From an uncultured Gammaproteobacteria bacterium (GTDB lineage: Bacteria; Patescibacteriota; Microgenomatia; UBA10105; UBA927): DNA of 64,000 nt. Below the pieces are notes generated by a model that saw only the letters and a list, made by a program, of their open reading frames with translations, ran no database searches and was not told the origin of the DNA. Of the stretch, positions 1-64,000 are shown piece after piece. The position numbers were made by a program, and so were the translations under genes. The stretch is from positions 3,137-67,136 of the forward strand of contig CAZKLT010000004.1 of NCBI GenBank assembly GCA_964553825.1, given 5' to 3'. The number at the start of each line of letters is the position of its first letter. Within the stretch, counting starts at the first letter, position 1.

Positions 1-1091
1 CAGGTGGTGCGGCCAAAGTAAAGGAGTATCCAGAAGAAGAAAAGATACGCAAATGGTGCATATGCACCGGTAAGGGCGATCAGCGCACCCGCCAGGATCA
101 AATACGTGAGGACGGGAAGCCGTCCAAAATCAAACAGATCGCCGTTAAAGAGTCTGATAATGATTTCCTTGGCACCATAGGAATCAAATTTCCAAACAGG
201 ATCCCAGAATGAGATATTGTGGTAGTCACCATGGATAAGGATGGGCACGATCCAGTAGGCAAGGATGATCCCAACAGCCCCTAACAGAATACCAAGTCGT
301 ACGCCCATAGTTCCTAAGGGTGAAATCATACCCTTCCAATCCGAAAGCAGGATCGCGTGGAAGCAGGGTGCTATGGCAAGGGCGCCAATACTGAGAAACG
401 CCATAACGCCCAGGCCCAGGTGTCCACCCGTTGTTGCGGCAAGGAAAAAGATCGCCGGGATTGCCAGCGAGATTGGGTGTTTTTTTGTGATCGCGGAAGT
501 GAGATATCGATATGCATACGCGATGGCCAGAGGAAGCCAGATCATCGCAAACAGTTGGCTGCTGAGGCCATATCCGCGCCAGAGGAATGACGGCGGATCA
601 AGACCGTACAAGCCATCTGTTGATAGTTGGGAGGCGAGAAGTGCTCCGATACCCTGTGCCAGCGGCGAAAGTCCGATGACCCGAAGCGCAAGATAGACAG
701 AAACCGGAAACAGGCTTAAGAGAAGATAAATAATGATGTGGTAATACGAGTATAAGGAAAGTGCCGGGAGAAACACGTGTAAAAATCTCCATGTCGTCAC
801 GACGGCGATTTGCGGAATATGGGAATAGTAGTAGGGGAGATTATACCCCTCAGCCCAGTTGGGGACCCAATGGTCCACAAGGAGTGAAAGACCACAGAAT
901 GGCTTGAACGGCCATGAACAATTTTGTTGTGCATAGTCCCATATTTGGTTTGTCCGGTCAACGAGAGCGAATTGGAAGGTATTGTCATTTGGGTCTATGT
1001 GTGCCGTCGGTTCCAGACGATAGAGCCACAGGTTAAACGCTATGGAGGCGATAAGCAGTAGAAATGCCAAATAGTGATCCAATTTTCTCAT
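1..1091 (-). CDS. Polytopic membrane protein, GT-C-like (C-terminus beyond window start); start codon at 1089-1091
   Basis: Manual reverse-complement translation from 1091 downward gives an uninterrupted ORF (MRKLDHYLAFLLLIASIAFNLWLY...) with many hydrophobic helices; absent from ORF track because it runs off the window edge; same family flavour as other large membrane proteins here. Confidence 0.55.
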   Translation of the reverse strand, partial: MRKLDHYLAFLLLIASIAFNLWLYRLEPTAHIDPNDNTFQFALVDRTNQIWDYAQQNCSWPFKPFCGLSLLVDHWVPNWAEGYNLPYYYSHIPQIAVVTTWRFLHVFLPALSLYSYYHIIIYLLLSLFPVSVYLALRVIGLSPLAQGIGALLASQLSTDGLYGLDPPSFLWRGYGLSSQLFAMIWLPLAIAYAYRYLTSAITKKHPISLAIPAIFFLAATTGGHLGLGVMAFLSIGALAIAPCFHAILLSDWKGMISPLGTMGVRLGILLGAVGIILAYWIVPILIHGDYHNISFWDPVWKFDSYGAKEIIIRLFNGDLFDFGRLPVLTYLILAGALIALTGAYAPFAYLFFFWILLYFGRTT

Positions 1092-1101
1092 AGAATTTGT
1101 C

Positions 1102-1121
1102 ATTCCAGCGAACGCTGGAAT
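1102..1121. promoter_or_regulatory. Short palindrome/hairpin ATTCCAGCG-AA-CGCTGGAAT between GIY-YIG gene end and downstream membrane-protein start
   Basis: Perfect 9-nt inverted repeat read directly from sequence; no adjacent U-run so not a canonical intrinsic terminator. Confidence 0.3.
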
Positions 1122-1130
1122 CCACTACTT

Positions 1131-1442
1131 TCAAATAAGCGTTTCATACAAATCATCCCATGTAGGATTTCTCCCCACAATGAGATCTATTTTCCAATCA
1201 CGTTTCCACCATTTTAATTGTTTCTCCCTTTGAATTGCTGCAGTGACGTTTGTATAGATTTCATAATAAACGAGCCTATGAATTTTGTATTTTTTGGTGA
1301 ATCCTGACAGTAATTCATATTTATGTTGCACGAGTCTTCTTCCAAGGTTATTAGTAACACCGATGTATAACGTACCATTCCTTTTGTTTGCAAGAATATA
1401 TACAAAATAATGCTTGACCATATGACATGGATTCCGGATCAA
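1131..1442 (-). CDS. GIY-YIG nuclease family protein (small, stand-alone)
   Basis: YFVYILANKRNGTLYIGVTNNLGRRLVQH... matches GIY-YIG catalytic module (GxLYIG..T.NL.RR..EH-like); ~95 aa typical of stand-alone GIY-YIG proteins; true start probably internal Met (MVKHYFVYIL). Confidence 0.85.
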   Translation of the reverse strand: MIRNPCHMVKHYFVYILANKRNGTLYIGVTNNLGRRLVQHKYELLSGFTKKYKIHRLVYYEIYTNVTAAIQREKQLKWWKRDWKIDLIVGRNPTWDDLYETLI

Positions 1443-1460
1443 GCCCGGAATGACAGGGCA

Positions 1461-3299
1461 TTATGGATACAGATAGGTATTAAGCCAGTCTGCATGATCG
1501 TCGGTGTTCCCGTCCCCGCCATCGGTAACGACGAGTTCCAGCGTGTCCACCCCGGTAATGTCGATCTGTGCATGTCTTGGGTATTCAAATCGTTTCACCA
1601 GCGGTGACTGGAATAAGAGTTTCCCGTCGCCGTATACTTCAAACACGACGCTTCCCTGCGGGCCGCCATTGGTGTCTACCCCGTAGTCAGTTGAAAGCCG
1701 GGAGAATTTGCCGTTGATATGATACACATCCCGCGCCGGAGCATGCGTGCCGATGCCCGTGTGATAGAAGGCGTATTGGACGGAGAGGGGCGACCATTTA
1801 TCAAACCCAAATCCGGCATTGGCCGGCATATTTATCTGCCTGCTGCCGTATCCTGCCACCGCGCTCACGGGGGTGATGGTTGCCAGAGCTACCGGTTTTT
1901 TCCGGATAAGCGGCATATTGGCGCCAATGAGCGAGAGCACGAGCAGTGCAACGGTCGCCGGAAGCACCATTCCGGCAATTTTCGACGTTCGGACGAGGAA
2001 TCCAAGAAAGGTAAAGAAAAGTACGGTCAGTGCGAGCGAAGCGGTGATCGTAAGAAACGGAGTATTGAGGGCGGTAAGTATAGGAATGCCGTTTTTGGGA
2101 TAATTGACGATCAGCGCAGTGTGAAGGTTATAAAAATAGATGACGGTATAGGCGAGATAGAATGCAGAAAAGAGTTTGAGATTCCGAAGAGATTCCTGGT
2201 GGGATTTGGCAGACAGAAAAAAGCTTGCCCAAAGAAGCAGGAATATCGAGAGCGGAAACGCGTAGCGGTCATGGGATTGTGTTTGGAAAAGGAAAAAAGC
2301 GCTATTTACCACAATAAGCGATTCAAGAAACCCCTTCAGAAGGAAGGACTTGGCAGTTGTCCGTATGCCTTCCAGCCACTGTCTGACGGTCGTAAATAAG
2401 TACAATGAGCTGAAAACCCACAGGCCAACGGTTTTTGCATTTACCATGCCGATGGCCAGTACTTTATCGGATAAGCCCATACCGCGGGCGCCTGAGAATA
2501 TCCACCAGGGATTATAGGCATTGAGAGACAGCCAGGGGAAATAGTCGTAATTGCCGACAATGGAGGCCATAATGCGCCAGGATTGACGTGCAAGAATGAA
2601 TTCGAAATTGAGGCCGACAAATGCAGCAAGAGCACTTCCGACAGTTGTTACCAAGCCGGGAAGCCCATAGAGTTGCCACGCAAACAGGAAGAAGACCGGG
2701 CCATAGATCATGTTTTGGAGCTTCGTCATCATGGCTACCATATAAAATATGCCAGCCCACGCAAGCCGGCGTTCCAAAAGAAGGACGAGTGCGATAAGAA
2801 ACAGAAACACGCCGACACTGTCTATCTGTCCCCAGAGGGCGCCATCAATGAGGCTAATGGGACTCAGGAGATACACGATGCCGATAAGTTCCCAATAGGA
2901 AAGTTCCCAGAGGGTGAATGGTGCAACAGGAAAGCCAAGTCGCTTGGCGTTTTTCCCCATATAGAGGAATATTCCGAGAATCCCGAAATCTGCAGCAATC
3001 GGGAACAGCTTGGAGATGGTCAGAAAAAGGAGATTTGTATTTTTCCACATCTCATTGAAATTATGCGGGTCGGCAAACCACGTATAGATCCACACCATGA
3101 AGGCAAGGACGTAGGCAAACGGGGTAGGGTAGTTAAAGTTGGTGAGCGGGAGTCCTTCGATGACGCCATGATCGAGAACAGCCATGCCCCAGGATTTCCA
3201 GAACGATACATCCGCCTCAAAGCCGGGGTTAGGTATCAGGACAAGCCGGGCCAAAAATGCCAGACCCAGAAGAAGGTAAAAAAGAAGCGGCCGTTTCAT
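1461..3299 (-). CDS. Polytopic GT-C-like membrane protein with C-terminal NPCBM (NEW2) carbohydrate-binding domain
   Basis: N-terminal 2/3 has >10 predicted TM helices; the N-terminal loop has an acidic motif (FEADVSFWKSWG); C-terminal ~130 aa GSVVFEVYGDGKLLFQS...VDTLELVVTDGGDGNTDDHADWLN matches the conserved NPCBM signature (VFxVxGDGk...L.v.dagdg...DhadWadak). Confidence 0.7.
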   Translation of the reverse strand: MKRPLLFYLLLGLAFLARLVLIPNPGFEADVSFWKSWGMAVLDHGVIEGLPLTNFNYPTPFAYVLAFMVWIYTWFADPHNFNEMWKNTNLLFLTISKLFPIAADFGILGIFLYMGKNAKRLGFPVAPFTLWELSYWELIGIVYLLSPISLIDGALWGQIDSVGVFLFLIALVLLLERRLAWAGIFYMVAMMTKLQNMIYGPVFFLFAWQLYGLPGLVTTVGSALAAFVGLNFEFILARQSWRIMASIVGNYDYFPWLSLNAYNPWWIFSGARGMGLSDKVLAIGMVNAKTVGLWVFSSLYLFTTVRQWLEGIRTTAKSFLLKGFLESLIVVNSAFFLFQTQSHDRYAFPLSIFLLLWASFFLSAKSHQESLRNLKLFSAFYLAYTVIYFYNLHTALIVNYPKNGIPILTALNTPFLTITASLALTVLFFTFLGFLVRTSKIAGMVLPATVALLVLSLIGANMPLIRKKPVALATITPVSAVAGYGSRQINMPANAGFGFDKWSPLSVQYAFYHTGIGTHAPARDVYHINGKFSRLSTDYGVDTNGGPQGSVVFEVYGDGKLLFQSPLVKRFEYPRHAQIDITGVDTLELVVTDGGDGNTDDHADWLNTYLYP

Positions 3300-3946
3300 T
3301 GAGAATTCCAGGTAACCGAATCAACGATTGCGTCAAATGTCGCTTTGGGCAGGGGGCCATTGGCCAGATGAATCACATACTGACCGTCAGGGGACACAAT
3401 GAAGACATCATCGTTTGGTGTTTGACCTGCCGTGTTTTTGTATTTGGCTTTGTAGCCGGTCAGGCCGGCCGTGTTGGTAAATGCACTGATTTGGGAAACG
3501 CCGGTCAGGCCGCTAAACTGTTTCCACCAGGCTTCCACGTACGCGCGCTTGTTTCCCTTGAGATGTTTTTTCAATTCTTCCGTGCGGTTAAGATCGTCTA
3601 CCCCGATGAGGACATTTTGTTCCGGCGGCTGATTATTGATGGACAGTGCGTAGATATCATACGGATCATTGGGGAACGTGACGAGCTTCAGCGTGTCCGG
3701 GGCCTCAAAGGTATACGGATAGATACGTCCCTTTACCGTTACCTTTCCGTCAGACGACGGGACAATAATTGGTTGGGAGGCAGCGGGCTGCACGGTGGGT
3801 GTGACGCCCAGGTACGTCCCTCCCGCAGGAAGGACGATCGTGCCGGATTTTTGGAAGGCGAGATTGTGCTGAAAAACGACAAAAAGGATAAGACTCGCGC
3901 TTACCATGCAGGTGATAAGGAGGGTATTTTTCATGGGCCGGTTCAT
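3296..3946 (-). CDS. Hypothetical exported/membrane-anchored protein (N-terminal signal anchor)
   Basis: ORF with N-terminal hydrophobic helix (LLITCMVSASLILFVVF), ATGA stop/start overlap with upstream gene; no recognisable domain. Confidence 0.5.
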   Translation of the reverse strand: MNRPMKNTLLITCMVSASLILFVVFQHNLAFQKSGTIVLPAGGTYLGVTPTVQPAASQPIIVPSSDGKVTVKGRIYPYTFEAPDTLKLVTFPNDPYDIYALSINNQPPEQNVLIGVDDLNRTEELKKHLKGNKRAYVEAWWKQFSGLTGVSQISAFTNTAGLTGYKAKYKNTAGQTPNDDVFIVSPDGQYVIHLANGPLPKATFDAIVDSVTWNSQ

Positions 3947-4064
3947 TGTACCATAGCAAATTTTGGGCTATACTACGGGCTATTCGCTCTATGTATCCCA
4001 AAAGCGGGATGTCCAATATAGCGTTTGTAGCACATTGAAAGTATTGGGGACAAGGGGCCGGGAA

Positions 4065-4106
4065 GGCGGTGCAAAAACTATCATGCGTGATGGCTTTTGT
4101 GCCGCC
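4065..4106 (+). other. Extended RNA hairpin (12-bp stem incl. 2 GU, ~18 nt loop) in the region upstream of small membrane-protein genes
   Basis: GGCGGTGCAAAA ... TTTTGTGCCGCC inverted repeat read from sequence; weak U-rich tail (TTTA). Confidence 0.3.
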
Positions 4107-4180
4107 TTTAATGGTTCCCGTGAGACGGAGAGCGCAGACGTGTGTCGACGCTTGGCAAATACATTCGCCCGGAGGAAGCG

Positions 4181-4369
4181 ATGAAGACTGTACGGACAAG
4201 AGTGGGTAGAGTATTGGGATTCTTACTGTTTCTGGGAGGGGCAGGATCGCTGTGTTTTTCCATGGAATGGGCAACCGAGATAGGCAATGCAACGCCTATC
4301 GTCGCGAGTGTCATCATAGGACTCGTCGGTGCGTTTATGGCCATGGGCAAGCAAAAGCAGAATGTCTAA
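4181..4369 (+). CDS. Small two-TM membrane protein
   Basis: Internal Met preceded by GGAGG Shine-Dalgarno 7 nt upstream; two hydrophobic helices (VLGFLLFLGGAGSLCF; IVASVIIGLVGAFMAMG). Confidence 0.45.
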   Translation: MKTVRTRVGRVLGFLLFLGGAGSLCFSMEWATEIGNATPIVASVIIGLVGAFMAMGKQKQNV

Positions 4370-4375
4370 AACGCC

Positions 4376-4576
4376 ATGAATCGATTACGAGACGTACTGC
4401 AGGGACCACTGGCGCGAATATTTGGTTTCATCTGCTTTGTAACGAGTGCATGCGGGTGCTCGATTACGGCTGATATGACCGTGAATCACGGCGGCAGTTT
4501 CCTGCCGACACTGCTTCTGTTCATCCTTGCGATGATCAGCGGTGTTGTCATGCTGGGACCGCCACGCTCGTCATAA
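4376..4576 (+). CDS. Small two-TM membrane protein (same architecture as 4181..4369)
   Basis: Two hydrophobic helices (IFGFICFVTSACG; LLLFILAMISGVVMLG); tandem with preceding gene. Confidence 0.4.
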   Translation: MNRLRDVLQGPLARIFGFICFVTSACGCSITADMTVNHGGSFLPTLLLFILAMISGVVMLGPPRSS

Positions 4577-4714
4577 AGATAACCAAACCCACCCCAATGC
4601 AAGGCTCTAGAATACTGTAACTGGCGAGAGCCGGTGTTTTTTCCTCCCTTAAACACTCATAGCCGGTTACTTTTTTCCGTTGTCGATAACTCGCCTTCAT
4701 AGTAGACTAGACAG

Positions 4715-6394
4715 GTGAGAATTTCGAAAAAAAGCGTTGTCATTGGGCTTATTCTTTTTTTTGTCCTGTTTTCGTTTGCCCCGACGTTTTATGAGTGGCA
4801 TGCGCGCTTTCGCATTCATGACGATCGGTATTTTGAGCTGGTGCATAATTTTCCGACTGATTACAATCTCTACCTTTCCCGTATCCGGCAGGGGAAAGAG
4901 GGGGCCTGGCTGGCGACCGAAAAATATACCTCAGAACCGCATGCGGGCAGCTTGAGTCAGATTCTGTATGTAATTATCGGTAGACTTGCCCATTTTTCTC
5001 ATGTTCAGACGCCTTATGTCTGGTTTGCGTATCACGTTGCGCGTGCATTTTTTGCGGCACTGTTGCTGTTCGTCATTTGGAAGGTGTGCGAGTGGGCATT
5101 TGCCAAATCCGGTGAACCGTGGCAAATACTTGCGTTTCTATTGGTTGTGACTGCATCAACATGGCCCAAATTTGAGACGGTCGCCGGTTGGCCGCGGTTT
5201 GGAGGATATATGCCGTGGTACACCATGGCAGACAGTCTTCAGAGAACAACGTTTATGCCCCACGTGACCCTCGCCCAAGGACTTTTGGCGTTTATCATTC
5301 TGGTGTTCAGCGGCGGCGTTGTGACAAAAATTATTCCGGCCAACTGGGTGTTTCTCGGAGTTTTTGGTATTGTCCTTGGCATCGTATTTCCTCCGGGCCT
5401 CATGTTTCTGTATGGAGTTCTTGCGTTTGTGTCCGCAACTGAGCTTCTTATCGTGAAAAAGAAAAAAGGCTGGATACATGAATGGTTCGTCAGGGATTTT
5501 TACGGGAGACTCATATTTGGTATTCTGACCATCCCGACGTTTATCTATTACGCACTGCTTTTGGGGAAGTATCCGTGGAAACGACTCGTTGAATTTGACG
5601 TGCTGCACCCGACCAAATTCTCCTACATGGAATATTTTCTGGCTGTGGGCCCCGTGTTGCCGCTTGGGCTTATCGCCATCATCGTACTTCTGCTGGGGAA
5701 AAAGAAAGAGGCATGGGAACGGTTAAAATATTTCGTTATCTGGGTCGTGGCGTGGTTATTTTTTATGTTTCTGTTTAACCAGATACCCCAGCAATCACCG
5801 ACCCGGTTTACCCAGATGGCGCCGCATATTCCCTTGGGAATTCTTGCCGTGTGGCTCTTCACCCAACTGGCGGGGCGTTTCCGTCACGCGATGGTCGTGC
5901 CGATTGCCATCGTGTTTCTGGCGCTGGGAAGCATGGCATCTTCCTATATGTGGCTCAAGGATTTTGTGGATCACAAACTGCGGGCAACGCTGCCAATCGT
6001 GCCATCGGGAGCACAGGTGATGTATCCGATGCGGGAGATTATCGACGGACTAACCTGGCTTCAGATATATACGCCGAGAAAATCCGTGGTTCTCACCGCG
6101 ATGACGACCGGAAATTATGTCCCGGTCTACGCCGGCAATACGGCGTTTGTCGGTCATGCCAATACCGTGCAACTAGAAGAAAAACTCATAGCAGCCCAGC
6201 AGTTTTATGCAGGCCGTATGGGAACGCCTGAAGGTATGAAATGGCTTGCCGCCAATGGAATTTCGTATGTATTTTTCGGCTTTGAGGAGCGGGAATGGGC
6301 GCAGGGTGTTCAGGATCTTCGCAGCATCTATCCGGCCCTTGAGCTTGTGAACGAATCGCCCAATGTGAAGATATACAAAGTGCCGGGCAATTAG
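4715..6394 (+). CDS. Polytopic membrane protein (GT-C-like glycosyltransferase candidate) with C-terminal soluble domain; GTG start
   Basis: ~12 predicted TM helices followed by ~150 aa hydrophilic C-terminal region; sits in glycosyltransferase context. Confidence 0.55.
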   Translation: MRISKKSVVIGLILFFVLFSFAPTFYEWHARFRIHDDRYFELVHNFPTDYNLYLSRIRQGKEGAWLATEKYTSEPHAGSLSQILYVIIGRLAHFSHVQTPYVWFAYHVARAFFAALLLFVIWKVCEWAFAKSGEPWQILAFLLVVTASTWPKFETVAGWPRFGGYMPWYTMADSLQRTTFMPHVTLAQGLLAFIILVFSGGVVTKIIPANWVFLGVFGIVLGIVFPPGLMFLYGVLAFVSATELLIVKKKKGWIHEWFVRDFYGRLIFGILTIPTFIYYALLLGKYPWKRLVEFDVLHPTKFSYMEYFLAVGPVLPLGLIAIIVLLLGKKKEAWERLKYFVIWVVAWLFFMFLFNQIPQQSPTRFTQMAPHIPLGILAVWLFTQLAGRFRHAMVVPIAIVFLALGSMASSYMWLKDFVDHKLRATLPIVPSGAQVMYPMREIIDGLTWLQIYTPRKSVVLTAMTTGNYVPVYAGNTAFVGHANTVQLEEKLIAAQQFYAGRMGTPEGMKWLAANGISYVFFGFEEREWAQGVQDLRSIYPALELVNESPNVKIYKVPGN

Positions 6395-7095
6395 TTGGTT
6401 CTGAGGACCCGCTGTTGGATCCAGAGACGGAGCAATTCCCGAATCGTTATAAGAATCATAAGCGGATTGGCGCCCTTGGCGCGTCCGGTGGTGCGCGGGT
6501 AGTAGGGAACGGCCACTTCCGTGAATTTGTATCCGTTTTTCCAGGCTTTGTAGATGACCTCAGGTTCTATGAGCGCACTTCGGGGGACAGCCGTAATATC
6601 GATGGCGTTCAGCACCTGTCTGCGCCAGAGGATGCTTGTTGATATTTCCCGTAGTTGCACGCCGAACAATGTCCGATAGAGTGTGTGAAACACGTGGGAA
6701 TTGAGCTTGCGCATCCATGGCTCCGGATTGTTTTTGCGGTAGCCCACCACAACATCTGCATGATCGACTCTGTTGAGGAATAGTTCGCAGTCGGAAGCAT
6801 CGATTTGCCCGTCTGCGGGCAGGAGAAAAACGAGATCCTTGGAAGCCTTCGTATAGCAGGAGCGGATTGCCCCCGAAAATCCTTGGTTTTTCGGATGCCT
6901 GATAACTCTCAGTCCCTTATATTTCCTGGTTAAACCCGCCAGAATCCGCGGAGTTGCATCAGTCGATCCGTCGTCAACGACGAGTACTTCTGCGTTTGCG
7001 GCGAGCCGTTTTGCTGCGGCAAGAGCGGCCACGACGACGCGTTCGATTGAGCCCTCTTCGTTAAATGCCGGAATTGCGATGGTAAGGCTGTTCAT
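6391..7095 (-). CDS. GT2 family glycosyltransferase (polyprenyl-phosphate sugar transferase, DPM1/ArnC/GtrB-like)
   Basis: IAIPAFNEEGSIERVV...VVDDGSTD...; classic GT-A motifs incl. DDGS/DxD. Confidence 0.85.
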   Translation of the reverse strand: MNSLTIAIPAFNEEGSIERVVVAALAAAKRLAANAEVLVVDDGSTDATPRILAGLTRKYKGLRVIRHPKNQGFSGAIRSCYTKASKDLVFLLPADGQIDASDCELFLNRVDHADVVVGYRKNNPEPWMRKLNSHVFHTLYRTLFGVQLREISTSILWRRQVLNAIDITAVPRSALIEPEVIYKAWKNGYKFTEVAVPYYPRTTGRAKGANPLMILITIRELLRLWIQQRVLRTN

Positions 7096-7705
7096 GGATT
7101 TGATCGATTATAGCACGCAATTTTTGGGGAGCGGAAAGGATAATATCCGGGCAAAGCGCGCGCATGCGGGAGGCAGACAACAGCCCCCAGGATACGCCGA
7201 TGCTTGTGATGGAAAGCGCGCGGGCCGCGCCTACATCAGCGTCGGTATCTCCGACAACCGCAAGCGGCAGGGGAATAATCGTTGCAATAACCGGCGCTTT
7301 TTGGTCTCGCGGAGTCAGAACACGATGCTCGGGAAACCAGCGATCAAGACCAAGCGCCGCAAGCTGCGCCAGGAGTCTCATGCGCTGTTTGCGCAGTGTT
7401 ACCAGATAGGGCACATATTGACGAGAGATTTCCTCAATGGCGTGCACCATGCCGTCAAACGGTGTGTCAAGCGCAAGCAGTGCGGTGTCTTCAATGCGTG
7501 CACGGAAATGCGTAAGGAAGGCGTCTGATGCGGTATGCGGGATCGACCGCCCGTTTCGCCGTTTGGTCCAATACGATGTTCGGGACAGAGGGACATGTCC
7601 CATATCCGCAAGAATGGAACTATACAGTGTCCAGAAGCGACGATGAACATCCAAGATCGTTCCGTCCAGGTCAAATACTACTGCGGGGTGCGCATTTTCA
7701 GCCAT
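7061..7705 (-). CDS. HAD-superfamily hydrolase (phosphatase)
   Basis: N-terminal VVFDLDGTILD (DxDGT motif I), later VVGDTDADVGAARA (motif IV-like). Confidence 0.85.
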   Translation of the reverse strand: MAENAHPAVVFDLDGTILDVHRRFWTLYSSILADMGHVPLSRTSYWTKRRNGRSIPHTASDAFLTHFRARIEDTALLALDTPFDGMVHAIEEISRQYVPYLVTLRKQRMRLLAQLAALGLDRWFPEHRVLTPRDQKAPVIATIIPLPLAVVGDTDADVGAARALSITSIGVSWGLLSASRMRALCPDIILSAPQKLRAIIDQIHEQPYHRNSGI

Positions 7706-8544
7706 AGGATTTCTTCTTCTATGTTATCAGGGAAGATGTATCGTGGAACAAAGGAAAGTTCGCGGCGCGCGCGGGCGATTGAATACACGAGATCATGCCG
7801 CTTTATCCGGCTGGGGATGGTGTAAATCGGCAATAAAGGATTGATGCGGTCACGGATGATCCGGGCAGCTGCTCCCACGGTGATTGCATGTCCGGTGCCG
7901 ATACAAAACAGACCGTTCGCCCGTTTGTCTATGGCCAGAAGAATCGCCCGTGCCGCGTCCTCCTTATGCAGATAGTCGCGTCTATTTTCGGGATTTTTCA
8001 CTTCTATGGTTTCGCCGGCAACGGCACGCGAAATGAAATTGGGAATGGCACGCGAGATCATATCTCCCGGACCATACATGGGTGAAAATCTGAGGACTGC
8101 AGTAGGGATACCCACGGATGTTCCGGCTTTGAGTATCAGCTGTTCTGATTTGAGCTTGCTTTTGCCGTACCATGTCGTCGGATGAACCGGGGTACGCTCG
8201 GTAATTTTTTTCGTGCGGGGGATTCGTCCGTATACCTCAATCGTACTTGCATAGAGCAGACCTTTGGCGTGTTGGCCGAATACCGCGATGAGATTCTGTG
8301 TCATGCGCATATTGGCGCCGAAGAGCATTCCCGTATCTTCGACTGCCTTCCGGGGAACAACTGCGGCAAGATGTACGATATAGTCGATTGCCGGGAATGC
8401 GTTTCGTGCGCGCTTCAGGCTCGCTCGATTTAACAGATCAAACCGCGGCCGGCGAAGTTCCCATATGTGATACCCGTTCTTTTCCAAGAGGCGGGTAACC
8501 GAAGGTCCCAAAAATCCCGTGCTTCCGGTGAGAAGGATATTCAT
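7678..8544 (-). CDS. NAD-dependent sugar epimerase/dehydratase (SDR family)
   Basis: MNILLTGSTGFLGPSV Rossmann GxxGxxG; YGKSK catalytic YxxxK. Confidence 0.85.
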   Translation of the reverse strand: MNILLTGSTGFLGPSVTRLLEKNGYHIWELRRPRFDLLNRASLKRARNAFPAIDYIVHLAAVVPRKAVEDTGMLFGANMRMTQNLIAVFGQHAKGLLYASTIEVYGRIPRTKKITERTPVHPTTWYGKSKLKSEQLILKAGTSVGIPTAVLRFSPMYGPGDMISRAIPNFISRAVAGETIEVKNPENRRDYLHKEDAARAILLAIDKRANGLFCIGTGHAITVGAAARIIRDRINPLLPIYTIPSRIKRHDLVYSIARARRELSFVPRYIFPDNIEEEILWLKMRTPQ

Positions 8545-8558
8545 AACTGTTATATCGA

Positions 8559-8580
8559 TTTCTTTGATCGCGCAAAGAAA
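8559..8580. promoter_or_regulatory. Palindrome TTTCTTTG-ATCGCG-CAAAGAAA 14 nt upstream of epimerase start codon (copy 1 of recurring motif)
   Basis: Inverted repeat read from sequence; followed by GAAAGAAAGCGCGCC as in the other copies. Confidence 0.45.
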
Positions 8581-8642
8581 CGGATGAAAGAAAGCGCGCC
8601 CACAGCGAAGATGTCCCTATGGTTCATCGTTTTGGAACACCT

Positions 8643-9689
8643 TCAAGCGGGAATTTTCGCTTGTTTTATTTGTTTGCTGGTTGTCAAAATCGGAAGAAAA
8701 TCCATACCCCGAATCCATACGAGGCCCGGTGGAAGGGGATTAACGCGTCGTTTCGGAAGGTGAGGCATTTCTCCGAAAGCCAGCTTGGTGTAGATAAGCG
8801 GCATATTCAGGCCTGCGTTGGTGAAAAATTGGTGCGTCGTAAAGAAGCGGCCGATATTTATTTCCGTGGGATTGGGGACTCCCCGGGCGTCGTAGGTGAG
8901 GTCTGCGCCATACAAACCATGGGGAGCCGGATCAAGGGCAAGAATCGCTTTCCTGGCTACCTTGTCCACGGTCGCGTCGCGAATAGTGACGCCCGCGCCC
9001 GTTACTCCCGTGATTCCTGAGGGGGCTATTTTGCCCATCTCCCAATACAGCCGTTCGCGTCCCTGAGCAACGATTAATTGTCCTGAATGCCAAATAGACA
9101 TCCAGGTAACGCTTCTTTTTGAGAGGTAGGATGCCGCCGTAAAATGTCCCCAGCCCTCATGAAAGTCAATCCATGCCTTTGCCTGTTTGACGCTGGTGGC
9201 AGCAAGGGAGCCACGACCGGCGGCGCCCTGAATATCGCGTAGCCAGAGTGGAGTACCGAGTGCTTCAAACGCGCGAGTAAGATCAGCGGGCCGCCTGAGA
9301 AGCAGGGTTTGGGGAACGGTAAGACCTGCTTTTTTCCATGCGAGGTAGGATTGAAATTTATCCTGACAGGTGGAAACGACACCATCTGCGGGAAGAAAAA
9401 CCCGAGCGGCCAAATGGTTCCGCATACGACTTATCCATGCGACCTCCTCGTCGTTCTGTGCATGGATAAATGTTATCCGTTCCTTCTTGATAATCTCGTT
9501 GATGACGGCTAAAAATCGTTTATCCGTCGCTTTGGGTACCAGGTATCGTGTATCCGTTTCGGCGCGAGCCAGGTAGTAGGGGTTGGCGTCGGTGCCGACG
9601 AGGTAGAACGGTTCGCCCGCTTCCCGCAGGGATCGAACGAAGTTGGTAGAAGGAGCGCCGCCAGCTCCGGCGATAAGTATGCGTTTCAT
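8643..9689 (-). CDS. ATP-grasp domain enzyme (sugar/amino-acid ligase candidate)
   Basis: MKRILIAGAGGAPSTNFVRSL... Rossmann-like N-domain then ATP-grasp-like central region; true start taken as internal Met because the upstream extension would read through the conserved hairpin. Confidence 0.7.
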   Translation of the reverse strand: MKRILIAGAGGAPSTNFVRSLREAGEPFYLVGTDANPYYLARAETDTRYLVPKATDKRFLAVINEIIKKERITFIHAQNDEEVAWISRMRNHLAARVFLPADGVVSTCQDKFQSYLAWKKAGLTVPQTLLLRRPADLTRAFEALGTPLWLRDIQGAAGRGSLAATSVKQAKAWIDFHEGWGHFTAASYLSKRSVTWMSIWHSGQLIVAQGRERLYWEMGKIAPSGITGVTGAGVTIRDATVDKVARKAILALDPAPHGLYGADLTYDARGVPNPTEINIGRFFTTHQFFTNAGLNMPLIYTKLAFGEMPHLPKRRVNPLPPGLVWIRGMDFLPILTTSKQIKQAKIPA

Positions 9690-9698
9690 AGTATTTTT

Positions 9699-9726
9699 GC
9701 CATTTCTTTGCTCACCCAAAGAAATG
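9699..9726. promoter_or_regulatory. Palindrome CATTTCTTT-GCTCACCC-AAAGAAATG ~10 nt upstream of ATP-grasp start (copy 2)
   Basis: Perfect 9-bp inverted repeat; followed by AAAGAAAGGGTGCCGCGG. Confidence 0.5.
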
Positions 9727-9865
9727 TGCAAAAGAAAGGGTGCCGCGGTGAAGGTTTTTTTGTTTTTCTAGCCTCGCGCAGTGCGGCTGACCCTCGGTTG
9801 AGGATCAACCGTGTCCGCACGCTTGCCGCTCGGCAAGCAAAACTACAAAAACACTTCAATGCGGT
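9727..9865. repeat. Intergenic element copy A (~65-70% identical to 11052..11176), contains GACCCTC-GGTT-GAGGATC and TTGCCG-AGC-GGCAA palindromes
   Basis: Manual alignment of the two intergenic regions shows shared blocks (GAAAG.G.GGCC..GTGAA...GATCCTCGGcTGAGGATC..CCGT.TCC.CACGCT...GCAAG). Confidence 0.5.
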
Positions 9866-11010
9866 TATCTATTCAGTTTGCTCACTAGGGTTAATATGTT
9901 TTCGATAACATATTCCTGTTCTTCTTTCGTTAAGCCGTGATACATGGGGATAGTGAGCGTTTCTGCCGATGCGCGCTGGGTATGGGGGAGGGAAAGCCGC
10001 GGATATAATTTTCTGTACGGAGTTTCCAGGTGAGCTGACGGTATTCCCCGACGCGTGGCAATACCTGCATCAAGCAGTTTCTGCATGAGCCGGTCACGGA
10101 GCGGCGCCCCTGCCCGCAAACGGATCATATAGGATTGGTAGGTGTGGAAATATCCTTCAGGGACGAAGGGCGGGACGATGACGCTATGTCCGGAGAATGC
10201 CTCAGTATACCGTTTGGCGGTTTTCTGCCGTGATGCCAGAATCGTCTGGAGTTTCGTAAATTGAGATAGGCCAAGTGCCGCATGGATATCACTCATGCGT
10301 AGGTTGTAGCCGATGAGGGGATACGATTCAAAAAGAACCTTCTTGCTGGCGTCACGCTTCTTGACGTCGATGGATGCGCCATGTGCCCGCAACAGTGAAA
10401 CCGTGTGGGCAAGCGATCTGTTCGCCGTAACAAATACGCCCCCTTCAGCGGTTGTAATTGCTTTCCGTGGATGAAAAGAAAAAGCCCCCCACGTGCCCCA
10501 GTTGCCGACATGTTTGCCATTGATCGTTGACGCCAATGCGCAGGCACAATCTTCAAATAGCTGTATTTTTGCTGCCCGGGCTATCCGGAAAAGCTCCGGA
10601 AGATTTGCGGCCAGTCCTACCTGATGGACGGCAAGGATGCCACGGGTTTTTTTCGTGATTTTCCGTGCGACATCCTTCGGATCCAGATTGTAGGTGTCAG
10701 GATCTATATCCACAAAAACGGGCGTAGCGCCTGCGTGGACAATACAGTTGGCGCTGGCGATAAAAGAAAATGACGGGACGAGTACTTCATCACCCGGGCC
10801 AATGCCGCTTGCCAGCAGCCCAAGATGCATCGCAGTCGTCGCGCTTGATGTGGCCACCGCATAAGGACTTTTGACATAGGCGCCGATTCGTTTTTCAAAT
10901 GCTTCAACCTTCGTCCCTTGCAACACCCATCCGGAACGGACAACAGAGGCTACTGCCTGTTCATCTTCTTTGGTAAAAAACGGTTTGGCAACAGGAATAA
11001 GTTTTTTCAT
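9865..11010 (-). CDS. DegT/DnrJ/EryC1/StrS-family PLP-dependent sugar aminotransferase
   Basis: MKKLIPVAKPFF..EDEQAV..VVRSGW..QG..V..FE; SxxK-type lysine region; family-typical length; start at internal Met MKKLIP. Confidence 0.9.
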   Translation of the reverse strand: MKKLIPVAKPFFTKEDEQAVASVVRSGWVLQGTKVEAFEKRIGAYVKSPYAVATSSATTAMHLGLLASGIGPGDEVLVPSFSFIASANCIVHAGATPVFVDIDPDTYNLDPKDVARKITKKTRGILAVHQVGLAANLPELFRIARAAKIQLFEDCACALASTINGKHVGNWGTWGAFSFHPRKAITTAEGGVFVTANRSLAHTVSLLRAHGASIDVKKRDASKKVLFESYPLIGYNLRMSDIHAALGLSQFTKLQTILASRQKTAKRYTEAFSGHSVIVPPFVPEGYFHTYQSYMIRLRAGAPLRDRLMQKLLDAGIATRRGIPSAHLETPYRKLYPRLSLPHTQRASAETLTIPMYHGLTKEEQEYVIENILTLVSKLNR

Positions 11011-11019
11011 ATATATCTT

Positions 11020-11051
11020 GATCATTTCTTTGTTCGCTCAAAGAAATGATC
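11020..11051. promoter_or_regulatory. Palindrome GATCATTTCTTT-GTTCGCTC-AAAGAAATGATC 10 nt upstream of aminotransferase start (copy 3, 12-bp perfect stem)
   Basis: Inverted repeat read from sequence; followed by GAAAGAAAGAGCGGCC. Confidence 0.5.
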
Positions 11052-11176
11052 GAAAGAAAGAGCGGCCAGTGAAAATATTCTTATGATTCTATCTTCGCCT
11101 GATGCGGTGGATCCTCGGCTGAGGATCGGCCGTTTCCACACGCTCAGGACTCAGCAAGAATCAACACAGAATATTT
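11052..11176. repeat. Intergenic element copy B (homologous to 9727..9865), contains perfect palindrome GATCCTC-GGCT-GAGGATC at 11110..11127
   Basis: See copy A; direct sequence comparison. Confidence 0.5.
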
Positions 11177-11641
11177 TCAACGGCGTAATTTTACCTGCCT
11201 CACTTTTGTATCATGTTTTTCGAATTTACGAGTTGACCCGACGATCTTGCCTGGGACACCCATCACGAGTGAGTAGGGAGGGATGGTTGCATGTTCGGGT
11301 ATCACCGCCCCGGCGCCCACGACTGAGTGATGCCCAATCGTTACTCCCATAAGCACTACGGCGTTGGCCCCTATGAAGCAGTAGTCACCGATCGTCACAT
11401 TTCCGGTATCAATTTGATTATAGCGTCGTTCACTGATACAACGGTGTACGGTTGAGTGGCTGATAATCTGGGCGCCGGTGGCAATATTGCATCCGCGGCC
11501 GATCGTAACACGGGCGTGCTTGGCGTCGATCAGCGTGAACGCGCCGATCCATGTTTCTTCCCCAATAACGGGGCTTCCCAGAATCCATGCGTGGGGATTA
11601 TAGGGGTTGGGAGGTATGCCTTCGGTGGGCGTGCGTTTCAT
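11177..11641 (-). CDS. Hexapeptide-repeat (LbH) sugar N-acetyltransferase
   Basis: Repeated [LIV]G..x.I hexapeptides (IGDYCFIGANAVVLMGVTIGHHSVVGAGAVI); PglD/WbbJ-like. Confidence 0.85.
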   Translation of the reverse strand: MKRTPTEGIPPNPYNPHAWILGSPVIGEETWIGAFTLIDAKHARVTIGRGCNIATGAQIISHSTVHRCISERRYNQIDTGNVTIGDYCFIGANAVVLMGVTIGHHSVVGAGAVIPEHATIPPYSLVMGVPGKIVGSTRKFEKHDTKVRQVKLRR

Positions 11642-12648
11642 TACCAGTTTTTGTCGGGTACGAGTTTTAACAGTTTATTGGCGTCAGGATAGGATTGTTT
11701 CACCCAGGCGATATATTTTTTTATGCCGGTCCTGATATCAATCTGTGGAGAGTAGGAAAGGGTTTTTTGTGCCTTGCGAATATCTGCGTAATGCCGCATT
11801 ACATCATTTGGACGGGCAGGCTTCATGACGGGTGTGTCAGGCATGCCAATTTCTTCACTGATAATGCGCGCAATTTCACGGATAGTGACTTCTTTCCCGC
11901 GGGCAATATTGATTGCACTTCCCAGGAGCGCATCTGACTGTGACGCTTGTATGATTCCCGCAACGGTGTCGGTGACGTAGGTGAAGTCCCGCGTTTGGGC
12001 CCCTGTGCCAAAGATCATCGGCGCCTTTCCGTTGAGCGCACGAACCACAAAGCGGGGAATCACCTCCCCGTACACGCCTTCAAAATGACTTCTGGGTCCG
12101 TATGTGTTGAAGGGACGAACGATAAGCGTCGGGAGTCCCTGGTGATCGTGAAAATGCTTCGTGTACAGTTCGCCCATGTATTTGCTCATCCCGTACACGG
12201 TTGTCGGGTTTATGGCATGTGTTTCCGGGATTTTGGGTGTTGTGGCGCTTCCGTATACCTCAGACGATGAAATGTAAATAAACCGTTTAACGCCCGCCTT
12301 TTGGGCAGCAAGCAGGGCAGTGAGGGCGCCCGTTGCGTTCACCTCGTGGACATATTGCTCGTCTGAAAGAGACAGGCGTACGCACGCAGCGCTGAAGTGA
12401 AATACCATGTCAACGGATTTCATCGCCCGGGTAAGCGCATCGCGGTCCAAAACATTTCCGTGGATTACCTTTGTCGCACCGAAATGCTTGAGCTGATCCG
12501 GTGTGGTTACGGAAGAGAGAAATGCGTCGTAGACAGTGATATCAGCCTTATTTGCCAGTGTTTCTGTAAAATGAGAACCGATAAATCCAGCGCCTCCGGT
12601 GACGAGAATTTTACGTCCAGATAATTTCATGCCCACGCATAATACCAT
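11641..12648 (-). CDS. NAD-dependent nucleotide-sugar epimerase/dehydratase (extended SDR)
   Basis: [13 protein letters not shown]; YGMSKYMGE (YxxxK); UDP-sugar 4-epimerase/4,6-dehydratase-like. Confidence 0.85.
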   Translation of the reverse strand: MVLCVGMKLSGRKILVTGGAGFIGSHFTETLANKADITVYDAFLSSVTTPDQLKHFGATKVIHGNVLDRDALTRAMKSVDMVFHFSAACVRLSLSDEQYVHEVNATGALTALLAAQKAGVKRFIYISSSEVYGSATTPKIPETHAINPTTVYGMSKYMGELYTKHFHDHQGLPTLIVRPFNTYGPRSHFEGVYGEVIPRFVVRALNGKAPMIFGTGAQTRDFTYVTDTVAGIIQASQSDALLGSAINIARGKEVTIREIARIISEEIGMPDTPVMKPARPNDVMRHYADIRKAQKTLSYSPQIDIRTGIKKYIAWVKQSYPDANKLLKLVPDKNW

Positions 12649-12706
12649 ACGCCTGTCTGCCGGTGTATTGCGTCATGTTGGACACAATGTAACAATGTAG
12701 ATATCC

Positions 12707-13456
12707 ATGGCAGACGACAAGAAAATAGCTTCGGGGTTACACCTAGCCCAAAGTGATATCGCGCAGTATATTCTAGCGGGTGTTTTCGTGGGGCTTGTGT
12801 TAACCGGATGCTTCAAGTACACGCAATTAATCGGAGAGGCACAGGGACTCACGCTTCTGAACCGGACGATGTCTTCAGGCACAATATTCCTTCTAAGTGC
12901 CGTTCTGCTTATTGGCCCGATGAACCGGTTATTTGGCGGCATATGGCGTACGCTGTTTATCCTGCGCAAGGAAATAGGCATGTATACGTTTCTTGCGGGA
13001 TTTGTGCACGTGTATTTGTCGATGTTCCCTCTGGCGCGCAGAGGGCCGTGGGGCTTCTATGAATCGCGGCCGTGGTCTGCCTATCCGGGCCTGGCGGCTT
13101 TGCTTCTGATGGCGATTCTTTTTTTCTTTTCCTTCGTGCGGACACAGAAAATGTTACCTTCTTCGCTTTGGTGGAAGCTTCAGTATACGGGTGCGCGTAT
13201 CGCACTTTTGGGACTTGTCGTCCATACCGTTGTCCTGCGGTGGAACGCATGGGGCACATGGCTTGGGCAATGGTGGAAGGGGGAGACCATATATCCGCCG
13301 CTTGCATTTTTGGCGGTTGTATTTGCCCTGTATGTGACCAAAGTGAAACTGGCGGAACGATGGAGCGGGGTGAGCGCCAGGAATTATGTGATCGCCGCAA
13401 GTTTTTTCCTTGTTATTTTCGTGACATTTCTTTTTGTGTTTCCGTCTCTGCGCTAA
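12707..13456 (+). CDS. Membrane protein, ferric-reductase-like/MsrQ-like transmembrane domain (tentative)
   Basis: Six hydrophobic helices with conserved His in helices (FLAGFVHVYLS; LVVHTVVL), RxxxG before helix as in YedZ/MsrQ family; weak call. Confidence 0.4.
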   Translation: MADDKKIASGLHLAQSDIAQYILAGVFVGLVLTGCFKYTQLIGEAQGLTLLNRTMSSGTIFLLSAVLLIGPMNRLFGGIWRTLFILRKEIGMYTFLAGFVHVYLSMFPLARRGPWGFYESRPWSAYPGLAALLLMAILFFFSFVRTQKMLPSSLWWKLQYTGARIALLGLVVHTVVLRWNAWGTWLGQWWKGETIYPPLAFLAVVFALYVTKVKLAERWSGVSARNYVIAASFFLVIFVTFLFVFPSLR

Positions 13457-14563
13457 TCACGCCGCAAAAAAGCGTTTCATCGTCCGTACAATGAAGGAAA
13501 TTTCCCGGTCTGTCAGTTCTGCATATATGGGCAAGGTAAGCATGGTTTTTGCCCGCATTTCTGCAACGGGAAAATCGCCTGTTTTGTATCCCAGGAACCC
13601 AAGAGCCGGAGTGAGGTGGAGGGGAACGGGATAGTGGATACCCGTATGAATGCCCTGCGCATTGAGGTAGCGCGCCAGTTTGTCCCGTTTGGCTGTACGT
13701 ATCACAAACAGATGGTAGTTTTGGATTTCATCCTTTGCCGACGCGGTGGGAAGCATGATATCGCCGACTCCCGCAAGTTCGCGGAGGAAGATACGGGCGA
13801 TATCGTTTCGTTTCCGGTTCCACGCATCAAGATGTTTGAGCTTGACTGTCAGAACAGCGGCCTGGATGGTATCGAGGCGGCTGTTGACGCCCAGGCGTAC
13901 ATGGTCGTATTTTTTCTTTTGGCCGATATTGCGAAGTATGCGGATTGTCCGGGCAAACCGTTCCTTCTTTGTGACAATGGCGCCGCCGTCCCCGAAGGCT
14001 CCCAGATTTTTCCCGGGATAAAATGAGAATGCCGCGATATCGCCGAATGCTCCCGCCTTCACGCCCGCCAGCGCGGACCCGTGCGCCTGTGCGGCATCCT
14101 CCATGAGGATGAGCGAATGCCTTCGGGCGATGGTTGAAAGCGCTTTCATGGGTGCCGGGCGCCCAAACAGGTGGACGGCGAGTATTGCTTTGGTTTTTTT
14201 CGTGACTGCCCTGGCCACCGCGTCGGGATCGATCCTGCCCGTTTCGTCACAGTCAACGAATACGGGGGTAGCCCCCAGCTCAATAATGGGCAGGACGCTT
14301 GCGATAAACGTGTTGACCTGAACGATGATTTCGTCGCCCCGGGTTATGTCCGTCGCTTCAATCATGAGTTTGATGGCGTCCGTTCCGTTGGCAACGCCGA
14401 CACAATACGGCACATGAATATAGGAGGCAAATGCCTGCTCAAATTCGCGTACCGCATCGCCGAGGATAAAGTCACCCTTTTTGCATATTTCGCCAATCGC
14501 CCGGTCTGCGTCTTTCTTTATGGCCGTGTATTGTCGTGCCAGGTTGACGAGCGGAATATTCAT
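13457..14563 (-). CDS. DegT-family sugar aminotransferase (WbpE-like)
   Basis: MNIPLVNLARQY..I.K.D...I....G.FILG; DAAQAHG; family-typical. Confidence 0.9.
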   Translation of the reverse strand: MNIPLVNLARQYTAIKKDADRAIGEICKKGDFILGDAVREFEQAFASYIHVPYCVGVANGTDAIKLMIEATDITRGDEIIVQVNTFIASVLPIIELGATPVFVDCDETGRIDPDAVARAVTKKTKAILAVHLFGRPAPMKALSTIARRHSLILMEDAAQAHGSALAGVKAGAFGDIAAFSFYPGKNLGAFGDGGAIVTKKERFARTIRILRNIGQKKKYDHVRLGVNSRLDTIQAAVLTVKLKHLDAWNRKRNDIARIFLRELAGVGDIMLPTASAKDEIQNYHLFVIRTAKRDKLARYLNAQGIHTGIHYPVPLHLTPALGFLGYKTGDFPVAEMRAKTMLTLPIYAELTDREISFIVRTMKRFFAA

Positions 14564-15021
14564 CGGGAAACGGGGCGGGCAGGATTTCCAATAACGGTTG
14601 CGCCGTCCGGAACATCGCGCGTAACGACGGCACCTGCTCCCACAAGCGCGTTTTTGCCGATGGTGATACCCGGGAGTATCGTTGCTCCGGCTCCAATGGA
14701 GGCGCCGTCACCGACGTGTGTTCGGTGCATCTGCCAGTCGCAGGCTTCTTTTTTTGTGCCGTCAGGATTGGTCGCTTTAGGATACCGGTCATTGGTGAAG
14801 GTAACATTTGGTCCGATAAACACGCCATCTCCGACCGTGATTCCTTCCGGGATGTATACCATGGCCTGCAGTTTGCAGTTTTTGCCTATAACGACGCCGG
14901 TTTTGATTTCGACAAATGAACCAATAGACGTGCCTTCTCCGATCGTGCATCCGTAAAGGTTCACTTGATCGGGATGATGAATAAGCACGTTCTTGCCGAG
15001 CTTTACGTCATTTTTGATCAT
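14560..15021 (-). CDS. Hexapeptide-repeat N-acetyltransferase (WbpD/WlbB-like)
   Basis: LbH repeats (IGDGASIGAGATILPGITIGKNALVGAGAVV); ATGA overlap with downstream aminotransferase. Confidence 0.85.
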   Translation of the reverse strand: MIKNDVKLGKNVLIHHPDQVNLYGCTIGEGTSIGSFVEIKTGVVIGKNCKLQAMVYIPEGITVGDGVFIGPNVTFTNDRYPKATNPDGTKKEACDWQMHRTHVGDGASIGAGATILPGITIGKNALVGAGAVVTRDVPDGATVIGNPARPVSR

Positions 15022-16052
15022 AGTTTTTTTGATCGGTCCCTCGCAACAACAGCAACTGGCTTGCCCTCATGCCGTAACGATTTTGTGGCTGCTTCAATAC
15101 AGCGTACCACCAAGAGACCCTGATTGCCATCGGCTTGTGGACGTTTCCCGGTACGGATCGTGCGGGTAAATTCAGAAACGACACCAAAAAGCGCTTCCCC
15201 GACGCCAAGCTTCGGGACAACCGCAGTACCGCTTCTGTAGCCAACGCGTAGAGCATACGCCTCTTTGGGATCAGATGTTACGGAAACGCTTTTGTCGTAT
15301 ATTTTTATTTTTTCTGAGGGCTCCATATCGTCATAGACAACCATTTTTTTTGTGCCGACAAAAATCATCCGCCGAATCTTAATAGGGGATAACCAGCTGA
15401 CGTGACTGTGTAAAAAGAGGGACTGGTCATAGGTGGCCGTGATGTGGGCAACCGTTTCCTGGTGGAGGTCTTCCTGTGCAAGTCCTGTTGCGGAAATTTT
15501 GGTCGGCGTTTTGCCGAACAGATACTGCATGATAGAAAAATCATGAACGGCAAGATCAGCAACGACGTTGCTGTCCTTTTGGAAAAGTCCGAGGTTGGTG
15601 CGGACACTGTCGACATATATGACGCGCCCCAAAGTGCCGCGGTCAAGGATTTCCTTCAGTTTCCGTACTGCGGGCGTATAGAGAAATGTATGATCGACCA
15701 TCAGCACTTTTTTTTCACGGTCAGCAAGTGTTGTGAGTTTGAGAGCGTCCTGTGCGGATGCCGTCATCGGCTTCTCAACCAGGACATGTTTGCCTGCCAG
15801 GATAGCCTTTTGAGCCAGCGGAAAGTGGGTACTCGGTGGGGTGACAATGATCACTGCGTGCGTTTTGCTATCGGCAAGCACATCATCTATATTTTTTGTT
15901 GTCCGGACCGTGGGATACATGCGGGGAATTGCCGCAAGAACCCTCGGGTTTACATCACAAACCCACGAAACCGATACGTGGGGAAGGAGAGCGAGGTTTC
16001 GGACGATGTTCGGGCCCCAATAGCCAAATCCAATAACTGCGATACGCATCAT
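15018..16052 (-). CDS. Gfo/Idh/MocA-family NAD-dependent oxidoreductase (WbpB-like sugar 3-dehydrogenase candidate)
   Basis: MRIAVIGFGYWGPNIVRN Rossmann start; EKP motif (VLVEKPM); start set at internal Met. Confidence 0.85.
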   Translation of the reverse strand: MMRIAVIGFGYWGPNIVRNLALLPHVSVSWVCDVNPRVLAAIPRMYPTVRTTKNIDDVLADSKTHAVIIVTPPSTHFPLAQKAILAGKHVLVEKPMTASAQDALKLTTLADREKKVLMVDHTFLYTPAVRKLKEILDRGTLGRVIYVDSVRTNLGLFQKDSNVVADLAVHDFSIMQYLFGKTPTKISATGLAQEDLHQETVAHITATYDQSLFLHSHVSWLSPIKIRRMIFVGTKKMVVYDDMEPSEKIKIYDKSVSVTSDPKEAYALRVGYRSGTAVVPKLGVGEALFGVVSEFTRTIRTGKRPQADGNQGLLVVRCIEAATKSLRHEGKPVAVVARDRSKKL

Positions 16053-16166
16053 ACTGGCGCCAACAATACAGGAAGCGTGCATAATTTGCAAGGCAACTAT
16101 TGAGAAGCTTGACAGCAAACCGGAGAAAGTACATCATAAGGAAGAGTTCGTTGCCGGCACGATACT

Positions 16167-16622
16167 ATGTTTGAATCAAACAGCAGTTTACCGTTTGAAC
16201 CCCATCATGCTCCCGGTCTTGGTAAGTCTGTGCTTATTGCAGGAATGCTTATTCTTATGGTTACGCTGGGCGTTGTCGTCATGTTTTCCCAGCAGAATAC
16301 GGAACTTCGCAGTAGGGCAGCGTATCCGCCTGTCGGCGAGTTGTGTAATGGAAATCCTAAGCCGACCTGTCTGAAAAGCGGTGAAGTTGCCGAGTGTCGT
16401 GATCAAGGATGGGTTTGTAAAGTGCCAACACCCACGCTGCCGCCGCAGGTTACCCCCGCCAAGCTTAAGTCAGGCGCCGACTGTGGAAGCGATTGTTACC
16501 GGGCGTGTGAAAGCGGCGTAGGCTGGTCTGGCAAGTGCCGGACGAGACAGGCGTATTGCGAAGCGCATAAAAATCCCGTTATGCGTGCAGCCTATGGTTT
16601 GGTAACAATCGAATGCCCTTAA
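16167..16622 (+). CDS. Small membrane-anchored Cys-rich (10 Cys) exported protein
   Basis: N-terminal TM (VLIAGMLILMVTLGVVVMF) then Cys-rich domain CNGNPKPTC..ECRDQGWVC...CGSDCYRACE..C..C; no known domain recognised. Confidence 0.5.
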   Translation: MFESNSSLPFEPHHAPGLGKSVLIAGMLILMVTLGVVVMFSQQNTELRSRAAYPPVGELCNGNPKPTCLKSGEVAECRDQGWVCKVPTPTLPPQVTPAKLKSGADCGSDCYRACESGVGWSGKCRTRQAYCEAHKNPVMRAAYGLVTIECP

Positions 16623-16662
16623 GATTGAGAGCGACATCCTGTATGCGTTGACAATCCCCAGT

Positions 16663-16671
16663 TGATACAAT
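16663..16671 (+). promoter_or_regulatory. Extended -10 element TGaTACAAT ending 6 nt before ATG of 16678 gene (putative leaderless mRNA)
   Basis: TGnTACAAT read from sequence; A of ATG is 7th nt after -10. Confidence 0.3.
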
Positions 16672-16677
16672 GAGCTA

Positions 16678-18153
16678 ATGCGGCGCCTCGTTACGATTGC
16701 ACTGATCATTCTCCTTGGATATCTTCTCTGGTGGCGTTGGCAGGTGGCACAGACCCGATTTTTTGATGTCGATGAATTCAGCTATCTGCATTGGACGGCA
16801 AATATTGTCAAAGGCGAGCGCCCGTATATTGATTTTTTTCTCATTTTCACGCCGGGTTTTCTTTGGGTTTTCGCCCCTCTGGTCAAAGCGTATTGGATGA
16901 GCGCATCTGTTTTTCTGGCTGCACGCGGACTTGCGTATCTTATTTTCCTTGCACTGCTTGCTGCCGTATCATTCCTGTTTGCCAGGACAAGAAACAAGCG
17001 GTGGGTTCTTTTACCGGCAATTATTCTTGCCTTTCTTCCGATGCCCTACGACAAGTTTCTGGAGGTACGTCCCGATAATTTTGCAACATTGCTCGGTTTC
17101 GTGGCGCTCACGTTTGAATCACTGGCATTTGTGCAAAAGAAGCGTGTGTACTGGTTTCTTGCCGGAATGGTGTATACCGTTTCGGTCATTGTATTTATCA
17201 AGATGATACCGTTTCCGTTTATCGGCGTACTTGTCGCATTAGGTGCATGGATGAAGCGGGAGATTGATGCCCGTGATGTGCGCACATTTATATTGGGCAT
17301 GGTGATCCCTGGGATACTTCTCTTGGGTTGGATGGCAACCCTTGGTGATCTGGGCTACATTTTATATTCGGTCCTCAAGCTTCCGTTTGAAACAAACCGC
17401 GTGGGTCAGGTGGATATCATGGAACCGCATTTATTCTTCTTTCCCAATGCATCATTTTATGGCGGATGGGGTATGACACTTGGTCTAATCACAAATCACT
17501 TTTGGTGGGTCATGGGTCTTCTTGCCGGGGTGTACCGGTTATTCACGCCGTATATTACGGCGGCGGGGGATACGCGGAAAACTTATGTCGAATACCTCGT
17601 CGGCGGCATATTTATCGTGTCGGTTTATGGATACATCCAGTTCTTCCCTCTCAAGCACAGCCAATATCTTATACCGATTGCGGTGTTCATCGCGTATTAC
17701 AGCGCCGATTGGCTCAGCGCTCTTTTCGAATGGGTGGAACGCAGAAGTCCGTGGCTTTTTCTGTGTATATTATTGGCTGGATCTTTCGTGCTTGCACAGG
17801 CGACAATTACCGTGAACCGTATGAAACTTGTGGCCTCAAATTCTCCTCAACTTGCCCACATGGAGCAACTGTTGAAAACCGTTCCGGCAAACGCACGCGT
17901 GTTTGATCTCGAAGGAAAAATGCTGTTCTGGGAGGATGCCTACTATATCTGTTGCGTGTCGGTCGGAAGCTTTGTGCATTATATTTCCCGGCCTCCGGCG
18001 CCGCTCATTTCCGCGTTGAGTGCCGAAACGGAATATATTTTTCAGGGAGAAAGCAACCGGCTTTCGGCGCTTTCACCATCAGAGCGTCTCCATATCGCAA
18101 CTTACTACGAGCCAGTCCCAGGCTGGGGAGACATGCTTCTTGTTCGCAAATAA
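16678..18153 (+). CDS. GT-C glycosyltransferase, PMT/ArnT-like (GT39/GT83-type) membrane protein
   Basis: First periplasmic-loop motif FDVDEFSYLHW (DE..Y acidic motif typical of PMT/ArnT family); ~12 TM helices. Confidence 0.7.
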   Translation: MRRLVTIALIILLGYLLWWRWQVAQTRFFDVDEFSYLHWTANIVKGERPYIDFFLIFTPGFLWVFAPLVKAYWMSASVFLAARGLAYLIFLALLAAVSFLFARTRNKRWVLLPAIILAFLPMPYDKFLEVRPDNFATLLGFVALTFESLAFVQKKRVYWFLAGMVYTVSVIVFIKMIPFPFIGVLVALGAWMKREIDARDVRTFILGMVIPGILLLGWMATLGDLGYILYSVLKLPFETNRVGQVDIMEPHLFFFPNASFYGGWGMTLGLITNHFWWVMGLLAGVYRLFTPYITAAGDTRKTYVEYLVGGIFIVSVYGYIQFFPLKHSQYLIPIAVFIAYYSADWLSALFEWVERRSPWLFLCILLAGSFVLAQATITVNRMKLVASNSPQLAHMEQLLKTVPANARVFDLEGKMLFWEDAYYICCVSVGSFVHYISRPPAPLISALSAETEYIFQGESNRLSALSPSERLHIATYYEPVPGWGDMLLVRK

Positions 18154-18857
18154 GCGTTTTGTCTGAGTGCCCAGAGATACAGGCGAAGATACTTAGGCAT
18201 CCGCTCGAAGAACCGGAATTTCGAGTGTCCTCGGGTTCGGCCTTTCCAGAATGTCGGCATTTCGGTGATCCTGTGGCCGTGGAAATACGCCTGAAGTACC
18301 AACTCCATGGATGCTTCTACGCCGCTGTCTGACTGTATGGTGAGACTTTTTGCAATTTTTGTTTTGTACATTTTATACGCGTTACTCACATCCCAGGTTG
18401 GGATTCCCGTCAGGAGGCGCATGCTCGTGCACACAAACCGGGAAAACAACGATTGAAGCCAGGGGCCACCTGCCTTGCGGCCGCCGGACATGTACCTCGA
18501 GGCGCAGACGACGTCCCATCCTTCACGTATTTTCTTCACCATCCGGTCGATATCTTTGGGATCATCACACAGATCAGCCATAACGGGAACGACATACGGA
18601 GTTACGGTCTTTCCCAAGCCCAGTGAAAGCGCGGAGCCAAAGGTGCCCGTTTTCGATATCCGATGGAGAAGGGATATGTGCTTGTGCTTGCGCATATAGG
18701 TACGGACAATAGTTGCTGTCCTGTCCCGGGCATCCGTATCGTTTACGACGAGTATTCGGTGCGGCGTCTGAACGGATTTTCGCAACGAATCAAGAACGGC
18801 CTCAATGGTATCAGTCTCGTGTTTGGCTGGGATGAGAATGGTGAGGATGGGTTGCAT
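18105..18857 (-). CDS. GT2 family glycosyltransferase (DPM1-like)
   Basis: ILIPAKHETDTIEAVL...LVVNDTDARD...; GT-A fold motifs; 49-nt convergent overlap with 16678..18153. Confidence 0.85.
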   Translation of the reverse strand: MQPILTILIPAKHETDTIEAVLDSLRKSVQTPHRILVVNDTDARDRTATIVRTYMRKHKHISLLHRISKTGTFGSALSLGLGKTVTPYVVPVMADLCDDPKDIDRMVKKIREGWDVVCASRYMSGGRKAGGPWLQSLFSRFVCTSMRLLTGIPTWDVSNAYKMYKTKIAKSLTIQSDSGVEASMELVLQAYFHGHRITEMPTFWKGRTRGHSKFRFFERMPKYLRLYLWALRQNAYLRTRSMSPQPGTGS

Positions 18858-20212
18858 TATCGCCTGTTATACACGTATCCGATTGCCTTCGCAATCCACC
18901 AGAAGCAGAGGAAAAAAAGAAATGTTTGCGTGGTAATAATATGTCGCGCAAATTCCCATGCTCCTCCAAAAACAAGACTGGAGAAAAGCTGGTATCCCTC
19001 TATAAGAACGATGCTCAAGAGAAAGGTATGCAGGGGTGTCTGTTTTTTGAGAAAAAGCCAGACGGTAAGCGGGGCAAGAAGGAGATACATAATCGTTGAT
19101 TTCTGAATGACCTGTATCATCCCGTCCAGAACATCAAAAAACGCTCGGGTTGGGCTCCACGCGGAAGCACGGTATATGACGCCGTAGACTTCCGTATCGA
19201 AAAACGCCTTGGGAATATCCGCGACTACTGACCGCATAAATGCCCCAAACTGATCGCGTACAACGAGGGCATTGAACCTCTGCAGATCGGCAACACGGTC
19301 GTATATTTCGTTATTGTAATGGACAAAAAAGTACCACGGTATAGAAACATTCCCGCCGTTTTGTTTGTATTCCACAACCTGTGCGTGCAGCGGGAGTACC
19401 GATGCGGCCGCGTCTACCGGAATATCGTACAAGAGAATTCTGCCAAAAACGGAGAAGTCGGTGTTGTAGCTAATACCGCGGAAATTGTGAAGTATCCGAT
19501 TTGCCGTAAGGAAGGTGGCGGGAATCAAAGTATAGAGAAGAAGGCAAAAAGCAATGAGGGTAAAAACGCGTTTTGTCCGGTGCATGACCCACACTAGCGG
19601 AAGCGTGAGAAATGGGAGAAGAAGTCCAGCCGGGCGAAGCATAAATGCATACGCAGCAAGCCCGGTAAACAGGAGCGCCGACACGGTGGTGACCCGGTGA
19701 AGCAGGCGCACAAAGAGCCAAAGAAGGACGATGAGCAGCGATATATAGAGTGATTCCGTCAGAAGTGTCCGATCCCAGATAAATTGATAGAGATTCAGCC
19801 CGGTAAATGCAGTGAATGCAAGGGAATACGGAGGAGAAATATTCAGGCGGATGAGGGTGTCAAAAAGGAAAATAAGGGAGAGCACGCTTGCGATCGTTTG
19901 TATCACAATGATAATCCAGAGTCGCTGGGTGAATTCTCTCGTCCCATAGAGGGGATAGGTATCACCGGTTACAGCCATAGCAAGGGAGGTGATCATGGTA
20001 TATCCGGGGGTTCTGTTGGGATTGAAGAAATTGGTACGCACATTTTTCCCAAAAAAATTTTCTTCCACATAATACCCCTGACTATCAGGTTTCAGATCAA
20101 TGCCGCCTCCCGCGTACGATATATACCAAAGACGGACGAATGCCGACACAACGAGTATTCCCAACAAAAGCAGCCGGTAGAATGGGGGTATTTCTATTCG
20201 CGACATAGGCAA
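18857..20212 (-). CDS. Polytopic membrane protein (GT-C-like candidate)
   Basis: ~11 TM helices; no diagnostic motif recognised. Confidence 0.5.
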   Translation of the reverse strand: MPMSRIEIPPFYRLLLLGILVVSAFVRLWYISYAGGGIDLKPDSQGYYVEENFFGKNVRTNFFNPNRTPGYTMITSLAMAVTGDTYPLYGTREFTQRLWIIIVIQTIASVLSLIFLFDTLIRLNISPPYSLAFTAFTGLNLYQFIWDRTLLTESLYISLLIVLLWLFVRLLHRVTTVSALLFTGLAAYAFMLRPAGLLLPFLTLPLVWVMHRTKRVFTLIAFCLLLYTLIPATFLTANRILHNFRGISYNTDFSVFGRILLYDIPVDAAASVLPLHAQVVEYKQNGGNVSIPWYFFVHYNNEIYDRVADLQRFNALVVRDQFGAFMRSVVADIPKAFFDTEVYGVIYRASAWSPTRAFFDVLDGMIQVIQKSTIMYLLLAPLTVWLFLKKQTPLHTFLLSIVLIEGYQLFSSLVFGGAWEFARHIITTQTFLFFLCFWWIAKAIGYVYNRR

Positions 20213-20237
20213 TAGTATCAGTATATAATAGCCGCAA

Positions 20238-21158
20238 ATGAAAACGGCAGTGATTACCGGTGGCGCAGGATTTATCGGGTCTCATGTTGCTGCCAGGCTT
20301 GTCCGTGACGGATATTCGGTTGTTGTATTTGATGATTTGTCTTCAGGCAGGAAAGCCGCAATTCCAAAGAGAGCGCGTTTCGTCCGCGGAGATGTTCGTT
20401 CCCAAAAAGCCGTGATGGGCGTGGTCGCGAAGTTCCGGCCAAGCGTGGTGTGCCATATTGCCGGTCGCGCTTCGAATATCGGGTCGTACATGGACCCGTA
20501 TGGCGATATAGCGGTGAATTATATAGGGTCTGTCAATATCGCCACGGCGTGTATCCGGTATGCAGTCCCGCGGCTCATCTATGCATCCAGCATGCTTGCT
20601 CACGGCGCAGACGGTCCGTCCTCGTATTATGGCGTATCCAAATATGCCGCAGAACGCTTTCTCCATCTGACGGCACAGCGTGGTGATATTGCCTCTCCTT
20701 TTGCAGTGACATCCTTAAGAATGTTTAATGTTTTTGGTCCGGGTCAAAGTCTTACAAATCCCTATCAGGGTGTTCTGGCGATCTTTGTCGGACGCGTTCT
20801 GCGGGGGGAGGAAGTTACGATTTTTGGCACCGGAAGACAATCACGGGATTTCGTATTTATCGACGACGTGTGTGATGTGTGGAGCCGTGTCATTGAGAAC
20901 ACCAAGAGCTGGGGGAAAGTGCTTGATGTCGGCACCGGGAAGCCTACGTCGATAAAAAAACTCGCCTACGACGTTATACGGGCCGCAGGAGGGGATAGGC
21001 GGACGTACCCGATCACGTTTATGAGTCAGCGGCCGGGTGACATTGCCGGTTCGGTCGCCGATATGAAAAAGACACGCGCGGTGATAGGGAAATGGAATCC
21101 GACGGCGCTCTCCCACGGTTTGACAAAAACCATCGCCTGGGCAAGAAAGACGTTATGA
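20238..21158 (+). CDS. NAD-dependent sugar epimerase/dehydratase (SDR)
   Basis: [18 protein letters not shown]; YGVSKYAAE. Confidence 0.85.
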
Positions 21159-22205
21159 ACGGTACGCGGAGGCCAGTTGAGCAACAATTTTTTCGGTGTC
21201 GTAGGTATGTTTCCAGAACGGGTAGTGAGATTTGAATTTCGAGACGTTGGAGATATACCAGATGTGATCGCCTTTCCTCGGGGTTGTTTTGTAGGTAAGT
21301 TTTGCTTTTTTCTTCACCAGTGGCTCGATGAGTTTGATGGCTTCCAGAATCGAAACGCTGGAAAATCTGCTTCCTCCCATATTGTACACTTCCCCGGCCC
21401 TTGGATGGCGCCAGAAGTGAGAAAACGCATTCACCAAATCGTATGCGTGGATGTTATCGCGCACTTGCTTGCCTTTGTATCCGAAGATGGTATACGGCGT
21501 CTCAGTGGCGATGGCGCGGACCAGGTATGCTAAAAATCCATGCTGCGAAGCTGCAGCGTGTGCGGGCCCGGTAATGCAACCGCAGCGGAATATGCCTGTC
21601 TTCAGACCGAAATAGCGGCCATATTCCTGGACGAGGATATCGGCTGATACTTTGGAGGCGCCAAACAAACTATGGAGGGATGCATCGACACTCATGGTTT
21701 CATCAATGCCCCGATACAAGGGATGATTTGTGCGAAGTTCATAGCGCGTCTTGCTTTCGTAGACCGGAAGAAGATTTGGCCGGTCGCCGTAGACCTTGTT
21801 GGTTGAGGTAAAGATAAATACGCCTTTGGCGCTATAGCGCCGGTACGCTTCAAGCAGGGTGAGTGTTGCCGTGGCATTGATGGAAAAGTCTGTCGCTGGG
21901 TCACCTGCCGCCCAATCATGTGATGGTTGTGCGGCGGTGTGGATAACAAGGTCAAAGTGGTATTTGGCAAAGAGCTCCGTGATTTTCCTCGCATCACGGA
22001 TGTCAAAGGAAAAATGCTTGTAGGAGGGGTAGTCTTTTTGCAGTTGGCGTGCGTTTGGCTTGGTGCTTGCCTCAGGGCCGAAGAAACGGCTGCGCATATC
22101 ATTGTCGATCCCGAATACGGCACACCCCCGGTTGCTGAAAAATTCGACGGACTGGCTTCCTACCAGTCCGGACGATCCGGTGATAAGGACTTTCTTCTTC
22201 GTCAT
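21153..22205 (-). CDS. NAD-dependent epimerase, CDP-paratose 2-epimerase-like
   Basis: [12 protein letters not shown]; [13 protein letters not shown] and [12 protein letters not shown] resemble CDP-tyvelose/paratose epimerase family (SSTNKVYGD). Confidence 0.75.
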
Positions 22206-22245
22206 GACGGTATTCTAGTCGCAAGCCTGCCAACCCGCAACCGCG

Positions 22246-22254
22246 TGCTACAAT
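22246..22254 (+). promoter_or_regulatory. Extended -10 element TGcTACAAT abutting first ATG of methyltransferase ORF (second Met at 22264 probably the true, near-leaderless start)
   Basis: Read from sequence. Confidence 0.3.
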
Positions 22255-23118
22255 ATGGGGCGTATGCACTGCGTTATATGTTCATCTCAGTCGCTTAAAA
22301 CGCTGTTTGTTCACAGGGCGGGACACATGGCGCTATGTAACATGTGTGGTCTCGTGCAGCTCACCCCCATGCCGTCTTCCAGGGAAATCGGGAAGTTGTA
22401 TCACGAAGATTTCGATCACTTCGCTCCGTACATTGAGCAAATTGCCGTACATCGGATGTATTTCCGTCAGAAAATAAAAGAAATAAAACAACACATGGGG
22501 CGCTCACACGCAGGCAAAATCCAACTTCTTGATGTCGGATGCGCTCTGGGTGTTCTTCTTGAAGAAGCCGGGAAGTTGGGGATTGCGGCAACCGGTATCG
22601 ATATTTCGCACGATGCCGTTGCCTATTGCCGGTCAAAAAAATTATCGGTTCTACCAGGAACTCTACACGCTTTGAATAAAAAATTAAAATATAGGTCATT
22701 TAGTGTAGTGACCGCATTCCAGGTAATCGAGCACGAGCGGGATCCGATAAGATTTGTTCGAAGGATACATAAATTACTCAAAAATGGTGGTTTAGTCGTC
22801 ATCGCTACGCCGGACTATGGGGGCTTATGGAGGAAAATTATGGGTCGGCACTGGTTTGGATTTGCGCATCCTGAACATGTTGTTCTTTTTTCGGAAAAGA
22901 GCATGCGGACGCTTCTGGGTAACGCCGGATTCCGCGATATCCACATACGGAAAGATACACCCCGGCCCTTTCCGCTCTCGTTTGCTTTTCGCAGGGCGGC
23001 TGATTATTTCCCATGGCTTGCCGGTATCTGTGTGCCCATTGCCCGATTTTTGGACCGGTCGAAGATAAAAAATCCTATTAATCCATGGGATGACATGATA
23101 GTATTTGCTAGAAAGTAG
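22255..23118 (+). CDS. Class I SAM-dependent methyltransferase with N-terminal Cys4 zinc-ribbon
   Basis: CVIC...CNMC then LLDVGCALGVLLEEAG (motif I GxGxG-like). Confidence 0.85.
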   Translation: MGRMHCVICSSQSLKTLFVHRAGHMALCNMCGLVQLTPMPSSREIGKLYHEDFDHFAPYIEQIAVHRMYFRQKIKEIKQHMGRSHAGKIQLLDVGCALGVLLEEAGKLGIAATGIDISHDAVAYCRSKKLSVLPGTLHALNKKLKYRSFSVVTAFQVIEHERDPIRFVRRIHKLLKNGGLVVIATPDYGGLWRKIMGRHWFGFAHPEHVVLFSEKSMRTLLGNAGFRDIHIRKDTPRPFPLSFAFRRAADYFPWLAGICVPIARFLDRSKIKNPINPWDDMIVFARK

Positions 23119-23147
23119 CCGGAACCACTGCCCCCCGAAATGTACAC

Positions 23148-24197
23148 ATGAGACGCATTCTTTTGTCGGTTGTTATTCCTACCTATAACTCATGGATCAC
23201 CGTTGACCGGTTGCTTGTGTCGCTGAAAGGATCGTCTTACCGACACTTTGAGGTCCTTATCGGGGACGATGCGTCCCATACGGAAAAACCGTCGCACCTT
23301 CTGGCGCTCAAGCGACAGAAAATAGGAGTAAGAGCGCCCGTATTGGTCCGTCTTCCCGTCAATCGGGGGCCGGCAGCGGCACGGAATGCTGCCGCGAAAA
23401 AAGCAAAAGGCGCTGTTCTGGTGTTTCTCGATGCTGATGTGACCGTGTACGCAGATACGCTCGCAAAAATCGCCATAAAATTTCAGGACGATCCTGATTT
23501 GACGGCTATTACCGGCGTGTGGGATAAACATCAGAAAACCCGGGCATTTTTTCCGCAGTTTAAGGCGCTTCGCGATTGGAGTTACTGGACCAATGAGCGG
23601 GGGAGCGACGGCTATTATTACCTTTTCAGTACCCGGGTTGCCGCTATAAAAGCAGATGTATTTACCCGGCTCGGGCGGTTTAATGAATCGTTCCGGCAGA
23701 TGGAAGACGTAGAATTTACCTACCGGATAGCGCAGCGGTATGCCATTATATTTGCACCGGATGTGCGGGTGCATCATGAATTCGAGGGATTTATCCCCGT
23801 TGCCCGGAAGTATTTCTGGCGCAGCTTTTATTGGATGCGCCTGTACCGCGTGCGACGAAAATTTGACCCTGTGGCAACAACGGTTTGGGAGAGCTTGGCG
23901 GCTCTCTCAGCGGTCGGTGCCGTGTGCTTTCTTCTGTTTGGCATGCTTGTGTATTTTCTTTGGCCCGTACCGTTCGTGAAGATGATGAGTCTTTCGGGTG
24001 CGGGAGTGCTTCTTTTGGCTCACATCATTTTATTGGCGAAATTTTTGCGGTTTGTGGCCCGCGAGAAGGGCTTAGCATTCATGGGCAAGGCATTGGGGAC
24101 CGGGATTATCTTATACTGCGTCATCGCAGCGGGATCTCTTTATTCCTTCACCGCTTCGTATATATCCACGCAAACTCGGCGTCCCCGCGGGAAATAG
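23148..24197 (+). CDS. GT2 family glycosyltransferase with C-terminal TM helices
   Basis: VVIPTYNS...LIGDDAS...DAD; C-terminal hydrophobic segments. Confidence 0.85.
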   Translation: MRRILLSVVIPTYNSWITVDRLLVSLKGSSYRHFEVLIGDDASHTEKPSHLLALKRQKIGVRAPVLVRLPVNRGPAAARNAAAKKAKGAVLVFLDADVTVYADTLAKIAIKFQDDPDLTAITGVWDKHQKTRAFFPQFKALRDWSYWTNERGSDGYYYLFSTRVAAIKADVFTRLGRFNESFRQMEDVEFTYRIAQRYAIIFAPDVRVHHEFEGFIPVARKYFWRSFYWMRLYRVRRKFDPVATTVWESLAALSAVGAVCFLLFGMLVYFLWPVPFVKMMSLSGAGVLLLAHIILLAKFLRFVAREKGLAFMGKALGTGIILYCVIAAGSLYSFTASYISTQTRRPRGK

Positions 24198-25770
24198 TGT
24201 GCGTCAGCTTCCAGGCAGCAGGCAGACGACGCTCAAACTCATGCCGAAGAATGTGGGATGATTTATTCACGAGAATGATGCTGTCTGCTTCGGCGGCGTT
24301 GTAGACATATTGGTCTTCCTCCCCCAGATAATACCAGGTAAGGTGCCCTCCGATAGGTGACCAGAGTGCGATGGTGCCTTTCGTTTTGTGAAGGTAGTCG
24401 ACGGCCTCCCGCACGGAAAGCGCCTCAATGTCCCGGTCATACTGTTTGTTTGGGTTCCGAGCAAGGATGTTGAGGTATCCCGTGGAATACGGAAAATAGA
24501 GGGCATTAATAAACACCAGATGCGCCAACACACCCAATGCCAAGCCCTGACACTGCGCCAGTGGAGTGCGGTAACGCCTCTGAAGAATGGTGGTCAGATT
24601 CCAGAGTCCAATGGCTGCAAGAAGCGATGCAGCCGGCAGAATTTCCATAAAGTGCCGCATGCCGTCATAAAAGGCGGCATGAGGAAGGATGGCCCGGAGG
24701 GGAGGGACGAAAAACCACACAAGAAGCAGTATTGACCCCGAGACGCCGGGGCTTCTCCTGACGATCAAGCCAATGTTCGTTGCCAGACCAACGGCAAGCA
24801 GGAAAAGAACGGGTAGCGGCGTGGAAAGAAGAATGTTCATCCATGGGTACCACCAGAGGCTTTTGCCGGTCCCCACCTCGTAGAGCGTGCCGTTCCAGAA
24901 CAATTTATATCCTTGTCCGACGGTGGTGAAGTAGGTGATAACTTCCGCAAATCTGCCTATGGGATCAAACCAAAGATACGGCCATGCGACAACGCAGACG
25001 ACTGCCCCCAGGGTGAGGAATAGAAGGATATGGACAAATGACACCCGTCCGCGAGGCGGTTTTGCGATCATGCGGGTCGCCAGAAGCGTTGCTGTCCAAA
25101 TGACAGGCACGTAGACGGCATTGAATTTGCTGGCCACGGCAAGCCCCCAGACCGTACCGGCAGCCAAAAGATTGTTGAGTTGGCCGCGGATGGTGAACCG
25201 GAACAGTACATAGAGTGTGACCGTGAAGAGTGCTACCTGTGCCGTGTCTTTGAGATTGGATACGCCATGCCCCCAGAGGGTTGGGTTTCCGGCAGTCAGA
25301 CCGGCGGCAAATAGACTCACCCATACGGGGAGGCCGAGTTTTCGGGCAAAAAGAAATACGCAGGATACGAGAAGGGCAAAAAAGAGCAGCGTTGCCGCGT
25401 GAAATGCAAGGATGATATCCGGTCCCGTGAGCGTGCCACCAATCAGCGCAAATCCCTGGGCGATGAGTGTGCCTATCATGTTGGGGAACGGGGGATACCG
25501 TGCGATGGCGACTTCCTGGCTGAAGATGAGTTTGCCGAAAATTGATGACGACGGGTCTCTTGCAGTCAGCGTTGACGGATCAAAGCCTTGGGCAAAAAAT
25601 CGGGCATACTGTCCGCCTGAGTAGATGTTGTCCGGTTCGTCCCATGCGGTGCCGATGCGCGTGAGAAGCGGTGCGCCGATAAGGAACATGGCAGCGAACA
25701 ATACGCCGGCAATCAACAGATTAGACGGAATAAAACGTCGATTGATCACGAGTTTCATGATACTCGTCAA
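24148..25770 (-). CDS. GT-C glycosyltransferase, ArnT/PMT-like membrane protein
   Basis: Loop motif GTAWDEPDNIYSG (DE acidic motif) after first TM; ~12 TM helices. Confidence 0.65.
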   Translation of the reverse strand: MTSIMKLVINRRFIPSNLLIAGVLFAAMFLIGAPLLTRIGTAWDEPDNIYSGGQYARFFAQGFDPSTLTARDPSSSIFGKLIFSQEVAIARYPPFPNMIGTLIAQGFALIGGTLTGPDIILAFHAATLLFFALLVSCVFLFARKLGLPVWVSLFAAGLTAGNPTLWGHGVSNLKDTAQVALFTVTLYVLFRFTIRGQLNNLLAAGTVWGLAVASKFNAVYVPVIWTATLLATRMIAKPPRGRVSFVHILLFLTLGAVVCVVAWPYLWFDPIGRFAEVITYFTTVGQGYKLFWNGTLYEVGTGKSLWWYPWMNILLSTPLPVLFLLAVGLATNIGLIVRRSPGVSGSILLLVWFFVPPLRAILPHAAFYDGMRHFMEILPAASLLAAIGLWNLTTILQRRYRTPLAQCQGLALGVLAHLVFINALYFPYSTGYLNILARNPNKQYDRDIEALSVREAVDYLHKTKGTIALWSPIGGHLTWYYLGEEDQYVYNAAEADSIILVNKSSHILRHEFERRLPAAWKLTHTISRGDAEFAWIYTKR

Positions 25771-27701
25771 TTATTGGGTATTTCAAGCGGGGGCACAAAA
25801 ATCGGGGTAGGTGCGGGCGTGGAGAGCGTGGTCGGTGTTTGCGGAGTCGGGATTTCCGGAGATACCGGTCCCTGAAGTCCGTTGAGTTCGTTCGTGATGA
25901 GGGAATAGTCTTCCGATCCGGCCGGAACATACTTCTGTGCCTGTGCCCACGCTTCTTTCGTACGCTCGAGATCCCCGTTGAGTTTGTACGCGTTGCCGAG
26001 GTTATACCAGGCATTGGCATAATCCGGTTTGAGCGTGGTTGCGCGCTCAAATTGCGTTATCGCTTCGGTATAGTTTTTCATCCGGACGTACATGCCGCCT
26101 AATTCAAGCGGCAGCACGGGGTTCACGGGGTCCCGTTTTATTGCTTCTTTGAGGGTTGCCACCGCCCATCCGTCTGCACCCTGCGCTACGCCAATAAGCT
26201 GTTCATAGGTGCGCGCGAGATTTTCCCATGCGAGGATATTTACGGGATTGAGGCTTACGGCAGTTTTGGCTTCACGGATCGATTGAGAGACCAGTTGCGC
26301 CACCAAATCCCGGTCTTCCAGGGCAGCAGCGCTGCTTGCGTCCGGTTGTTCACTCAGGCTGGTAGCCAGGGAGGTGGCAAGTGCGAGATTGGTTTGACTG
26401 AAATAAATCCGCAGCCTGCTATTTTTCGGATTTGCTTGAATAGCCTTCGTTTGCAATGTATACGTCTCAGTTCCGTTGTTACTCCGTGCCGCTGCCAGTG
26501 ATCGGGCAAACAAGCGCTCAGATGCATATGCCTTTCCGGTGAAATAGAGCGATCCGGCGATAAAAAGCCCGATAAGCGTTAGGAAGAAAATCCGTTTCCC
26601 CGAAGAGAGCTTTGCGGCGGGTATGATTGTGGGCGGCGCATGCGTCTCAGAAAGCAAAAGGAGCACAAAAAGCGTCAGCACCACCGATACGCTCGGCGGA
26701 GACAGAAGTATGGCCAAGATGCCCAGGAAGAGCGCCCAGGATAAACCGGGAATTGTGTGTCCAGGTCGGTTTCGCCAGAGGGTGCGCAGCGTAAACAGAA
26801 GCGCGCCCAACCCCAGGAGCCCCCACACGGTCATGTAATGAAACAGTACGGAAGAATTTGTGAGAAACCGGACGCTCCAAAGCGGGGTAACGTTTACGCT
26901 TGCCGGTCTTGCGGCTGAGAACGCTGCAAGAAAATTTTCAGCGCCGACGCCAAACAGCGCCTGCTTCGGGCTCTTGAGGATTTCAAGCGTGATTGCCCAT
27001 CCCTGAGAAAAGGGGAGTATGGTTGCGGGAATTCTCGGAATGAGTTCCCACAGGGTTACCCCGATTCCAACCGCAATAACGATAGTCATAATAAGAAGAA
27101 GGACCATATGGGTCTCGTGGTTGCGTTTTACCGCGCGTATCGTATGACCAACCACGAGCGGGAAGCTTAGCAGGAGCATGGTGGCTGTGGCCAAGGTTGA
27201 TCCGGTCGGTGTCCAAAGGGGATCGGCAAGAAATGCTACGGAAGGAAACATAATTCTGCCCATTCCAAGGAGCTGGTAAACAGCCAGAAGCGAGAGTATT
27301 GTTGTGACCCAGAAATATGCCCAAAGCAGCCGGGTGTGCGTGTGTTCATCCCGAACCATCGGAAGGACGCAGGAAACAAGCGCAAGGCTCCCAAACAAGA
27401 CGATGCCCAGAGGGTGCATGAGCGCCTCGACTTTGTTCGTAGAGGCCATAATGAGGCTTGCCGTACCGGCAAGGGCAAGAAGTGTCAGGCTTCTCGTTGT
27501 GGTGCCGAGCGAAAGGGCAACCTGGGAATGCCGGTGAGCCAGTGTCCACGCGCTTCCGGCAAGGGTCGCGAGCGACAGGGCGATGATGAAAAAGAATTTC
27601 CCCATATCGTAGAAATCCTGTACAGCCGGAAGAAAAAAGATTGCAGCCAAAGCAAGTGCGGCGGGAAAAAGCCAGGAAACGAGCGCGGAGGTGTGCTTCA
27701 T
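25767..27701 (-). CDS. O-antigen-ligase/Wzy-like polytopic membrane protein fused to C-terminal TPR repeats
   Basis: N-terminal ~400 aa polytopic; C-terminal TPR-like helical repeats (AWYNLGNAYKLNGDLERTKEAW..). Confidence 0.6.
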   Translation of the reverse strand: MKHTSALVSWLFPAALALAAIFFLPAVQDFYDMGKFFFIIALSLATLAGSAWTLAHRHSQVALSLGTTTRSLTLLALAGTASLIMASTNKVEALMHPLGIVLFGSLALVSCVLPMVRDEHTHTRLLWAYFWVTTILSLLAVYQLLGMGRIMFPSVAFLADPLWTPTGSTLATATMLLLSFPLVVGHTIRAVKRNHETHMVLLLIMTIVIAVGIGVTLWELIPRIPATILPFSQGWAITLEILKSPKQALFGVGAENFLAAFSAARPASVNVTPLWSVRFLTNSSVLFHYMTVWGLLGLGALLFTLRTLWRNRPGHTIPGLSWALFLGILAILLSPPSVSVVLTLFVLLLLSETHAPPTIIPAAKLSSGKRIFFLTLIGLFIAGSLYFTGKAYASERLFARSLAAARSNNGTETYTLQTKAIQANPKNSRLRIYFSQTNLALATSLATSLSEQPDASSAAALEDRDLVAQLVSQSIREAKTAVSLNPVNILAWENLARTYEQLIGVAQGADGWAVATLKEAIKRDPVNPVLPLELGGMYVRMKNYTEAITQFERATTLKPDYANAWYNLGNAYKLNGDLERTKEAWAQAQKYVPAGSEDYSLITNELNGLQGPVSPEIPTPQTPTTLSTPAPTPIFVPPLEIPNN

Positions 27702-27732
27702 GAATACTGTTTATGATACGGCATCAAATCGA

Positions 27733-30459
27733 TCACTGCAATTCCATGAGCCGCTGGTCTCCCTCGGGACTGGACGGATCCAGCTGTTTGAATGTGAGGT
27801 ACGCCTTTCTCGCTTCGTCTGTTCTTCCGATTTTCGCATAGAGGTCTCCCAGGCTGATATACGCACGCGGCTTGATTTCATCGTCTGTTGTGGCTAAAAG
27901 AAGATACCGCTCCGATTCTCCGTACCGGTTTGCGTTCATATACATGCTGCCCAAAGCCAGCCAGGCCTGTGCTTTGAAGGGGGTCTCAAGACACCGCTTG
28001 AATGTTTCCTCTGCAAGGTCGTAATTTCCCTGCTGAAGGTATACATTGCCCAGGCCTATATAGCCGTTTCCCTGCGGGTTGATAGCTATTGCCTTTTGAA
28101 GCGGAATTATAGCATCGTCAAGTCGTCCCATCTGCAGGTAGAGATTTCCAAGTCCTTGAAATCGATCTGCCTTCGGATTTATTGCGATTGCCTTGTGTAT
28201 CGTTTCCTCAGCGAGGGAAAATTGCCGGGTTTGCACATAGAGTTCTGCCAAGCCGGTATACAGATCCGTATTGGGATCCACCTCAAGCGCTTTTGTGTAG
28301 TAGCGTTCGGACTCCTCGTACCGGCGCATGCGAAGGTAGAGGTCGCCGAGGGCAGCGTATAGTCCTGCGTATGTTGGGTCTATGGCAAGCCCCTGTCGCA
28401 GTACTTGTTCGGCAGAATCGAACTGACGGTATTGCATATAGAGATATGAGATCCCAAACAGCATGCCGGTATCCCGCGGGTTAATCTGAAGGGCACGCGT
28501 AAATGCTTGCTGCGAGTCGTCATGACGGCGAAGGACGCGGTACAGTTTGCCCAGATCGAAATACGCGCCGGTGTCGTGAGGGTTCAGTCTGATGGCGGTA
28601 AGAAAAAACCGTTCAGCTTGCGCATATTCACCACGCGTATATGAGACGCGTCCAAGTCCTGTGTATGCACCGCTATTTTCGGGATTATGTGCCAGGGACC
28701 TGGTGAATGCTTCCTGTGCCTGAGTAAGCTGGTTAAGCTTGATATGGGCATTGCCAAGTCCGTTTAACAACTCGGTTGCCATGGGATCATCCATGACACC
28801 GCTTGCATAGGCGTCAGCAGCTTTTTGAAATTGTTGTTGCGCGAAATATTCGTTGCCCAAAACGAGGAAGCGGTGTGCGGTTTCATCCCGAACAAAAAGA
28901 ATGATCGGATAGGTCATGTGTGTGGAGATACTGCGCAAGGGCACATACGGCATGCGTTCCATAATGTACGGTGCACAGGCCGACCGGGCTTGTTGCTGAT
29001 CCTCGCGAGATAATCCCACACAAGATACGAATAAGTAGTCGGTTTTTTCTGGAAGGATAAGCAATCCTTTATAGATATCCGTAGAAACCAGTTTTGATCC
29101 GGTTTTCTCTTCCAGCAGATGCCAGAAAAAGTATCCATAGTTAAGGCTGTATTCCTGCAAGGCGGCGACCTGTTGGACTTTGAAAGTATACACGGCATAG
29201 GTAGGCTTCGAATCGCCACGTTTCGGCAGCAGCGCAATCTCCCGGCGTACTAATTCTGCTGCCTGCTGTGCGGCAGGGTAGGGACGCTTCTTTTCCCACC
29301 GGAATCCGTCAGACTGCGAAAAGAGCATGAAGCCGGCAAGCGCGGCAGCAGCGATACGCAGCAGCGGATGGTGAGCCGAAAGCATATCCGACAGCACCAG
29401 CGCAGTTACAATACTGCCGAAGCCGAGGGCAAGATGCAGATAGTGTTCGGACGGCGCCAGGGAGAAGATCGGCATGATTAGAAGAGGAATAAGCGACAAT
29501 GCGAGCACGGCGAGGATGCTATTTCTTTCCCGCGCTGCTTTCCCGCGAAGGATCACAAACGCACTGAAAAAGTATAAAAGTCCCATCATCAGCTGGGATA
29601 GCGAAATAGATCCGATAGTCCCGGGATAAGGGAAAAGGAACATGCCGTACAGACGTGCGTATGTCTGGAGTCCCTGCAAATACTGTGGAAGCGTAGGGGT
29701 CAGAAGTTCTGAAAATTGATTCAAAGTAAATGAGCGATGAAACGCAAGTGACCAGGCGACACTGCCAAACGCAAGGCTGATACAGCACGCAGCAACTGCA
29801 GCTGTTTTTCGGTACGCATTGGCATGTGCAGGAAGGCGGCGAAGCACAATGAGGACGCCAATGATGTACACGGGGATATATGCGACCGATGAAAGGTATA
29901 GTCCCGTTGCAGCGACGAAGGCGGCAACGCTCCCAAGAAGAAAACCAAGTTTTCGCGATAGCCATGCCTGAACAAGCAGCGCGATGCTCACCATAAAAAG
30001 GGGCTGCATCACATACGGTTGGAAGAAAAACCTGGATGACCGCATGCCCCACGCGGAAAGGCTGATGAAAAGTACGCTAAGGAATGCCGCACGTATACCC
30101 AATACGCGTCTGACTATTTCCCAGATCGTAAAAGCCATCAGTCCCTGCATGGCTATATTCAAGGCGTTTAGGGTGAAAATACTGTTCCAGAGCATGAGGG
30201 GTACAGCCAGAAAATAGTAGTACAGTGGGCTGTTTATGGGTGCTTTTCCCTCAAAGGCTGTGGTGCCCACCAACGGGAATTCACCGTGCTTTATGATATG
30301 GGAAGCCACGAGATACTCCAGTGACGGATCTACCGTGTTGGGGTCAGGATAATTGAATAGGTACAGGTATGAGCGCAGGATGAGAGTGCCTGCGAGAAGT
30401 GTAATTAGTGCTTTGGTTGACAGTGTCATAGGGATGGTGTCATCATTTCTGAAATGCAC
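27733..30459 (-). CDS. Large GT-C-like membrane protein fused to ~11 C-terminal TPR repeats
   Basis: N-terminal ~520 aa polytopic; C-terminal tandem 34-aa TPR units (..GLGNAHIKLNQLTQAQEAFTRSLAHNPEN.. repeated). Confidence 0.7.
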   Translation of the reverse strand: MHFRNDDTIPMTLSTKALITLLAGTLILRSYLYLFNYPDPNTVDPSLEYLVASHIIKHGEFPLVGTTAFEGKAPINSPLYYYFLAVPLMLWNSIFTLNALNIAMQGLMAFTIWEIVRRVLGIRAAFLSVLFISLSAWGMRSSRFFFQPYVMQPLFMVSIALLVQAWLSRKLGFLLGSVAAFVAATGLYLSSVAYIPVYIIGVLIVLRRLPAHANAYRKTAAVAACCISLAFGSVAWSLAFHRSFTLNQFSELLTPTLPQYLQGLQTYARLYGMFLFPYPGTIGSISLSQLMMGLLYFFSAFVILRGKAARERNSILAVLALSLIPLLIMPIFSLAPSEHYLHLALGFGSIVTALVLSDMLSAHHPLLRIAAAALAGFMLFSQSDGFRWEKKRPYPAAQQAAELVRREIALLPKRGDSKPTYAVYTFKVQQVAALQEYSLNYGYFFWHLLEEKTGSKLVSTDIYKGLLILPEKTDYLFVSCVGLSREDQQQARSACAPYIMERMPYVPLRSISTHMTYPIILFVRDETAHRFLVLGNEYFAQQQFQKAADAYASGVMDDPMATELLNGLGNAHIKLNQLTQAQEAFTRSLAHNPENSGAYTGLGRVSYTRGEYAQAERFFLTAIRLNPHDTGAYFDLGKLYRVLRRHDDSQQAFTRALQINPRDTGMLFGISYLYMQYRQFDSAEQVLRQGLAIDPTYAGLYAALGDLYLRMRRYEESERYYTKALEVDPNTDLYTGLAELYVQTRQFSLAEETIHKAIAINPKADRFQGLGNLYLQMGRLDDAIIPLQKAIAINPQGNGYIGLGNVYLQQGNYDLAEETFKRCLETPFKAQAWLALGSMYMNANRYGESERYLLLATTDDEIKPRAYISLGDLYAKIGRTDEARKAYLTFKQLDPSSPEGDQRLMELQ

Positions 30460-30474
30460 TCATGATAATACGTT

Positions 30475-32073
30475 ATGAAGCGATTGCCTATACACGGACT
30501 GTTGGTTTTTTTCCTGATTATTTTTGGCATTGTGAACCGTGCCGGCCGTTTGGATATCGCGTTTGATCCAGAGGATACGCATCTTGATTATCTTGCGGCA
30601 CATCAGATGGTACGCTATGGACAGATTCCGCTGTCGGGATCAGGGAATCCTGTACTTATCGATAGCCCTTTATATTATTACATTACTGCAGCGTTTGTTA
30701 CGCTGAACGATAGCCTCCTGTTTCTGTCCATCGTGAACTTTGTCGTTATCCAGCCGATTCTGTTTGTGCTTTTTTACGCTTTGGCAAGCGCGCTGTTTGG
30801 CAAGTGGGTCGGCGTGTTTGCCGTAGCTCTTGCGGTTACCAGCTTTGAGTACGTTGCGATGGGTAGTTACTTTTTCCAAACGAACGTCATGCAGGTTTTC
30901 GCCAACGCGTCGTTTCTGTGTCTTGCCCTTGCATGGCGGCACAAACGCAAGGCACTGCTCGCCGCCAGCGTTGTGTTGTTGGCTATAGCGCTGACGATCC
31001 ATCACTCGGTGCTGGCGTTGTTGCCGCTTTTCGGGTTGCTCACTTTCAGGCTTATACCGCGCGCTCAGCGGGCTGCTGAATCGGTCCGGCTGGGGGCGCT
31101 CTGGCTGGGTTTTGTTTCCCTTTTCCATATCCCGGTGCTGATGCTGTTTCAAGCCGAGCCCGCATCCCTGGAGCGCGTGGCTGGCAGCGTATCGGCAGGG
31201 TACATAGGCTCCCCGGATGAATACGTAGGAAAATTTTTTGCCAATCTCCTGCAGTTTGTGTACGCGTTCTCGCTTCGATGGGTTGACAACGCACAAGTCG
31301 TAAATGGTGCATTACTGCTTCTTCTTGTCCTCGGTGGCGTTCAGTTCTTCAGACGGTCTTCTGCACCGCAACGGATGATTCTGGGTATTATGATTGCAGG
31401 AATCCTGCAGCTTGTGCTGCTTGCATCGCTGCTTCGTGTGGGAGTCTGGAATTTCACGTTTACGTCGTTGGCAGGCATCTATCTGATAACAGTTAGTGCC
31501 GTTGTGTTGCGGTGGTTTTCCGGCGGACTGCTGTCAAAAGCTATAGGCATCGCCTCTGTCGTCGCGGTGATGTATGCCTTTTCCAATGCCGGATACCTTA
31601 TGGGCGCTCCGGTATATCCACGGCTGTGGAGGTGGCAGCTGACCCAGGAATCTCTTGCCGCCATTTCGCTCACCGTTGAAAATATCCGCCAAGCGGAAAA
31701 TCGGCACGACGTGTCTTTTTTCCAGATTGAACGAGTCCATCGCAAGCCCTCGGGCGGACTGTTTGTGGATGTGTATTCGCCGGCGGGAATTCAGATTATT
31801 GCCGATTTGCTTTACTGGCCAGCCTTGCAGCAGCGGTTCGAACAGCCATTTGTCCGCATGGAGAAAGACGGATATTTCCCGACAATCCTCAATACGGATG
31901 ATTATGTTTTTGTCATTTGTGATTCAACCAGGGCGACATTTTTGGGGAGCGAGGATTGTCTCGTCCGGTATCTGTCCGATCGACCGAGCCGTACCTTCGT
32001 GCGTCATGTGTATGCATCAGAACTTATCACCGTGGAGCTTGTACGAAGAAGTGATGTCGCCAGGAGATTCTGA
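30475..32073 (+). CDS. Polytopic membrane protein, divergent paralog of N-domain of 27733..30459
   Basis: Shared N-terminal pattern (DPEDTHLDYLAAHQMVRYGQIPLSG..SPLYYY vs DPSLEYLVASHIIKHGEFPLVG..SPLYYY). Confidence 0.6.
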   Translation: MKRLPIHGLLVFFLIIFGIVNRAGRLDIAFDPEDTHLDYLAAHQMVRYGQIPLSGSGNPVLIDSPLYYYITAAFVTLNDSLLFLSIVNFVVIQPILFVLFYALASALFGKWVGVFAVALAVTSFEYVAMGSYFFQTNVMQVFANASFLCLALAWRHKRKALLAASVVLLAIALTIHHSVLALLPLFGLLTFRLIPRAQRAAESVRLGALWLGFVSLFHIPVLMLFQAEPASLERVAGSVSAGYIGSPDEYVGKFFANLLQFVYAFSLRWVDNAQVVNGALLLLLVLGGVQFFRRSSAPQRMILGIMIAGILQLVLLASLLRVGVWNFTFTSLAGIYLITVSAVVLRWFSGGLLSKAIGIASVVAVMYAFSNAGYLMGAPVYPRLWRWQLTQESLAAISLTVENIRQAENRHDVSFFQIERVHRKPSGGLFVDVYSPAGIQIIADLLYWPALQQRFEQPFVRMEKDGYFPTILNTDDYVFVICDSTRATFLGSEDCLVRYLSDRPSRTFVRHVYASELITVELVRRSDVARRF

Positions 32074-32093
32074 TGCGGCTCGGTACAATTTAA

Positions 32094-33620
32094 TTATTTT
32101 TCTAAGGCATAGAATGATGCCGTAAGGTGTTCGACAGGGGCGAAGTCATCCGTTAACAGCAATTCTCGGGATGGTGCGACAGGTCCATCGTACCGGTGCA
32201 ACAGATAGCCGGCCAATTCCTGATTATCCGTTGTCCACGATGGGGCTATCGACGATGACTGTGCAATAAGGACGATATTCTGGATGATGTCCGTTCGGGT
32301 CGGATCCAACACAGGGAACGCAAATACCTGCGGGAATATATGGGCATAGGTTGCCCGTTGCGCCCGGAAAAATGCACTATGCACGCCCTGTGGCGCCGAA
32401 ATCATGTTAACGACGATGACGCCGCCGGGATTGAGAATATTCCGCAGGGCTCGTGCCCACTCTATAGTTGTCAGGTGAAAGGGGATGGAATACTGCGGGT
32501 CAAACGCGTCAATAAATACCGCATCGTATCGGTGTGGCGTGGAATGGACGAACAAACGTGCATCCGTCGCATACGTGGCAATCGCAGGATATTCGTTCAG
32601 GTGAAAGTATGATCTGGCGATATCAACAAGCTGTCCGTCTATCTCCACGACATCGAGTCGTTTTTCCGGATTGCGCCGGATGAAATCCTTCGGAAATGAA
32701 TATCCTCCCGCCCCGATAACCAGTGCCCGCTGGATTGCGGGATTGAAATGGAAGGCCAATCGGAAAAACTTGAGATACGGGGCAACAAGGTCAGTATCCG
32801 CATCCAGAAACATGCTGGATTGGGATCCGTATGGGCTGGTTTGAAGGTAGCGTACCGGTTTGCCGGTTTGCCGGTCGGTCTGGTCTCGGATAAGGTATCG
32901 CCCATAGCGTGTGTCTATATCTGCGATAGCCCCGGGCCAGCTGGTGAGCGCGGGCGTTTTCCACGCGGCGAACATGGCGGCTACCCCCGCCCATAGAAAC
33001 GAAACAATGACGATTTTGGAAAGACGGTTTGGAGCCCACGCAAGGGCGAGTGCGCAGAGGATGACCGCCAACAGAAGAAGCGTTTTAGCATTCCCCAGGG
33101 CGGCAATCAGATAAAAACCCGCAAGAAACGTCCCGGCAATGCTGCCTACGGTGGAGCTGGCGTACATACGGGCAACGGTAACTCCGGCATTCGTCAGCGA
33201 ATGGAGGGCAAGACGCGTGGTATACGGCAGCACTATACCCAGGGCAACGGTGGGCAAGCCAAAGAGGAGAAGCGTGGCCAGTATCGAGCGCACCCGGATA
33301 TCGCCGATACTGCTGTTTATCGCCAGAAGCAGTCCGGGGGCGAGAAACGCACTCAGCGTGAGGCTAATGGACGCTCCAAGCAGGATCCACTGGAGAATGT
33401 CCGTTTTTCGCCGGTCAGCAAGTCTGCCGCCGAGTTCGTATCCGACTGCCAGCGTAGCCATGATTGTGCCGATAATGGCTGTCCACGCGACCAGGGAGGA
33501 GCCTATGGCCGGAGCCAGCACCCGGCTTGCGGTAAGCTCAAGCATCATCACGACGGCACCTGTCGTGCCTGCTGTAGCTTCAAGCTTGATACCTGAAGGA
33601 GGCGTCATAGTCTGTATCAT
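32094..33620 (-). CDS. Membrane protein fused to spermidine-synthase-like (polyamine aminopropyltransferase fold) domain
   Basis: N-terminal ~200 aa multi-TM; C-terminal ALVIGAGGYSFPKDF...VVEIDGQLVDIARSYF...DAVFIDAFDP matches spermine/spermidine synthase class-I MTase-like fold. Confidence 0.7.
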   Translation of the reverse strand: MIQTMTPPSGIKLEATAGTTGAVVMMLELTASRVLAPAIGSSLVAWTAIIGTIMATLAVGYELGGRLADRRKTDILQWILLGASISLTLSAFLAPGLLLAINSSIGDIRVRSILATLLLFGLPTVALGIVLPYTTRLALHSLTNAGVTVARMYASSTVGSIAGTFLAGFYLIAALGNAKTLLLLAVILCALALAWAPNRLSKIVIVSFLWAGVAAMFAAWKTPALTSWPGAIADIDTRYGRYLIRDQTDRQTGKPVRYLQTSPYGSQSSMFLDADTDLVAPYLKFFRLAFHFNPAIQRALVIGAGGYSFPKDFIRRNPEKRLDVVEIDGQLVDIARSYFHLNEYPAIATYATDARLFVHSTPHRYDAVFIDAFDPQYSIPFHLTTIEWARALRNILNPGGVIVVNMISAPQGVHSAFFRAQRATYAHIFPQVFAFPVLDPTRTDIIQNIVLIAQSSSIAPSWTTDNQELAGYLLHRYDGPVAPSRELLLTDDFAPVEHLTASFYALEK

Positions 33621-33662
33621 AGCACGCGGGGCGCGTCCCGAAGCGAAATAAGCCTATAGCAT

Positions 33663-33691
33663 TTGACGTGCATTGTGGCATAGGGTACAAT
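33663..33691 (+). promoter_or_regulatory. Sigma70-like promoter TTGACG-N17-TACAAT
   Basis: Exact hexamers and 17-nt spacer read from sequence in a 360-bp divergent intergenic region. Confidence 0.45.
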
Positions 33692-33752
33692 AGGGTAGTC
33701 GATCGCACATTGACATGTTGCACGACAGGCGGAACGCCACAGGCGTGAAATA

Positions 33753-33778
33753 CCCCGTGAGGCACGGGGATTTTTTTT
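33753..33778 (+). terminator. Rho-independent terminator CCCCGTG-AGG-CACGGGG followed by T8
   Basis: 7-bp GC-rich perfect stem, 3-nt loop, immediately followed by 8 T. Confidence 0.6.
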
Positions 33779-33983
33779 GCGTGTTTGGCTATACGCCTAT
33801 CGGTTTATCACGAAGTAAGAAAAGGGCGGCAGTAAGTCTTGGATGTGATCCAGGATTTTCCGCCGCTCTTTGAGAGGGTGGTCATCGCGAGTTTAAAGGA
33901 GCAAAAACGGGGGAGAGTAACGGAAGAAAAAAGAGTAAAAAGCGATTCCGGACGGACGTCCGGAGAAGGAAAAAGAGGTAAGA

Positions 33984-34982
33984 ATGGCTACAGTAAAGAA
34001 AGGCCACCCAAGTAATTTCCAGTTCGTATGGCGCGTGGGGTTAGTTTTGACGGCTATCCTGTTTGTTGTGCCCGTGCTTTTCCTGGCGGTCAACGCGCAG
34101 GAGCCTCCTGTCCCATACAACCCACCCGTGATTTTAGAGGCGACTGACACGGCTACGACGATGCCTGTGGCGACTGACACGGTTGAGCCCACCAACACGG
34201 TGCCGGCGGTAACGCCCACCTCAACCCGCATCCCGTGTCCACCTGTCGGCGAGCCTGCAGTTTACGGGGAAATCCGGGTTGTGTACCACGAGAGCGTGGG
34301 GGTGGATGCGTGTAATCTCATCCAGCGGTATGTTTCTCTAACCAATGAGAAGTTTTCTGCCATGGGATACGAGACTGGACCAATAGAGGTGGCAGTATTC
34401 ACCACTGTTGACGCCGTCACGGATTATACGTATGAAAAAGCCCGTTTGGCTGGGTGCAATCCTGACAGCAAGGACATCATCAGGTCCCAATGGACTCGTG
34501 GCGGCGCCATGAGTACGCACGGTGTCGCGTTGTTCATGACCACCGGATGGTGGAATGAAAATCCCTTGAACGAGCGGATTGTGGCTGTCGTCCATGAAAC
34601 AACACACGTGGTTCAGGGTAACTATGCCGGAAGCTGTGCGCGTAGCTGGCAAGTGCCAGATTGGTATTCCGAGGGACAGGCGCAGTATTTTGGCCGGCTT
34701 TTTGAATCCCAGTGGGGAATTATGCCGGCGGATATACGCTCGAATCTCTTGGGGTGCCGCGGACAGTTATCCAATCTATCCGGTGATTGCCTATACATGC
34801 AGGGGGAGCAAGCATTTGTTCTCCTTGCTCACCTTTATGGTGAGAAAAGCATGGATGTCTGGGTAAAGTTCGCCGAGGGAAAGTCGTTCAACACGGCTTT
34901 CTACGAAACATACGGCACAAGCGTCTCCCAGTTTTCAAGTGACTTTGATGCTTATGTCAAGGGAGGCTACCGTTTGCCGTAA
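33984..34982 (+). CDS. Secreted/membrane-anchored putative zinc metallopeptidase (HExxH) with Thr/Pro-rich linker
   Basis: N-terminal TM, T/P-rich low-complexity linker, VVHETTHVVQG (HExxH) with downstream E (EGQAQYFG); SD-like AGGAAAAAGAGG upstream. Confidence 0.5.
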   Translation: MATVKKGHPSNFQFVWRVGLVLTAILFVVPVLFLAVNAQEPPVPYNPPVILEATDTATTMPVATDTVEPTNTVPAVTPTSTRIPCPPVGEPAVYGEIRVVYHESVGVDACNLIQRYVSLTNEKFSAMGYETGPIEVAVFTTVDAVTDYTYEKARLAGCNPDSKDIIRSQWTRGGAMSTHGVALFMTTGWWNENPLNERIVAVVHETTHVVQGNYAGSCARSWQVPDWYSEGQAQYFGRLFESQWGIMPADIRSNLLGCRGQLSNLSGDCLYMQGEQAFVLLAHLYGEKSMDVWVKFAEGKSFNTAFYETYGTSVSQFSSDFDAYVKGGYRLP

Positions 34983-35002
34983 ATCGTGATGACCGATACC
35001 AA

Positions 35003-35055
35003 AACCCGGGGAGCGAGTTTGCTCCAACTTGTTCCCTGGGTTCGTATCATTTTTT
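35003..35055 (+). terminator. Possible terminator (compound hairpin AACCCGGG...CCCTGGGTT then T5)
   Basis: Imperfect stem, 8-nt gap before T-run; weak. Confidence 0.3.
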
Positions 35056-35079
35056 CGTATTTGTGATACGATAAATATT

Positions 35080-35637
35080 ATGGATGTGCAACAGTCGCAA
35101 TCACCACCAGGTGTACCACAACAACCAATACAGCCAATACAAGCACCGCCTCCTCCCGTCCCTGTCCAACCGCAGGCACCGCCTCCCACAACCGTGCAGG
35201 AGCAGCCGGTGAATGTTCACAAACGTTCCTCCCTGGGTATGTGGCTTTCTATCGCTTTTTTTATTCTTCTGGTTATCGCCGGGAATGTGTATATATTTCT
35301 TCCAAGAAGTGAGATTGATGTAGCAAATCCGGCACCCGGACGGACAATTCATGTGAACAAATTGTTTCTAACCAAGCCGGGCTGGCTGATCATCAGCCAT
35401 GTTTCAGTCGTGGAAGGAGTTACCGAGATTGCCGTTACTGCGCTCTTGGGACCGGAAGATTATCGTGATTTTGACCTGCCGCTTATGAGCGACGCGCTGG
35501 ATTTGGCGTCAGGGGATTTACTCTACGCAACACTGTATGAGGATACGAATGGCAATGAGGGATATGACTCGCGTATTGATAAGCCCATGCGAGATGCGTT
35601 ATTTCGCCCCATTCGCGTCAGCGTACGGGTTCAGTGA
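35080..35637 (+). CDS. Small membrane-anchored exported protein, family A (Pro/Gln-rich N-terminus)
   Basis: PGRTIHV..L.L.KPGWLIIS...LYEDTNGN...PIRV shared with 35710..36171. Confidence 0.55.
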   Translation: MDVQQSQSPPGVPQQPIQPIQAPPPPVPVQPQAPPPTTVQEQPVNVHKRSSLGMWLSIAFFILLVIAGNVYIFLPRSEIDVANPAPGRTIHVNKLFLTKPGWLIISHVSVVEGVTEIAVTALLGPEDYRDFDLPLMSDALDLASGDLLYATLYEDTNGNEGYDSRIDKPMRDALFRPIRVSVRVQ

Positions 35638-35709
35638 TTGTCCGTACAGGTATGCAGGGTGGGGGTGATTGTGTGTGAAGTATCGTAATACCAAAACATC
35701 CTGAGTGTT

Positions 35710-36171
35710 TTGGGCGCACCGTCAGCTCTTACTATGCAGGCGTCACGACCGATTGCGCAAAAAACTACCTGGTTTATCCCCATTGGGATAGCCAGCGTTT
35801 TCCTCGTATTGCTGGCTGGCTGGTTTATGGCCACTGCGCGAAGTTCCGTGCGGATTCAGGATCAAAAACCCGGACGAACCATCCGGGTGGCCGAACTTTC
35901 CCTTGCGCGTCCCGGCTGGCTGGTGGTCAACCGTGTGAATTTGACAGGCGGCGACGATGAAATTGCTGCTACACCTCGCTTAACGCCCGAGCAGTATAGA
36001 GAGTTTGATATTTCCCTGAAGGATGGGATGCCAGATCTTGCAACGGGGGATTTTTTGTTTGCTGTATTATATGAAGATCGCGATGGAAATAAACTGCTTG
36101 ATACTCTGGTTGATCGACCTATGAACAACCGCTGGGGCAGGCCGATACGTATCTTATTGCGCGTCAAATAA
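35710..36171 (+). CDS. Small membrane-anchored exported protein, family A
   Basis: PGRTIRVAELSLARPGWLVVN...LYEDRDGN...PIRILLRVK paralog of previous. Confidence 0.55.
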   Translation: MGAPSALTMQASRPIAQKTTWFIPIGIASVFLVLLAGWFMATARSSVRIQDQKPGRTIRVAELSLARPGWLVVNRVNLTGGDDEIAATPRLTPEQYREFDISLKDGMPDLATGDFLFAVLYEDRDGNKLLDTLVDRPMNNRWGRPIRILLRVK

Positions 36172-36173
36172 TG

Positions 36174-36875
36174 TTAGAAGATAGTCGTGTTTGGAAGCAT
36201 TTCCTGGAGAGTAGTGTAGGTTGCGGCGTCGATAGCATTTCCTCCCAGATACAGGTAGCGCAGGTTTGTGAGGCGAGACAATTCCTCAGGGAGCGTGGTG
36301 AGTCTGTTGCTACGCAGATCCAACGACGTTAATGCTGCCAGATCGCCGATCGTAGCCGGGAGATGGGTAATTGCGTTGTTGTTCAGTCGAAGCGTAACGA
36401 GTGCAGTCAGTTTCCCGATTTCGGGGGGGAGTTCTGTAAGCTTGTTGAACGGTAGTTCTAACGCGGTCAAACCGACGAGGTCACCGATTTGCGCAGGCAT
36501 CTGCGCCATCTGCGTATTGCTGACGCGAAGAAACGTGAGCGATGAGAGAAGTCCAATTTCCTGAGGGAGGTGCCGGAAAGAGGCGCTTTCTATGGTTAGC
36601 CGCTCAAGGGCAATGAGCGTGGCGATTTCTGCTGGAAGCATCTCTACAGTATCTTGCGGTGAAATATTGAGATCCTTCAGGTGCGGATTTTCGGCGATGA
36701 TCGCAGCGAGGCGCGCAGTGTCTGTCGGCTGCTGTAGTTGCCCCTGCGAGATGGTGGTGCCGCCAAAATGTGCAAACCGTGCGGCAAGATGCGGCGTAAG
36801 CTGCACCAGGCTGATAATCGCAGCTGCAAGCGATATGATGATGACCAGGGCACTGAGTGTGCGGCGTGCTGTCAT
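36174..36875 (-). CDS. Leucine-rich repeat protein, N-terminal membrane anchor
   Basis: Seven+ 23-aa LRR units (L..LP..IG.L..L..L.L..N.L..LP). Confidence 0.85.
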   Translation of the reverse strand: MTARRTLSALVIIISLAAAIISLVQLTPHLAARFAHFGGTTISQGQLQQPTDTARLAAIIAENPHLKDLNISPQDTVEMLPAEIATLIALERLTIESASFRHLPQEIGLLSSLTFLRVSNTQMAQMPAQIGDLVGLTALELPFNKLTELPPEIGKLTALVTLRLNNNAITHLPATIGDLAALTSLDLRSNRLTTLPEELSRLTNLRYLYLGGNAIDAATYTTLQEMLPNTTIF

Positions 36876-36912
36876 TGACAGTATTTAGTATAGCATGTAA
36901 GACTAAGACTGC

Positions 36913-37344
36913 ATGATGCGGTGGATTGTCATTGGTTTTTGCTGGCTTGTTGCGCTTGCAGCACAGGGCGCGCGTTGGAGCCTGCAGCAGTCTGCCATAG
37001 CTGTCCATGACCAGCCCATCGGGGATACGGTTGTTGTGGATCGCGCGCGTACACCTGAACCAGGTGTTTTGGCTGTTGTAAACTCCCTTTACGGCAAGCC
37101 CTATTTTGAGCATATCCTTGATCAGGTAGACCTTCCCCGCGCGGGGACATATACACAGGTACAGATGTCAATCGCACAATATTCGCTCGGTTCTTCCCAG
37201 GCGCCCGAAGGCACAGAGGGGATATTGTCTCCAGGAAGCCTTGTCTATGCCGTGCTTATGGTTCCTAAGGCGCCGGGAGAAACACCGGAGCCGATGCGTG
37301 ATATTACCGGAAAACCGCTTGCCCACCCATTTCGATTACAGTAG
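36913..37344 (+). CDS. Small exported protein, family A (divergent)
   Basis: Signal anchor then V.DQPIGDTVVVDRA..PG.LAVV pattern shared with 38610..39014. Confidence 0.5.
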   Translation: MMRWIVIGFCWLVALAAQGARWSLQQSAIAVHDQPIGDTVVVDRARTPEPGVLAVVNSLYGKPYFEHILDQVDLPRAGTYTQVQMSIAQYSLGSSQAPEGTEGILSPGSLVYAVLMVPKAPGETPEPMRDITGKPLAHPFRLQ

Positions 37345-38070
37345 CTAGAAGTGTATATCGACATCCGGAAGTATGGCGCGGATGCGTGCCTTTTCTGTCT
37401 CAGAAATAAGATTTCCTCCCACATACAGTCGTTTTAGTGTACCGTTAAGTTTTGTCATGGAGTCAGGCAGCGTCCTGAGCCTATTGGACCGGGCATCCAG
37501 GACGGTCAGCGCCGTAAGATTGCCGATCGAATCGGGAAGCGTGGTGAGGCGATTGTCATAGATGTGCAGCGTGGTGAGGCGCGTAAGCGCTCCGATGGAA
37601 TCCGGAAGGGTCTCAAGCGCGTTTCCGCCCAGCTTCAGTGTCTCCAGCCGTGTAAGATTGCCAATCGTATCCGGAAGGTGCATTATGCGCTGGTCCTGTA
37701 TTTGCAGTCGGGTGAGCGAGGTAAGCGACCCGAGAGAAGCAGGAACGACGCGTACGTTTCCCCGGACAACTCCATAGCGGGCGAGCTGTTTCATGGGCAG
37801 AAGGGTGTCGATGTGAAGCGCGTTGATGTTGCATACCGGCGAATAGTCCAGCGTCGTTACCCGGGGCAATTTTTCCCAGACAGCGCGCAGTGACCTGCCG
37901 GCATCCCGGTCATACGTGCCCAGCGTCTCACAGTATTCCACCGGATCGTACGCCAGTTGTCTTGCAACGGGTTGAACCAGGAGTGTCGCGCCGGATACCC
38001 ATCCGGCAAAAAGGGACACACCCCACAGAAGAAGGGAAAAAGCCGGTGTGTGTCGTGCCTGCATGCGCAT
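37345..38070 (-). CDS. Leucine-rich repeat protein, N-terminal membrane anchor
   Basis: LPDTIGNLTRLETLKLGGNALETLPDSIGALTRLTTLHIYDNRLTTLPDSIGNLTALTVLDARSNRLRTLPDS. Confidence 0.85.
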   Translation of the reverse strand: MRMQARHTPAFSLLLWGVSLFAGWVSGATLLVQPVARQLAYDPVEYCETLGTYDRDAGRSLRAVWEKLPRVTTLDYSPVCNINALHIDTLLPMKQLARYGVVRGNVRVVPASLGSLTSLTRLQIQDQRIMHLPDTIGNLTRLETLKLGGNALETLPDSIGALTRLTTLHIYDNRLTTLPDSIGNLTALTVLDARSNRLRTLPDSMTKLNGTLKRLYVGGNLISETEKARIRAILPDVDIHF

Positions 38071-38106
38071 AGAATTCGTATACCTGCTATCATTATAGCA
38101 ACGATT

Positions 38107-38613
38107 ATGACAGCGGCGAAACAGGCTCTCTCCTACGAAACGTGGGGCATCTTGGTTGTTTTCTTTCTTCTTGCGGCTGTGGCGTATTTTATCCGTTTCG
38201 TCGATACGCCGTCGCGGAAAATTTTTGGTGCGCAGATGTTTAACCAGGTTACGAACCGTGCGGACATGCCGATATGGGAGAACCCCGATTTCCCGCGTCA
38301 GGCAGGTTTACTTGAGATTTTTTCCATAAATGGCATGCTTGTGTTTGATGGTCACTTTGAACGACCTCTTCCCAAGACATCACTTGTCGTGTGGGTGCAT
38401 GTGGGAAGCTGTCGGCACATGGGAGAGAGGCGCTACGTACTGCCGCCGACATCAGCAGAAGCATCGGTCTGGTGGACGAGTTTGTATGCGTTCCCCTGGG
38501 AGCGGCTTTCGGGTGAGCTTCCGCTTGCGGTTTCGTTTCGCGATCCGGACGGTGAGCATGCGATATATTATTGCGCTGATATTCTGATGGAACAGGAAGG
38601 AGAGGCACCATGA
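38107..38613 (+). CDS. Hypothetical membrane-anchored protein
   Basis: Start set at internal Met to avoid overlap with LRR gene; one N-terminal TM. Confidence 0.4.
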   Translation: MTAAKQALSYETWGILVVFFLLAAVAYFIRFVDTPSRKIFGAQMFNQVTNRADMPIWENPDFPRQAGLLEIFSINGMLVFDGHFERPLPKTSLVVWVHVGSCRHMGERRYVLPPTSAEASVWWTSLYAFPWERLSGELPLAVSFRDPDGEHAIYYCADILMEQEGEAP

Positions 38614-39014
38614 GTGCATGGATACTCGCGGCACTTGTGTTTTGTCTAAGCGCGGTGGTTTCGGCGTACGTATCGCTTGCGCGCACAGCGTATGATCTGG
38701 TCGTGAACGATCAACCGGTCGGGACATCGATTGTGGTTGAGCGGCTGGTGCTTGAAAAAGGAGGCTATCTTGCCATCACACCGCTTTCCGGTCCAAACAC
38801 GCAGCAGTCAGTTTCCGACTATATGCCTGCAGGCGTATTTACTGATTTCAATGTGGATATCTATTGGGGAGACGAGCTTGATCTTCCGGCGCAGACGCCG
38901 GTAGTTGTACGGATCCTCGTGGATAACGGGGATGTGTACTTTGACTCGGAATTTGATGTACCTGCCCGAAACGCGCAGGGGCAGATGTATGAAAAAACGA
39001 TTGTCCTTCGGTAG
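38610..39014 (+). CDS. Small exported protein, family A (divergent)
   Basis: ATGA overlap with previous; VVNDQPVGTSIVVERLVLEKGGYLAI. Confidence 0.5.
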   Translation: MSAWILAALVFCLSAVVSAYVSLARTAYDLVVNDQPVGTSIVVERLVLEKGGYLAITPLSGPNTQQSVSDYMPAGVFTDFNVDIYWGDELDLPAQTPVVVRILVDNGDVYFDSEFDVPARNAQGQMYEKTIVLR

Positions 39015-40128
39015 ACTGGCCGTTGTTGTCGCGCTTGCTGTCCTGTGCGGCTTGGCGGCAGGTGCTTTGTTTAGAGGAATCAGAGGGGAGACGCTGAGGG
39101 AGCATGTCGCCTCCGCGTTTACATCCTGCGCAGAACCCACGAAGGAATTCGACTACAACTGTCTGCGAACGGTCATGACGCCGCTTGTGCGTGAGGATAC
39201 GCTTACACCCGTAATGGAGCACCTGCACGATATTTTTTCGTCGCCTGATGTTTCGCTTCAGACGCATGGTGCGCTGACGTGTCATCCGTCCGGCCATGTG
39301 GCAGGAGAGATAGCCGCAGAGAAACACATAGCGTTTTCCCGTATTACGCAGTTGTGCGGCGCGTCGTGCGATTACGGATGCACACATGGGGCATTTGTGG
39401 TAACGCTGCGGCGTGATCCTGGCTTTCTGGACAGAGTGGGTACCCTGTGCGATGAACTTTCTTCTTCCGGTATACGGCGGCAAATGTCTTCGTGTGGGCA
39501 TGTCGTCGGCCATGGGTTGGCCGAGGTATTTGCCAGCAACACTGACAAGGCTCTCGGGTATTGCGATGCGATTGATGATGCGTCCGCGCGTCATGCCTGT
39601 GGGCAGGGGGTTATGATGGAACAGCTTATTGGACTGCCAGACCGGCCAAAGAATATACCGTTGTCGTTGGAAAGCGTGCTGGTATTTTGCGACAGCCTTC
39701 CGGGTGTCTATAGGAAAGAGTGTTTCGATAACGTAGGAACGTATGCCGGACGGATTACGCAAACGGTACAGGAGGCGAAAGATGTCTGCACGCATGTTCC
39801 TGCTGAGTCAGCCGTGGCGTGTGTACAATCTCTTGGCGGCGTGGCGTACTATCATTTCCGGCATGAACCGGAGCAAATGAGCGCATACTGTCGCTCGATG
39901 GACAGTGCAGTGCAGGCGCCGTGCGTTCGGGGCGTTCTGGAGACCAGCGTCGGCGAAAAAGACCGCTTATGGTATGGCAATGCCCTCTGCAGGACATTTG
40001 CGCAATCCGCCCGCAGGGATTGTTTCGCATACTTCGGTATCCAGGTGGGCATGGCCTGGGGAGACCAGGTACGGGCAGATACGTGCAGTGCGCTGGAGAA
40101 AGAGGATATGCAGGCGTGTCAATTATGA
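38989..40128 (+). CDS. Cys/His-rich membrane-anchored paralog 1 (subtype D)
   Basis: N-terminal TM; CHPSGHVAGE..CGASCDYGCTHGAF..CGHVVGHG..CGQGV; start at internal Met MKKRLSF. Confidence 0.65.
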   Translation: MKKRLSFGRLAVVVALAVLCGLAAGALFRGIRGETLREHVASAFTSCAEPTKEFDYNCLRTVMTPLVREDTLTPVMEHLHDIFSSPDVSLQTHGALTCHPSGHVAGEIAAEKHIAFSRITQLCGASCDYGCTHGAFVVTLRRDPGFLDRVGTLCDELSSSGIRRQMSSCGHVVGHGLAEVFASNTDKALGYCDAIDDASARHACGQGVMMEQLIGLPDRPKNIPLSLESVLVFCDSLPGVYRKECFDNVGTYAGRITQTVQEAKDVCTHVPAESAVACVQSLGGVAYYHFRHEPEQMSAYCRSMDSAVQAPCVRGVLETSVGEKDRLWYGNALCRTFAQSARRDCFAYFGIQVGMAWGDQVRADTCSALEKEDMQACQL

Positions 40129-41066
40129 ATATCCGCACCATTTTTTCCCGCCTTCCGGTGCCCATGAGGTGGGTCATCCTGCTTGGGGCAATCGGGATAG
40201 CGCTTTTTGCCGTTACCAAGACAGGATATACCGACCGCCGGCATCCAGCGCTTCTGAGTGGCAGGGAAGTCGTACGGGTGCGTGGACAGATTACGCGTGT
40301 CATGCGGACGAAAGGGCCGCGGGTAGCGTATGCATACGCCAAGACATTGTTTCCGTACGACACATCGGGTGTTTCCCAGCACTTGACGATGCATATCTTT
40401 GCGGAAGTGGCGTACGGCCGGTACGGCGCCACCGCCATGGCGTATTGTGATCGGGAGTTTTCATATGGGTGCTATCATGGCTTTTTGGGGCAGAATATTG
40501 CCCGTGAGGGTCTGGACGCGGCGCGAGATCTTTTTCTGGCATGTAAGGATGAACCGAATGTCATCGCATGCCAGCATGGGATCGGGCATGGCATTATGCA
40601 ATATATGGGCCACAGACGTTTGAAGGATGCTCTTGATGCTTGTGTGCAGATCGGCGCACCCGTCGCCGCGACCGGATGCTTCGGTGGTGCGTATATGGAG
40701 TATCACTTTCCCGCGTTGTCAGCCGGCGGGGCACAGACGGCGATGCGGTTTGATCCAGAGAATCCGTATGACGTCTGTCCTGAGCTCCCGACTGCGTACC
40801 AGTCGTCGTGTTACTTCCGTCTGGCCGAGTGGTGGGAGCAGATTCTTAGCCGTAACTACCGCCTGATGGGCGGACTGTGTGCCAGGATAGGGGAGAGCGG
40901 GATGCGTGAGCAGTGCTTTACCGCCATCGGGGCAACGAGTTTTACCACCGGGGGACATATCCGGCAGGGGGTTATCGATGCCTGCAATCAGGCGACAGGC
41001 AGCCCGGGATACGAGCGGTACCGGGATATCTGTTTGCGGGGATTTGATACACAGAGTCAACGTTGA
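40125..41066 (+). CDS. Cys/His-rich membrane-anchored paralog 2 (subtype D)
   Basis: ATGA overlap with paralog 1; MHIFAEVAYG..CDREFSYGCYHGF..CQHGIGHG..CFGGAY. Confidence 0.7.
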   Translation: MNIRTIFSRLPVPMRWVILLGAIGIALFAVTKTGYTDRRHPALLSGREVVRVRGQITRVMRTKGPRVAYAYAKTLFPYDTSGVSQHLTMHIFAEVAYGRYGATAMAYCDREFSYGCYHGFLGQNIAREGLDAARDLFLACKDEPNVIACQHGIGHGIMQYMGHRRLKDALDACVQIGAPVAATGCFGGAYMEYHFPALSAGGAQTAMRFDPENPYDVCPELPTAYQSSCYFRLAEWWEQILSRNYRLMGGLCARIGESGMREQCFTAIGATSFTTGGHIRQGVIDACNQATGSPGYERYRDICLRGFDTQSQR

Positions 41067-41072
41067 TCAGGC

Positions 41073-42161
41073 TTAGTTCTTCCAGACGTTGTGGACCAGG
41101 ATGCCCTCCGTGAAGTAATTGTGCTGTTCTCCCGGAAGGCTGAGGTTGTAGACGGGCGGATTTTCGTCTACTGCTGTAATGCTGCCCACGAGTAGCTGGT
41201 TTCCCTGGGGGTCAAGGAGCATATCGTTCACGCGAATAGCGTCGGCTCTGAGCCACGCCTTCCTGTTTTCCACCCAGATATTGTGACCTTTCGTGACACG
41301 CAGTGTCCCGTTGATCACCAGATACCCTGCTTCCTGCGACTCCGGATCTTCCGAGGGACTTGTATGAACCAGAAGCGCGGCTACAGGATTGGGTACCAGA
41401 GTTTCTGTCGTTAGGTCGTAGGAGAGTACAACGTCGCCCGGTCTGATATCCTGTATTTCCTTCAGGGTGCCGTCTGCCATAAGTACCTTGGTGCCAGCCA
41501 GGAAACATCCGCCATAGCTGCCATATGATGATTGCCCGTACCCATAATAGCTTGCTTGTCCATAGCCATAGCTGTAAGAATAGTAGCTGCTTTGGCTATA
41601 GGCATAGTAGTTGGATTGGCTATAGGCATAGTAGTTTGCCTGGCCGTAATTATAGTAGGTGGATTCGGAGTAGGAATAGCAATTATTGGTGTACTGCCCA
41701 TTACCGTCGTCGCAATCTGCACTGAGGGACTTCATGAGGCCAATTCTTCTTCTTCCGGGTGCAGACGCATCATAGTATTGGGCAGTGGGACTAAACCACC
41801 CGTCTGCATCCGCGTCATCAATCCAAAGACCGTTGCCTACCAGAAGCTGGCCGCTGCCGATTGCAATACCACCCGCGCCGTTGATGATAAATTGTCCGGC
41901 AATGATTTTCTGGCTTGACGAGAGGGTCAGATTGTAATCTCCCAGAGTGATGGTAGCGGAATTTGTCGTGGATGATTCGCTGTTTTGCGGGTTGTCTACC
42001 CCGTCAATCGTATATGAGTATGTACAGGAAGCCGTGAGGACGACGTTGCCGTATGTTGTCGCAGGACGGGCACAATCAGCTAACACCGTGTGTTTCGGCG
42101 CGAGAAGGAGCAAGAATACGAGTGCGCAAAGTAATGCAAGGGGTGTGAAAAGTCTTTTCAT
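41073..42161 (-). CDS. Secreted protein with C-terminal Hint (bacterial intein-like, BIL) domain and Tyr/Ser/Gly-rich linker
   Basis: Signal peptide; ...YYAYSQSNYYAYSQSSYYSYSYGYG... then CFLAGTKVLMADG (Hint block A), TKGHNIW (block B TxxH), VYNLSLPGEQHNYFTEGILVHN (blocks F/G) ending 4 aa before stop with Val at +1. Confidence 0.85.
   Translation of the reverse strand: MKRLFTPLALLCALVFLLLLAPKHTVLADCARPATTYGNVVLTASCTYSYTIDGVDNPQNSESSTTNSATITLGDYNLTLSSSQKIIAGQFIINGAGGIAIGSGQLLVGNGLWIDDADADGWFSPTAQYYDASAPGRRRIGLMKSLSADCDDGNGQYTNNCYSYSESTYYNYGQANYYAYSQSNYYAYSQSSYYSYSYGYGQASYYGYGQSSYGSYGGCFLAGTKVLMADGTLKEIQDIRPGDVVLSYDLTTETLVPNPVAALLVHTSPSEDPESQEAGYLVINGTLRVTKGHNIWVENRKAWLRADAIRVNDMLLDPQGNQLLVGSITAVDENPPVYNLSLPGEQHNYFTEGILVHNVWKN
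41560..41660. repeat. Tandem ~24-bp DNA repeats (TTGGCTATAGGCATAGTAGTT..) encoding the NYYAYSQS repeats of the Hint protein
   Basis: Direct repeats read from sequence inside CDS 41073..42161. Confidence 0.6.
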
Positions 42162-42164
42162 ATG

Positions 42165-42740
42165 TTAGCGAAACGCAAAGCCGCCTGTATAGGTTTCATC
42201 TGTGCCGACCAGGGTGAAGTCGAGATAGTATATTTCGTTGTAGGTGTCGTCAGAAATGCGAGTCGCTTGCCACGTGCCGTTGGTGTCGGTACCCGCGATA
42301 CGCGTAAATGTGAGTGGTGTTTTCTTCGTATCGGTGTCGAGCCGCGCCGTGACCGACGTGATGGGGGATGTATGGGTGGCCTTTACGGTGATCGTCTGAG
42401 TGACACCGGGTTTCACGCCAAGCGGATCAAGGCTGAATTCGTAGATTTTGGGGCCCTTGGCTTTTGGACCCGGAGCATATTGGAATGTTTCTTTCCCGGG
42501 ATTAAGAAGTCGGGGAGACGGCTTGGGTCGCATGCTGGCGGTAGGAGTAGCGCCGCCCGATTCTTCTGCGGGCACACCGCTTAACCAAGAAACCATCTCA
42601 CCCTTTTGCGTAAAAATGTAGAATGCCAATAGAAGTACAATAGCACCAATGCCTATAAAAAGAGGGGTATTGGAGATGCCGTTGGACCTTACCTTATTCA
42701 CGATATGATTTCTTTTAGACTTTGCCTTATGTAATTTCAT
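42165..42740 (-). CDS. Hypothetical membrane-anchored protein (beta-rich ectodomain), operonic with Hint protein
   Basis: N-terminal TM (LFIGIGAIVLLLAFYIF); 4-nt gap to downstream Hint gene. Confidence 0.5.
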   Translation of the reverse strand: MKLHKAKSKRNHIVNKVRSNGISNTPLFIGIGAIVLLLAFYIFTQKGEMVSWLSGVPAEESGGATPTASMRPKPSPRLLNPGKETFQYAPGPKAKGPKIYEFSLDPLGVKPGVTQTITVKATHTSPITSVTARLDTDTKKTPLTFTRIAGTDTNGTWQATRISDDTYNEIYYLDFTLVGTDETYTGGFAFR

Positions 42741-42865
42741 GACAATGTCCTTATCTTCATCCTAGGAATACGCACATCTCTTGTCAAGGGGTAAACGTGA
42801 TATACGTTACTGACCGTTTACTATATAGTTGATACAACGATGTAAGATAGATTACTTGAGACTGA

Positions 42866-44047
42866 ATGAAAAAGGTGATATTTATCGGTGTTCTCGTGTT
42901 CCTTTTTGTTGCGTGGGCTTTCCGCGCCAAACCCCAGGTCAAATCGTACCCTGAAGTGTCCTATCTTGCAGCGCAGACTATGGACTTCGGACAGTTAAGT
43001 ACGTTTTTCACCAGGCTTGCGCAAACCAAGGGAGCCGCCTATGCGTTTGAGGTTCTCGGACAGGCGTCACTCCCGCCAAATACGGATATGCACCTGCTTG
43101 GTCATGTCGTGGGAGATGAATTATATAAAGAAAAAGGAATTGACGGGATGCGTATTTGTACGCAGGATTTTCGGAATGCCTGCTCTCATTCCATTGTTGT
43201 GGGATATTTTCTTGCCCATGGAGAAGAGGGATTGGGGGCGATAGCCGAAGCATGCAGAACTGCTCCGGGAGGAAGTGGCGCGTATACCATGTGTTTCCAC
43301 GGCCTTGGTCACGGTATTCTGGCAGCTGTTGACTACGATCTTCCCCGGGCTGTTGCCCTGTGCCAGAAAACGGGAACACTTCCGTACGGATACCGTGAGG
43401 CTTCCGAGTGTTCCAGCGGGGCCGTCATGGAGATTATATCCGGAGGGTTTCATAATAAGACACTTTGGGAAAAGGCCTCAAAACGCTATCTGTCCTTGAC
43501 CCAGCCGCTTCTTCCCTGTGTCGCTGACTATATGCCGGCAGTCGCGCGGCCGTCCTGTTTTGAATATCTCACTGGACACCTGGTTACGGCTGCGGGCGGC
43601 TCACTGGATACGGGTGTGCCGACGGATGAGGTCATTGTGCGCGCTATGCAAATGTGCACTCAGGTGGTTGACGCAGCTCCTCGGGATGCGTGTTACAAAG
43701 GATTTGGAAAAGAATTTATCGTCCTTGTGCACAATCGCGATACGCGGACATTGACGGATATGAACGATGAAGAAATGAACGAAACATACCGCCTGTGTGG
43801 CCTTGCTCGCGATACGCGCGGGGAACAGATGTGCCTGACGCATGCGCTTGATTCTCTCTACTGGGGAGGCGAAAACGATATCCGCGGGGCAGTACGGTTC
43901 TGTGCGCTGATGTCATCTCCGGTTATGAAGGAGACTTGTTTTGCGCACTTAACGGGTGCTATACAATTCTTTGCGAAGACCCCGAGGGAGAAAAACGAAG
44001 ACTGTGGAGCGCTTCCCGAAGCGTACAGAAGCAGGTGTTATGAATAA
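42866..44047 (+). CDS. Cys/His-rich paralog 3 (subtype D)
   Basis: DMHLLGHVVGDELY..CTQDFRNACSHSIVVG..CFHGLGHGI..CSSGAVME. Confidence 0.7.
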   Translation: MKKVIFIGVLVFLFVAWAFRAKPQVKSYPEVSYLAAQTMDFGQLSTFFTRLAQTKGAAYAFEVLGQASLPPNTDMHLLGHVVGDELYKEKGIDGMRICTQDFRNACSHSIVVGYFLAHGEEGLGAIAEACRTAPGGSGAYTMCFHGLGHGILAAVDYDLPRAVALCQKTGTLPYGYREASECSSGAVMEIISGGFHNKTLWEKASKRYLSLTQPLLPCVADYMPAVARPSCFEYLTGHLVTAAGGSLDTGVPTDEVIVRAMQMCTQVVDAAPRDACYKGFGKEFIVLVHNRDTRTLTDMNDEEMNETYRLCGLARDTRGEQMCLTHALDSLYWGGENDIRGAVRFCALMSSPVMKETCFAHLTGAIQFFAKTPREKNEDCGALPEAYRSRCYE

Positions 44048-45524
44048 CAGAAAGGCGATAACAGGAGGGACGATTGCCGTTTTTGCCGCATGCGTGTGGG
44101 TGTTTTGGGCAAAGGCGTTCGTCGTGGGAGACGGCAGGAGTATAACGTTCCGTCAGGACGGTTACCGGCCCACGCGATTAACCGTGCGCGTCGGGGATTC
44201 CGTGACGTTCAGAAACAATTCGGGCAAGCCATTCTGGCCAGCCAGCAATAACCACCCAATCCATGAACTGTATCCCGAATTCGATCCGCGTAAGCCGATT
44301 GCTCCCGGTGAGTCATGGCAGTTTACGTTTACCCAAGAAGGAAAATGGCGTTTTCATGATCATATATATCCGGAATTTCGCGGCACGATCATGGTGCTCC
44401 CTCCGGGGAAAACCACCCTTCCGCCGCTTGACTGCAGTGCGTCTGCTGATGCCCAAACAAAAGGTCGCTGCTGGGAGGAAACCCTCAGTGATGCCCTGGA
44501 AACACGCGGCATTGCGGGCGCGTTCAAGGAATTTTCCCGATTGTATAAAACGGACACCGACTTCATACGCAGCGGGTGTCATGTGCACGCCCATAGGATC
44601 GGGGATGAATTTTTCCAGGCATATGCATCCAAGCTGCGGAAGCTGGAGGGCATAGAATTGCCCGTGGAAACTATGAGCTGTGGATACGGGTTTTTCCACG
44701 GATTGTTTGAACATTTTTTCCGGAAGTATCCGGATGTAGAATTGGCGCGGGCGATTTGTGACGACTTGGATTCGCGCTACAGCAAGACAATTCCGCTTAT
44801 CCGTATCAACTGTTTCCATGGCGCCGGTCACGGACTGATTGCGGATCCTCCCGATCCTTCATCCTGGGGAAACCCAAAGTCGCTTGTGGCTGGGCCGCTT
44901 GCGCTGTGTGCGCAAATTTCCCATATACCCGATGAATCGCATGCCTGCATTGACGGGATATTCAATGTCGTATCCAGTTGGATGGGGGACGCCAAGTACG
45001 GTATGAGCATAGACGCGGCAGATCCGTTCTGGCTTTGTGAATCAGTCCCCGACGTGGCAAAGGAATCCTGTTATTATGAACAAATTATGGTAATGAGCGA
45101 GATGGAGAATAGGGATCTGCTTGCAATTACGCGGAAATACGTGGCACCGATTGCGGATCCGCAGATCGCAAGGCTTGTTATGTTCTCGCTTGCGGCATCG
45201 TTCATGCAAAAAGACGTCGCACTTGCCGATCACGCGCATATGCTCGTGAATTGTAGAAATGTGCCCGCCGGTCTGAAAGAACGTTGTTTAGAAGGCGTGT
45301 TAAACGGTTTTAAGGGACATGGCGAACCGGGAAATGAATACAACAAAGCGCTGGCATTCTGTGCGCTTCCCCAGATGACGCGGGAGGAACAGCAGGTCTG
45401 TTATCCGTATCTGGTAAGGATTCTTTGGGAGTTATATCCGGCCCAAAAAGTGTTGTCTCTTTGTTCAATGATTCCCAGTGAATACAGAAATGCCTGCGAA
45501 ACACGGATGATTCAGCAAAACTAA
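44040..45524 (+). CDS. Cys/His-rich paralog 4 with N-terminal cupredoxin-like domain (subtype C)
   Basis: TM, then ITFRQDGYRPTRLTVRVGDSVTFRNNSGKPFWPASNNHPIH...WQFTFTQEGKWRFHDHIYPEFRGTIMVL, then CHVHAHRIGDEFF..CGYGFFHGLFE..CFHGAGHG; 8-nt overlap with paralog 3. Confidence 0.7.
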   Translation: MNNRKAITGGTIAVFAACVWVFWAKAFVVGDGRSITFRQDGYRPTRLTVRVGDSVTFRNNSGKPFWPASNNHPIHELYPEFDPRKPIAPGESWQFTFTQEGKWRFHDHIYPEFRGTIMVLPPGKTTLPPLDCSASADAQTKGRCWEETLSDALETRGIAGAFKEFSRLYKTDTDFIRSGCHVHAHRIGDEFFQAYASKLRKLEGIELPVETMSCGYGFFHGLFEHFFRKYPDVELARAICDDLDSRYSKTIPLIRINCFHGAGHGLIADPPDPSSWGNPKSLVAGPLALCAQISHIPDESHACIDGIFNVVSSWMGDAKYGMSIDAADPFWLCESVPDVAKESCYYEQIMVMSEMENRDLLAITRKYVAPIADPQIARLVMFSLAASFMQKDVALADHAHMLVNCRNVPAGLKERCLEGVLNGFKGHGEPGNEYNKALAFCALPQMTREEQQVCYPYLVRILWELYPAQKVLSLCSMIPSEYRNACETRMIQQN

Positions 45525-45526
45525 CG

Positions 45527-46696
45527 ATGAAAACTGTCATATCGCACCGTTTCCCTTTCGTCATAGGTTTTGTTCTCGTGTTGGCTATCGGCGCAGGTCT
45601 CTTTGCGGGGAGTGGACAATTTGGCCGGCCTACCTGTGATCAGAAAGATGCGGAAGCACTGAAAAAATGTTGGGAAGCGGTGGTGTCAGTGTCTATGAAG
45701 AAGGGAGATATCGCAGGCGCATTTGATTCGCTGGCTGACCTCTATGGTGCCGCACCTAATCTGGGAGAAACGTGTCATAGTCTTACTCATGAGATAGGCC
45801 GAACGGCGTATCGGTTGTTTGCGCGCGATGTTGACTTTGGCATTACGCCGAAAACCGCATACTGTTCCTATGGCTTTTACCATGGGTTTATGGAAGAGCT
45901 GGTTTTGGCAAAAGGCGACATGAAGCTTGCGCGGGAATTTTGCAGTTATGTGGATCAGCAGCTTGTAAAGGTGAGTCCGGACGTGACGCTTCAGTGTTAT
46001 CACGGTATCGGGCACGGAACCGTCAATAATCATGATCCAAGAACATGGGGAGATCCGCAGAAGCTTATCGACCCGGCCATTGCGCTGTGTGAGGAAGTGG
46101 CGACGAATGACAGCGAAGTAAACCGATGTGCAACCGGGGTCTATAACGGACTTGCCGTTTTTTACAGCAACGGCGAATACAAATTAACGCTTGACCGAAA
46201 TGATCCGGTCGGCATTTGCAGAAGGCAGCCAGAGAAGTACCAGGATGCCTGTTATGTCAGTTTCAATACGCTTCTTTTGGGGTTGACGGGATATGATTTG
46301 GCAAAGGCTGCGACGTACCTTGCCCATATTCCCCAGGATGTGATTGCACAGCATGCCATGATTAACCTGGCATCTCCCGTCGGCACCAAACATATCACGG
46401 AAACAGACCATGCTCCAACGATTTCTGTCTGCCGGTCGCTGCCCGCGCGTATTCGGCTTGCGTGCATTCAGGGATATGCGTTTGGTTTTTTGGAACACGG
46501 TGAACCGACGAAAGAATACATAAAACCTCTTCAATTTTGCGAATCAAATCAGCTTACTACAGAAGAGCAAAATGCATGCTTTGAGTACATTTTAGGGTAT
46601 CTTCCCAGATGGTATGCCAAAGAGAAAGTTTTGATGATTTGTTCGGATCTTAATCCGAAATGGAAGGAATATTGTGAGAAGCAAACTATTCAATAG
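45527..46696 (+). CDS. Cys/His-rich paralog 5 (subtype B)
   Basis: KCWEAV..CHSLTHEIGRTAY..CSYGFYHGFMEEL..CYHGIGHG..CATGVYNGL. Confidence 0.7.
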   Translation: MKTVISHRFPFVIGFVLVLAIGAGLFAGSGQFGRPTCDQKDAEALKKCWEAVVSVSMKKGDIAGAFDSLADLYGAAPNLGETCHSLTHEIGRTAYRLFARDVDFGITPKTAYCSYGFYHGFMEELVLAKGDMKLAREFCSYVDQQLVKVSPDVTLQCYHGIGHGTVNNHDPRTWGDPQKLIDPAIALCEEVATNDSEVNRCATGVYNGLAVFYSNGEYKLTLDRNDPVGICRRQPEKYQDACYVSFNTLLLGLTGYDLAKAATYLAHIPQDVIAQHAMINLASPVGTKHITETDHAPTISVCRSLPARIRLACIQGYAFGFLEHGEPTKEYIKPLQFCESNQLTTEEQNACFEYILGYLPRWYAKEKVLMICSDLNPKWKEYCEKQTIQ

Positions 46697-48101
46697 AGCG
46701 CATGCATTTTTTCTGTTTACGGCATCAGGAATTTTGGGCCTCATTGCTTTTGTTGCTGTCGGCACCTGGTTTTCCAATACCGTTATTACCTTGACGGATG
46801 ACGGATTTTCTCCGAGGGTGGTAGTAGTGAGGAAAGGGGCGACAGTTCGCTTCAGTTCAAATCGTGGGCGATATTTCTGGCCCGCATCCGATCCGCACCC
46901 CATCCATACGAAGGAGCTGAGTTTTGATCCGAAGCGTGCCATTGCCCCGCAGGGTCAGTGGGAGTTTGTTCCCATGTCAGCAGGAATTTGGACATACCAT
47001 GATCACACCGCTCCGCAGTTTCGCGGGACGGTTATTGTACTTGCGGGCGACAGCAGCGTTTTGTCGTATGTGTGGGGACGTATTGGTCAGTGGGCTCGCA
47101 TCGTTTTGCTGAACACGCAGCGGCAAAGCGATGCATATTTCCGCGACTGCGGCCCTCTGGGTAAGGACTGTTGGGACAGAGCGTTTCTCGAAGTGGTCAA
47201 CCGCGAGGGGTCGCGGGAGGCATTAAGAATGGTGGATTATCTGCGGCGGACGTATCCTGAGTTTGCCAATTATTGCCACCAGTATGCCGATTTTATTGGT
47301 GACATTTCTTATTGGAATATACCTGCGGCGCGCAGAGTTCTTGATTTTGACATCTCGCTTGCCGGGCAGTGCTCAAGCGGCTACATGCACGGATATATGG
47401 GAGAGTTTATGTCACACGGTATTTTCGCGCAGGGTGTGGCATTTTGCGATCAGATTAGAGCCAAATACCCGGGAACAGAAGCGGCATTGGAGTGTTACCG
47501 GGGGATCGGCAATGGGCTTACCTTTCAAAACGGTTTTCTCTATTGGAATGATGAAACAGCGATCGTCGATCACGCTCTTGCCGGTTGCAGCGGGTTGGCA
47601 GAAGAAGATGCCTGTCGAAGTGGGGTATTTGTGGGGATAGATCACATGCATTTTGGCGTACACGGTTTTGAGTTACGACGTGATCCGAATGATCCGTTTG
47701 CGCTTTGCCGTGGCCGGGATACCGTTACCGAGGCTGCCTGTTATGATGCGACGATCTCATCCTTTTTTGCGGCGGTTGGTTATGATTTGTCCGAAGCGGC
47801 GAAGCATCTGCGCATACTACCCCTTATTCATGCCAAGCGCGTGGTGGAGCAAGTCGTGAAAATTCCTTACGAGCTGGAAGATTTTGAACGGAAAGGCGGA
47901 AATATGACCATTATTGCCTGGTGCCGATCAATCGGCGGTGCCTTACATCCTGCATGTTTTCGGGGATTTGTCCTGAAGTTATACACGATCGATGTTGAGT
48001 ATAATGGACAAAGTAGTCTTGCCCGCGAATTCTGTGGGAATTCATTTCTGAATCAGTCAGAGAAAGACATGTGTCAGCAGATATTCAATGAAGCCATATA
48101 A
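46674..48101 (+). CDS. Cys/His-rich paralog 6 with cupredoxin-like N-domain (subtype C); GTG start
   Basis: ITLTDDGFSPRVVVVRKGATVRFSSNRGRYFWPASDPHPIH...WEFVPMSAGIWTYHDHTAPQFRGTVIVL; 23-nt overlap with paralog 5. Confidence 0.65.
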   Translation: MRSKLFNRAHAFFLFTASGILGLIAFVAVGTWFSNTVITLTDDGFSPRVVVVRKGATVRFSSNRGRYFWPASDPHPIHTKELSFDPKRAIAPQGQWEFVPMSAGIWTYHDHTAPQFRGTVIVLAGDSSVLSYVWGRIGQWARIVLLNTQRQSDAYFRDCGPLGKDCWDRAFLEVVNREGSREALRMVDYLRRTYPEFANYCHQYADFIGDISYWNIPAARRVLDFDISLAGQCSSGYMHGYMGEFMSHGIFAQGVAFCDQIRAKYPGTEAALECYRGIGNGLTFQNGFLYWNDETAIVDHALAGCSGLAEEDACRSGVFVGIDHMHFGVHGFELRRDPNDPFALCRGRDTVTEAACYDATISSFFAAVGYDLSEAAKHLRILPLIHAKRVVEQVVKIPYELEDFERKGGNMTIIAWCRSIGGALHPACFRGFVLKLYTIDVEYNGQSSLAREFCGNSFLNQSEKDMCQQIFNEAI

Positions 48102-49269
48102 ACTCATTATTCCAATTTCATTATTTTTTCTGGTTACCGCTTCCTATGTGGGCCTGTATCGCGGAGCGGGATCGACGCCCCAACATGCAGCGCAGCGTGT
48201 CATCAGTCGGTGTCAGAACGAAGCCCACCGACCTGCCTGTTATGAGCGGGAGATTCCGAAACTCATGAACACGCTCTCCATGGAAGATGCCTTTGCCGTC
48301 ACCCGTCTGGTGCAGGACGCTGATCCAGCGTTTGCATACTGTCATGTGGTAGCGCATAAATTAACCGCGATAGAAACAAAAAAGAATCCTCTGAGGTGGA
48401 AAGACGTCATGCTCAGGTGTCCGCAATCGGCGTGTAATTACGGCTGCCTCCACGGATCGCTTATCGAACGGTTCCGCGGAGAAACACTCAGCGATACGCA
48501 GATCGCTCAAACCGAACTCAGCATAAAAGATCTCTGTGAGCCGCGCCCGGGATTTGCTCCAACGGAAATTGAGCGCACGATGTGTTATCACGGCATAGGA
48601 CATCTTGCGATGTATATGACCGGAGGAGATCCTGCGCGCAGTATTCCGGTATGTGAGCGGCTTGCGAAGCGGGACGATGGCCGGGAGTATATAAAAACGT
48701 GTGTTGAAGGCGTATTTATGACTGTTTTTCAGAGTATCGATCCTGAAGATCTCGCCCTCGTTATCGACATTAGGCCCAACAAGCAGGATGTTGGCGCTTT
48801 CTGTGAGCAGTACGGTGTATACGTGGCCAACTGCCGACGTGAATCTTACGCGATGTTCGCAGACGAAACCCAAACCGCCGAAGGACTCCGCTCTTTCTGT
48901 TCCTATGCCCGCGGAGAAGAGGAAAAGCGGGATTGTTATTGGGCGGTGATTAACGCCAAAACGACGATATTCTTTGAACAGTCCGATTCGGTTTCCCGGA
49001 TTGGAGCATACTGTCGATCGTTTCCGGCAGACACTCGCAGCTGGTGCTGGCGGGGAGCGGCTATGCGGTTAGTACAAATAGATCCGTTGAGGAATGTCCG
49101 TGCGGCTGATTCCGTCTGCGCTATGGGGTCGACACAAACAGAAATCCAATCCTGTTATCAGGATTTGCTTTATTATGCTGAATTCTCGTTTGAAAAAAAC
49201 AGCCAACCATATAAAGAGTATTGCGGCGGCCTTGCCGAATCCTGGAGACAGCAATGCGTCAGTCAATAA
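48088..49269 (+). CDS. Cys/His-rich paralog 7 (subtype A)
   Basis: RCQNEAHRPACYEREIPKLM..YCHVVAHKL..CNYGCLHGS..CYHGIGHLAMYMTGGD. Confidence 0.7.
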   Translation: MKPYKLIIPISLFFLVTASYVGLYRGAGSTPQHAAQRVISRCQNEAHRPACYEREIPKLMNTLSMEDAFAVTRLVQDADPAFAYCHVVAHKLTAIETKKNPLRWKDVMLRCPQSACNYGCLHGSLIERFRGETLSDTQIAQTELSIKDLCEPRPGFAPTEIERTMCYHGIGHLAMYMTGGDPARSIPVCERLAKRDDGREYIKTCVEGVFMTVFQSIDPEDLALVIDIRPNKQDVGAFCEQYGVYVANCRRESYAMFADETQTAEGLRSFCSYARGEEEKRDCYWAVINAKTTIFFEQSDSVSRIGAYCRSFPADTRSWCWRGAAMRLVQIDPLRNVRAADSVCAMGSTQTEIQSCYQDLLYYAEFSFEKNSQPYKEYCGGLAESWRQQCVSQ

Positions 49270-50450
49270 AAAGGAAACCATTGATCGTGGGAACACTTAT
49301 AGCAGCGTGCGTGGGCTTGCTTGCCGTTGGCGTCTGGTATGTGTCGCGGGGAGCGAGCGTATCGTCAAAAATGGTGGCAGCCTTGGCCTCAAGCTGCGCT
49401 CAGTCAACGGAAACTGCCAAAACGCAGTGTTGGGAAGATCTCGTGCGTAAGGTTATCCGGGAGCATGGCGTACGGGCGGCGTTTGACGTTATATCCGCTC
49501 TGCATGATGCAGATGCGCAATTTGCACAAACCTGTCACGCCATGGTGCATATTGTGGGACAACAGGCATACGGAGAATTTCATACGACCGGACGGGTTGA
49601 TTTGTCAGCGAAGGCAGCGTCCTGCGCATTTGGGTTCTATCATGGATTTATGGAGATGTTGGTAGCGCGCAAAGGGACGATTGCCCAGGCGCAGCAATTT
49701 TGTGATTATGTCGATCGGATACTCGGAAATGAGACACCGAATGCGATATATAGCTGCACTCACGGGATTGGACACGGATCTACCGATATTCATAATCCTC
49801 AGTATTATGGGAATGAGCGGGCGGTCATAGCGCCTGCGATTGCAAATTGTGAGGCATTTGCCCGGGACGATCATGAGCTGACGCTCTGCGCGACGGGCAT
49901 ATTTGATTCGATTGCGCTTGCATACTACAACAACGGAGAAAATGGGTTTGTGATGAAAAAAGAGGACCCGCTCTGGCTCTGCCACGAGCAACCCTTAAAG
50001 TATAAGGAGGCGTGCTATCGTGATATGATGCCAGCCGTGATTTGGATGGGGGAGCACGACCTGACCCTTGCCGCCCCGATCGTTTTCACGCACGCAGAGG
50101 ACGACTACAAGGCGTTTGCCCTTGAAGCCCTTGCGGAAAACAGCGTTCGGTTCATTGTGAACAAAAAACCAACCACCGTATATCTGCCATATTGTCGCTC
50201 CCTTACGGGAAGTCTCTCTGATGCCTGTGTACGCGGATTGGCGGCAGGAGCGATGCAATTTGGCAGACCTGATCGTGAATATGAAGACGCGTTGGTATTC
50301 TGTAAAGACGACCTGCTCACTGCCGGAGAGAAGGATATCTGCATGAAGCGGATTTTGGATTATGCACGCGGGCGGTATTCGCAAAAGCGGGTTTCTGATA
50401 TCTGCAGGGAAACAGAAGAAATCTGGCGACCGTACTGCACACAACTATGA
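49254..50450 (+). CDS. Cys/His-rich paralog 8 (subtype B)
   Basis: QCWEDLV..CHAMVHIVGQQAY..CAFGFYHGFMEML..CTHGIGHG..CATGIFDSI; start at ATG 49254 (16-nt overlap). Confidence 0.7.
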   Translation: MRQSIKRKPLIVGTLIAACVGLLAVGVWYVSRGASVSSKMVAALASSCAQSTETAKTQCWEDLVRKVIREHGVRAAFDVISALHDADAQFAQTCHAMVHIVGQQAYGEFHTTGRVDLSAKAASCAFGFYHGFMEMLVARKGTIAQAQQFCDYVDRILGNETPNAIYSCTHGIGHGSTDIHNPQYYGNERAVIAPAIANCEAFARDDHELTLCATGIFDSIALAYYNNGENGFVMKKEDPLWLCHEQPLKYKEACYRDMMPAVIWMGEHDLTLAAPIVFTHAEDDYKAFALEALAENSVRFIVNKKPTTVYLPYCRSLTGSLSDACVRGLAAGAMQFGRPDREYEDALVFCKDDLLTAGEKDICMKRILDYARGRYSQKRVSDICRETEEIWRPYCTQL

Positions 50451-51676
50451 AACTGAGCGGTGGGAAAAAGCTATTGTTGGCGGGACTGTTGGTGCTTCTT
50501 GTGGCGGAAATTGCATATCTTATCGTCCCAACGCTCAATCGTTCGAAAGACGATCTTCTGACGCTTGCGTCCCAGTCGATTCTGCGTGCATGCGAAAACA
50601 ACCAGCACCGGCCGACCTGCTATGACCGGGAGATTCCCAAGCTTATGAACCGATTTACCCTTGAGGATGTTTTTGCGGTTACCAAGCGTATACAGTCTCA
50701 GGATCAGTCCTATGCGTATTGCCACGTGTTGGGACACGCAGTCTCTGCCGCCGAAACGAAAAAAGACCCGTCTCTTTGGCGTGAAGTCATAACACGATGT
50801 CCCAGCGGCGTGTGCTCAAACGGGTGTGTCCATGGGGCCTTTCAGGAGCGATTCCGCACCGACGTTCTTCCGGATCATGAAATTGAGGTGATAAAGCCCG
50901 ACTTGCTCACGGTGTGTGAGCCACGGGATTCATGGAAACCCACAAGTCTTGAGCAGGCAACGTGCTACCACGCACTTGGGCACCTGCTCATGTATATTAC
51001 GGGTGCGGATCTGACGAAATCCGTGGGACTGTGCGATCAGCTGGCCGGGGTAAAAGACGGGAGCCAGTTTGATTTCCGTCATATCTGCTACGATGGCGCG
51101 TTTATGCAGATATTTCAGCCGCTTGAGCCGGAAGACCGGGCGCTGGTTGCCGGAAAACAGCCGGCCAAAGCAGATGTGTCGGCCTATTGCAGCGTTTGGG
51201 AGGGGCAGCGGCAGGTTTCATGCATCAGTGAGTCGTGGCCGCTTTTCCTGAACGAACTACAGGATCCTTCTTATCTCTCGACGTTTTGCGGGCAGCTTCC
51301 CTCCGATTTCTCACCGCGGTGTTATACCGGTATGTTTTATATACTCGTCGTACAGTTTCGGTTTGACCTCTCGCGGATGAAAGTCTATTGCGACGGGCTA
51401 CCCCAGAATTTGAGCGGGGCATGCTACGCCAATACGGCATCCCGTCTTATTGAGACTGACTGGGGAAATGTGTATAAGGCAGCCGCATGGTGCAAGGACG
51501 CCGGGAGTGTCACCGCGCAGCAGGACTGCTATCAGGAGCTTGCGTTTTATGCGTCATATAATTTCCATATGGGGTCGCCGGAATTCTATTCCCTGTGTGA
51601 GGCCCTGCCTGAGCCCTGGAAAGACGCCTGTCTGAAAGGTTCGACGGAAGGAAATCTGAAGCCAGTGAATCAATAG
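50447..51676 (+). CDS. Cys/His-rich paralog 9 (subtype A)
   Basis: ATGA overlap; RACENNQHRPTCYDREIPKLM..YCHVLGHAV..CSNGCVHGAF..CYHALGHLLMYITGAD; five C-x9-11-C[YL] units in C-half. Confidence 0.7.
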   Translation: MKLSGGKKLLLAGLLVLLVAEIAYLIVPTLNRSKDDLLTLASQSILRACENNQHRPTCYDREIPKLMNRFTLEDVFAVTKRIQSQDQSYAYCHVLGHAVSAAETKKDPSLWREVITRCPSGVCSNGCVHGAFQERFRTDVLPDHEIEVIKPDLLTVCEPRDSWKPTSLEQATCYHALGHLLMYITGADLTKSVGLCDQLAGVKDGSQFDFRHICYDGAFMQIFQPLEPEDRALVAGKQPAKADVSAYCSVWEGQRQVSCISESWPLFLNELQDPSYLSTFCGQLPSDFSPRCYTGMFYILVVQFRFDLSRMKVYCDGLPQNLSGACYANTASRLIETDWGNVYKAAAWCKDAGSVTAQQDCYQELAFYASYNFHMGSPEFYSLCEALPEPWKDACLKGSTEGNLKPVNQ

Positions 51677-51677
51677 T

Positions 51678-52667
51678 ATGCGTATGCAACAAATATCATC
51701 GCCAATATGGTGGGCGTTTTGCGCGCTGGGCGTGACGGTTGCCGTTATCAGTGCCGCTGCGGGCATGATGGCGCCGCCGGAGCCGAGCGCCCCTGTCACC
51801 GATTCAGCGGGTGCCGTGCGGCAACTGTCGGGTATTATCCGCGCGCGCGGAGTAGATGCTGCGCAGGCGTTTTTTCTTAAACACTTCTTCTCGTACTCTG
51901 ACAACCACAGGCACTATCTGGGCCATCTAATCGGTGAGCACATATATAAGACATATGGTATGGACGGCATTAGCAGGTGTTATTCCAGTATGGAGTTTGG
52001 CTGTATCCACGGGTTTCTGCTGACTGGCTATATGGATCGGGGCGATCCGTTTCTTGACGCGGTCATTTCACGTTGCAGTCAGGATTTGCCGGAGGGGTGC
52101 ATGCATGGGCTCGGTCATGCGTTTTTGCTTATACGGGGATACGATATTGCCGATGTACGGTCCAGTATTGACGCCTGTCTTGCCCTGAGCACGCAGTTGC
52201 CGTACCGGCAGCAGTGTATTCAGGGGGTATATATGGAATACAATGACCGGTTTCTGGTTGACGGATCGCTGAGCGCAAATTCGTTTAAACCAAGAGCATA
52301 CGATCCAGACAATCCATATGCTCCGTGTGACACCGAGCCGGCACAGCTTCAGCCGATTTGTTATCGGGAACTCGTGTTGTACTGGTCGAATATTTCTACA
52401 CTGAACCCAGAGCTCATGGCTGATCTGTGCAACGGATTGTCCGGCGAAAACCGCTATGAGTGTTATTGGAGCTTGGGCGGTCTCGTAGCCGGTGACAGTA
52501 AAGAAATAGAGTCTCCGCTTGTCGAATGCTTACAGTTTGCACCGAAAGATTTGTCCGCATGTCTGAAAGGCGCAGTCCTATCAGTGGCATTTCAGAGCCA
52601 AAGGCCCCGTTCTGAATTCTGTGCACCACTACCTGCTGCTGTAGCTAAGGAGTGCCGCACATGGTAA
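51678..52667 (+). CDS. Cys/His-rich paralog 10 (subtype D)
   Basis: HYLGHLIGEHIY..CYSSMEFGCIHGF..CMHGLGHAF..CIQGVYMEY. Confidence 0.7.
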   Translation: MRMQQISSPIWWAFCALGVTVAVISAAAGMMAPPEPSAPVTDSAGAVRQLSGIIRARGVDAAQAFFLKHFFSYSDNHRHYLGHLIGEHIYKTYGMDGISRCYSSMEFGCIHGFLLTGYMDRGDPFLDAVISRCSQDLPEGCMHGLGHAFLLIRGYDIADVRSSIDACLALSTQLPYRQQCIQGVYMEYNDRFLVDGSLSANSFKPRAYDPDNPYAPCDTEPAQLQPICYRELVLYWSNISTLNPELMADLCNGLSGENRYECYWSLGGLVAGDSKEIESPLVECLQFAPKDLSACLKGAVLSVAFQSQRPRSEFCAPLPAAVAKECRTW

Positions 52668-53677
52668 AGATAAAGCATATTATCGGCATCGGCCTTCTTG
52701 TAATTGCAGTAGTTTTCGGTGCGCTGTACGCAGCCTCATCCCGCAGCGACAGCCTTTCGCGCGTTTTTGCCGGCGGTGACTTGTCGCCGGGGAAGCTGCG
52801 GGGTGCCTTCATGGCGACCATCCAGCGTGACGGTCCGGCCGAAACGTACACCAGGCTCAAGGTGCTGCTTGCCGGTATCGACGCTCCTCAGCAACACAGC
52901 ATCGCTCATATATTCGGGAATGTACTTTATAAAACAAACGGACTGTCGGGCCTGACGGTCTGCGATGCCAGCTTCGGATTTGGGTGTTACCATAGCTTTT
53001 TTGGCGCTGCCATCAGCGAAAAGGGGGAGAGCATTGTCACAGAGCTTGATCGTATTTGTGTTTCGGCGTATGGACCGATGGGACTTGGGTGTCCCCATGG
53101 GATAGGGCATGGCCTTGGAGCGTATTTCGGGCCGGACAGGATCGACGAGCAGCTTGCCCTGTGCAGTACCCTCAGCTGGAAAGGGAAGTATCTCGGGTGT
53201 CAGGGTGGCGTTTTTATGGAATATAATACGCCCACAGAAAGCCAGAGTGATACAGCCACAACTTCCGTGCGGCCCTTTGATCCCGATCGGCCGTACGGTA
53301 TCTGTCAGCAGATTGACGACACATTTCAGCCGGCCTGTTTCCTGGAGTTGTCGGGCTGGTGGGAACAGGCTATGGGTAGGGACTACGCGAGAATAGGGGC
53401 GTTATGCCGGCACGTGCAAGGCAGGAACAATCGGGACAGTTGTTTTCTGGGTATCGGATATGCGGTAGCACAGTCTACCTGGTATGATCTGCAGCAGACG
53501 CGCGATGCATGTGCAGCCGCAGGGGATGCCGATGAAGAAATGCTGTGTACCGCAGGCGCCGCGTGGAGCTTTTTTGCCAATCCGGCGGTGCGGGGGCAGG
53601 CCGCGGACGTGTGTCAGCGTCTGGCGAACGATATGCGGGCAGATTGTGTTAAGCGATCCGACCTACTTTCCCTATAG
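52661..53677 (+). CDS. Cys/His-rich paralog 11 (subtype D)
   Basis: HSIAHIFGNVLY..CDASFGFGCYHSF..CPHGIGHGL..CQGGVFMEY. Confidence 0.7.
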   Translation: MVKIKHIIGIGLLVIAVVFGALYAASSRSDSLSRVFAGGDLSPGKLRGAFMATIQRDGPAETYTRLKVLLAGIDAPQQHSIAHIFGNVLYKTNGLSGLTVCDASFGFGCYHSFFGAAISEKGESIVTELDRICVSAYGPMGLGCPHGIGHGLGAYFGPDRIDEQLALCSTLSWKGKYLGCQGGVFMEYNTPTESQSDTATTSVRPFDPDRPYGICQQIDDTFQPACFLELSGWWEQAMGRDYARIGALCRHVQGRNNRDSCFLGIGYAVAQSTWYDLQQTRDACAAAGDADEEMLCTAGAAWSFFANPAVRGQAADVCQRLANDMRADCVKRSDLLSL

Positions 53678-53680
53678 GAT

Positions 53681-55159
53681 ATGAGAAAGTTTCGTGCATT
53701 TTTACTGCTGCGATACCGAATTGTGATCCTTATTTTGGCTATTTTTCTTGCCTGCGCAGGCGCCATCTGGTTTTGGGTTCCCCAACCGCGTACGGTGGCT
53801 TTGGGTGAAAAAGGATTTGAACCCGCTGAACTTCGTGTGCCGGTCGGTACGGTGATCACCTTCGAAAATCACACACAAAAAACCTTTTGGCCGGCCAGCA
53901 ACTTCCACCCGTCGCACAAGATATATCCAGAGTTTGACTCGAAGAAGCCCATACCGGCGGGTGATTCCTGGAGTTTCCGTTTTTCGGTTGCCGGAGTATG
54001 GCGTTACCATGACCATCTCAACAGCCGCCACACCGGAACAATAATCGTGTATGCATCACCGTTTGTCCGGGCACAACAACTGTGCGACGGCGACATTGAT
54101 GTCCTGCCGACGAAGACGCAGGAGCGCTGTTGGATACAGGATATAGAAAAGACGCTCGTGACAAAGGGGATTGACGCGGCGTTTGAGCAGTTCGGCCGCC
54201 TGTACGAGACGAAAAATGCATTCTCCGCCGACTGTCATGATGTTACTCATTTGCTGGGTGAGGCGGCGTATAGGGATTATGTGCGCCACGGAACAGTCAT
54301 AGAGTCGACAAAAACAGCCTACTGCGGGTACGGATTCTATCATGGATTCATCGAGGCGCTCTTGTTTACCACCGGGGATTTTCAGCAGGCAAAGTCCTAC
54401 TGTCATGCCGTACAAGAGAAGCTGGAAGAGAAGATTGTCTCACCCAATGCCATTTATTCATGCTATCACGGGCTTGGTCACGGAACATTTGATACGCAGG
54501 CGTACTCAGAGTGGGGCGACGACGAACAGATGCTTGCATCTGCGCTGGATACCTGCGACCGGGTAACCCGGGGCGAGGAGCAGGAATTGGTGAAACAGTG
54601 TGCAACCGGCGTGTTTAATGCCCTGGCCAATGCGTACAACAACAATACGTATAATCTTTCGTTCGACCGGCAGGCGCCGTGGGGCGTGTGCGATAATCAG
54701 AAGAACGATGAGCACAAGAAGGCATGTTTCCGTGAAGTTACCGCATCATATATAAAGGGGACCGTGAAGGATACGAAGGAGGGCCTTACGAAACTCTCGC
54801 AGATCGTAGATCCCGTAGGAGCGGGGGCTGCCATGTTTGCGTATATGAGTGAGGAGGCGCGATTGGGAATGGACGTGATTGCCGCAAGTGAATTCGTCCG
54901 TCTTTGCAACACGCTTCAATCTTCTCTGCTGCGCGCGGCGTGTGCGCAGGGAGTGGGGGCTGGTTTATTTCTGTGGGGCAAACCGGGACACGAACATGAG
55001 AAGGCGATTGCATTCTGTATGACCCAGGGACTGGGAGTCGAAAGTCGGGATGCGTGCATGACCTATATTGTGCCCCGTATACGCACTGTGTATAACCGGG
55101 ATAGAGTTTCGGCCGTCTGCCGCGCGATTGATCCGGCATATCAGCATTTATGTCAATGA
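53681..55159 (+). CDS. Cys/His-rich paralog 12 with cupredoxin-like N-domain (subtype C)
   Basis: VALGEKGFEPAELRVPVGTVITFENHTQKTFWPASNFHPSH...WSFRFSVAGVWRYHDHLNSRHTGTIIVY; CHDVTHLLGEAAY..CGYGFYHGFIEAL..CYHGLGHG..CATGVFNAL. Confidence 0.7.
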   Translation: MRKFRAFLLLRYRIVILILAIFLACAGAIWFWVPQPRTVALGEKGFEPAELRVPVGTVITFENHTQKTFWPASNFHPSHKIYPEFDSKKPIPAGDSWSFRFSVAGVWRYHDHLNSRHTGTIIVYASPFVRAQQLCDGDIDVLPTKTQERCWIQDIEKTLVTKGIDAAFEQFGRLYETKNAFSADCHDVTHLLGEAAYRDYVRHGTVIESTKTAYCGYGFYHGFIEALLFTTGDFQQAKSYCHAVQEKLEEKIVSPNAIYSCYHGLGHGTFDTQAYSEWGDDEQMLASALDTCDRVTRGEEQELVKQCATGVFNALANAYNNNTYNLSFDRQAPWGVCDNQKNDEHKKACFREVTASYIKGTVKDTKEGLTKLSQIVDPVGAGAAMFAYMSEEARLGMDVIAASEFVRLCNTLQSSLLRAACAQGVGAGLFLWGKPGHEHEKAIAFCMTQGLGVESRDACMTYIVPRIRTVYNRDRVSAVCRAIDPAYQHLCQ

Positions 55160-56697
55160 AACTGATTTTTCTATTCGTATGCTTCTGTATGGCCGTGGCT
55201 TTCCGGACAGGTGTTGCGCTGGCGGCGCCGGCGACTTCGGGAGCCCATATTGTTCTGACGAATGACGGATTTCAGCCGAAAGTACTTCAGATCCCCGTGG
55301 GCAGCAGCGTTACGTTTACCACAACGCGGGGACGGTATTTTTGGCCCGCATCAGATGAGCATCCGTCGCATAGTATATATCCGGAATTTGACCCCCGCGC
55401 ACCCATTTCACCGGAGGATTCGTGGTCCCATACCTTCGAGAGACCTGGCGTGTGGAAGTTTCATGACCATGTATCGCCGTCGTATACAGGAGAAATACGA
55501 GTGATGGAAACGGGTGACCGGGTGGTTCCGATAGAAAATAAGGAAAACGTAATTGTAAAACAATCCATACTATTAAAATTGAATAATTGGATTGTTCAGA
55601 ATGTTCTCCCTCTTAATTATCGTCGGTGTATGGATGAGGAGCTGAATCACGGATCCAGAATCCAGTGCTGGGAGCATGTAGTGGTGAAAATAACCCAGCG
55701 CAAAGGACTCATCACGGCACTTAACTTCGTGCATCGGCAGAGAAGCCGCGATACTGCCTTTGCATCCGACTGTCACGTCTATGTGCATCGCATCGGGGAG
55801 GAGTATTACTGGAAGTTTTTCAATGATCGGAAAATTGAAGTATCGGATAAGTTTGGCCTGTGTGATCAGGGATTTTTTCATGGGTTTATGCAGGAATTTA
55901 CGAGTCATGGGACAAATATGGTACAGGCGAAACGGTATTGCGACACGCTTCTGTCAAGAATGAAGCAAGATGAGCACGGAGAAATGCTGATTCAACAATG
56001 CTACCATGGAATCGGCCACGGAGCCGCATTTCTGTATGCCGCATCATTGTGGGGTAATACCGATGAAATTATACGACGATCGATTGCCGACTGTCGGTCA
56101 CTTATCGATGGAAATCCGCGTATGTGCATCAGCGGAGTCTTTGGCGGAATTGCGGCGATGCATTGGGGTCTTCACGGGTTTACGCTCGAAATGGACCCTT
56201 CTAATCCTTGGGAGCTCTGTAAAAACCAGGTGAAACCCGAGAACTTGGAATGCTATGATCAGCTTGTCCCCGTGCTTTTCAGCAAGGTTGATCTGGATTT
56301 AGAAGCCGCGGGTCGGTTGGTCGCTCAAATATCGGATGCGGAAATTCAACGTGTTGCCATGATACATTTAGGGAGCATGCCTTCGTATACGATTGTGTCC
56401 AAGACGGAGGATTACTCACAGATTGTTCAATCGTGCCGACGTTTTGCCTCCCCGCTTGATCGCGACTGCCTGTATGGATTTTCCGGTGCAATTACCCGTA
56501 TTGGCGCATTGCCCGAAGCGCAGGCGCGGTCTATCCGGTTTTGTGAGTCGTCATATCTGACTGAGGCCGAACGAGCAGTCTGTTATGATAGTGTCCGTCA
56601 GCAGATATCCATACATTATTCCGAGCGGGAAGCTGTACGGTTCTGTGAACGGATATCGGCTCGGTACCAGCATTCGTACTGCAGTAATCAGCCATGA
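55150..56697 (+). CDS. Cys/His-rich paralog 13 with cupredoxin-like N-domain (subtype C)
   Basis: IVLTNDGFQPKVLQIPVGSSVTFTTTRGRYFWPASDEHPSH...WSHTFERPGVWKFHDHVSPSYTGEIRVM; CHVYVHRIGEEYY..CDQGFFHGFMQEF..CYHGIGHG. Confidence 0.7.
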   Translation: MSMKLIFLFVCFCMAVAFRTGVALAAPATSGAHIVLTNDGFQPKVLQIPVGSSVTFTTTRGRYFWPASDEHPSHSIYPEFDPRAPISPEDSWSHTFERPGVWKFHDHVSPSYTGEIRVMETGDRVVPIENKENVIVKQSILLKLNNWIVQNVLPLNYRRCMDEELNHGSRIQCWEHVVVKITQRKGLITALNFVHRQRSRDTAFASDCHVYVHRIGEEYYWKFFNDRKIEVSDKFGLCDQGFFHGFMQEFTSHGTNMVQAKRYCDTLLSRMKQDEHGEMLIQQCYHGIGHGAAFLYAASLWGNTDEIIRRSIADCRSLIDGNPRMCISGVFGGIAAMHWGLHGFTLEMDPSNPWELCKNQVKPENLECYDQLVPVLFSKVDLDLEAAGRLVAQISDAEIQRVAMIHLGSMPSYTIVSKTEDYSQIVQSCRRFASPLDRDCLYGFSGAITRIGALPEAQARSIRFCESSYLTEAERAVCYDSVRQQISIHYSEREAVRFCERISARYQHSYCSNQP

Positions 56698-57908
56698 AAA
56701 CATATCTTGCTACAAGAGGAACAGGGATTTCTGTGATCTGGCTTTTGGTGGTTCTGTTCGGTGTGGGGACGGCGCTTGCGACCCGCGTGTATTATCCGGC
56801 CAAAAAGTCGCTTTCAGCCTACGCAGACGATGTGTATGAAAAATGTGCTCCGGCGCCGCATGCCCCATCCTGTTATGACGAGGAAATTCCGAGACTCATG
56901 GACCGCATATCTATGGAAGAGGCGTTCGAGGTGACCCGGTTTGTCCAGCAAAAAGACCCGCGATACCTGTACTGCCATGTACTTGGGCACAACATAAGCT
57001 ACCGTGAGGCGGATCGCGATGTATCGAAGTGGAAAGATGTGGTCGCCCGGTGTCCCACGACGTTTTGCAATAACGGGTGTCAGCACGGTGCGCTTATGCG
57101 CAGATTTAACGCGGAGAGTCTCACCGATGCGCAAATTCAACAGGTGAAGCCGGATCTGCAGGATGTTTGTGAGCCGAGAGGGAACTGGAATCCCCGCGAA
57201 GTAGAGCGCTCCATGTGCTATCACGCCTTGGGGCACCTTCATATGTTTATGACCAATGCGGATATTAATAAATCCGTGAACTTATGTCAGGATGTGGCGA
57301 CGAAACCTGATGGACGTAACTATGTGCAGACGTGCACGCAGGGCGTCCTTATGTCTGTCTATCAACCGCTTGAACCTGAGGATTTTGCGCTTGTGCGCGG
57401 ATTGACCCCGACGAAGGAAACAGTGAACGCATTTTGCGATCAGTTTACGGGTGAAGCCTGGTTTGCCTGTCATAGTGAATCATGGCCCTTGTTTCTGCAG
57501 GACATGAAAGAACCTGCCGGTCTCATGCGGTTTTGCAGTTATACGGATGAACCGTACCACAAAAAGAATTGTATAGGCACGGGCATGAGCATTCTCACTG
57601 TCTTGATGGTCGTGGAGCAGGGAGGCAGGCTTGATACACTTACGGCGTATTGCGATCAGTTGTCGGGTATCCACAAGGGGGATTGTTACGCGCATGCCGC
57701 GTTTCGGCTTGTGCAGATAGATCCTCGATATACCGCCCTGGCCAAGTCCGTGTGTGATGCCGCTTCCCAGTCCGGTGTTGGCGATGCGTGTTTCTCGTAT
57801 CTGCTTCAGCATGTCGACCAAAGCTTCGCTCCCGGACAAGAGGCAGATGCGTTTTGTTCCGCATTTGAGGAACCGTGGCAGACAAAATGCTCGACGCGGA
57901 CCTATTGA
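56694..57908 (+). CDS. Cys/His-rich paralog 14 (subtype A)
   Basis: ATGA overlap; KCAPAPHAPSCYDEEIPRLM..YCHVLGHNI..CNNGCQHGAL..CYHALGHLHMFMTNAD. Confidence 0.7.
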   Translation: MKTYLATRGTGISVIWLLVVLFGVGTALATRVYYPAKKSLSAYADDVYEKCAPAPHAPSCYDEEIPRLMDRISMEEAFEVTRFVQQKDPRYLYCHVLGHNISYREADRDVSKWKDVVARCPTTFCNNGCQHGALMRRFNAESLTDAQIQQVKPDLQDVCEPRGNWNPREVERSMCYHALGHLHMFMTNADINKSVNLCQDVATKPDGRNYVQTCTQGVLMSVYQPLEPEDFALVRGLTPTKETVNAFCDQFTGEAWFACHSESWPLFLQDMKEPAGLMRFCSYTDEPYHKKNCIGTGMSILTVLMVVEQGGRLDTLTAYCDQLSGIHKGDCYAHAAFRLVQIDPRYTALAKSVCDAASQSGVGDACFSYLLQHVDQSFAPGQEADAFCSAFEEPWQTKCSTRTY

Positions 57909-57987
57909 TATGCTAATTGATCCTTAAAAGATACTTCGATTGGTTAATCTATAGTAAAAGACTCTCTGATATAGAAATAGAAAATGA

Positions 57988-59223
57988 CTATATCAAAGTA
58001 TGGTATTTCATGTGTTTCCGATGCGCCTTTTCTATTATGGAGCATATGAATGCGATATCTTTATGCATGAGCGTAGTGGAAGAAGGAAGATAGAGTCCAT
58101 GCCGCCCCAAATGCTCAGCAACGGGGAACCGTGACGGCGCAAATTGCTTCCAGTACGCGGGTTGGAAATGAATGGGAACAAAGAAGGAGCGCGTTTCGAC
58201 TCCCTGATGCGCAAGGAGTCTGCGAAGGCGGTTGCGATCCATACCAAAACGATCCGGATCTACAAGCACGCCGTACATCCAATAGGCGTGTTGCGTCTGT
58301 GGGGCCTGGTGGGGTGTCGTGATACCGGGGATGGGGGAAAGGAGCTTGGTATAGAGCGCGGCATTTGCGCGTTTCCTAGCCAGAAGCTTGGTAAATCGTT
58401 CCGTTTGACCCAGGCCGATGGCCCCCTGGATATTGGTCATGCGGTAGCCAAAGCCGACAATCGGGTGCCAGAAGTGTCGGTCAGCCGAAAACGCATGGTT
58501 GCGCAAAAGATCAATCCGGCCTGCAAGGGCGCGATTGTTGGTTGTAACCATGCCGCCCTCGCCAGTCGTGATTACTTTGTTGGCGTAAAGGGAAAATGCC
58601 GCAACGTCGCCAATCGATCCCACGTGTTTGCCTTTGTATCTAGCGCCGTGCGCCTCGGCCGCATCCTCTATGACATGTATTCTGTGCTTGCGGGCAATCC
58701 GAAGAACGGGATCCATGTCTGCCGGTGCCCCGTATGTGTGCACGACAATCATGGCTTTTGTTTTGCGGGTGATGGCATGGGAGAGCTTCGTGGTGTTTAT
58801 ATTCCACGTGATCGGATCGCTGTCCACGAGAACCGGGGTGGCGCCGCAATAAGAGACGGCATTGACGGTCGCAATCATGGTAAACGCCGGAAGGATGATT
58901 TCGTCGCCCGGGCCGATGCCAAGGGCCACAAGCGCGATATGAAGGGCAGTTGTGCCGCTGTTGACCGCCAATGCATAGCGTGTATGTGAAACGGTTTTGG
59001 CAAATGCCCGCTCAAAGCGTTGTACAAATTCGCCGGACGATGAGAGCCACGATGAGTCAAAAGCGCTTAGGAGATACGCTTTCTCTTTTGAAGATAGGTT
59101 TGGCTCACACACCGGTATGATGCCGGAGCCTCTGAGTTCCGGCTCCGGACCGGGCAAAAAATCGGATATACGGTTCAGATCATTTTTGGGAATAAATGAA
59201 AGTGGGGGAATACCGGTCTTCAT
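57988..59223 (-). CDS. DegT-family PLP-dependent sugar aminotransferase (third copy)
   Basis: FVQRFERAFA...ALAVNSGTTALHIAL...DAAEAHG..SLYANKVITTGEGG. Confidence 0.9.
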   Translation of the reverse strand: MKTGIPPLSFIPKNDLNRISDFLPGPEPELRGSGIIPVCEPNLSSKEKAYLLSAFDSSWLSSSGEFVQRFERAFAKTVSHTRYALAVNSGTTALHIALVALGIGPGDEIILPAFTMIATVNAVSYCGATPVLVDSDPITWNINTTKLSHAITRKTKAMIVVHTYGAPADMDPVLRIARKHRIHVIEDAAEAHGARYKGKHVGSIGDVAAFSLYANKVITTGEGGMVTTNNRALAGRIDLLRNHAFSADRHFWHPIVGFGYRMTNIQGAIGLGQTERFTKLLARKRANAALYTKLLSPIPGITTPHQAPQTQHAYWMYGVLVDPDRFGMDRNRLRRLLAHQGVETRSFFVPIHFQPAYWKQFAPSRFPVAEHLGRHGLYLPSSTTLMHKDIAFICSIIEKAHRKHMKYHTLI

Positions 59224-59273
59224 GTCTCATTTGGGCAAACGGGTATCATACTATACTGCCGGCTCACTCTGCG

Positions 59274-59975
59274 TCAATTCCTCGATCGCCATAGGGCAAT
59301 AGCCGCGGCCGAATATGAGATGAGCATATGAACGAGACGTGACTTGCTCGTCCCCCCCAGGCGAGCGCCGTAGTACACCGGGATTTCGTCAATGTGCAGG
59401 TTGGCTTTCCGCGCGAACCATACCAGTCGCAGGTGATACTCACCATATCCGTAATAGATGCGGCCAAGTGGTAATTTCTGAAGCGCCTTTTTTCGAATTG
59501 CATAAAAACCGCTTGTACTGTCAGTAACCGGAAAACCAAGGATATATCTGATGGCTGTGTTAAACACCCGACTTGCATGGTATCGTAAGCCGCTTTGCAT
59601 TCCTCCGCCGGGGAGGAAGCGGGAAGCGACCACTATGTCTGCATGCGTGAGGTTTTCAAGGAGTGTCGGGATGACCGCAGGATCGTGATTGCCGTCAGCA
59701 TCCATCCCTATGCATATCCGGCCTGAAGCTCTTTTGAGGCCGTATAAAATAGAGCCGCCTAAATCCCGGGGTCCGGGATGAGAAAAACATTTCAACCATG
59801 GGGCTTTCCGGATCGACTGTCCGATATGGGTAAGTGTACCGTCAGGACTTTGATCGTCAACAACGATGATTTCGTGCGATATGTTCTTGCATACTTTGTG
59901 TATATTTTTTATCAATTTACTTATTGTTTGAGACTCATTGTACGTCGGGAGGATGAGAGAGAGGATTGGTGTCAT
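59274..59975 (-). CDS. GT2 family glycosyltransferase (DPM1-like)
   Basis: LSLILPTYNESQTISKLI...IIVVDDQSPDGT; start at internal Met. Confidence 0.85.
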   Translation of the reverse strand: MTPILSLILPTYNESQTISKLIKNIHKVCKNISHEIIVVDDQSPDGTLTHIGQSIRKAPWLKCFSHPGPRDLGGSILYGLKRASGRICIGMDADGNHDPAVIPTLLENLTHADIVVASRFLPGGGMQSGLRYHASRVFNTAIRYILGFPVTDSTSGFYAIRKKALQKLPLGRIYYGYGEYHLRLVWFARKANLHIDEIPVYYGARLGGTSKSRLVHMLISYSAAAIALWRSRN

Positions 59976-60673
59976 GGTTTGTGGGCAAGGATGAGAAGAG
60001 AGGATCCCCAGGGGCGGGGAATCCACGCAGGGAGTCGTGCTTCCGCCGTTAGGAGGATGGTGAGCATTCTGTTTATACCAGGAGCTACGGGAGTGCTCCA
60101 GCCGGCGTTTCCGATGCGCCGTGAGAGGACAACCAGAGGAAAGATACTGCTAAAAATGTACATACAGCGGTCAACGGAAAATCCCGCGCCCTGTATCAGA
60201 GCAAGAAGGCGGGACTTCGTATACCGGTATTTGGCGTTCCACGCTTCATCGTGCTTGCTCCAGAGCCATGGGTGGGCGCAGTCCGTGACAAGCAGTGAGC
60301 CGCCCGGGGCAAGGACGCGGTATGCCTGTGCAAGCGCGCTGGCCTCATTGACGTTGCTGTGATACAGAACATCGCACAGGGTTACGAGATCGAATGAGCT
60401 AGGCGGGAAGAGGAGTTTGTTTGCTGAGCCGTTTTTCACGATGAGCCCCCGGGTTCGGGCAAAATTCGCTGCGACGCGATTGATTTCCATCCCCAGAACA
60501 GGGCCAAATGCGGCAAGAGCGCGGGTGGTGCCACCGGTTCCGCATCCAACATCAAGAATACGGCCGTGTATCCCCGCGTCGGACAAAGCTGCAGTAATAA
60601 AGGCGCGTTTCCCTGCGAACCAGAAGTGCGTATCCTCAAGGGTAAACATCGCACGGATGTTGGCGTCCTTCAT
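59972..60673 (-). CDS. Class I SAM-dependent methyltransferase
   Basis: ILDVGCGTGGTTRALA (motif I), LAPGGSLLV (motif post-II); start at internal Met to abut next gene. Confidence 0.8.
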   Translation of the reverse strand: MKDANIRAMFTLEDTHFWFAGKRAFITAALSDAGIHGRILDVGCGTGGTTRALAAFGPVLGMEINRVAANFARTRGLIVKNGSANKLLFPPSSFDLVTLCDVLYHSNVNEASALAQAYRVLAPGGSLLVTDCAHPWLWSKHDEAWNAKYRYTKSRLLALIQGAGFSVDRCMYIFSSIFPLVVLSRRIGNAGWSTPVAPGINRMLTILLTAEARLPAWIPRPWGSSLLILAHKP

Positions 60674-60677
60674 GGGT

Positions 60678-61370
60678 CTATATGCAAAGAGCGGTAGTAT
60701 AGGCCGGTGTCCCATCCTTGGGCACGAAGCATGCAGAAACAACCGTAACGTCCGGTTGCGTCAGGCCTGGTTGCGGCGTTATGTCTGGAGGGAGTGGTAG
60801 CGTAATAGGTGTTCGGACAGTAACACCAAGCAAATTGCCGTTGGTGTCTGATTTCATCGCGCCGCATTCCGTGATGGTTTTTTGTTCCTGGGTTACAATC
60901 TGAGTGCAGGAGGAGACCGATCGATCTTTGAGGAAGCCTTCATCAAGTATGTCTGAAAGGAGCACTTGCGCTTTTTCTTTATTTACTTCTGATGCAAGCG
61001 GCATGTGCCAAACGCGTATATAGTTGATCGCCTCGTTATTGGATGTTAGACCAACTAATACGCTCATAAATTTCCCGTCGTGGTTCCAGTTGCCCATGAA
61101 TACATCGCCGCGAGGTCCTTCGGCTTTTTCAGAAACGCGCAGCACTAATTCTGAGGGAATGAGGCTTTTTTTCGTTGCGGTCTGCAAGAAGGAAGCGACC
61201 TGTTGTGCAAGCGGTGAGGCGAGTGATGTTTTCAGCGTAAGATCGCCATAGACAAGCGTCTGCTGCGGTGCCCCTGATTTATCCATAAATCCCGCAACGC
61301 GAGGCCATAGGATAAATCCGGCGAGAAACGCCACGATCACTGAAAGAACAACAATACCTTTAGTAAGCAT
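60678..61370 (-). CDS. Hypothetical membrane-anchored exported protein
   Basis: N-terminal TM (IVVLSVIVAFLAGFILW), no recognisable domain. Confidence 0.45.
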   Translation of the reverse strand: MLTKGIVVLSVIVAFLAGFILWPRVAGFMDKSGAPQQTLVYGDLTLKTSLASPLAQQVASFLQTATKKSLIPSELVLRVSEKAEGPRGDVFMGNWNHDGKFMSVLVGLTSNNEAINYIRVWHMPLASEVNKEKAQVLLSDILDEGFLKDRSVSSCTQIVTQEQKTITECGAMKSDTNGNLLGVTVRTPITLPLPPDITPQPGLTQPDVTVVSACFVPKDGTPAYTTALCI

Positions 61371-61447
61371 TATGGTTATTGTAGTTATCCGAATTTTTCT
61401 GTCAAGATGATGTTGCTTTTTACTAAGTGTGTTGCCATACTGAACGT

Positions 61448-62128
61448 ATGAAACGCGACCCCTGGCGTGATGGGTTTACTTTGGCGGAAATCCTCATCGT
61501 TGTTGTTATTCTCGTGATCTTACTTATGGTGGTGCTTCTCAGTCTTCGCACGCAAGTGTTGCGAGCTCGTGACGCGCGAAGAAAAGCGGATATTAACAGG
61601 ATTCAAAAAGCGTACGAGGAGTATTTTAATGATAAACAGTGTTACCCCTATGAAACGGCACTGGAAAATTGCGGGAGTTCTGATCTGGCGCCATATTTGA
61701 GAAAAATTCCCTGCGATCCGAAAAACAATGAACCGTATCTGTATGTACCAGGGTCACCTTCGTTGTGTAGCGGGTACCGGGTGTGCGCCAAGCTTGAAGA
61801 TCTGAATGATGCCGACATCGCGCGCATCGGCTGTCATCCGACCGAGGGATGCGGCTGGTCTCCCGGGTTCAATTATTGCGTCTCAGTCGGCATGGCTGCA
61901 GCAGCGCCTGGCGCAGCGCAAGGAAGCGGTGAGGAGGAGGGTGATGAAACCGTTACGCCGACACCTTCCTTGCCGCCTGAACCAGGAGAATGGGCGTGTA
62001 CGCCGGGAGGCGCCTGCAACATTTATGTTGATCCTGTCGGCGCGGGTTGCCCGGTAACGTATGCAACGGTTTGTACGTATAACGGAGTATGGCAATGTGA
62101 TAATCCCGCTAATCGGTGTACAGACTAA
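61448..62128 (+). CDS. Type IV pilin/pseudopilin-like protein (prepilin N-terminal methylation motif)
   Basis: GFTLAEILIVVVILVILL = class III signal peptide G|FTLxE + hydrophobic helix; start at internal Met. Confidence 0.8.
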   Translation: MKRDPWRDGFTLAEILIVVVILVILLMVVLLSLRTQVLRARDARRKADINRIQKAYEEYFNDKQCYPYETALENCGSSDLAPYLRKIPCDPKNNEPYLYVPGSPSLCSGYRVCAKLEDLNDADIARIGCHPTEGCGWSPGFNYCVSVGMAAAAPGAAQGSGEEEGDETVTPTPSLPPEPGEWACTPGGACNIYVDPVGAGCPVTYATVCTYNGVWQCDNPANRCTD

Positions 62129-62151
62129 ACGGAATGCGGTACAGTAAAATC

Positions 62152-62694
62152 ATGAACAGAAAATCAGGATTTACCCTTATTGAGCTTCTTGTGGTCATCA
62201 TTATCTTGGGAGTCCTTATCACCGTTGCTCTCGTGAGCTTCCTTTCTTCGCAAAAGAAATCGCGTGATGTGAAGCGAAAAAATGATCTACGGCAGGTATC
62301 GATCGCACTGGAGGCCTACTACAACGATCGGGGTCGGTATCCGGCGGGCGACAGCCTGGGTCGCATTGAGGGATGTGCACCGGACGGACAGACCGCATGT
62401 GAGTGGGGCGAAGCCTTTGAAGATGAAAACGGGACCGTATACATGGTAAATTTGCCGACGGAGCCCACCAGCGAGCAGGTATATTTTTATATGGCAAATG
62501 CTGCAGGAAGTCAGTATCAGCTCTATGCGCGGCTGGAAAATACGCTCGATAGTGAAATTCCTCAAAGTGCAGACGCCAGTCGGGCGTTTGCCGATACCGC
62601 GTGTGAATCCGGAGTAGGAACGCTCTATTGCAATTACGGGGTGTCGAGTGCCAATATACAGGTGGAAGAAGGAAGGACGGTGGTCTATGAATAA
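62152..62694 (+). CDS. Type IV pilin/pseudopilin-like protein
   Basis: KSGFTLIELLVVIIILGVLITVAL; conserved following RKNDLRQ..LE.YYND as in copy 3. Confidence 0.8.
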   Translation: MNRKSGFTLIELLVVIIILGVLITVALVSFLSSQKKSRDVKRKNDLRQVSIALEAYYNDRGRYPAGDSLGRIEGCAPDGQTACEWGEAFEDENGTVYMVNLPTEPTSEQVYFYMANAAGSQYQLYARLENTLDSEIPQSADASRAFADTACESGVGTLYCNYGVSSANIQVEEGRTVVYE

Positions 62695-63214
62695 ACTATT
62701 CGAGCGAATGAAACATAACGACGGATTTACCCTCATTGAACTTCTTGTCGTAATAGCTATCATTGCCGTGATTGTCGCTTTTGCCGTGGCTAATTTTGTG
62801 GGAGCCCGGTCCCGCGCGAAGGATTTGAAAAAGAAAAGTGAACTGCAGCAGTTTAAGAGTGCGCTGCGGCTCTACTACAACGACTTTAATCAGTATCCGC
62901 TTCCGGCGTCAGCTGTGGACAACGACATAGAAGGGTGCGGCAACGCGACTCCGCCTGTCGCCAGCTGCGGCGCTGTTTGCGGCGGTCAGTTTGCCGCCGG
63001 TCCGACACAGTGTGATTCGGTATACATGAAACTATTGCCTGAGGCGACTGATTATGTCTGGACGTACCAACAAATGTCAGGGGGAGATGATTTTTGTCTG
63101 TGGACGACGCTTGATAATGCTTCTGATGCTGAAATTGCTCGGTCTCAAACCCGCTGTTCCGGCCTCTGCGGAGCTGCAGTTCCGCCGACAGATTACGTTT
63201 TGTGTGCCGATTAG
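62687..63214 (+). CDS. Type IV pilin/pseudopilin-like protein
   Basis: NDGFTLIELLVVIAIIAVIVAFAV; ...KKKSELQQFKSALRLYYND. Confidence 0.75.
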   Translation: MNKLFERMKHNDGFTLIELLVVIAIIAVIVAFAVANFVGARSRAKDLKKKSELQQFKSALRLYYNDFNQYPLPASAVDNDIEGCGNATPPVASCGAVCGGQFAAGPTQCDSVYMKLLPEATDYVWTYQQMSGGDDFCLWTTLDNASDAEIARSQTRCSGLCGAAVPPTDYVLCAD

Positions 63215-63408
63215 GCAGCCTCAAAAATATCATTGTTTCCGTGGTTGACGAATCTCATGAGCATGGGTAGGAGAGACACCGTAGTCTTTTGTGTGTTGGT
63301 GGCCTTAGTTGACGGGTTTGCCTCTTGTCGAAGAGAGGTTATAGGCGAATACTCCGGAGTAAACATGCCACGCTGTTCTGTGCGTCCGTTTGCATATCGG
63401 TACATCGG

Positions 63409-64000
63409 TTAGTTAACAATCCACCAGTTGAATTCGATATCCTGCAGTATAGCTGTGTCCAGCGCGACCGTGAAGCCTTCGCCCGGTATAGTATCCATGA
63501 CGTAGAGCGCCTGATTTCCCGTTGAAGAGAGGGGCGTAAGGTAGATAAGGGTGTCAGAGGAAACTCGTGTGTTAGCAATAAAGATAGCTCGATTGCCAGC
63601 AGTCAGTGTACTTCTTCCGACAGAGGCACCGAGGATTCCTGAATCTGAGGCTGAATCCGTGAATCTCAGTTCGCTTATGGTCAGGGCACCGCTTACGGTG
63701 GCTGTTTGCGCAAACAGGGTTCCGGAAATTGAGGCATCTCTTGCAGCAAGCGAGCCGGAGAAGGTAGCGTTCCCTGCCTGATCGAGCGAAGCGACCATAG
63801 TTCCAAATGAATCTTTAATCGACAGGTTGCCACGCAGGTCCAAATTTCCGTTGATCATCACATCGCCCGTGGTGGTAACGACGATTGTGCCGCCCATAAT
63901 GTCAAGAGCAGCGAGGCGATTTTTTTGAATATACAGGGTGTCTGAAACCGTCTCGAGCGTATTGTTTTGGATGTGTACGGATCCGTCTACAACCATGCCG
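63409..64000 (-). CDS. Partial (N-terminus beyond window) repetitive beta-helix-like surface protein
   Basis: Gly/Asn/Ser/Thr-rich degenerate repeats (GNLDLRGNLSIKDSFG..GNATFSGSLAARDASISGTLFAQTATVSGALTIS); frame stays open to the window end. Confidence 0.45.
   Translation of the reverse strand, partial: GMVVDGSVHIQNNTLETVSDTLYIQKNRLAALDIMGGTIVVTTTGDVMINGNLDLRGNLSIKDSFGTMVASLDQAGNATFSGSLAARDASISGTLFAQTATVSGALTISELRFTDSASDSGILGASVGRSTLTAGNRAIFIANTRVSSDTLIYLTPLSSTGNQALYVMDTIPGEGFTVALDTAILQDIEFNWWIVN

Follow-up and report, generated by a model that had tools for sequence, protein, structure and literature searches.

A conserved cassette of DUF7282 and leucine-rich-repeat protein genes in a cell-envelope island

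The results of this work suggest that seven tightly packed genes, at positions 35080-39014 of the window (the whole stretch of DNA analysed, 64,000 nucleotides), form a conserved, lineage-specific and co-regulated set of extracytoplasmic envelope proteins that work together, a reading to which we give a probability of roughly 45%. In the list of open reading frames they follow one another in the order A1, A2, LRR1, A3, LRR2, B and A4, with both LRR genes on the minus strand and all the others on the plus strand, and they encode four DUF7282 proteins (family A), two leucine-rich-repeat (LRR) proteins and one cysteine-pair protein, B. This order and its near-zero spacing had been reported in an earlier, sequence-only reading of the region and are borne out by the coordinates, successive gaps being 72, 2, 37, 0, 36 and -4 bp. 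That reading also had the cassette run straight into an array of Cys/His-rich genes, which is indeed the case: the first of these, CH1, starts at 38989, inside the last 26 bp of A4. Outside the cassette, the 64-kb window has no DUF7282 or LRR genes.

The cassette lies inside a larger cell-envelope and glycan-biosynthesis island, surrounded by PMT_2 and TPR glycosyltransferases, sugar-nucleotide enzymes, GT2 enzymes and other N-anchored proteins, with a PT-HINT protein 2 kb downstream. It is probably an ordinary set of cell-envelope proteins and not a collection of toxin-immunity pairs, and the ‘surface’ location of its products could mean the periplasm. Six of the seven products match a public protein collection exactly as translated, each as a singleton cluster and all from one NCBI contig of 73 kb, and the deposited A1 is a shorter form of 132 amino acids (P0158).

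Layout and control signals

Three compact units make up the cassette: pep, a hairpin, A1 and A2; LRR1 head-to-head with A3; and LRR2 head-to-head with B-A4-CH1-CH2 (Table 1). In the last of these, translational coupling is suggested by the overlap of stop and start codons. The motif in the LRR1/A3 spacer, TGCTATACT, is conserved in four genomes and unique within the window, and TTGACA overlaps the LRR1 start codon in the same spacer; that of the LRR2/B spacer, TGCTATAAT, is found in the relative L001 too. Judging by their fit to the consensus, both motifs would be candidate promoters.

Table 1. Coordinates of the cassette genes, their immediate neighbours and the DNA elements between them
Feature	Positions	Strand	Description
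pep	33984..34982	+	N-anchored HExxH peptidase-MA-like protein, Thr/Pro-rich linker
Hairpin	35003..35042	+	Terminator-like, between pep and A1; 17-pair stem; from consensus scan, function putative
A1	35080..35637	+	Pro/Gln-rich N-terminal tail of ~50 aa, one transmembrane segment, DUF7282 ectodomain
A2	35710..36171	+	TTG start; transmembrane helix and DUF7282 beta-sandwich; older A1-type paralog
LRR1	36174..36875	-	N-terminal hydrophobic segment, cap region of ~70 aa, six 23-residue leucine-rich repeats
LRR1/A3 spacer	36876..36912		Head-to-head; minus strand TGCTATACT, extended -10-like, 10-11 nt before LRR1 ATG
A3	36913..37344	+	DUF7282 subfamily with GKPYF insertion, without acidic D-x-N-G-D loop
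LRR2	37345..38070	-	N-terminal hydrophobic segment, cap with two Cys conserved in orthologs, five clear 23-residue repeats
LRR2/B spacer	38071..38106		Head-to-head; minus strand TGCTATAAT, extended -10 consensus, inside inverted repeat GCTAT-N4-ATAGC
B	38107..38613	+	Transmembrane helix, all-beta ectodomain, two invariant Cys
A4	38610..39014	+	DUF7282 subfamily with SDYMPAGV(Y/F)TDFN motif; 4-bp overlap with B, 26-bp overlap with CH1
CH1	38989..40128	+	First Cys/His-rich N-anchored protein; orthologs 47-63% identical

The reading frame of A1 opens at 35029, and the ATG at 35080 yields an MDVQQ start that is conserved in orthologs. Within the cassette, the search for DNA repeats returned the 69-nt LRR period only (67-87% identity), with no long repeats and no trace of recent duplication at the DNA level.

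The encoded proteins

DUF7282 (Pfam PF23951) is an uncharacterised domain of ~110 amino acids, for which no function, structure or paper was found in the literature searched. With the whole-protein gathering cut-off at 27 bits, A1 (29.0 bits) and A2 (33.2) lie above it and A3 (17.8) and A4 (25.8) below. The latter two join the family by profile-profile comparison, with hhalign probabilities against the A1-type profile of 98.9% (A3 type) and 99.0% (A4 type), and their orthologs carry precomputed PF23951 matches, so that all four A proteins are, by their sequence profiles, homologous. The motifs by which the sequence-only reading had grouped them largely hold, i.e., PGRTI.V..L.L..PGWL and RPIR in A1/A2 and V.DQP.G...VV.R in A3/A4, the exception being LYED.DGN, which fits A2 (LYEDRDGN) and not A1 (LYEDTNGN). 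Its expectation of a beta-sandwich ectodomain agrees with the AlphaFold (AF2) model of A2 (pLDDT 90.1), where a helix at residues 25-42 is followed by seven strands across residues 46-152; as modelled, the A proteins are single-domain DUF7282 beta-sandwiches after an N-terminal helix. Comparison of the A2 model with solved structures in the PDB gave no significant fold match; the best candidate, a porphyran-binding CBM, matched only weakly (E 8e-3, TM 0.42-0.55).

The A1/A2, A3 and A4 proteins fall into three distinct, old clades, each of which has orthologs of its own elsewhere and is interleaved with proteins from other sources. The A1, A2 and A4 types share an acidic loop, Y-x-D-x-N/D-G-D/N-x-x-F/Y-D (D in 52 and G in 41 of 60 sequences), whose consensus may point to Ca2+ binding. 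The family profile retrieves 818 cluster representatives from public data, many with a small ‘transmembrane segment plus one domain’ architecture, and the transmembrane segment precedes the domain in 75 of the 83 small single-domain representatives. Elsewhere, DUF7282 is found in multi-repeat proteins that also have a T9SS sorting tail, CARDB or YdjM membrane domains, and this co-occurrence indicates, at the level of domain architecture, a surface or structural role.

The two LRR proteins were correctly recognised as such from the start, since their Pfam scores are far above the cut-offs (LRR_14 84.6 and LRR_8 68.5 bits in LRR1; 69.1 and 50.6 bits in LRR2). They are paralogs, 36% identical and 233 and 241 amino acids long, and both are predicted to be short solenoids of 5-6 repeats with an N-terminal export or anchor segment; Pfam returns LRR domains only, with no domain after the LRR. 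In LRR2 the mean identity among orthologs is 0.60 at concave and 0.29 at convex positions (permutation p 1e-4), and in LRR1 it is 0.35 and 0.23, respectively (p 0.014), with 4-5 sequences per group. B has no sequence match in Pfam, NCBIfam or the PDB and belongs to no described family; it is unrelated to family A (hhalign probability 0.3%), and its AF2 model is poor (pLDDT 54.7).

Membrane anchoring had been proposed for the cassette products, and an N-terminal hydrophobic segment is present on all seven, the Kyte-Doolittle mean over an N-terminal 19-residue window exceeding 1.6 in six of them (at residues 56-74 in A1) and reaching a maximum of 1.52 in A3. For A3, A4, LRR1 and LRR2, however, the segment may be either a membrane anchor or a cleaved signal peptide; the short hydrophobic N-terminus of A3 may be of the cleavable kind.

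Gene order in relatives

Orthologs of the cassette genes, with their order kept, are found on six to seven further contigs or MAGs from metagenomes. L001 and L002-L004 contain one-to-one orthologs in the same order and L016, L017, L018 and L019 contain partial copies, which answers the question of synteny in favour of a conserved arrangement. Identities of orthologs are 49-60% for A1 (83% for the L018 copy), 46-57% for A3, 44-63% for A4, 42-50% for LRR1 and 47-63% for LRR2; B has orthologs in L001, L002/L003, L007 and L017. The own ortholog of A2 is P0012 in L018, next after A1 and 58% identical, and L001 and L002 have no A2 counterpart. In the window, L001, L002 and L018, pep is immediately upstream of A1; its orthologs are 44-48% identical and its match to Peptidase_MA_2 (1e-5) is below the cut-off. 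CH1 comes after A4 in every locus reaching that far.

The adjacency of LRR and DUF7282 genes also survives rearrangement. In L002 a spermidine-synthase-like gene is inserted and A1 stays beside pep, away from LRR1, and still the LRR-DUF7282 adjacency is kept; in L007 the cassette is split and two separate adjacencies remain. Across six loci, eight of the nine LRR genes listed directly adjoin a DUF7282 gene, and the LRR gene of L017, where the contig is truncated on one side, adjoins B, beyond which lies A4. Across loci, LRR1 keeps A3 as its stable neighbour and LRR2 keeps B-A4, the head-side partner of LRR2 being B. The link itself is confined to a narrow clade, because L009 (a more distant relative), L010 and L014 hold DUF7282 genes beside TPR/PMT_2, CH-like and Hint genes, with no LRR gene; those of L009 occupy the same kind of envelope-glycosylation neighbourhood.

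Interpretation and comparison with known systems

If the cassette is a co-regulated set, its products would be made together and cooperate on the outer face of the cytoplasmic membrane. The conserved concave face of each LRR would hold a conserved partner, most economically one of the neighbouring DUF7282 or B ectodomains. An LRR gripping a conserved partner in this way would thus form part of a small structural or adhesive surface complex, and not of an antagonistic pair. Direct LRR-DUF7282 binding would be plausible, the one indirect hint at binding between an LRR and its neighbour being the higher conservation of the concave over the convex face (4-5 sequences per group). A more specific version, which we hold to be unlikely, is a ‘split internalin-like’ surface receptor, where anchored LRR solenoids would capture the separately encoded DUF7282 (or B) sandwich on the concave face, and the resulting heteromeric envelope complexes would be expressed from compact extended -10 promoters in head-to-head arrangement; if true, this would be the first functional context for DUF7282.

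It is conceivable, if doubtful, that the genes are neighbours by descent only, i.e., independent members of the envelope island each acting alone (e.g., as a coat protein with a structural role or as a PMT_2-type glycosyltransferase substrate), and that nothing functional follows from their adjacency. Collinearity with L001 and L002 extends over the whole 20-kb region, the flanking genes also being 52-74% identical, and most of the shared order could be such simple collinearity; the LRR-free DUF7282 genes of L009, the parting of A1 from LRR1 in L002 and the identity of the deeper-conserved DUF7282 neighbours (TPR/PMT_2, CH-like and Hint genes) all agree with it. Descent alone, however, fits poorly with L007, whose flanking genes have no counterpart in the window and where two LRR-DUF7282 adjacencies are nevertheless kept, with the conserved motifs of the shared spacers, and with concave LRR faces more constrained than convex ones. 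This last feature also weighs on the rather improbable idea that the cassette is an adhesion module through which the cell contacts a host or another cell, with LRRs binding an external ligand in internalin- or Leptospira-like fashion and DUF7282 proteins assisting as spacers or co-receptors: the concave faces stay conserved between orthologs of 42-63% identity, whereas host-contact surfaces often diversify, and the proteins are short and membrane-proximal, with 5-6 repeats only. In its favour are the export or anchoring of all products, the co-occurrence of DUF7282 with CARDB and surface-sorting domains, and the similarity of the repeats, greatest to LRR adhesins/effectors, though far below the family cut-offs.

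The sequence-only reading had seen cognate receptor/ligand or toxin-immunity-like pairs duplicated as A+LRR units, and the alternation of the two families, as well as the paralogy of LRR1 and LRR2, would agree with it. Duplication as units, however, is contradicted by the three old clades of A proteins, by A1 standing with pep in L002, by DNA repeats limited to the LRR period and by stable sets of another composition, in which the head-side partner of LRR2 is no A protein at all. Nor is a toxin-immunity function apparent, since no toxin, defence or enzymatic domain was found with Pfam, NCBIfam, PADLOC (zero matches) or PHROGs (generic LRR matches only), and since, in every pair, the two proteins have export signals and their genes are on opposite strands. 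That proposal is largely refuted, and we regard it as highly improbable.

The preferred reading, an envelope protein set working together, bears comparison with several known systems. Polymorphic toxin/immunity pairs likewise consist of small neighbouring genes of repeated families, and the PT-HINT protein is nearby; here, however, the would-be ‘immunity’ proteins are exported, the two genes of each pair lie on opposite strands, and the orthologs are one-to-one and not polymorphic. LRR type III effectors (XopL, XopAC, XopAE, SlrP, SspH2) and Leptospira LIC_11051-type proteins have the same 23-residue repeat type, LxxLxLxxNxLxxLPxxIGxL, and provide the best NCBIfam matches of LRR1 and LRR2 (63-98 bits against cut-offs of 450-1243). 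Membership of the effectors was rejected, the best scores being 97.7 against 450 and 92.8 against 600 bits, with no E3-ligase, Fic or other effector domain; the cassette proteins differ from them in being short and having N-terminal hydrophobic anchors. Internalin-type surface proteins combine an LRR solenoid with an Ig-like inter-repeat domain, and the cassette likewise has an exported LRR solenoid and an Ig-like beta-sandwich, so that, by analogy, the DUF7282 sandwich may form an extension of the LRR or pack onto it. In the cassette, however, the modules are on separate genes and opposite strands and there is no LPXTG or GW anchor; membership of the internalins was rejected too, as inl_like_NEAT_1 (NCBIfam) scores 19.8 bits against a cut-off of 1275 and nothing follows the LRR in either protein.

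Beyond the context it gives to DUF7282, the cassette is an ordinary lineage-specific cluster of surface proteins and no new kind of system. Compared with the DUF7282 genes of the distant locus L009, what distinguishes it is that three subfamilies stand together beside LRR genes, and this neighbourhood of LRR, Cys-pair and Cys/His-rich proteins in an envelope-glycosylation island offers a concrete, testable entry point to the function of DUF7282.

Gene layout and surroundings

The seven-gene cassette is best read as a set of extracytoplasmic envelope proteins that is specific to its lineage and probably co-regulated; it consists of four family A proteins (A1 to A4), two leucine-rich-repeat proteins (LRR1 and LRR2) and a separate Cys-pair protein (B). 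The gene order, strands and coordinates read from the sequence alone agree with the ORF list, the intergenic gaps being, in order, 72, 2, 37, 0, 36 and -4 bp. The cassette runs straight into the Cys/His-rich array, as had also been described; CH1, the first gene of the array, starts at 38989 and overlaps A4 by 26 bp. The mean Kyte-Doolittle value of an N-terminal 19-residue window exceeds 1.6 in six of the seven products and peaks at 1.52 in A3.

Features of the cassette and its neighbourhood (cassette genes from the ORF list)
Feature	Position	Strand	Remarks
pep	33984-34982		N-anchored HExxH (HETTH) peptidase-MA-like, Thr/Pro-rich linker; directly upstream of A1
A1	35080-35637	+	
A2	35710-36171	+	TTG start
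LRR1	36174-36875	-	
LRR1/A3 spacer	36876-36912		37 bp
A3	36913-37344	+	
LRR2	37345-38070	-	
LRR2/B spacer	38071-38106		
B	38107-38613	+	
A4	38610-39014	+	
Cys/His-rich array	38989-41066 and 42866-53677		N-anchored paralogs, downstream of cassette
PT-HINT/Hint-domain protein	41073-42161	-	Tyr/Ser-rich low-complexity stretch, YYAYSQS repeats
191-aa protein	42165-42740	-	adjoins PT-HINT/Hint gene

Six of the seven products occur in the public protein collection, identical to the translation; each is a singleton cluster, and all six come from a single 73-kb NCBI contig. The deposited A1 (P0158) is truncated to 132 aa and has lost the conserved MDVQQ Pro/Gln-rich tail; because the MDVQQ start at 35080 is kept in many relatives, the start chosen in the sequence-only reading is preferable. 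Annotation of related loci shows comparable irregularities: the A2 ortholog of L018 is recorded as a 97-aa fragment (P0012) where a 166-aa ORF that includes a transmembrane segment is present (L018 779-1279), and the called starts of A3 in L002 and of B in L001 are apparently too early, judged by the conserved spacer motif.

Taken whole, the window forms an island of envelope and glycan genes. It encodes three DegT-type aminotransferases and four epimerases/dehydratases, along with GT2 enzymes, a methyltransferase, a membrane spermidine-synthase-like protein, PMT_2 and TPR-PMT_2 proteins and the PT-HINT protein. TPR-PMT_2 fusions, many N-anchored orphan proteins and Hint proteins mark its gene content, and DUF7282 (see below) and LRR genes were found by HMM scan in the cassette only. 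The Cys/His-rich paralogs carry paired cysteines 7-11 residues apart (e.g., CDREFSYGC) and have no Pfam match in any member; tblastn connects CH1, the following CH2 and the ORFs at 42866, 48088, 50447, 51678 and 52652. A foreign island was rejected on the GC content of the 34-40 kb region (0.525-0.538), which lies inside the window range of 0.488-0.545. Every 2-kb bin of the window has a positive GC skew (0.03-0.135), regardless of gene strand, and a tRNA scan and Rfam search of the whole window gave no tRNA and no Rfam-family RNA.

Conservation in related loci and age of the paralogs

The arrangement recurs, whole or in part, in related public loci from metagenomic contigs and MAGs (loci carry L numbers), and every cassette protein has its positional ortholog as best BLAST match, at 40-63% identity, the flanking genes reaching 52-74%.

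Gene order in related loci (minus sign: opposite strand)
Locus	Order	Remarks
L001 (GCA_964445435.1; CAYUKU010000002.1)	pep, A1, LRR1-, A3, LRR2-, B, A4, CH1, CH2, Hint-	
L002-L004	as L001	spermidine-synthase-like gene inserted between A1 and LRR1
L016	A1, LRR1-, A3	
L018	pep, A1, full A2 ortholog, LRR1 C-terminus	closest relative, A1 83% identical
L017, L019	(LRR2-), B, A4, CH1	

The peptidase gene precedes A1 in the window and also in L001, L002 and L018, and in L002 it still adjoins A1 after the latter was split from LRR1; the Hint and 191-aa gene pair lies beside CH genes also in L001, L002 and the distant L009. In L007 and L008 the cassette is itself split and its flanks have no counterpart in the window: a 114-aa DUF7282 gene is convergent with an LRR1-like gene and, seven kilobases off, an LRR2 ortholog diverges head-to-head from another DUF7282 gene, which B, A4 and CH1 follow. 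Across six loci, an HMM scan places a DUF7282 gene next to eight of the nine LRR genes listed, the ninth being that of L017, whose contig is cut on one side.

It had been proposed that each family A gene and its LRR neighbour were duplicated as a unit. The gene order is indeed kept, but co-duplication is not supported. In a neighbour-joining tree of domain sequences A1/A2, A3 and A4 form three separate clades, each with its own orthologs and with many proteins from other sources interleaved between them, and the sole DNA repeats in the region are those of the 69-nt LRR period (67-87% identity), so the paralogy is old and a recent tandem duplication is ruled out. LRR1 has A3 as its stable neighbour and LRR2 has B-A4-CH1, and A1 remains beside pep. 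Protein B is not a divergent A paralog either, as profile comparison finds the two unrelated. Its orthologs share two invariant Cys, it has no match in Pfam, NCBIfam or PDB, and its single-sequence structure model (pLDDT 54.7) is unreliable.

Spacers and the reading of the cassette

Head-to-head genes are separated by very short spacers, of 11-44 bp in most loci (window, L001, L002, L016). The DNA of the LRR1/A3 spacer is more conserved across four genomes than its coding flanks and holds, on the LRR1 strand, TGCTATACT at 10-11 nt before the ATG, a motif occurring once in the window, with TTGACA overlapping the LRR1 start codon; in the LRR2/B spacer TGCTATAAT lies on the LRR2 strand inside an inverted repeat common to L001. 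The extended -10 consensus is TGnTATAAT, which both motifs fit, making them candidate promoters. Such putative promoters would overlap the opposite gene and would imply near-leaderless transcripts. Around the cassette as a whole, sigma-70-like promoter matches number three, against 7.1 expected from shuffled sequence. A hairpin with a 17-pair stem lies 3' of pep.

The observation made from sequence alone is confirmed, and its interpretation is partly supported. Toxin-immunity-like pairing and defence fail because no such domain was found in Pfam, NCBIfam or PADLOC; PADLOC and PHROGs gave nothing specific, the PHROGs matches being generic LRR ones, and a phage origin was rejected. The main rival is that the gene order was simply inherited within the envelope island. 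It is favored by the more distant L009, L010 and L014, where a small and a 348-aa DUF7282 gene lie next to PMT_2/TPR, CH-like and Hint genes and no LRR gene is present, those genes being the deepest-conserved neighbours of DUF7282; on the other side stands the adjacency of LRR and DUF7282 genes in the nearer loci. Within the envelope protein set favored here, direct LRR-DUF7282 or LRR-B binding may reasonably be put forward, as a candidate only.

The protein families

LRR1 and LRR2 are, by profile, canonical LRR proteins, as had been claimed (Pfam LRR_14, 84.6 and 69.1 bits), with six and five clear 23-residue repeats respectively and 36% identity to each other; two Cys in the cap region of LRR2 are retained in its orthologs. 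Identity at variable positions is higher on the concave than on the convex face, both in LRR2 orthologs (0.60 vs 0.29, permutation p 1e-4) and in LRR1 orthologs (0.35 vs 0.23, p 0.014), the samples being small, with 4-5 sequences per group. At that sample size, this concave-face conservation suggests that each LRR protein may have a conserved ligand. In L007 the LRR2 ortholog shares a same-strand run (7171-9147, minus strand) with genes for a PMT_2 glycosyltransferase, a GDSL-lipase-like protein and a 184-aa product, which hints at a tie between LRR proteins and envelope glycosylation.

Family A is assignable to Pfam DUF7282: A1 and A2 score above the 27-bit cut-off (29.0 and 33.2 bits) and A4 and A3 below it (25.8 and 17.8), the A3 and A4 types matching the A1 type with profile-profile probabilities of 98.9% and 99.0%. 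The motifs quoted earlier are present in the family, except that 'LYED.DGN' reads LYEDTNGN in A1. Word-indexed homolog search with A2 as single query returned A2 itself alone, at least seven matches with a 35-sequence alignment and nine with 60 sequences; the A4-type alignment found one locus in the genome scan and one in the metagenome scan. An exhaustive profile search (E<=1e-3) gave 818 cluster representatives. Among the best 150 of these, 83 are small single-domain proteins, 75 of them with a transmembrane segment preceding the domain, and the remaining matches include proteins that repeat the domain up to 12 times. Such large proteins (P0007, of 2993 aa, P0014, P0024, P0028 and P0036) carry 3-12 tandem domains, and some add a T9SS sorting tail, CARDB or, at the N-terminus, a YdjM membrane domain; these architectures suggest that DUF7282 has a surface or structural function in general. 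Literature searches found no paper on DUF7282 and nothing relevant on LRR proteins in Patescibacteria. The cassette brings together new members of known but uncharacterised families, and their local arrangement is conserved.

The beta-sandwich ectodomain foreseen from sequence is supported by an AlphaFold2 model of A2 (16-sequence alignment, pLDDT 90.1), in which a helix (residues 25-42) precedes a beta-sandwich of seven strands. Family A has no significant match in a PDB sequence search, and Foldseek of the model against PDB gave nothing at E<=0.001, only generic Ig-like/CBM matches, the best being a porphyran-binding CBM (E 8e-3, TM 0.42-0.55), with Ig V domains next. Conserved family-wide is the loop Y-x-D-x-[ND]-G-[DN]-x-x-[FY]-D...D-x-P, which is missing from the A3 type; the loop resembles Ca2+-binding DxDxDG or dockerin-type loops.

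Follow-up and report, generated by a model that had tools for sequence, protein, structure and literature searches.

As a rule, helical repeat domains serve as binding scaffolds and not as catalysts. Among exported examples, the Helicobacter cysteine-rich proteins (Hcp) and Sel1-like proteins are built from tandem helix-pair repeats of ~36-44 aa, with a disulfide bracing every repeat. The 14 tandem paralogs analyzed here, from a genome of Patescibacteria type and within a window of 64,000 nucleotides (the whole stretch of DNA under study), may follow this principle of Cys-paired tandem helix pairs, as judged from a helical model and profile matches; the Sel1 repeat (PF08238) itself gave no match at E up to 1 in any of them. 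Our leading interpretation, held tentatively and with slightly less than even confidence, is that these ancient paralogs form a multi-subunit metalloprotein assembly on the cell surface. An N-terminal signal-anchor helix would hold each paralog at the surface, and the ectodomain would consist of disulfide-braced helix-pair repeats, the first two of which may carry the His of a metal site. A cupredoxin, fused or separate, would partner the helical core as a His/Asp metal site, and the distinct paralog lineages would assemble, presumably as hetero-oligomers, into a surface complex that would bind metal and perform extracellular redox chemistry or metal handling.

All 14 ORFs lie on the + strand, in blocks 38989-41066 and 42866-57908 (Table 1), and, as an earlier note on this DNA had described, they encode proteins of 313-515 aa that each begin with a single TM helix (one N-terminal hydrophobic segment per paralog, whose 19-residue Kyte-Doolittle mean peaks at 1.98-2.75). 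The genes had been called consecutive, but a minus-strand pair (41073-42740) parts paralogs 1-2 from 3-14. Overlaps of 4-23 nt had been described throughout genes 3-14; these occur at 8 of the 11 junctions, the other three being gaps of 1-3 nt, and the paralog 2 ATG overlaps the paralog 1 stop (ATGA). Such tight, often overlapping packing is consistent with one transcript. The DUF7282 gene probably opens the paralog 1-2 transcription unit, and array-adjacent DUF7282 genes were seen in 11 other loci. Relatives of the Hint/PT-HINT and TM + Ig-like genes flank arrays in 23 other loci, which is an association only. Array neighbors include surface proteins (LRR, Hint, Ig-like, DUF7282), and envelope glycan genes are abundant across the surrounding window.

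Table 1. Features of the array and its flanks. Positions are those of the window; paralog coordinates begin at the likely start, and Cys are counted in the ectodomain.
Feature	Position	Strand	Length (aa)	Subtype	Cys	Remarks
DUF7282 gene	38610..39014	+				overlaps paralog 1 start by 26 nt
Paralog 1	38989..40128	+	379	outlier	20	five His all kept
Paralog 2	40125..41066	+	313	D	12	C-terminus shortened
Hint/PT-HINT protein gene	41073-42161	-				one of two genes splitting the array
TM + Ig-like protein gene	42165-42740	-				one of two genes splitting the array
Paralog 3	42866..44047	+	393	D	16	
Paralog 4	44040..45524	+	494	C	16	TM helix, cupredoxin (~44139-44399), then helical core
Paralog 5	45527..46696	+	389	B	16	core only
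Paralog 6	46674..48101	+	475	C	14	cupredoxin (~46764-47066); His set degenerate (H-D-H-R-N); identical to NCBI database protein P0001
Paralog 7	48088..49269	+	393	A	20	
Paralog 8	49254..50450	+	398	B	16	length from ATG 49254; alternative TTG start 49221
Paralog 9	50447..51676	+	409	A	20	
Paralog 10	51678..52667	+	329	D	14	
Paralog 11	52661..53677	+	338	D	14	length from ATG 52661; alternative GTG start 52652
Paralog 12	53681..55159	+	492	C	16	cupredoxin (~53786-54091)
Paralog 13	55150..56697	+	515	C	16	cupredoxin (~55225-55527); N-terminus signal peptide-like
Paralog 14	56694..57908	+	404	A	20	last gene of the array
DegT aminotransferase gene	57988-59223	-				3' of paralog 14, convergent

The family consists of undescribed exported proteins without known relatives. 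The core, which had previously been left without any characterized domain, matched nothing in sequence searches of Pfam, NCBIfam, PADLOC or the PDB, a PDB fold search was also negative, and none of the 14 paralogs matched a PADLOC anti-phage defence profile at E up to 0.01. The AlphaFold model of paralog 5 (pLDDT 94.1, pTM 0.89) is all-helical, with ~20 helices, and its nearest structural matches, all weak, are TPR, ARM, HEAT and designed solenoids. Block-to-block profile matches in hhalign reached 70-95% probability, the scores coming mostly from the two invariant Cys of each block. Modeled in this way, the core appears to be a ~350 aa repeat domain, all-helical and composed of about seven helix-pair units in tandem, with one Cys pair each. 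Several of the motifs noted earlier (C-x2-G-x3-G) look less like separate functional motifs than like the signature of this helix-pair repeat, based on alignment inspection and the block-to-block matches. TPR, HEAT and ARM repeat families yielded neither a profile match nor a meaningful TM-score. LanC-like cyclases, considered for their C-H-G / G-x-x-G-like motifs, differ in their alpha/alpha barrel and Cys-Cys-His zinc site, and copper storage proteins (Csp), four-helix bundles with a Cys-lined core, resembled the family in neither sequence nor fold.

The C-type paralogs (4, 6, 12 and 13) do carry the cupredoxin-like domain first ascribed to them, and the other 10 of the 14 lack it. About 29% of family members have such an N-terminal domain, and in 24 loci of other genomes a stand-alone cupredoxin is encoded as a separate small gene. 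The two-domain AlphaFold model of paralog 4 reached pLDDT 90.8 and pTM 0.85, and the domain is a Greek-key beta-sandwich superimposable on solved cupredoxins. PF13473 (Cupredoxin_1, gathering cut-off 27 bits) scored 27.4 bits in paralog 4 and 15.5, 19.7 and 18.0 bits in paralogs 6, 12 and 13; among relatives it reached 67.5 bits in P0200, and a precomputed hit exists for most of the Rubrobacteraceae homologs listed that include this N-terminal domain. Across 211 cupredoxin domains H43 (96%), H46 (94%), H77 (99%), D78 (93%) and H79 (98%) are conserved, the downstream His position is variable, and no column holds Cys above 3%. D78 takes, in the alignment, the place of the Cys that ligates copper in blue copper proteins and is surrounded by the four near-invariant His of H-P-x-H and H-D-H, a set that suggests a His/Asp, type-2-like site for copper or another transition metal. 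We rejected a type-1 (blue) copper protein, as the His-Cys-His-Met/Gln set is absent and the Cys position is Asp, and a multicopper oxidase or NirK, as each of the 108 locus genes with the domain had one cupredoxin match, without Cys.

Within the core, five His (H84, H88, H119, H159 and H163, numbered on paralog 5) are each conserved at 94-96% across 599 sequences, and 550 of 582 relatives keep all five. The distribution is bimodal, with five His in 550 sequences, two in 14 and none in six. Since losses of H88, H159 and H163 coincide (phi 0.86-0.94), we read them as a putative three-His metal site, with H84 and H119 as a possible second, more persistent pair; all five appear to lie in the first two helix-pair units, as the candidate metal site. 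Family-wide, the only residues conserved above 60% are His, Cys, Gly and a few hydrophobics, and the 599-sequence alignment holds no conserved acid/base residue beside the His.

Conserved His that are buried could instead be structural, for example as a polar ladder. This would be their role if the paralogs formed a non-catalytic surface scaffold or adhesin coat, whose repeats bind protein or glycan and build an envelope layer or mediate host attachment, a reading that we consider rather unlikely. It draws on the helical repeat fold class with its weak TPR, ARM, HEAT and designed-solenoid matches, on the LRR, Hint, Ig-like and DUF7282 neighbors, on the envelope glycan genes in the window, and on giant family proteins with 3-7 copies. 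However, five His kept at 94-96% despite ~20% pairwise identity, three of them co-lost, are atypical for a purely structural feature. The recurrent cupredoxin partner with its near-invariant His/Asp set also argues against a coat, and the lineages are conserved rather than diversifying, with gene order kept in a related locus (L004) and DNA repeats absent. In some relatives the domain is fused to GH3 or alpha/beta-hydrolase (Abhydrolase_2) domains, and these fusions suit a scaffold or a substrate-binding role equally well.

The same fusions, together with a His triad that behaves as one unit, might also point to extracytoplasmic enzymes, such as three-His zinc hydrolases or oxidases whose substrates would be nutrients or polymers of the host envelope, with the paralogs as different specificities instead of subunits. 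Rubrobacteraceae and archaeal-type MAGs have single cupredoxin-plus-core genes, which shows that a lone copy is able to function. We nevertheless regard this explanation as improbable, given the missing family-wide acid/base residue and a structure unlike any known enzyme fold. Moreover, the paralog 6-type lineage is conserved and still kept in arrays though its triad is lost, so a non-catalytic complex subunit fits better than a free-standing enzyme.

Cys counts are even in all 14 ectodomains, and the total of 12-20 Cys (6-10 pairs) is below the ten to twelve further pairs claimed at first. Across 599 relatives Cys were gained and lost pairwise, with phi 0.99-1.00 for the variable pairs: both C265 and C277 are found in 245 sequences, one in a single sequence and neither in 345 (phi 1.00), and for C83/C113 the numbers are 474, 1 and 106 (phi 0.99). 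Because counts are even and presence and absence are pairwise, the Cys are probably structural disulfides, not metal ligands. Of the Cys/His clusters originally suggested to bind metal, the His, conserved and in part co-lost, are the candidate ligands, and the Cys are unlikely ones. Two-Cys metal sites would also give strict pairing, and a cupredoxin accompanies the family; in addition, many Patescibacteria inhabit anoxic water, where disulfides are less favored. These points could be accommodated by extracytoplasmic copper stores or buffers with Cys pairs as, for example, two-coordinate Cu(I) ligands served by the cupredoxin. We find this very improbable, however, since proteins of this architecture abound in Rubrobacteraceae, whose habitat is aerobic soils, the cupredoxin has no thiolate ligand of its own, and no search revealed likeness to copper storage proteins or metallothioneins. 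Disulfide-forming enzymes for exported proteins are also encoded in CPR genomes, where MdbA-like oxidoreductases and VKOR are enriched (PMC6744442).

Pairwise identity among the paralogs is 14-38%, with BLASTP E<1e-3 in 72 of 91 pairs, in line with the obvious but divergent homology proposed from the letters. The MAFFT alignment holds 11 invariant and four nearly invariant columns, above the ten shared positions below which the motif conservation would have counted as an alignment artefact. The motif string had been stated to be invariant but is not: D, R and N replace three of the five His in paralog 6, and the G of H-x3-H-x2-G is missing in paralogs 7, 9 and 14. Of the four proposed subtypes, A (7, 9, 14) and B+C (4, 5, 6, 8, 12, 13) were recovered and D only in part, with paralogs 2, 3, 10 and 11 grouping weakly and paralog 1 an outlier at 17-21% identity to every other paralog. 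Single-paralog orthologs are up to 75% identical in other genomes, compared with 14-38% between paralogs, so the duplications are old, and not the recent turnover that the proposed repeated duplication and shuffling would suggest. The lineages of paralog 3, a frequent first gene of arrays elsewhere, and paralog 9 are well conserved, with median identities of 44% (among the best) and 46% in other loci, and L004 retains gene order 1-13 at 47-68% identity. As anticipated, long DNA repeats are absent. Redundant surface paralogs kept for recombinational or antigenic variation, which exposed tandem paralogs in a probable epibiont might bring to mind, are scarcely credible, as paralogs are 14-38% identical against 47-75% for orthologs in other genomes, array class composition is conserved, and DNA similarity spans at most 78 nt at 65-81% identity and therefore offers no substrate for gene conversion.

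Elsewhere, a profile of the 14 paralogs detected 7,761 representatives of clusters at 50% identity at E <=1e-3, 6,474 at E <=1e-10 and 3,125 at E <=1e-30. Arrays across Patescibacteria hold 5-14 genes per 21 kb locus, with 19 genes on one contig, and as such arrays are common in these tiny genomes the family is probably important there. Among 39 arrays, A-type genes occur in 37, D-type in 35, cupredoxins in 36 and all four classes in 24, and natural fusions unite array-adjacent lineages (p9+p11-like, p3+p11-like and p3+p5-like). This class make-up, the L004 order, the fusions and the tight junctions support a multi-subunit surface complex; gene order could reflect common ancestry instead. It is doubtful, though conceivable, that the complex is an unrecognized multi-subunit metalloprotein machine on the Patescibacteria surface, combining a new helical three-His plus two-His fold with a Cys-less cupredoxin. 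If so, it would bring extracellular redox chemistry or metal acquisition to organisms thought to be nearly without redox metabolism of their own, and the single cupredoxin-plus-core genes would be the machine's minimal unit.

Compared with known systems, EfeO/FtrB-type cupredoxin-like domains gave lower scores than plastocyanin-type matches and have a different motif set, and no EfeU/EfeB or FtrA/C/D partners were visible within the window or the loci examined. H-D-H aligns, in weak local matches, on the H-C-H/H-x-H of multicopper oxidases and copper nitrite reductase, and H-P-x-H falls near their H-x-H-G (NirK-domain alignment, E 5.7 alone), a likeness in motif that we treat as a lead, not a relationship. 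Unlike multicopper oxidases, each protein here has one cupredoxin, with no second His-rich cupredoxin for a trinuclear site, and the structural neighbors are single-domain cupredoxins rather than oxidase domains. Plastocyanin, amicyanin, the Nitrosopumilus purple cupredoxin (5fc9) and PF13473 have a Cys ligand where the family has Asp. The domain also departs from small blue-copper cupredoxins in that conservation is missing at their canonical His and Met positions downstream, W-P-A-S, H-P-x-H and H-D-H are near-invariant, and it is fused to, or encoded beside, an undescribed helical domain. With the Cys ligand and the downstream His/Met lost, new residues gained and a helical partner, the family cupredoxin is excluded as a classical type-1 electron carrier.

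The array comprises 14 ORFs on the + strand, each of 313-515 aa, which the earlier note had described as fourteen consecutive genes; the count stands, but two minus-strand genes, encoding a Hint/PT-HINT protein and a small TM + Ig-like protein, split paralogs 1-2 from paralogs 3-14. Paralogs 1 and 2 are joined by an ATGA overlap, and neighbours among genes 3-14 overlap by up to 23 nt or lie up to 3 nt apart, so that the overlap claimed throughout this block holds at eight of its 11 junctions and fails at the remaining three. From this tight packing we infer that the array genes would be co-transcribed and translationally coupled. Promoter and terminator scans gave signals at or below chance, and searches across the 64-kb window for tRNA and Rfam families found none. 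At its N-terminus every paralog has a short basic stretch and then a single hydrophobic segment, which, together with the paired Cys and the cupredoxin domain, suggests that the large domain lies outside the cytoplasm. Because most of the window outside it consists of envelope glycan genes, the array can be placed within a cell-surface biogenesis region. Every 2-kb bin of the window (1-64000) shows a positive GC skew, irrespective of coding orientation. Additionally, one membrane protein of the region matches the ferric-reductase-like TM domain PF01794 at 27.7 bits, just below the cut-off of 28; it may carry electrons across the membrane by means of haem b, in a genome with few other redox genes.

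Coordinates of the array, its neighbours and related loci (window positions unless a locus in another genome, L, is named)
Feature	Coordinates	Strand	Remark
Paralogs 1-2	38989-41066	+	
Paralogs 3-14	42866-57908	+	
Likely starts, paralogs 1-7	38989, 40125, 42866, 44040, 45527, 46674, 48088	+	
Likely starts, paralogs 8-14	49254, 50447, 51678, 52661, 53681, 55150, 56694	+	
Paralog 6	46674-48101	+	
Hint/PT-HINT protein gene	41073-42161	-	Tyr/Ser-rich low-complexity stretch; splits array
Small TM + Ig-like protein gene	42165-42740	-	Splits array
DUF7282 genes upstream of array	35029-35637, 35710-36171	+	
DUF7282 gene upstream of array	38610-39014	+	Overlaps paralog 1 start
Leucine-rich-repeat (LRR) protein genes	36174-36875, 37345-38070	-	N-terminal hydrophobic segments
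Mainly envelope glycan genes	6391-33620, 57988-60742		Three DegT-type aminotransferases, four sugar epimerase/dehydratases, two GT2 glycosyltransferases, PMT_2-type glycosyltransferases, two large TPR proteins
Membrane protein, PF01794-like	12707-13456	+	
Representatives of four further neighbour families	L033 17508-18065; L013 2559-3656; L015 16213-16851; L032 132-800		
Paralog 6-type gene	L004 10911-12518		
Single-copy cupredoxin-plus-core gene	L057 9353-10810		

The paralogs form a real family, as 11 columns of their MAFFT alignment are invariant and another 4 nearly so (mean column identity 27%), above the ten shared positions under which the earlier note would have suspected an artefact. 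Pairwise protein identity is 14-38%, and BLASTP links 72 of the 91 pairs at E<1e-3. The four proposed subtypes were partly recovered: A (paralogs 7, 9 and 14) was retained, B and C merged into one group (4, 5, 6, 8, 12 and 13), and D was loose (2, 3, 10 and 11), with paralog 1 standing alone outside it. DNA-level repeats reach at most 78 nt at 65-81% identity, in agreement with the reported lack of long repeats. Since paralog 5 has orthologs in other genomes that are up to 75% identical to it, the duplications long predate this organism.

We searched 1.84 billion cluster representatives exhaustively with the family profile and retrieved 7,761 proteins at E<=1e-3, of which 3,125 were at <=1e-30. 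Named taxa among the matches include Gottesmanbacteria, Portnoybacteria, Kaiserbacteria, Taylorbacteria, Colwellbacteria, Nomurabacteria and Paceibacterota; several MAG labels, e.g., 'Gammaproteobacteria', look unreliable. Judged by these relatives, the window probably comes from a Microgenomates-type Patescibacterium. The family HMM detected 374 members in the window and 74 other loci. Microgenomates- and Parcubacteria-type genomes carry them as arrays of 5-19 genes: most Patescibacteria loci hold 5-14 members within at most 21 kb, one contig holds 19 in 27 kb, and one complete genome of 0.72 Mb carries at least nine copies, another of 0.62 Mb at least six. One locus (L004) keeps the gene order of paralogs 1-13 at 47-68% identity, and more distant arrays share a common core of a paralog 3-like gene, one or two paralog 11-like genes, cupredoxin-bearing genes and a paralog 9-like gene. 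Among 39 arrays with at least five members, A-type genes occur in 37, D-type in 35, cupredoxin in 36 and all four classes in 24; natural fusions join array-adjacent lineages (paralog 9 + 11-like in P0135 and P0136, 3 + 11-like in P0002, 3 + 5-like in P0139), and some relatives hold 2-7 copies of the family domain. Outside these arrays, Rubrobacteraceae and some archaeal-type MAGs carry a single cupredoxin-plus-core gene (the L057 gene and the Rubrobacteraceae homologs P0272-P0391). This form is plentiful both in Rubrobacteraceae and in metagenome sequences. In four loci its neighbours are formate dehydrogenase, FdhD and Zn-dehydrogenase genes, and for the Rubrobacteraceae copy this neighbourhood is probably lineage-specific synteny.

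The core domain could not be assigned to any characterised domain, as the earlier note had stated: Pfam searches of all 14 paralogs at E up to 1, NCBIfam and PADLOC returned nothing for it, NCBIfam giving a weak plastocyanin match for one member only, and PDB sequence profiles from two alignments gave best E values of 1.4 and 0.34, both spurious. Full-text literature searches turned up no account of the family, the core domain, the arrays or DUF7282. On the basis of modelling, the core appears to be a distinct type of helical repeat. Conservation was assessed in 599 family sequences aligned to the family profile (paralog 5 numbering). Six Cys (C157, C188, C201, C231, C242 and C302) are 99% conserved, followed by C313 (98%), C338 (97%) and C351 (92%), and two Gly are similarly fixed (G162, 99%; G204, 98%). 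The ectodomain Cys count is even in all 14 paralogs (chance under independent parity, ~6e-5), and the variable Cys are gained or lost jointly: C265/C277 are both present in 245 sequences, single in 1 and both absent in 345, and C83/C113 are both present in 474, single in 1 and both absent in 106. Sequence blocks holding one Cys pair match one another at profile-profile probabilities of 70-95%, scores that are dominated by the two Cys. The helix after the second Cys repeats C-x2-G-x3-G, as read off the alignment (CSYGFYHGF, CYHGIGHGT, CATGVYNGL and CIQGYAFGF in paralog 5). Several of the motifs listed in the earlier note thus appear to be copies of one helix-pair repeat signature. Taken together, the core would consist of repeats braced by disulfides between the Cys pairs. 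An enrichment of CPR genomes in VKOR and in thiol-disulfide oxidoreductases of the MdbA-like type has been reported (PMC6744442).

Five core His (H84, H88, H119, H159 and H163) are each 94-96% conserved, and their number is sharply bimodal in the 582 sequences that cover all five positions: 550 have five, whereas 7 have four, 3 have three, 14 have two, 2 have one and 6 have none. H88, H159 and H163 are lost jointly (phi 0.86-0.94) while H84 and H119 are retained, producing the degenerate patterns HDHRN, HDHVN, HDHLN and HEHQI. Such all-or-none loss would be expected of a three-His metal site and points to one indirectly; the core may hold a three-His plus a two-His metal site. An HExxH/metzincin protease was rejected, since the first His is not followed by Glu and H88 loss tracks H159 and H163 rather than H84, as was a multihaem cytochrome, with no CxxCH motif seen in the sequences. 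Paralog 6 and its counterpart in L004 are of the HDHRN type, and 23 further sequences of the set keep three or fewer of the five His. The paralog 6-type lineage is conserved and cupredoxin-bearing, having lost three core His and kept the cupredoxin His/Asp set; its members may be a non-metal-binding subunit, in which Asp/Arg replacement could form a salt bridge filling the former His site.

The N-terminal domain of paralogs 4, 6, 12 and 13 matches PF13473 weakly (27.4, 15.5, 19.7 and 18.0 bits). The AlphaFold model of paralog 4 (pLDDT 90.8, pTM 0.85) superposes on small cupredoxins, its H-P-x-H loop (residues 74-76) being the sole low-confidence stretch. Such domains occur in 108 of the 374 family genes, nearly always N-terminally, and 26 further small TM + cupredoxin genes adjoin arrays. 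Among 211 cupredoxin domains, W-P-A-S is 97-99% conserved, H43 96%, H46 94%, H77 99%, D78 93% and H79 98%, and no column has Cys above 3%. In HMMER alignments, D78 falls on the copper-ligand Cys of 5fc9 and of a NirK-attached cupredoxin. Judged by these residues, the classical blue-copper site is absent, and a His/Asp metal site at the same position is plausible. Because the array-linked cupredoxins lack the copper-binding Cys, 'cupredoxin' or 'plastocyanin' labels on such proteins should not be taken to denote blue-copper electron carriers; the single-copy form bears no annotation beyond 'plastocyanin' or 'cupredoxin domain-containing protein', although the ligand Cys is missing. In one study of CPR bacteria, 'putative cupredoxins' of no stated type were suggested to donate electrons to NirK (PMC5581439).

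We tentatively read the array, at slightly less than an even chance, as encoding a metalloprotein complex, in which the paralogs would form a multi-subunit surface assembly with a redox or metal-handling role. A non-catalytic scaffold or adhesin is unlikely but the strongest alternative; the conservation of five His and the joint loss of three of them speak against it. The arrays recurrently adjoin DUF7282, LRR and Hint/Ig-like surface proteins. In the neighbouring genes, proteins clustering with the Hint/PT-HINT and Ig-like pair adjoin arrays in 23 other loci, DUF7282 genes in 11, including a Gottesmanbacteria contig, and LRR proteins in 7. Four more families without a Pfam match, absent from the window, adjoin arrays in 11-16 loci; they include a small exported protein with a predicted mature N-terminal His and a multi-pass membrane protein.

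That the paralogs are independent enzymes is a distinctly weaker proposal. Separately, the metagenomic P0130 (3580 aa) has seven family domains and, after them, a GH3 glycoside hydrolase domain and LRV/HEAT repeats, and P0092 has an N-terminal alpha/beta-hydrolase domain (Abhydrolase_2). Cys-based copper storage, for all the paired Cys, is improbable; copper storage protein and LanC-like cyclase were both dropped after membership tests. An antigenic-variation cassette was also dropped and hardly merits belief.

Patescibacteria have genomes of ~0.6-1 Mb, and their surface biology is mostly unexplored. Here one family occupies 17 kb of coding sequence, an amount that a streamlined genome would hardly be expected to retain in the absence of strong selection. 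The family spans thousands of sequence clusters, yet no domain entry, solved relative or literature was found for it; its confident model, sharp five-His signature and unusual cupredoxin partner make it directly testable. What we claim as new is a family, together with its fold and architecture, rather than a demonstrated mechanism. In the libraries and literature searched, neither the core nor the operon-level organisation matches any named system, and the cupredoxin of the array proteins, whose fold was modelled as was that of the core, is a previously undescribed form of a known fold.

Follow-up and report, generated by a model that had tools for sequence, protein, structure and literature searches.

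Bacterial intein-like (BIL) domains have been known since 2003, and their natural roles are poorly defined beyond the notion that they generate variability or release toxins. Within the window analysed here (the whole stretch of DNA, 64,000 nucleotides), one minus-strand gene encodes a protein that ends in such a domain, and the gene lies inside an array of paralogs on the opposite strand. The locus raises the question of what a Hint domain is for when it forms the very end of a protein predicted to be exported. The reading that we prefer, with a probability of roughly 0.65, is that a probable Candidate Phyla Radiation (CPR) bacterium exports the protein, to its surface or out of the cell altogether, and that the C-terminal Hint domain would act as a self-removing module; this would be autoprocessing rather than splicing, because no extein is rejoined.

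Architecture of the gene product and its Hint domain

The open reading frame list gives a product of 362 amino acids (Table 1), an identical copy of which is already on record in an NCBI assembly, with about 40 full-length homologs. Its N-terminus (MKR, then LFTPLALLCALVFLLLLA, then PKHTVLA/DC) has, by inspection of the letters, the shape of a Sec signal peptide; residues 5–19 form a helix in the AlphaFold2 model, and all homologs in the alignment begin in an equivalent way, with a Cys next that is almost invariant. Export is assumed with this predicted signal peptide. A lipoprotein was considered and rejected, since in the clade of the window protein the post-signal Cys comes after Asp and a lipobox is lacking. 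The short β-helix domain that follows carries conserved Cys30/Cys46, a DxDADGW motif (D116, D118, D120), R139 and a further motif, DC(D/N)D...TNxC (Cys150/Cys161), and is a disulfide-stabilised domain of the kind known from adhesins. The next segment contains 21 Tyr in 58 residues (36%), arranged in repeats of eight residues, YYxY(S/G)Q(S/A)x, whose copy number differs between aligned homologs and which include a tandem repeat in the DNA at 41580..41644 (unit 24 nt, 2.4 copies, 90% match). Residues 151–215 are disordered (pLDDT below 50), and the last residue of the Tyr-rich segment, Gly218, occupies position −1 of the Hint junction.

Table 1. Positions in the window of the Hint gene, its parts and the neighbouring features.
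Feature	Position	Strand	Basis or remark
Whole gene: predicted secreted protein with terminal Hint/BIL domain	41073..42161	-	TAA stop 41073..41075
Predicted signal peptide, aa 1–28 (MKR, hydrophobic core, VLA/DC)	42078..42161	-	sequence reading
N-terminal domain, short β-helix, aa 29–160	41682..42077	-	
Tyr-rich low-complexity segment, aa 161–218	41508..41681	-	composition
Hint/bacterial intein-like domain, aa 219–358	41088..41507	-	Pfam/NCBIfam, PDB sequence, Foldseek
Cys1 codon	41505..41507	-	
Block B TKGH	41283..41294	-	
Terminal His-Asn	41088..41093	-	
Tail VWKN after His-Asn, with family-wide Lys K361	41076..41087	-	
Partner gene, 191 aa	42165..42740	-	3-nt gap to Hint ATG
Promoter-like site (TTGACA, 17 nt, TAGGAT)	42759..42787	-	consensus scan; 125-bp divergent intergenic region upstream of partner
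Paralogs 1–2, Cys/His-rich membrane-anchored family	38905..41066	+	BLASTP, family HMM, alignment
Paralogs 3–14, same family	42866..57908	+	BLASTP, family HMM, alignment; divergent from partner/Hint pair
Paralogs with N-terminal cupredoxin-like domain (four)	43956..45524, 46674..48101, 53681..55159, 55150..56697	+	

The remainder of the protein contains block A (CFLAGTKVLMADGT, residues 219–232), block B (TKGHNIW, residues 290–296, with T290 and H293) and blocks F/G (VYNLSLPGEQHNYFTEGILVHN, residues 337–358), ending in H357-N358, after which only VWKN and the TAA stop follow. Residues 212–358 scored above cutoff against Pfam PT-HINT (41.9 bits, cutoff 27.7), Pfam Hint (32.9 bits, cutoff 29.7) and NCBIfam intein_Cterm (18.9 bits, cutoff 15.6), and matched Hint_2, Hom_end_hint, Vint and Intein_splicing below their cutoffs. 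Residues 219–358 were modelled mostly with pLDDT above 90, and a Foldseek search of the model against the PDB gave 61 matches at E≤0.001, with the Hint fold in all 50 of the matches listed; BILs, mini-inteins and Hedgehog were matched with a probability of 1.00 and target TM scores reaching 0.83, and the top structures were the BIL domains 6y75 and 2lwy (both TM 0.83). Sequence matches of the domain in the PDB were 8w20, 6tmm/6y75 and 2lwy. An endonuclease insert is absent, the domain being a contiguous 140 residues that align end to end with BIL and mini-intein structures of 138–155 residues.

Profiles above threshold, the Hint fold, the block A nucleophile (C219) and the block B TxxH together place the domain in the HINT superfamily. 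It also has the C-terminal His-Asn that defines A-type BILs (PMC4031507, PMC7765530), a +1 residue (Val in the window) other than Cys, Ser or Thr, and a host that is predicted to be secreted and is free of a homing endonuclease, yet belongs to a family conserved within its own lineage. We conclude that this mini-domain of the Hint superfamily shows the features of an A-type BIL, the class being assigned by these features and by the nearest solved structures, which are BILs; the background chemistry of the A-type has been described (PMC4031507, PMC7765530, PMC7664689).

The initial annotation had proposed, from the letters, a C-terminal Hint/BIL domain on this frame, with blocks A, B and F/G in the last ~140 residues, no endonuclease, a signal peptide on the host and a VWKN tail with Val at +1, and had set it apart from an intein in a housekeeping gene. 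All of this agrees with the results above, the signal peptide as a prediction common to the homologs and the host as a predicted secreted, lineage-specific protein. Family membership was confirmed by the PT-HINT and Hint profiles; Hint_2 and Hom_end_hint, through which it had suggested checking the domain, matched below their cutoffs.

Conservation of the family and its gene neighbourhood

The family comprises 40 proteins, and in all 40 the Hint domain stands at the extreme C-terminus with a tail of 1–8 residues. Conservation across the set is high for Cys1 (40), Phe2 (40), the block B Thr (37) and His (37), the penultimate His (40) and the terminal Asn (37), and the catalytic set of the family Hint domains is under selection. 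Three members (P0028, P0030 and P0046) have lost Thr/His and Asn and have kept Cys1 and the domain. Thr occurs at +1 in a single member (P0019, tail TYKL). Asp is the usual residue at block F position 4 of inteins; here Asn takes its place in 36 of the 40 members, an observation that may count against a self-cleavage model.

A Lys is present in the tail of every member with an intact HN (37/37), across 25 distinct tail sequences and at positions +1 to +4, compared with a background Lys frequency of 3.3%. In the wider Hint clade, Lys was found at +1 in 136 of 248 copies and, in a second count, in 50 of 81; a Lys flank also follows Hint copies that lie inside a protein, with a long C-terminal region beyond them, and archaea, Omnitrophota and Myxococcota contribute terminal copies to the Lys-flanked clade, to which head-to-tail HN/KGG/C arrays also belong. 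A literature search returned nothing on Hint domains in CPR, DPANN or Omnitrophota, on tandem Hint arrays or on Lys at +1. The domain type is already known, and this Hint-protein family, with its conserved gene neighbourhood, is undescribed so far.

An all-vs-all BLASTP of the window's proteins identified 14 paralogs, all on the plus strand, of which two lie upstream and 12 downstream of the Hint gene and its small membrane-anchored partner, as the initial annotation had read the region. Paralogs 1–2 are convergent with the Hint gene, and their last stop, at 41066, is 6 bp from its own. Homologs of the paralog family number more than 1000, all ‘hypothetical’ and with source names from CPR groups; Pfam matched nothing but the cupredoxin-like N-domain, and the PDB gave no match by sequence. 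An action of type-3-copper-like His sites of the paralogs on the Tyr-rich tail was set aside as an idea with no supporting result. From the source labels, the host is probably a Patescibacteria (CPR) bacterium. The labels of the homologs conflict, reading ‘Microgenomates’ and other CPR names in some cases versus ‘uncultured Gammaproteobacteria’ in others.

The partner protein has a basic N-terminus, one transmembrane helix (about residues 25–45), a Pro/Thr-rich linker and a β-rich domain of ~110 residues; its orthologs are 26–72% identical, with an invariant Lys (K110). It gave a weak Big_7 match in Pfam, nothing informative in Pfam or NCBIfam, and no PDB match. Partner and Hint gene are predicted to be co-transcribed, and in other loci the distance between them ranges from a 4-nt overlap to 11 nt. 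The one promoter-like site compares with 2.3 in shuffled sequences, so its position alone is suggestive; the site scan found no terminator-like site near the Hint gene, and within the 64-kb window there was no tRNA and no Rfam family.

Related loci were gathered with 11 closer sequences of the family as the query alignment. Partner, Hint gene and flanking paralogs keep one order in all 10 of the independent loci, with Hint-protein identity down to about 35%, and the partner lies immediately upstream of the β-helix gene in each of these. GC content shows no break at the Hint gene. Unbroken GC and conserved synteny rule out a recent horizontal insertion of the gene; accordingly, of the two origins offered in the initial annotation, a functionally linked module is supported by the related genomes, in which the locus keeps its place within the array, and there is no support for insertion into an array that already existed. 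In the preferred reading, partner and Hint gene both belong from ancestral times to a cluster of extracytoplasmic proteins specific to CPR, which besides this pair contains the 14 Cys/His-rich paralogs and LRR and DUF7282 proteins.

Four complete orthologs in the same syntenic slot lack the Hint domain; their C-termini fall inside the aromatic-rich tail or directly behind it. One of them (P0141) is at an N-domain distance of 0.10 from the Hint-bearing P0006 and stops two residues before the position of the Cys1 junction in that protein; two others (P0172 in L090 and P0150 in L091) likewise have the partner upstream. In the N-domain tree, the Hint-less forms are scattered, beside Hint-bearing sisters. 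The partner is upstream in all four Hint-less loci (confirmed by HMM in L089–L091 and by position only in L093), and because it also precedes these orthologs it is tied to the N-terminal β-helix domain rather than to the Hint domain.

Autoprocessing weighed against other readings

Because the Hint-less orthologs end near the would-be junction, the sequences suggest that the mature product is the β-helix with its Tyr-rich tail, from which the Hint domain removes itself. After export and removal of the signal peptide, the protein would consist of the β-helix, the Tyr-rich repeats as a flexible tail and, at the C-terminus, a Hint domain of the A-type BIL/PT-HINT clade. Cys219 would attack the Gly218 carbonyl (N-S acyl shift); the resulting thioester would be resolved, most simply by hydrolysis, freeing the β-helix and Tyr-rich protein; and cyclisation of Asn358 could remove the VWKN tail. 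We infer both self-cleavage and the mature product, and the scheme assumes a suitable redox state of Cys1 outside the cell. A useless or selfish terminal domain could be removed by a single stop codon, yet this one is retained between proteins only ~35% identical, which implies a benefit that the autoprocessing model leaves unnamed.

Plain hydrolysis fails to account for the Lys in every intact tail. We regard it as possible, though unlikely, that an amine instead of water attacks the Gly218 thioester: the tail-Lys ε-amine (giving an isopeptide-capped product), the α-amine that Asn cyclisation exposes, or a Lys or amine carried by the partner, another subunit or the cell wall. The Hint domain would then be a built-in ligase, independent of ATP and sortase, that caps, anchors or polymerises the Tyr-rich protein. 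The tail Lys in 37 of 37 intact members, in 25 sequences and at four positions against a 3.3% background, and the +1 Lys in both counts of the wider clade speak for such a ligation, as do the invariant K110 of the predicted co-transcribed partner, the possibility of aminolysis-driven ligation in A-type BILs (PMC4031507) and the closest solved structure, Tetrahymena BUBL BIL2, for which an isopeptide between a Lys ε-amine and a C-terminus is reported (PMC8616854). On the other hand, the Lys flank is clade-wide and also follows internal Hint domains, and could simply favour Asn cyclisation or serve the fold; the partner goes with the β-helix domain independently of the Hint domain; and Hint-less orthologs keep the same slot and partner, so that any Hint-driven attachment would be dispensable for the module.

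The most specific form of this idea, in which the terminal Hint domain and the invariant tail Lys together make a self-contained ligase that passes the Gly218 thioester to a Lys ε-amine by analogy with BUBL BIL2, is more doubtful still. The acceptor could be the tail, the membrane-anchored partner, the cell wall or another subunit and, if the reading were true, a Tyr-rich adhesin would be capped, anchored or polymerised on the CPR cell surface; extended further, the whole Lys-flanked Hint clade would use Lys-directed aminolysis.

That the Hint domain is not catalytic, and stays uncleaved in vivo as a folded module at the C-terminus that serves in binding or helps an aggregation-prone Tyr-rich tail to remain soluble or be secreted, seems improbable. 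The three members that keep the domain despite losing the block B Thr/His and the terminal Asn indicate that the fold may also have a non-catalytic role, the block F Asn in place of Asp is in keeping with this, and an oxidising extracellular setting could block Cys1. However, the catalytic set is complete in 37 of 40 members and Cys1 is invariant, and the ends of the Hint-less orthologs, which lie at the junction or close to it, are what one would expect were the N-terminal product the functional form.

A remnant of a polymorphic toxin, i.e. a PT-HINT module whose C-terminal toxin was lost, is more improbable again. PT-HINT is the best Pfam model, and the best PDB sequence match is UmbC1 of the Streptomyces umbrella toxin, in which a HINT domain comes before the toxin (PMC11062931), but no member of the family (40 proteins) carries a toxin domain behind its Hint domain, the gene downstream is not of the immunity type but a convergent paralog, and, where a remnant would decay, the catalytic residues and the locus persist in divergent genomes.

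That the domain is a conventional splicing intein, with a C-extein that escaped notice because of a frameshift, recoding of the stop codon or misassembly, is scarcely tenable, since, despite intein-like blocks A, B, F and G and a good structural match to mini-inteins, the +1 residue is Val, the TAA stop is followed 6 bp on by that of the convergent gene, the short tail is common to every homolog from independent assemblies, and the host is no conserved housekeeping protein. A canonical class 1 intein is refuted as far as the sequence goes (+1 Val, four-residue tail, TAA), the insertion site being at the end of a lineage-specific, predicted secreted protein in all members. The initial annotation had named a downstream extein as the finding that would overturn its ‘non-splicing BIL’; with tails of 1–8 residues in 40/40 members there is none, and the exclusion of a conventional splicing intein holds, whereas ‘non-splicing’ itself is something we infer, low-level splicing by aminolysis having been reported for A-type BILs (PMC4031507).

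The family is a clean BIL case: a Hint domain that is always terminal and carries no cargo, with conserved catalytic residues, natural Hint-less orthologs that indicate the expected form of the product, and a conserved Lys that can be mutated. The protein would also be a first handle on a conserved and wholly uncharacterised CPR cluster of extracytoplasmic proteins; CPR bacteria presumably attach to their host cells by way of surface structures. Should the thioester in truth be transferred, bacteria would have a new way to attach proteins covalently, and the domain would make a compact tool for ligation.

Comparison with known Hint systems

The domain resembles the A-type BIL of Clostridium thermocellum (2lwy) in its mini-Hint fold (TM 0.83, 30% identity), and A-type BILs generally in Cys1, the block B TxxH, the C-terminal His-Asn, the lack of Cys/Ser/Thr at +1, and a secreted, non-housekeeping bacterial host with the Hint domain beside a length-variable region. 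It differs from them in its C-flank of just 1–8 residues with Lys in all 37 HN-intact members, in the Asn at block F position 4, in a gene that sits in a conserved multi-gene cluster and not in a hypervariable locus, and in its terminal position, so that C-terminal cleavage would free no cargo. The chemistry expected here is that of the A-type, which combines N-S acyl shift and Asn cyclisation and gives mainly cleavage products (PMC4031507, PMC7664689).

The best structural match is BIL2 of Tetrahymena thermophila BUBL1 (6y75/6tmm; E 3e-12, TM 0.83), which is also the second-best PDB sequence match (E about 8e-10) and in which a Lys in the C-flank is functionally implicated, a Lys ε-amine being reported to attack the thioester and form an isopeptide (PMC8616854). 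BIL2 is, however, eukaryotic and cytoplasmic and is flanked by the ubiquitin-like domains that it conjugates, whereas the protein here is predicted to be exported and has a tetrapeptide as its C-flank.

Pretoxin HINT (PF07591), with UmbC1 (8w20), belongs to the same clade and provides both the best Pfam model and the best PDB sequence match (2e-10). There, a C-terminal toxin domain follows the HINT domain and an immunity gene comes next (PMC11062931); the window has neither, and nor has any of the 40 members.

Hedgehog shares the fold of its Hog domain (1at0, 6tyy; E about 1e-5) and the plan of a signal-peptide precursor from which a C-terminal Hint domain would free the N-terminal product through a Gly-Cys thioester. 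Hog domains are not known to have the His-Asn that the protein here keeps. With 1–8 residues after the Hint domain, the present protein has no sterol- or adduct-recognition region; it is bacterial, and Hedgehog structures rank as more distant from it in Foldseek than BILs and mini-inteins do. The proposed logic resembles that of Hedgehog, in which the N-terminal product is freed, more closely than that of polymorphic toxins, in which the C-terminal toxin is freed.

The terminal Hint domain and its family

The 362-aa ORF on the minus strand ends ...GILVHN-VWKN followed by TAA, and contains all of the motifs quoted for it in the initial annotation. Residues 212–358 form a Hint superfamily domain: PT-HINT and Hint of Pfam scored 41.9 bits (cutoff 27.7) and 32.9 bits (cutoff 29.7), respectively, and NCBIfam intein_Cterm 18.9 bits (cutoff 15.6), while Intein_splicing, Vint and the two models named in the initial annotation, Hint_2 and Hom_end_hint, fell under their cutoffs. 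The top PDB match by sequence was UmbC1 (8w20, E 2e-10), and BIL2 of Tetrahymena BUBL (6tmm, 6y75; E about 8e-10) and a Clostridium thermocellum BIL domain (2lwy, E 4e-6) also matched. An AlphaFold2 model built with 30 homologs as input gave pLDDT >90 across most of the Hint region, and Foldseek with this model placed two BIL structures at the top (target TM 0.83 each), then mini-inteins and, lower, Hedgehog. The domain is thus BIL-like, as first proposed, and its contiguous 140 aa hold no endonuclease insert.

The N-terminus resembles a Sec signal peptide (MKR, hydrophobic core, VLA-DC), with an equivalent in every homolog, in agreement with the earlier reading. Residues 29–165 are predicted to be a short beta-helix (domain-only model, pLDDT 79, pTM 0.72), while residues 161–218 are 36% Tyr and predicted disordered; this Tyr-rich segment stems partly from a 24-nt tandem repeat (2.4 copies, 90% match), which fits the varying repeat number between homologs.

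A word-indexed search returned about 30 full-length homologs of 337–401 aa, one of them named 'Hint domain-containing protein [Microgenomates group bacterium]' in NCBI, and an exhaustive profile search added more. Scoring the N-domain and the Hint domain by an HMM each gave 40 non-redundant proteins with both. All share a signal peptide, a Cys-containing N-domain (motifs DxDADGW and DC(D/N)D...TNxC), a Tyr-rich stretch of YxY(G/S)Q(S/A)xY units that varies in length, the Hint domain and a tail of 1–8 residues. Laminin-G-like (roughly 230 aa, P0028) and apparent FN3-type (P0061, judged from sequence by eye) inserts were seen in two members, the former within the N-domain. Block F position 4, usually Asp in inteins, is Asn in 36/40. 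Cys1, Phe2 and the penultimate His are invariant (40/40 each), and the block B Thr and His, like the terminal Asn, are kept in 37/40. The remaining three (P0028, P0030, P0046) lost block B Thr/His and Asn jointly and retain the entire Hint fold along with Cys1 and Phe2; a purely structural, non-catalytic role for the domain is nevertheless improbable.

A splicing intein was rejected: Val occupies +1, His-Asn is separated from TAA by just four residues, and the convergent upstream paralog terminates at 41066, leaving 6 bp to the stop of the Hint gene. No downstream extein continuation was present, and that a C-extein was missed is very hard to credit. As 1–8 residue tails are common to the family, the short tail is, judging from these sequences, a family trait and no assembly accident.

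The gene cluster and Hint-less orthologs

The 14 paralogs counted initially were confirmed (2 upstream, 12 downstream; pairwise identity 22–39%). The partner, 3 nt upstream of the Hint gene ATG, has a basic N-terminus and a single transmembrane helix, from which a linker rich in Pro and Thr leads to a beta-rich domain (about 110 aa); its orthologs are 26–72% identical.

Features of the cluster and its flanks
Feature	Coordinates	Strand	Remarks
Hint gene	41073..42161	-	
Partner	42165..42740	-	
Paralogs (14)	38905..41066 and 42866..57908	+	N-terminal transmembrane helix in all
Cupredoxin-like extra N-terminal domain (4 paralogs)	43956..45524, 46674..48101, 53681..55159, 55150..56697	+	Pfam
Small DUF7282-like paralogs and two LRR proteins	35029..35637, 35710..36171, 36913..37344, 38610..39014 (+); 36174..36875, 37345..38070 (-)	+/-	Beside array
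Three small tandem paralogs	61427..63214	+	Downstream of array; 233, 192, 188 aa; 30–35% identical
Envelope/glycosylation-rich flanks	24148..33620 and 1461..3299		
DegT-family aminotransferase	57988..59223		

Loci of divergent family members were scanned with custom HMMs, counting only independent loci with upstream sequence (n=10). The partner lay directly upstream on the Hint gene strand in 10/10, divergent from a paralog array of at least 6 members (two dispersed copies in one locus, L016), at least one further paralog lay downstream of the Hint gene on the opposite strand in 10/10, and LRR and DUF7282 genes usually came next. Because this order persists at Hint-protein identity as low as about 35%, and no GC discontinuity was seen at the Hint gene, the pair is an ancestral component of the cluster and no recent arrival; the insertion into a pre-existing array raised earlier as one option is not supported, and the place of the gene within the array proved conserved.

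Homologs of the paralogs number more than 1000, every one annotated hypothetical, and the family has neither a Pfam model nor a PDB relative. Since their source names are CPR groups (Nomurabacteria, Microgenomates, Sungbacteria, Kaiserbacteria, Parcubacteria), the host is most likely a CPR bacterium. CPR-type clusters also occurred in MAGs titled 'uncultured Gammaproteobacteria bacterium' (L010, L012, L013, L016-L019, L082), titles that are probably placeholder or erroneous taxonomy; other members are labelled Saccharibacteria or Microgenomates. Conserved His (H76 and H80 in CHxxxH, H108, H145 and H149 in CxHGxGHG) and seven invariant Cys (C143, C166, C182, C218, C231, C311, C323; numbering of 42866..44047, first in paralog alignment A5) might, as a guess, form a metal site. 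Cupredoxin_1 reached 27.4 bits (cutoff 27) on the 43956..45524 paralog and recurred at orthologous positions of other loci, with FWPAS..HP.H and (F/Y)HDH conserved. The DUF7282-like and LRR genes, on the same cluster side again in other genomes, probably share the extracytoplasmic system of the array. The flanks include two TPR membrane proteins, a PMT_2 glycosyltransferase, a spermine-synthase-like membrane protein and an NPCBM-domain protein; neither tRNAs nor Rfam RNAs turned up in the 64-kb window.

Nine N-domain proteins lacked the Hint domain. The four viewed in their contigs were complete and contig-internal (4/4), with a partner-like gene directly upstream (HMM-confirmed in L089, L090 and L091, by position alone in L093); the beta-helix protein and its partner therefore make up the conserved core. 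The 194-aa P0141, on a 96-kb contig, occupies the same slot: the partner and a convergent DUF7282 gene flank it, and paralogs lie on the other side; its N-domain lies at a distance of 0.10 from that of Hint-bearing P0006, and its C-terminus (...YGQSQYGAS) stops 2 residues short of the P0006 Cys1 junction position. P0172 (214 aa, same slot) stops soon past the Tyr-rich repeats, with no Hint remnant found downstream, and the partner precedes P0150 (206 aa), with paralogs near. P0036 (277 aa; L089:1-2700) also follows a partner and differs in its Cys-rich C-terminal region, which lacks the Tyr-rich tail, and in its neighbours: two type IV pilin-like (N_methyl) genes as well as SLH- and cohesin-domain proteins, which hint at a link of the partner/beta-helix pair to pilus or surface-layer structures. 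In a neighbour-joining N-domain tree without support values the Hint-less forms were dispersed between Hint-bearing sisters, the P0141/P0006 pairing being unambiguous.

The tail lysine and candidate processing

We consider autoprocessing the best-supported reading, at a probability of about 0.65. The protein would be exported, Cys219 would undertake an N-S acyl shift at Gly218-Cys219, and resolution of the thioester would release the beta-helix and Tyr-rich protein; cyclisation of Asn358 could optionally remove VWKN, with no extein ligation of consequence. What the data show directly is the identity of the domain, its architecture, the conservation and the synteny; export, cleavage and the product are inferred. 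Hint-less forms with an aromatic-rich tail stop inside or just past it, at or near the Hint junction position, as would be expected if the Hint domain removed itself to leave a product of beta-helix plus Tyr-rich tail.

Ligation of the thioester to an amine is an unlikely alternative, though ahead of the others. A tail Lys occurs in every member whose His-Asn is intact (37/37; 25 distinct tail sequences), at +1 in 6, +2 in 20, +3 in 7 and +4 in 4, against a Lys background of 3.3% in family proteins (naive probability about 1e-37, inflated by relatedness), but Lys has been kept despite change in tail length and sequence. In BUBL BIL2, the closest solved structure, the epsilon-amine of a C-flank Lys, present in both, reportedly attacks the thioester to form an isopeptide (PMC8616854), and Lys-directed aminolysis is for this reason a live hypothesis. 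The Lys may equally favour Asn cyclisation or be part of the fold.

The lysine is not confined to this family. The 132 closest Hint proteins outside it comprise 248 complete copies, of which 242 have Cys1, 231 have His-Asn and 136 have Lys at +1. A DNA search pattern that omitted the +1 position gave 81 copies in species-representative genomes (archaea, Omnitrophota, Myxococcota, Planctomycetota, Elusimicrobia and CPR); +1 was Lys in 50, many others had Lys at +2, and 27/81 ended at most 12 residues before the stop. In the nearest Hint clade (L017-L088, P0037-P0177), which spans all of these groups, +1 Lys occurs in 55–62% of copies; it includes proteins of roughly 185–200 aa, hardly more than a terminal Hint. 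Head-to-tail arrays with Lys-first linkers of 1–5 residues (...LVHN-KGG-CF...) were seen in other organisms (P0082, P0038, P0060, P0047 and P0058), reaching 5–8 domains, some within proteins >4000 aa; we found no description of such arrays in the literature.

Comparison with known Hint groups

The domain type is already known, and NCBI labels one relative as Hint-containing. We found no published description of a family in which the BIL is always terminal with a 1–8 residue Lys-bearing tail, of a beta-helix plus Tyr-rich BIL host, of a fixed Hint gene place within a CPR-specific cluster, or of natural Hint-less orthologs. A specialist would not be astonished by the family; it makes the long-standing question of the natural role of BIL domains directly testable and opens an uncharacterised surface system of CPR bacteria to study.

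With A-type BILs, as defined in reviews (PMC4031507, PMC7765530, PMC5874633, PMC7664689), the domain shares Cys1, His-Asn, the absence of both a +1 nucleophile and an endonuclease, and a host protein that is secreted and non-housekeeping, fitting each A-type feature checked. It differs from splicing inteins in having neither a +1 nucleophile nor a C-extein. Unlike UmbC1, whose HINT module comes with a toxin and an immunity gene (PMC11062931), the Hint gene has neither beside it, and descent from a decayed polymorphic toxin is most doubtful. Hog domains have an adduct-recognition region that is absent here, although the logic resembles that of Hedgehog, in that a C-terminal Hint would free an N-terminal product. 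By ancestry, the domain belongs to the BIL-A / PT-HINT clade.
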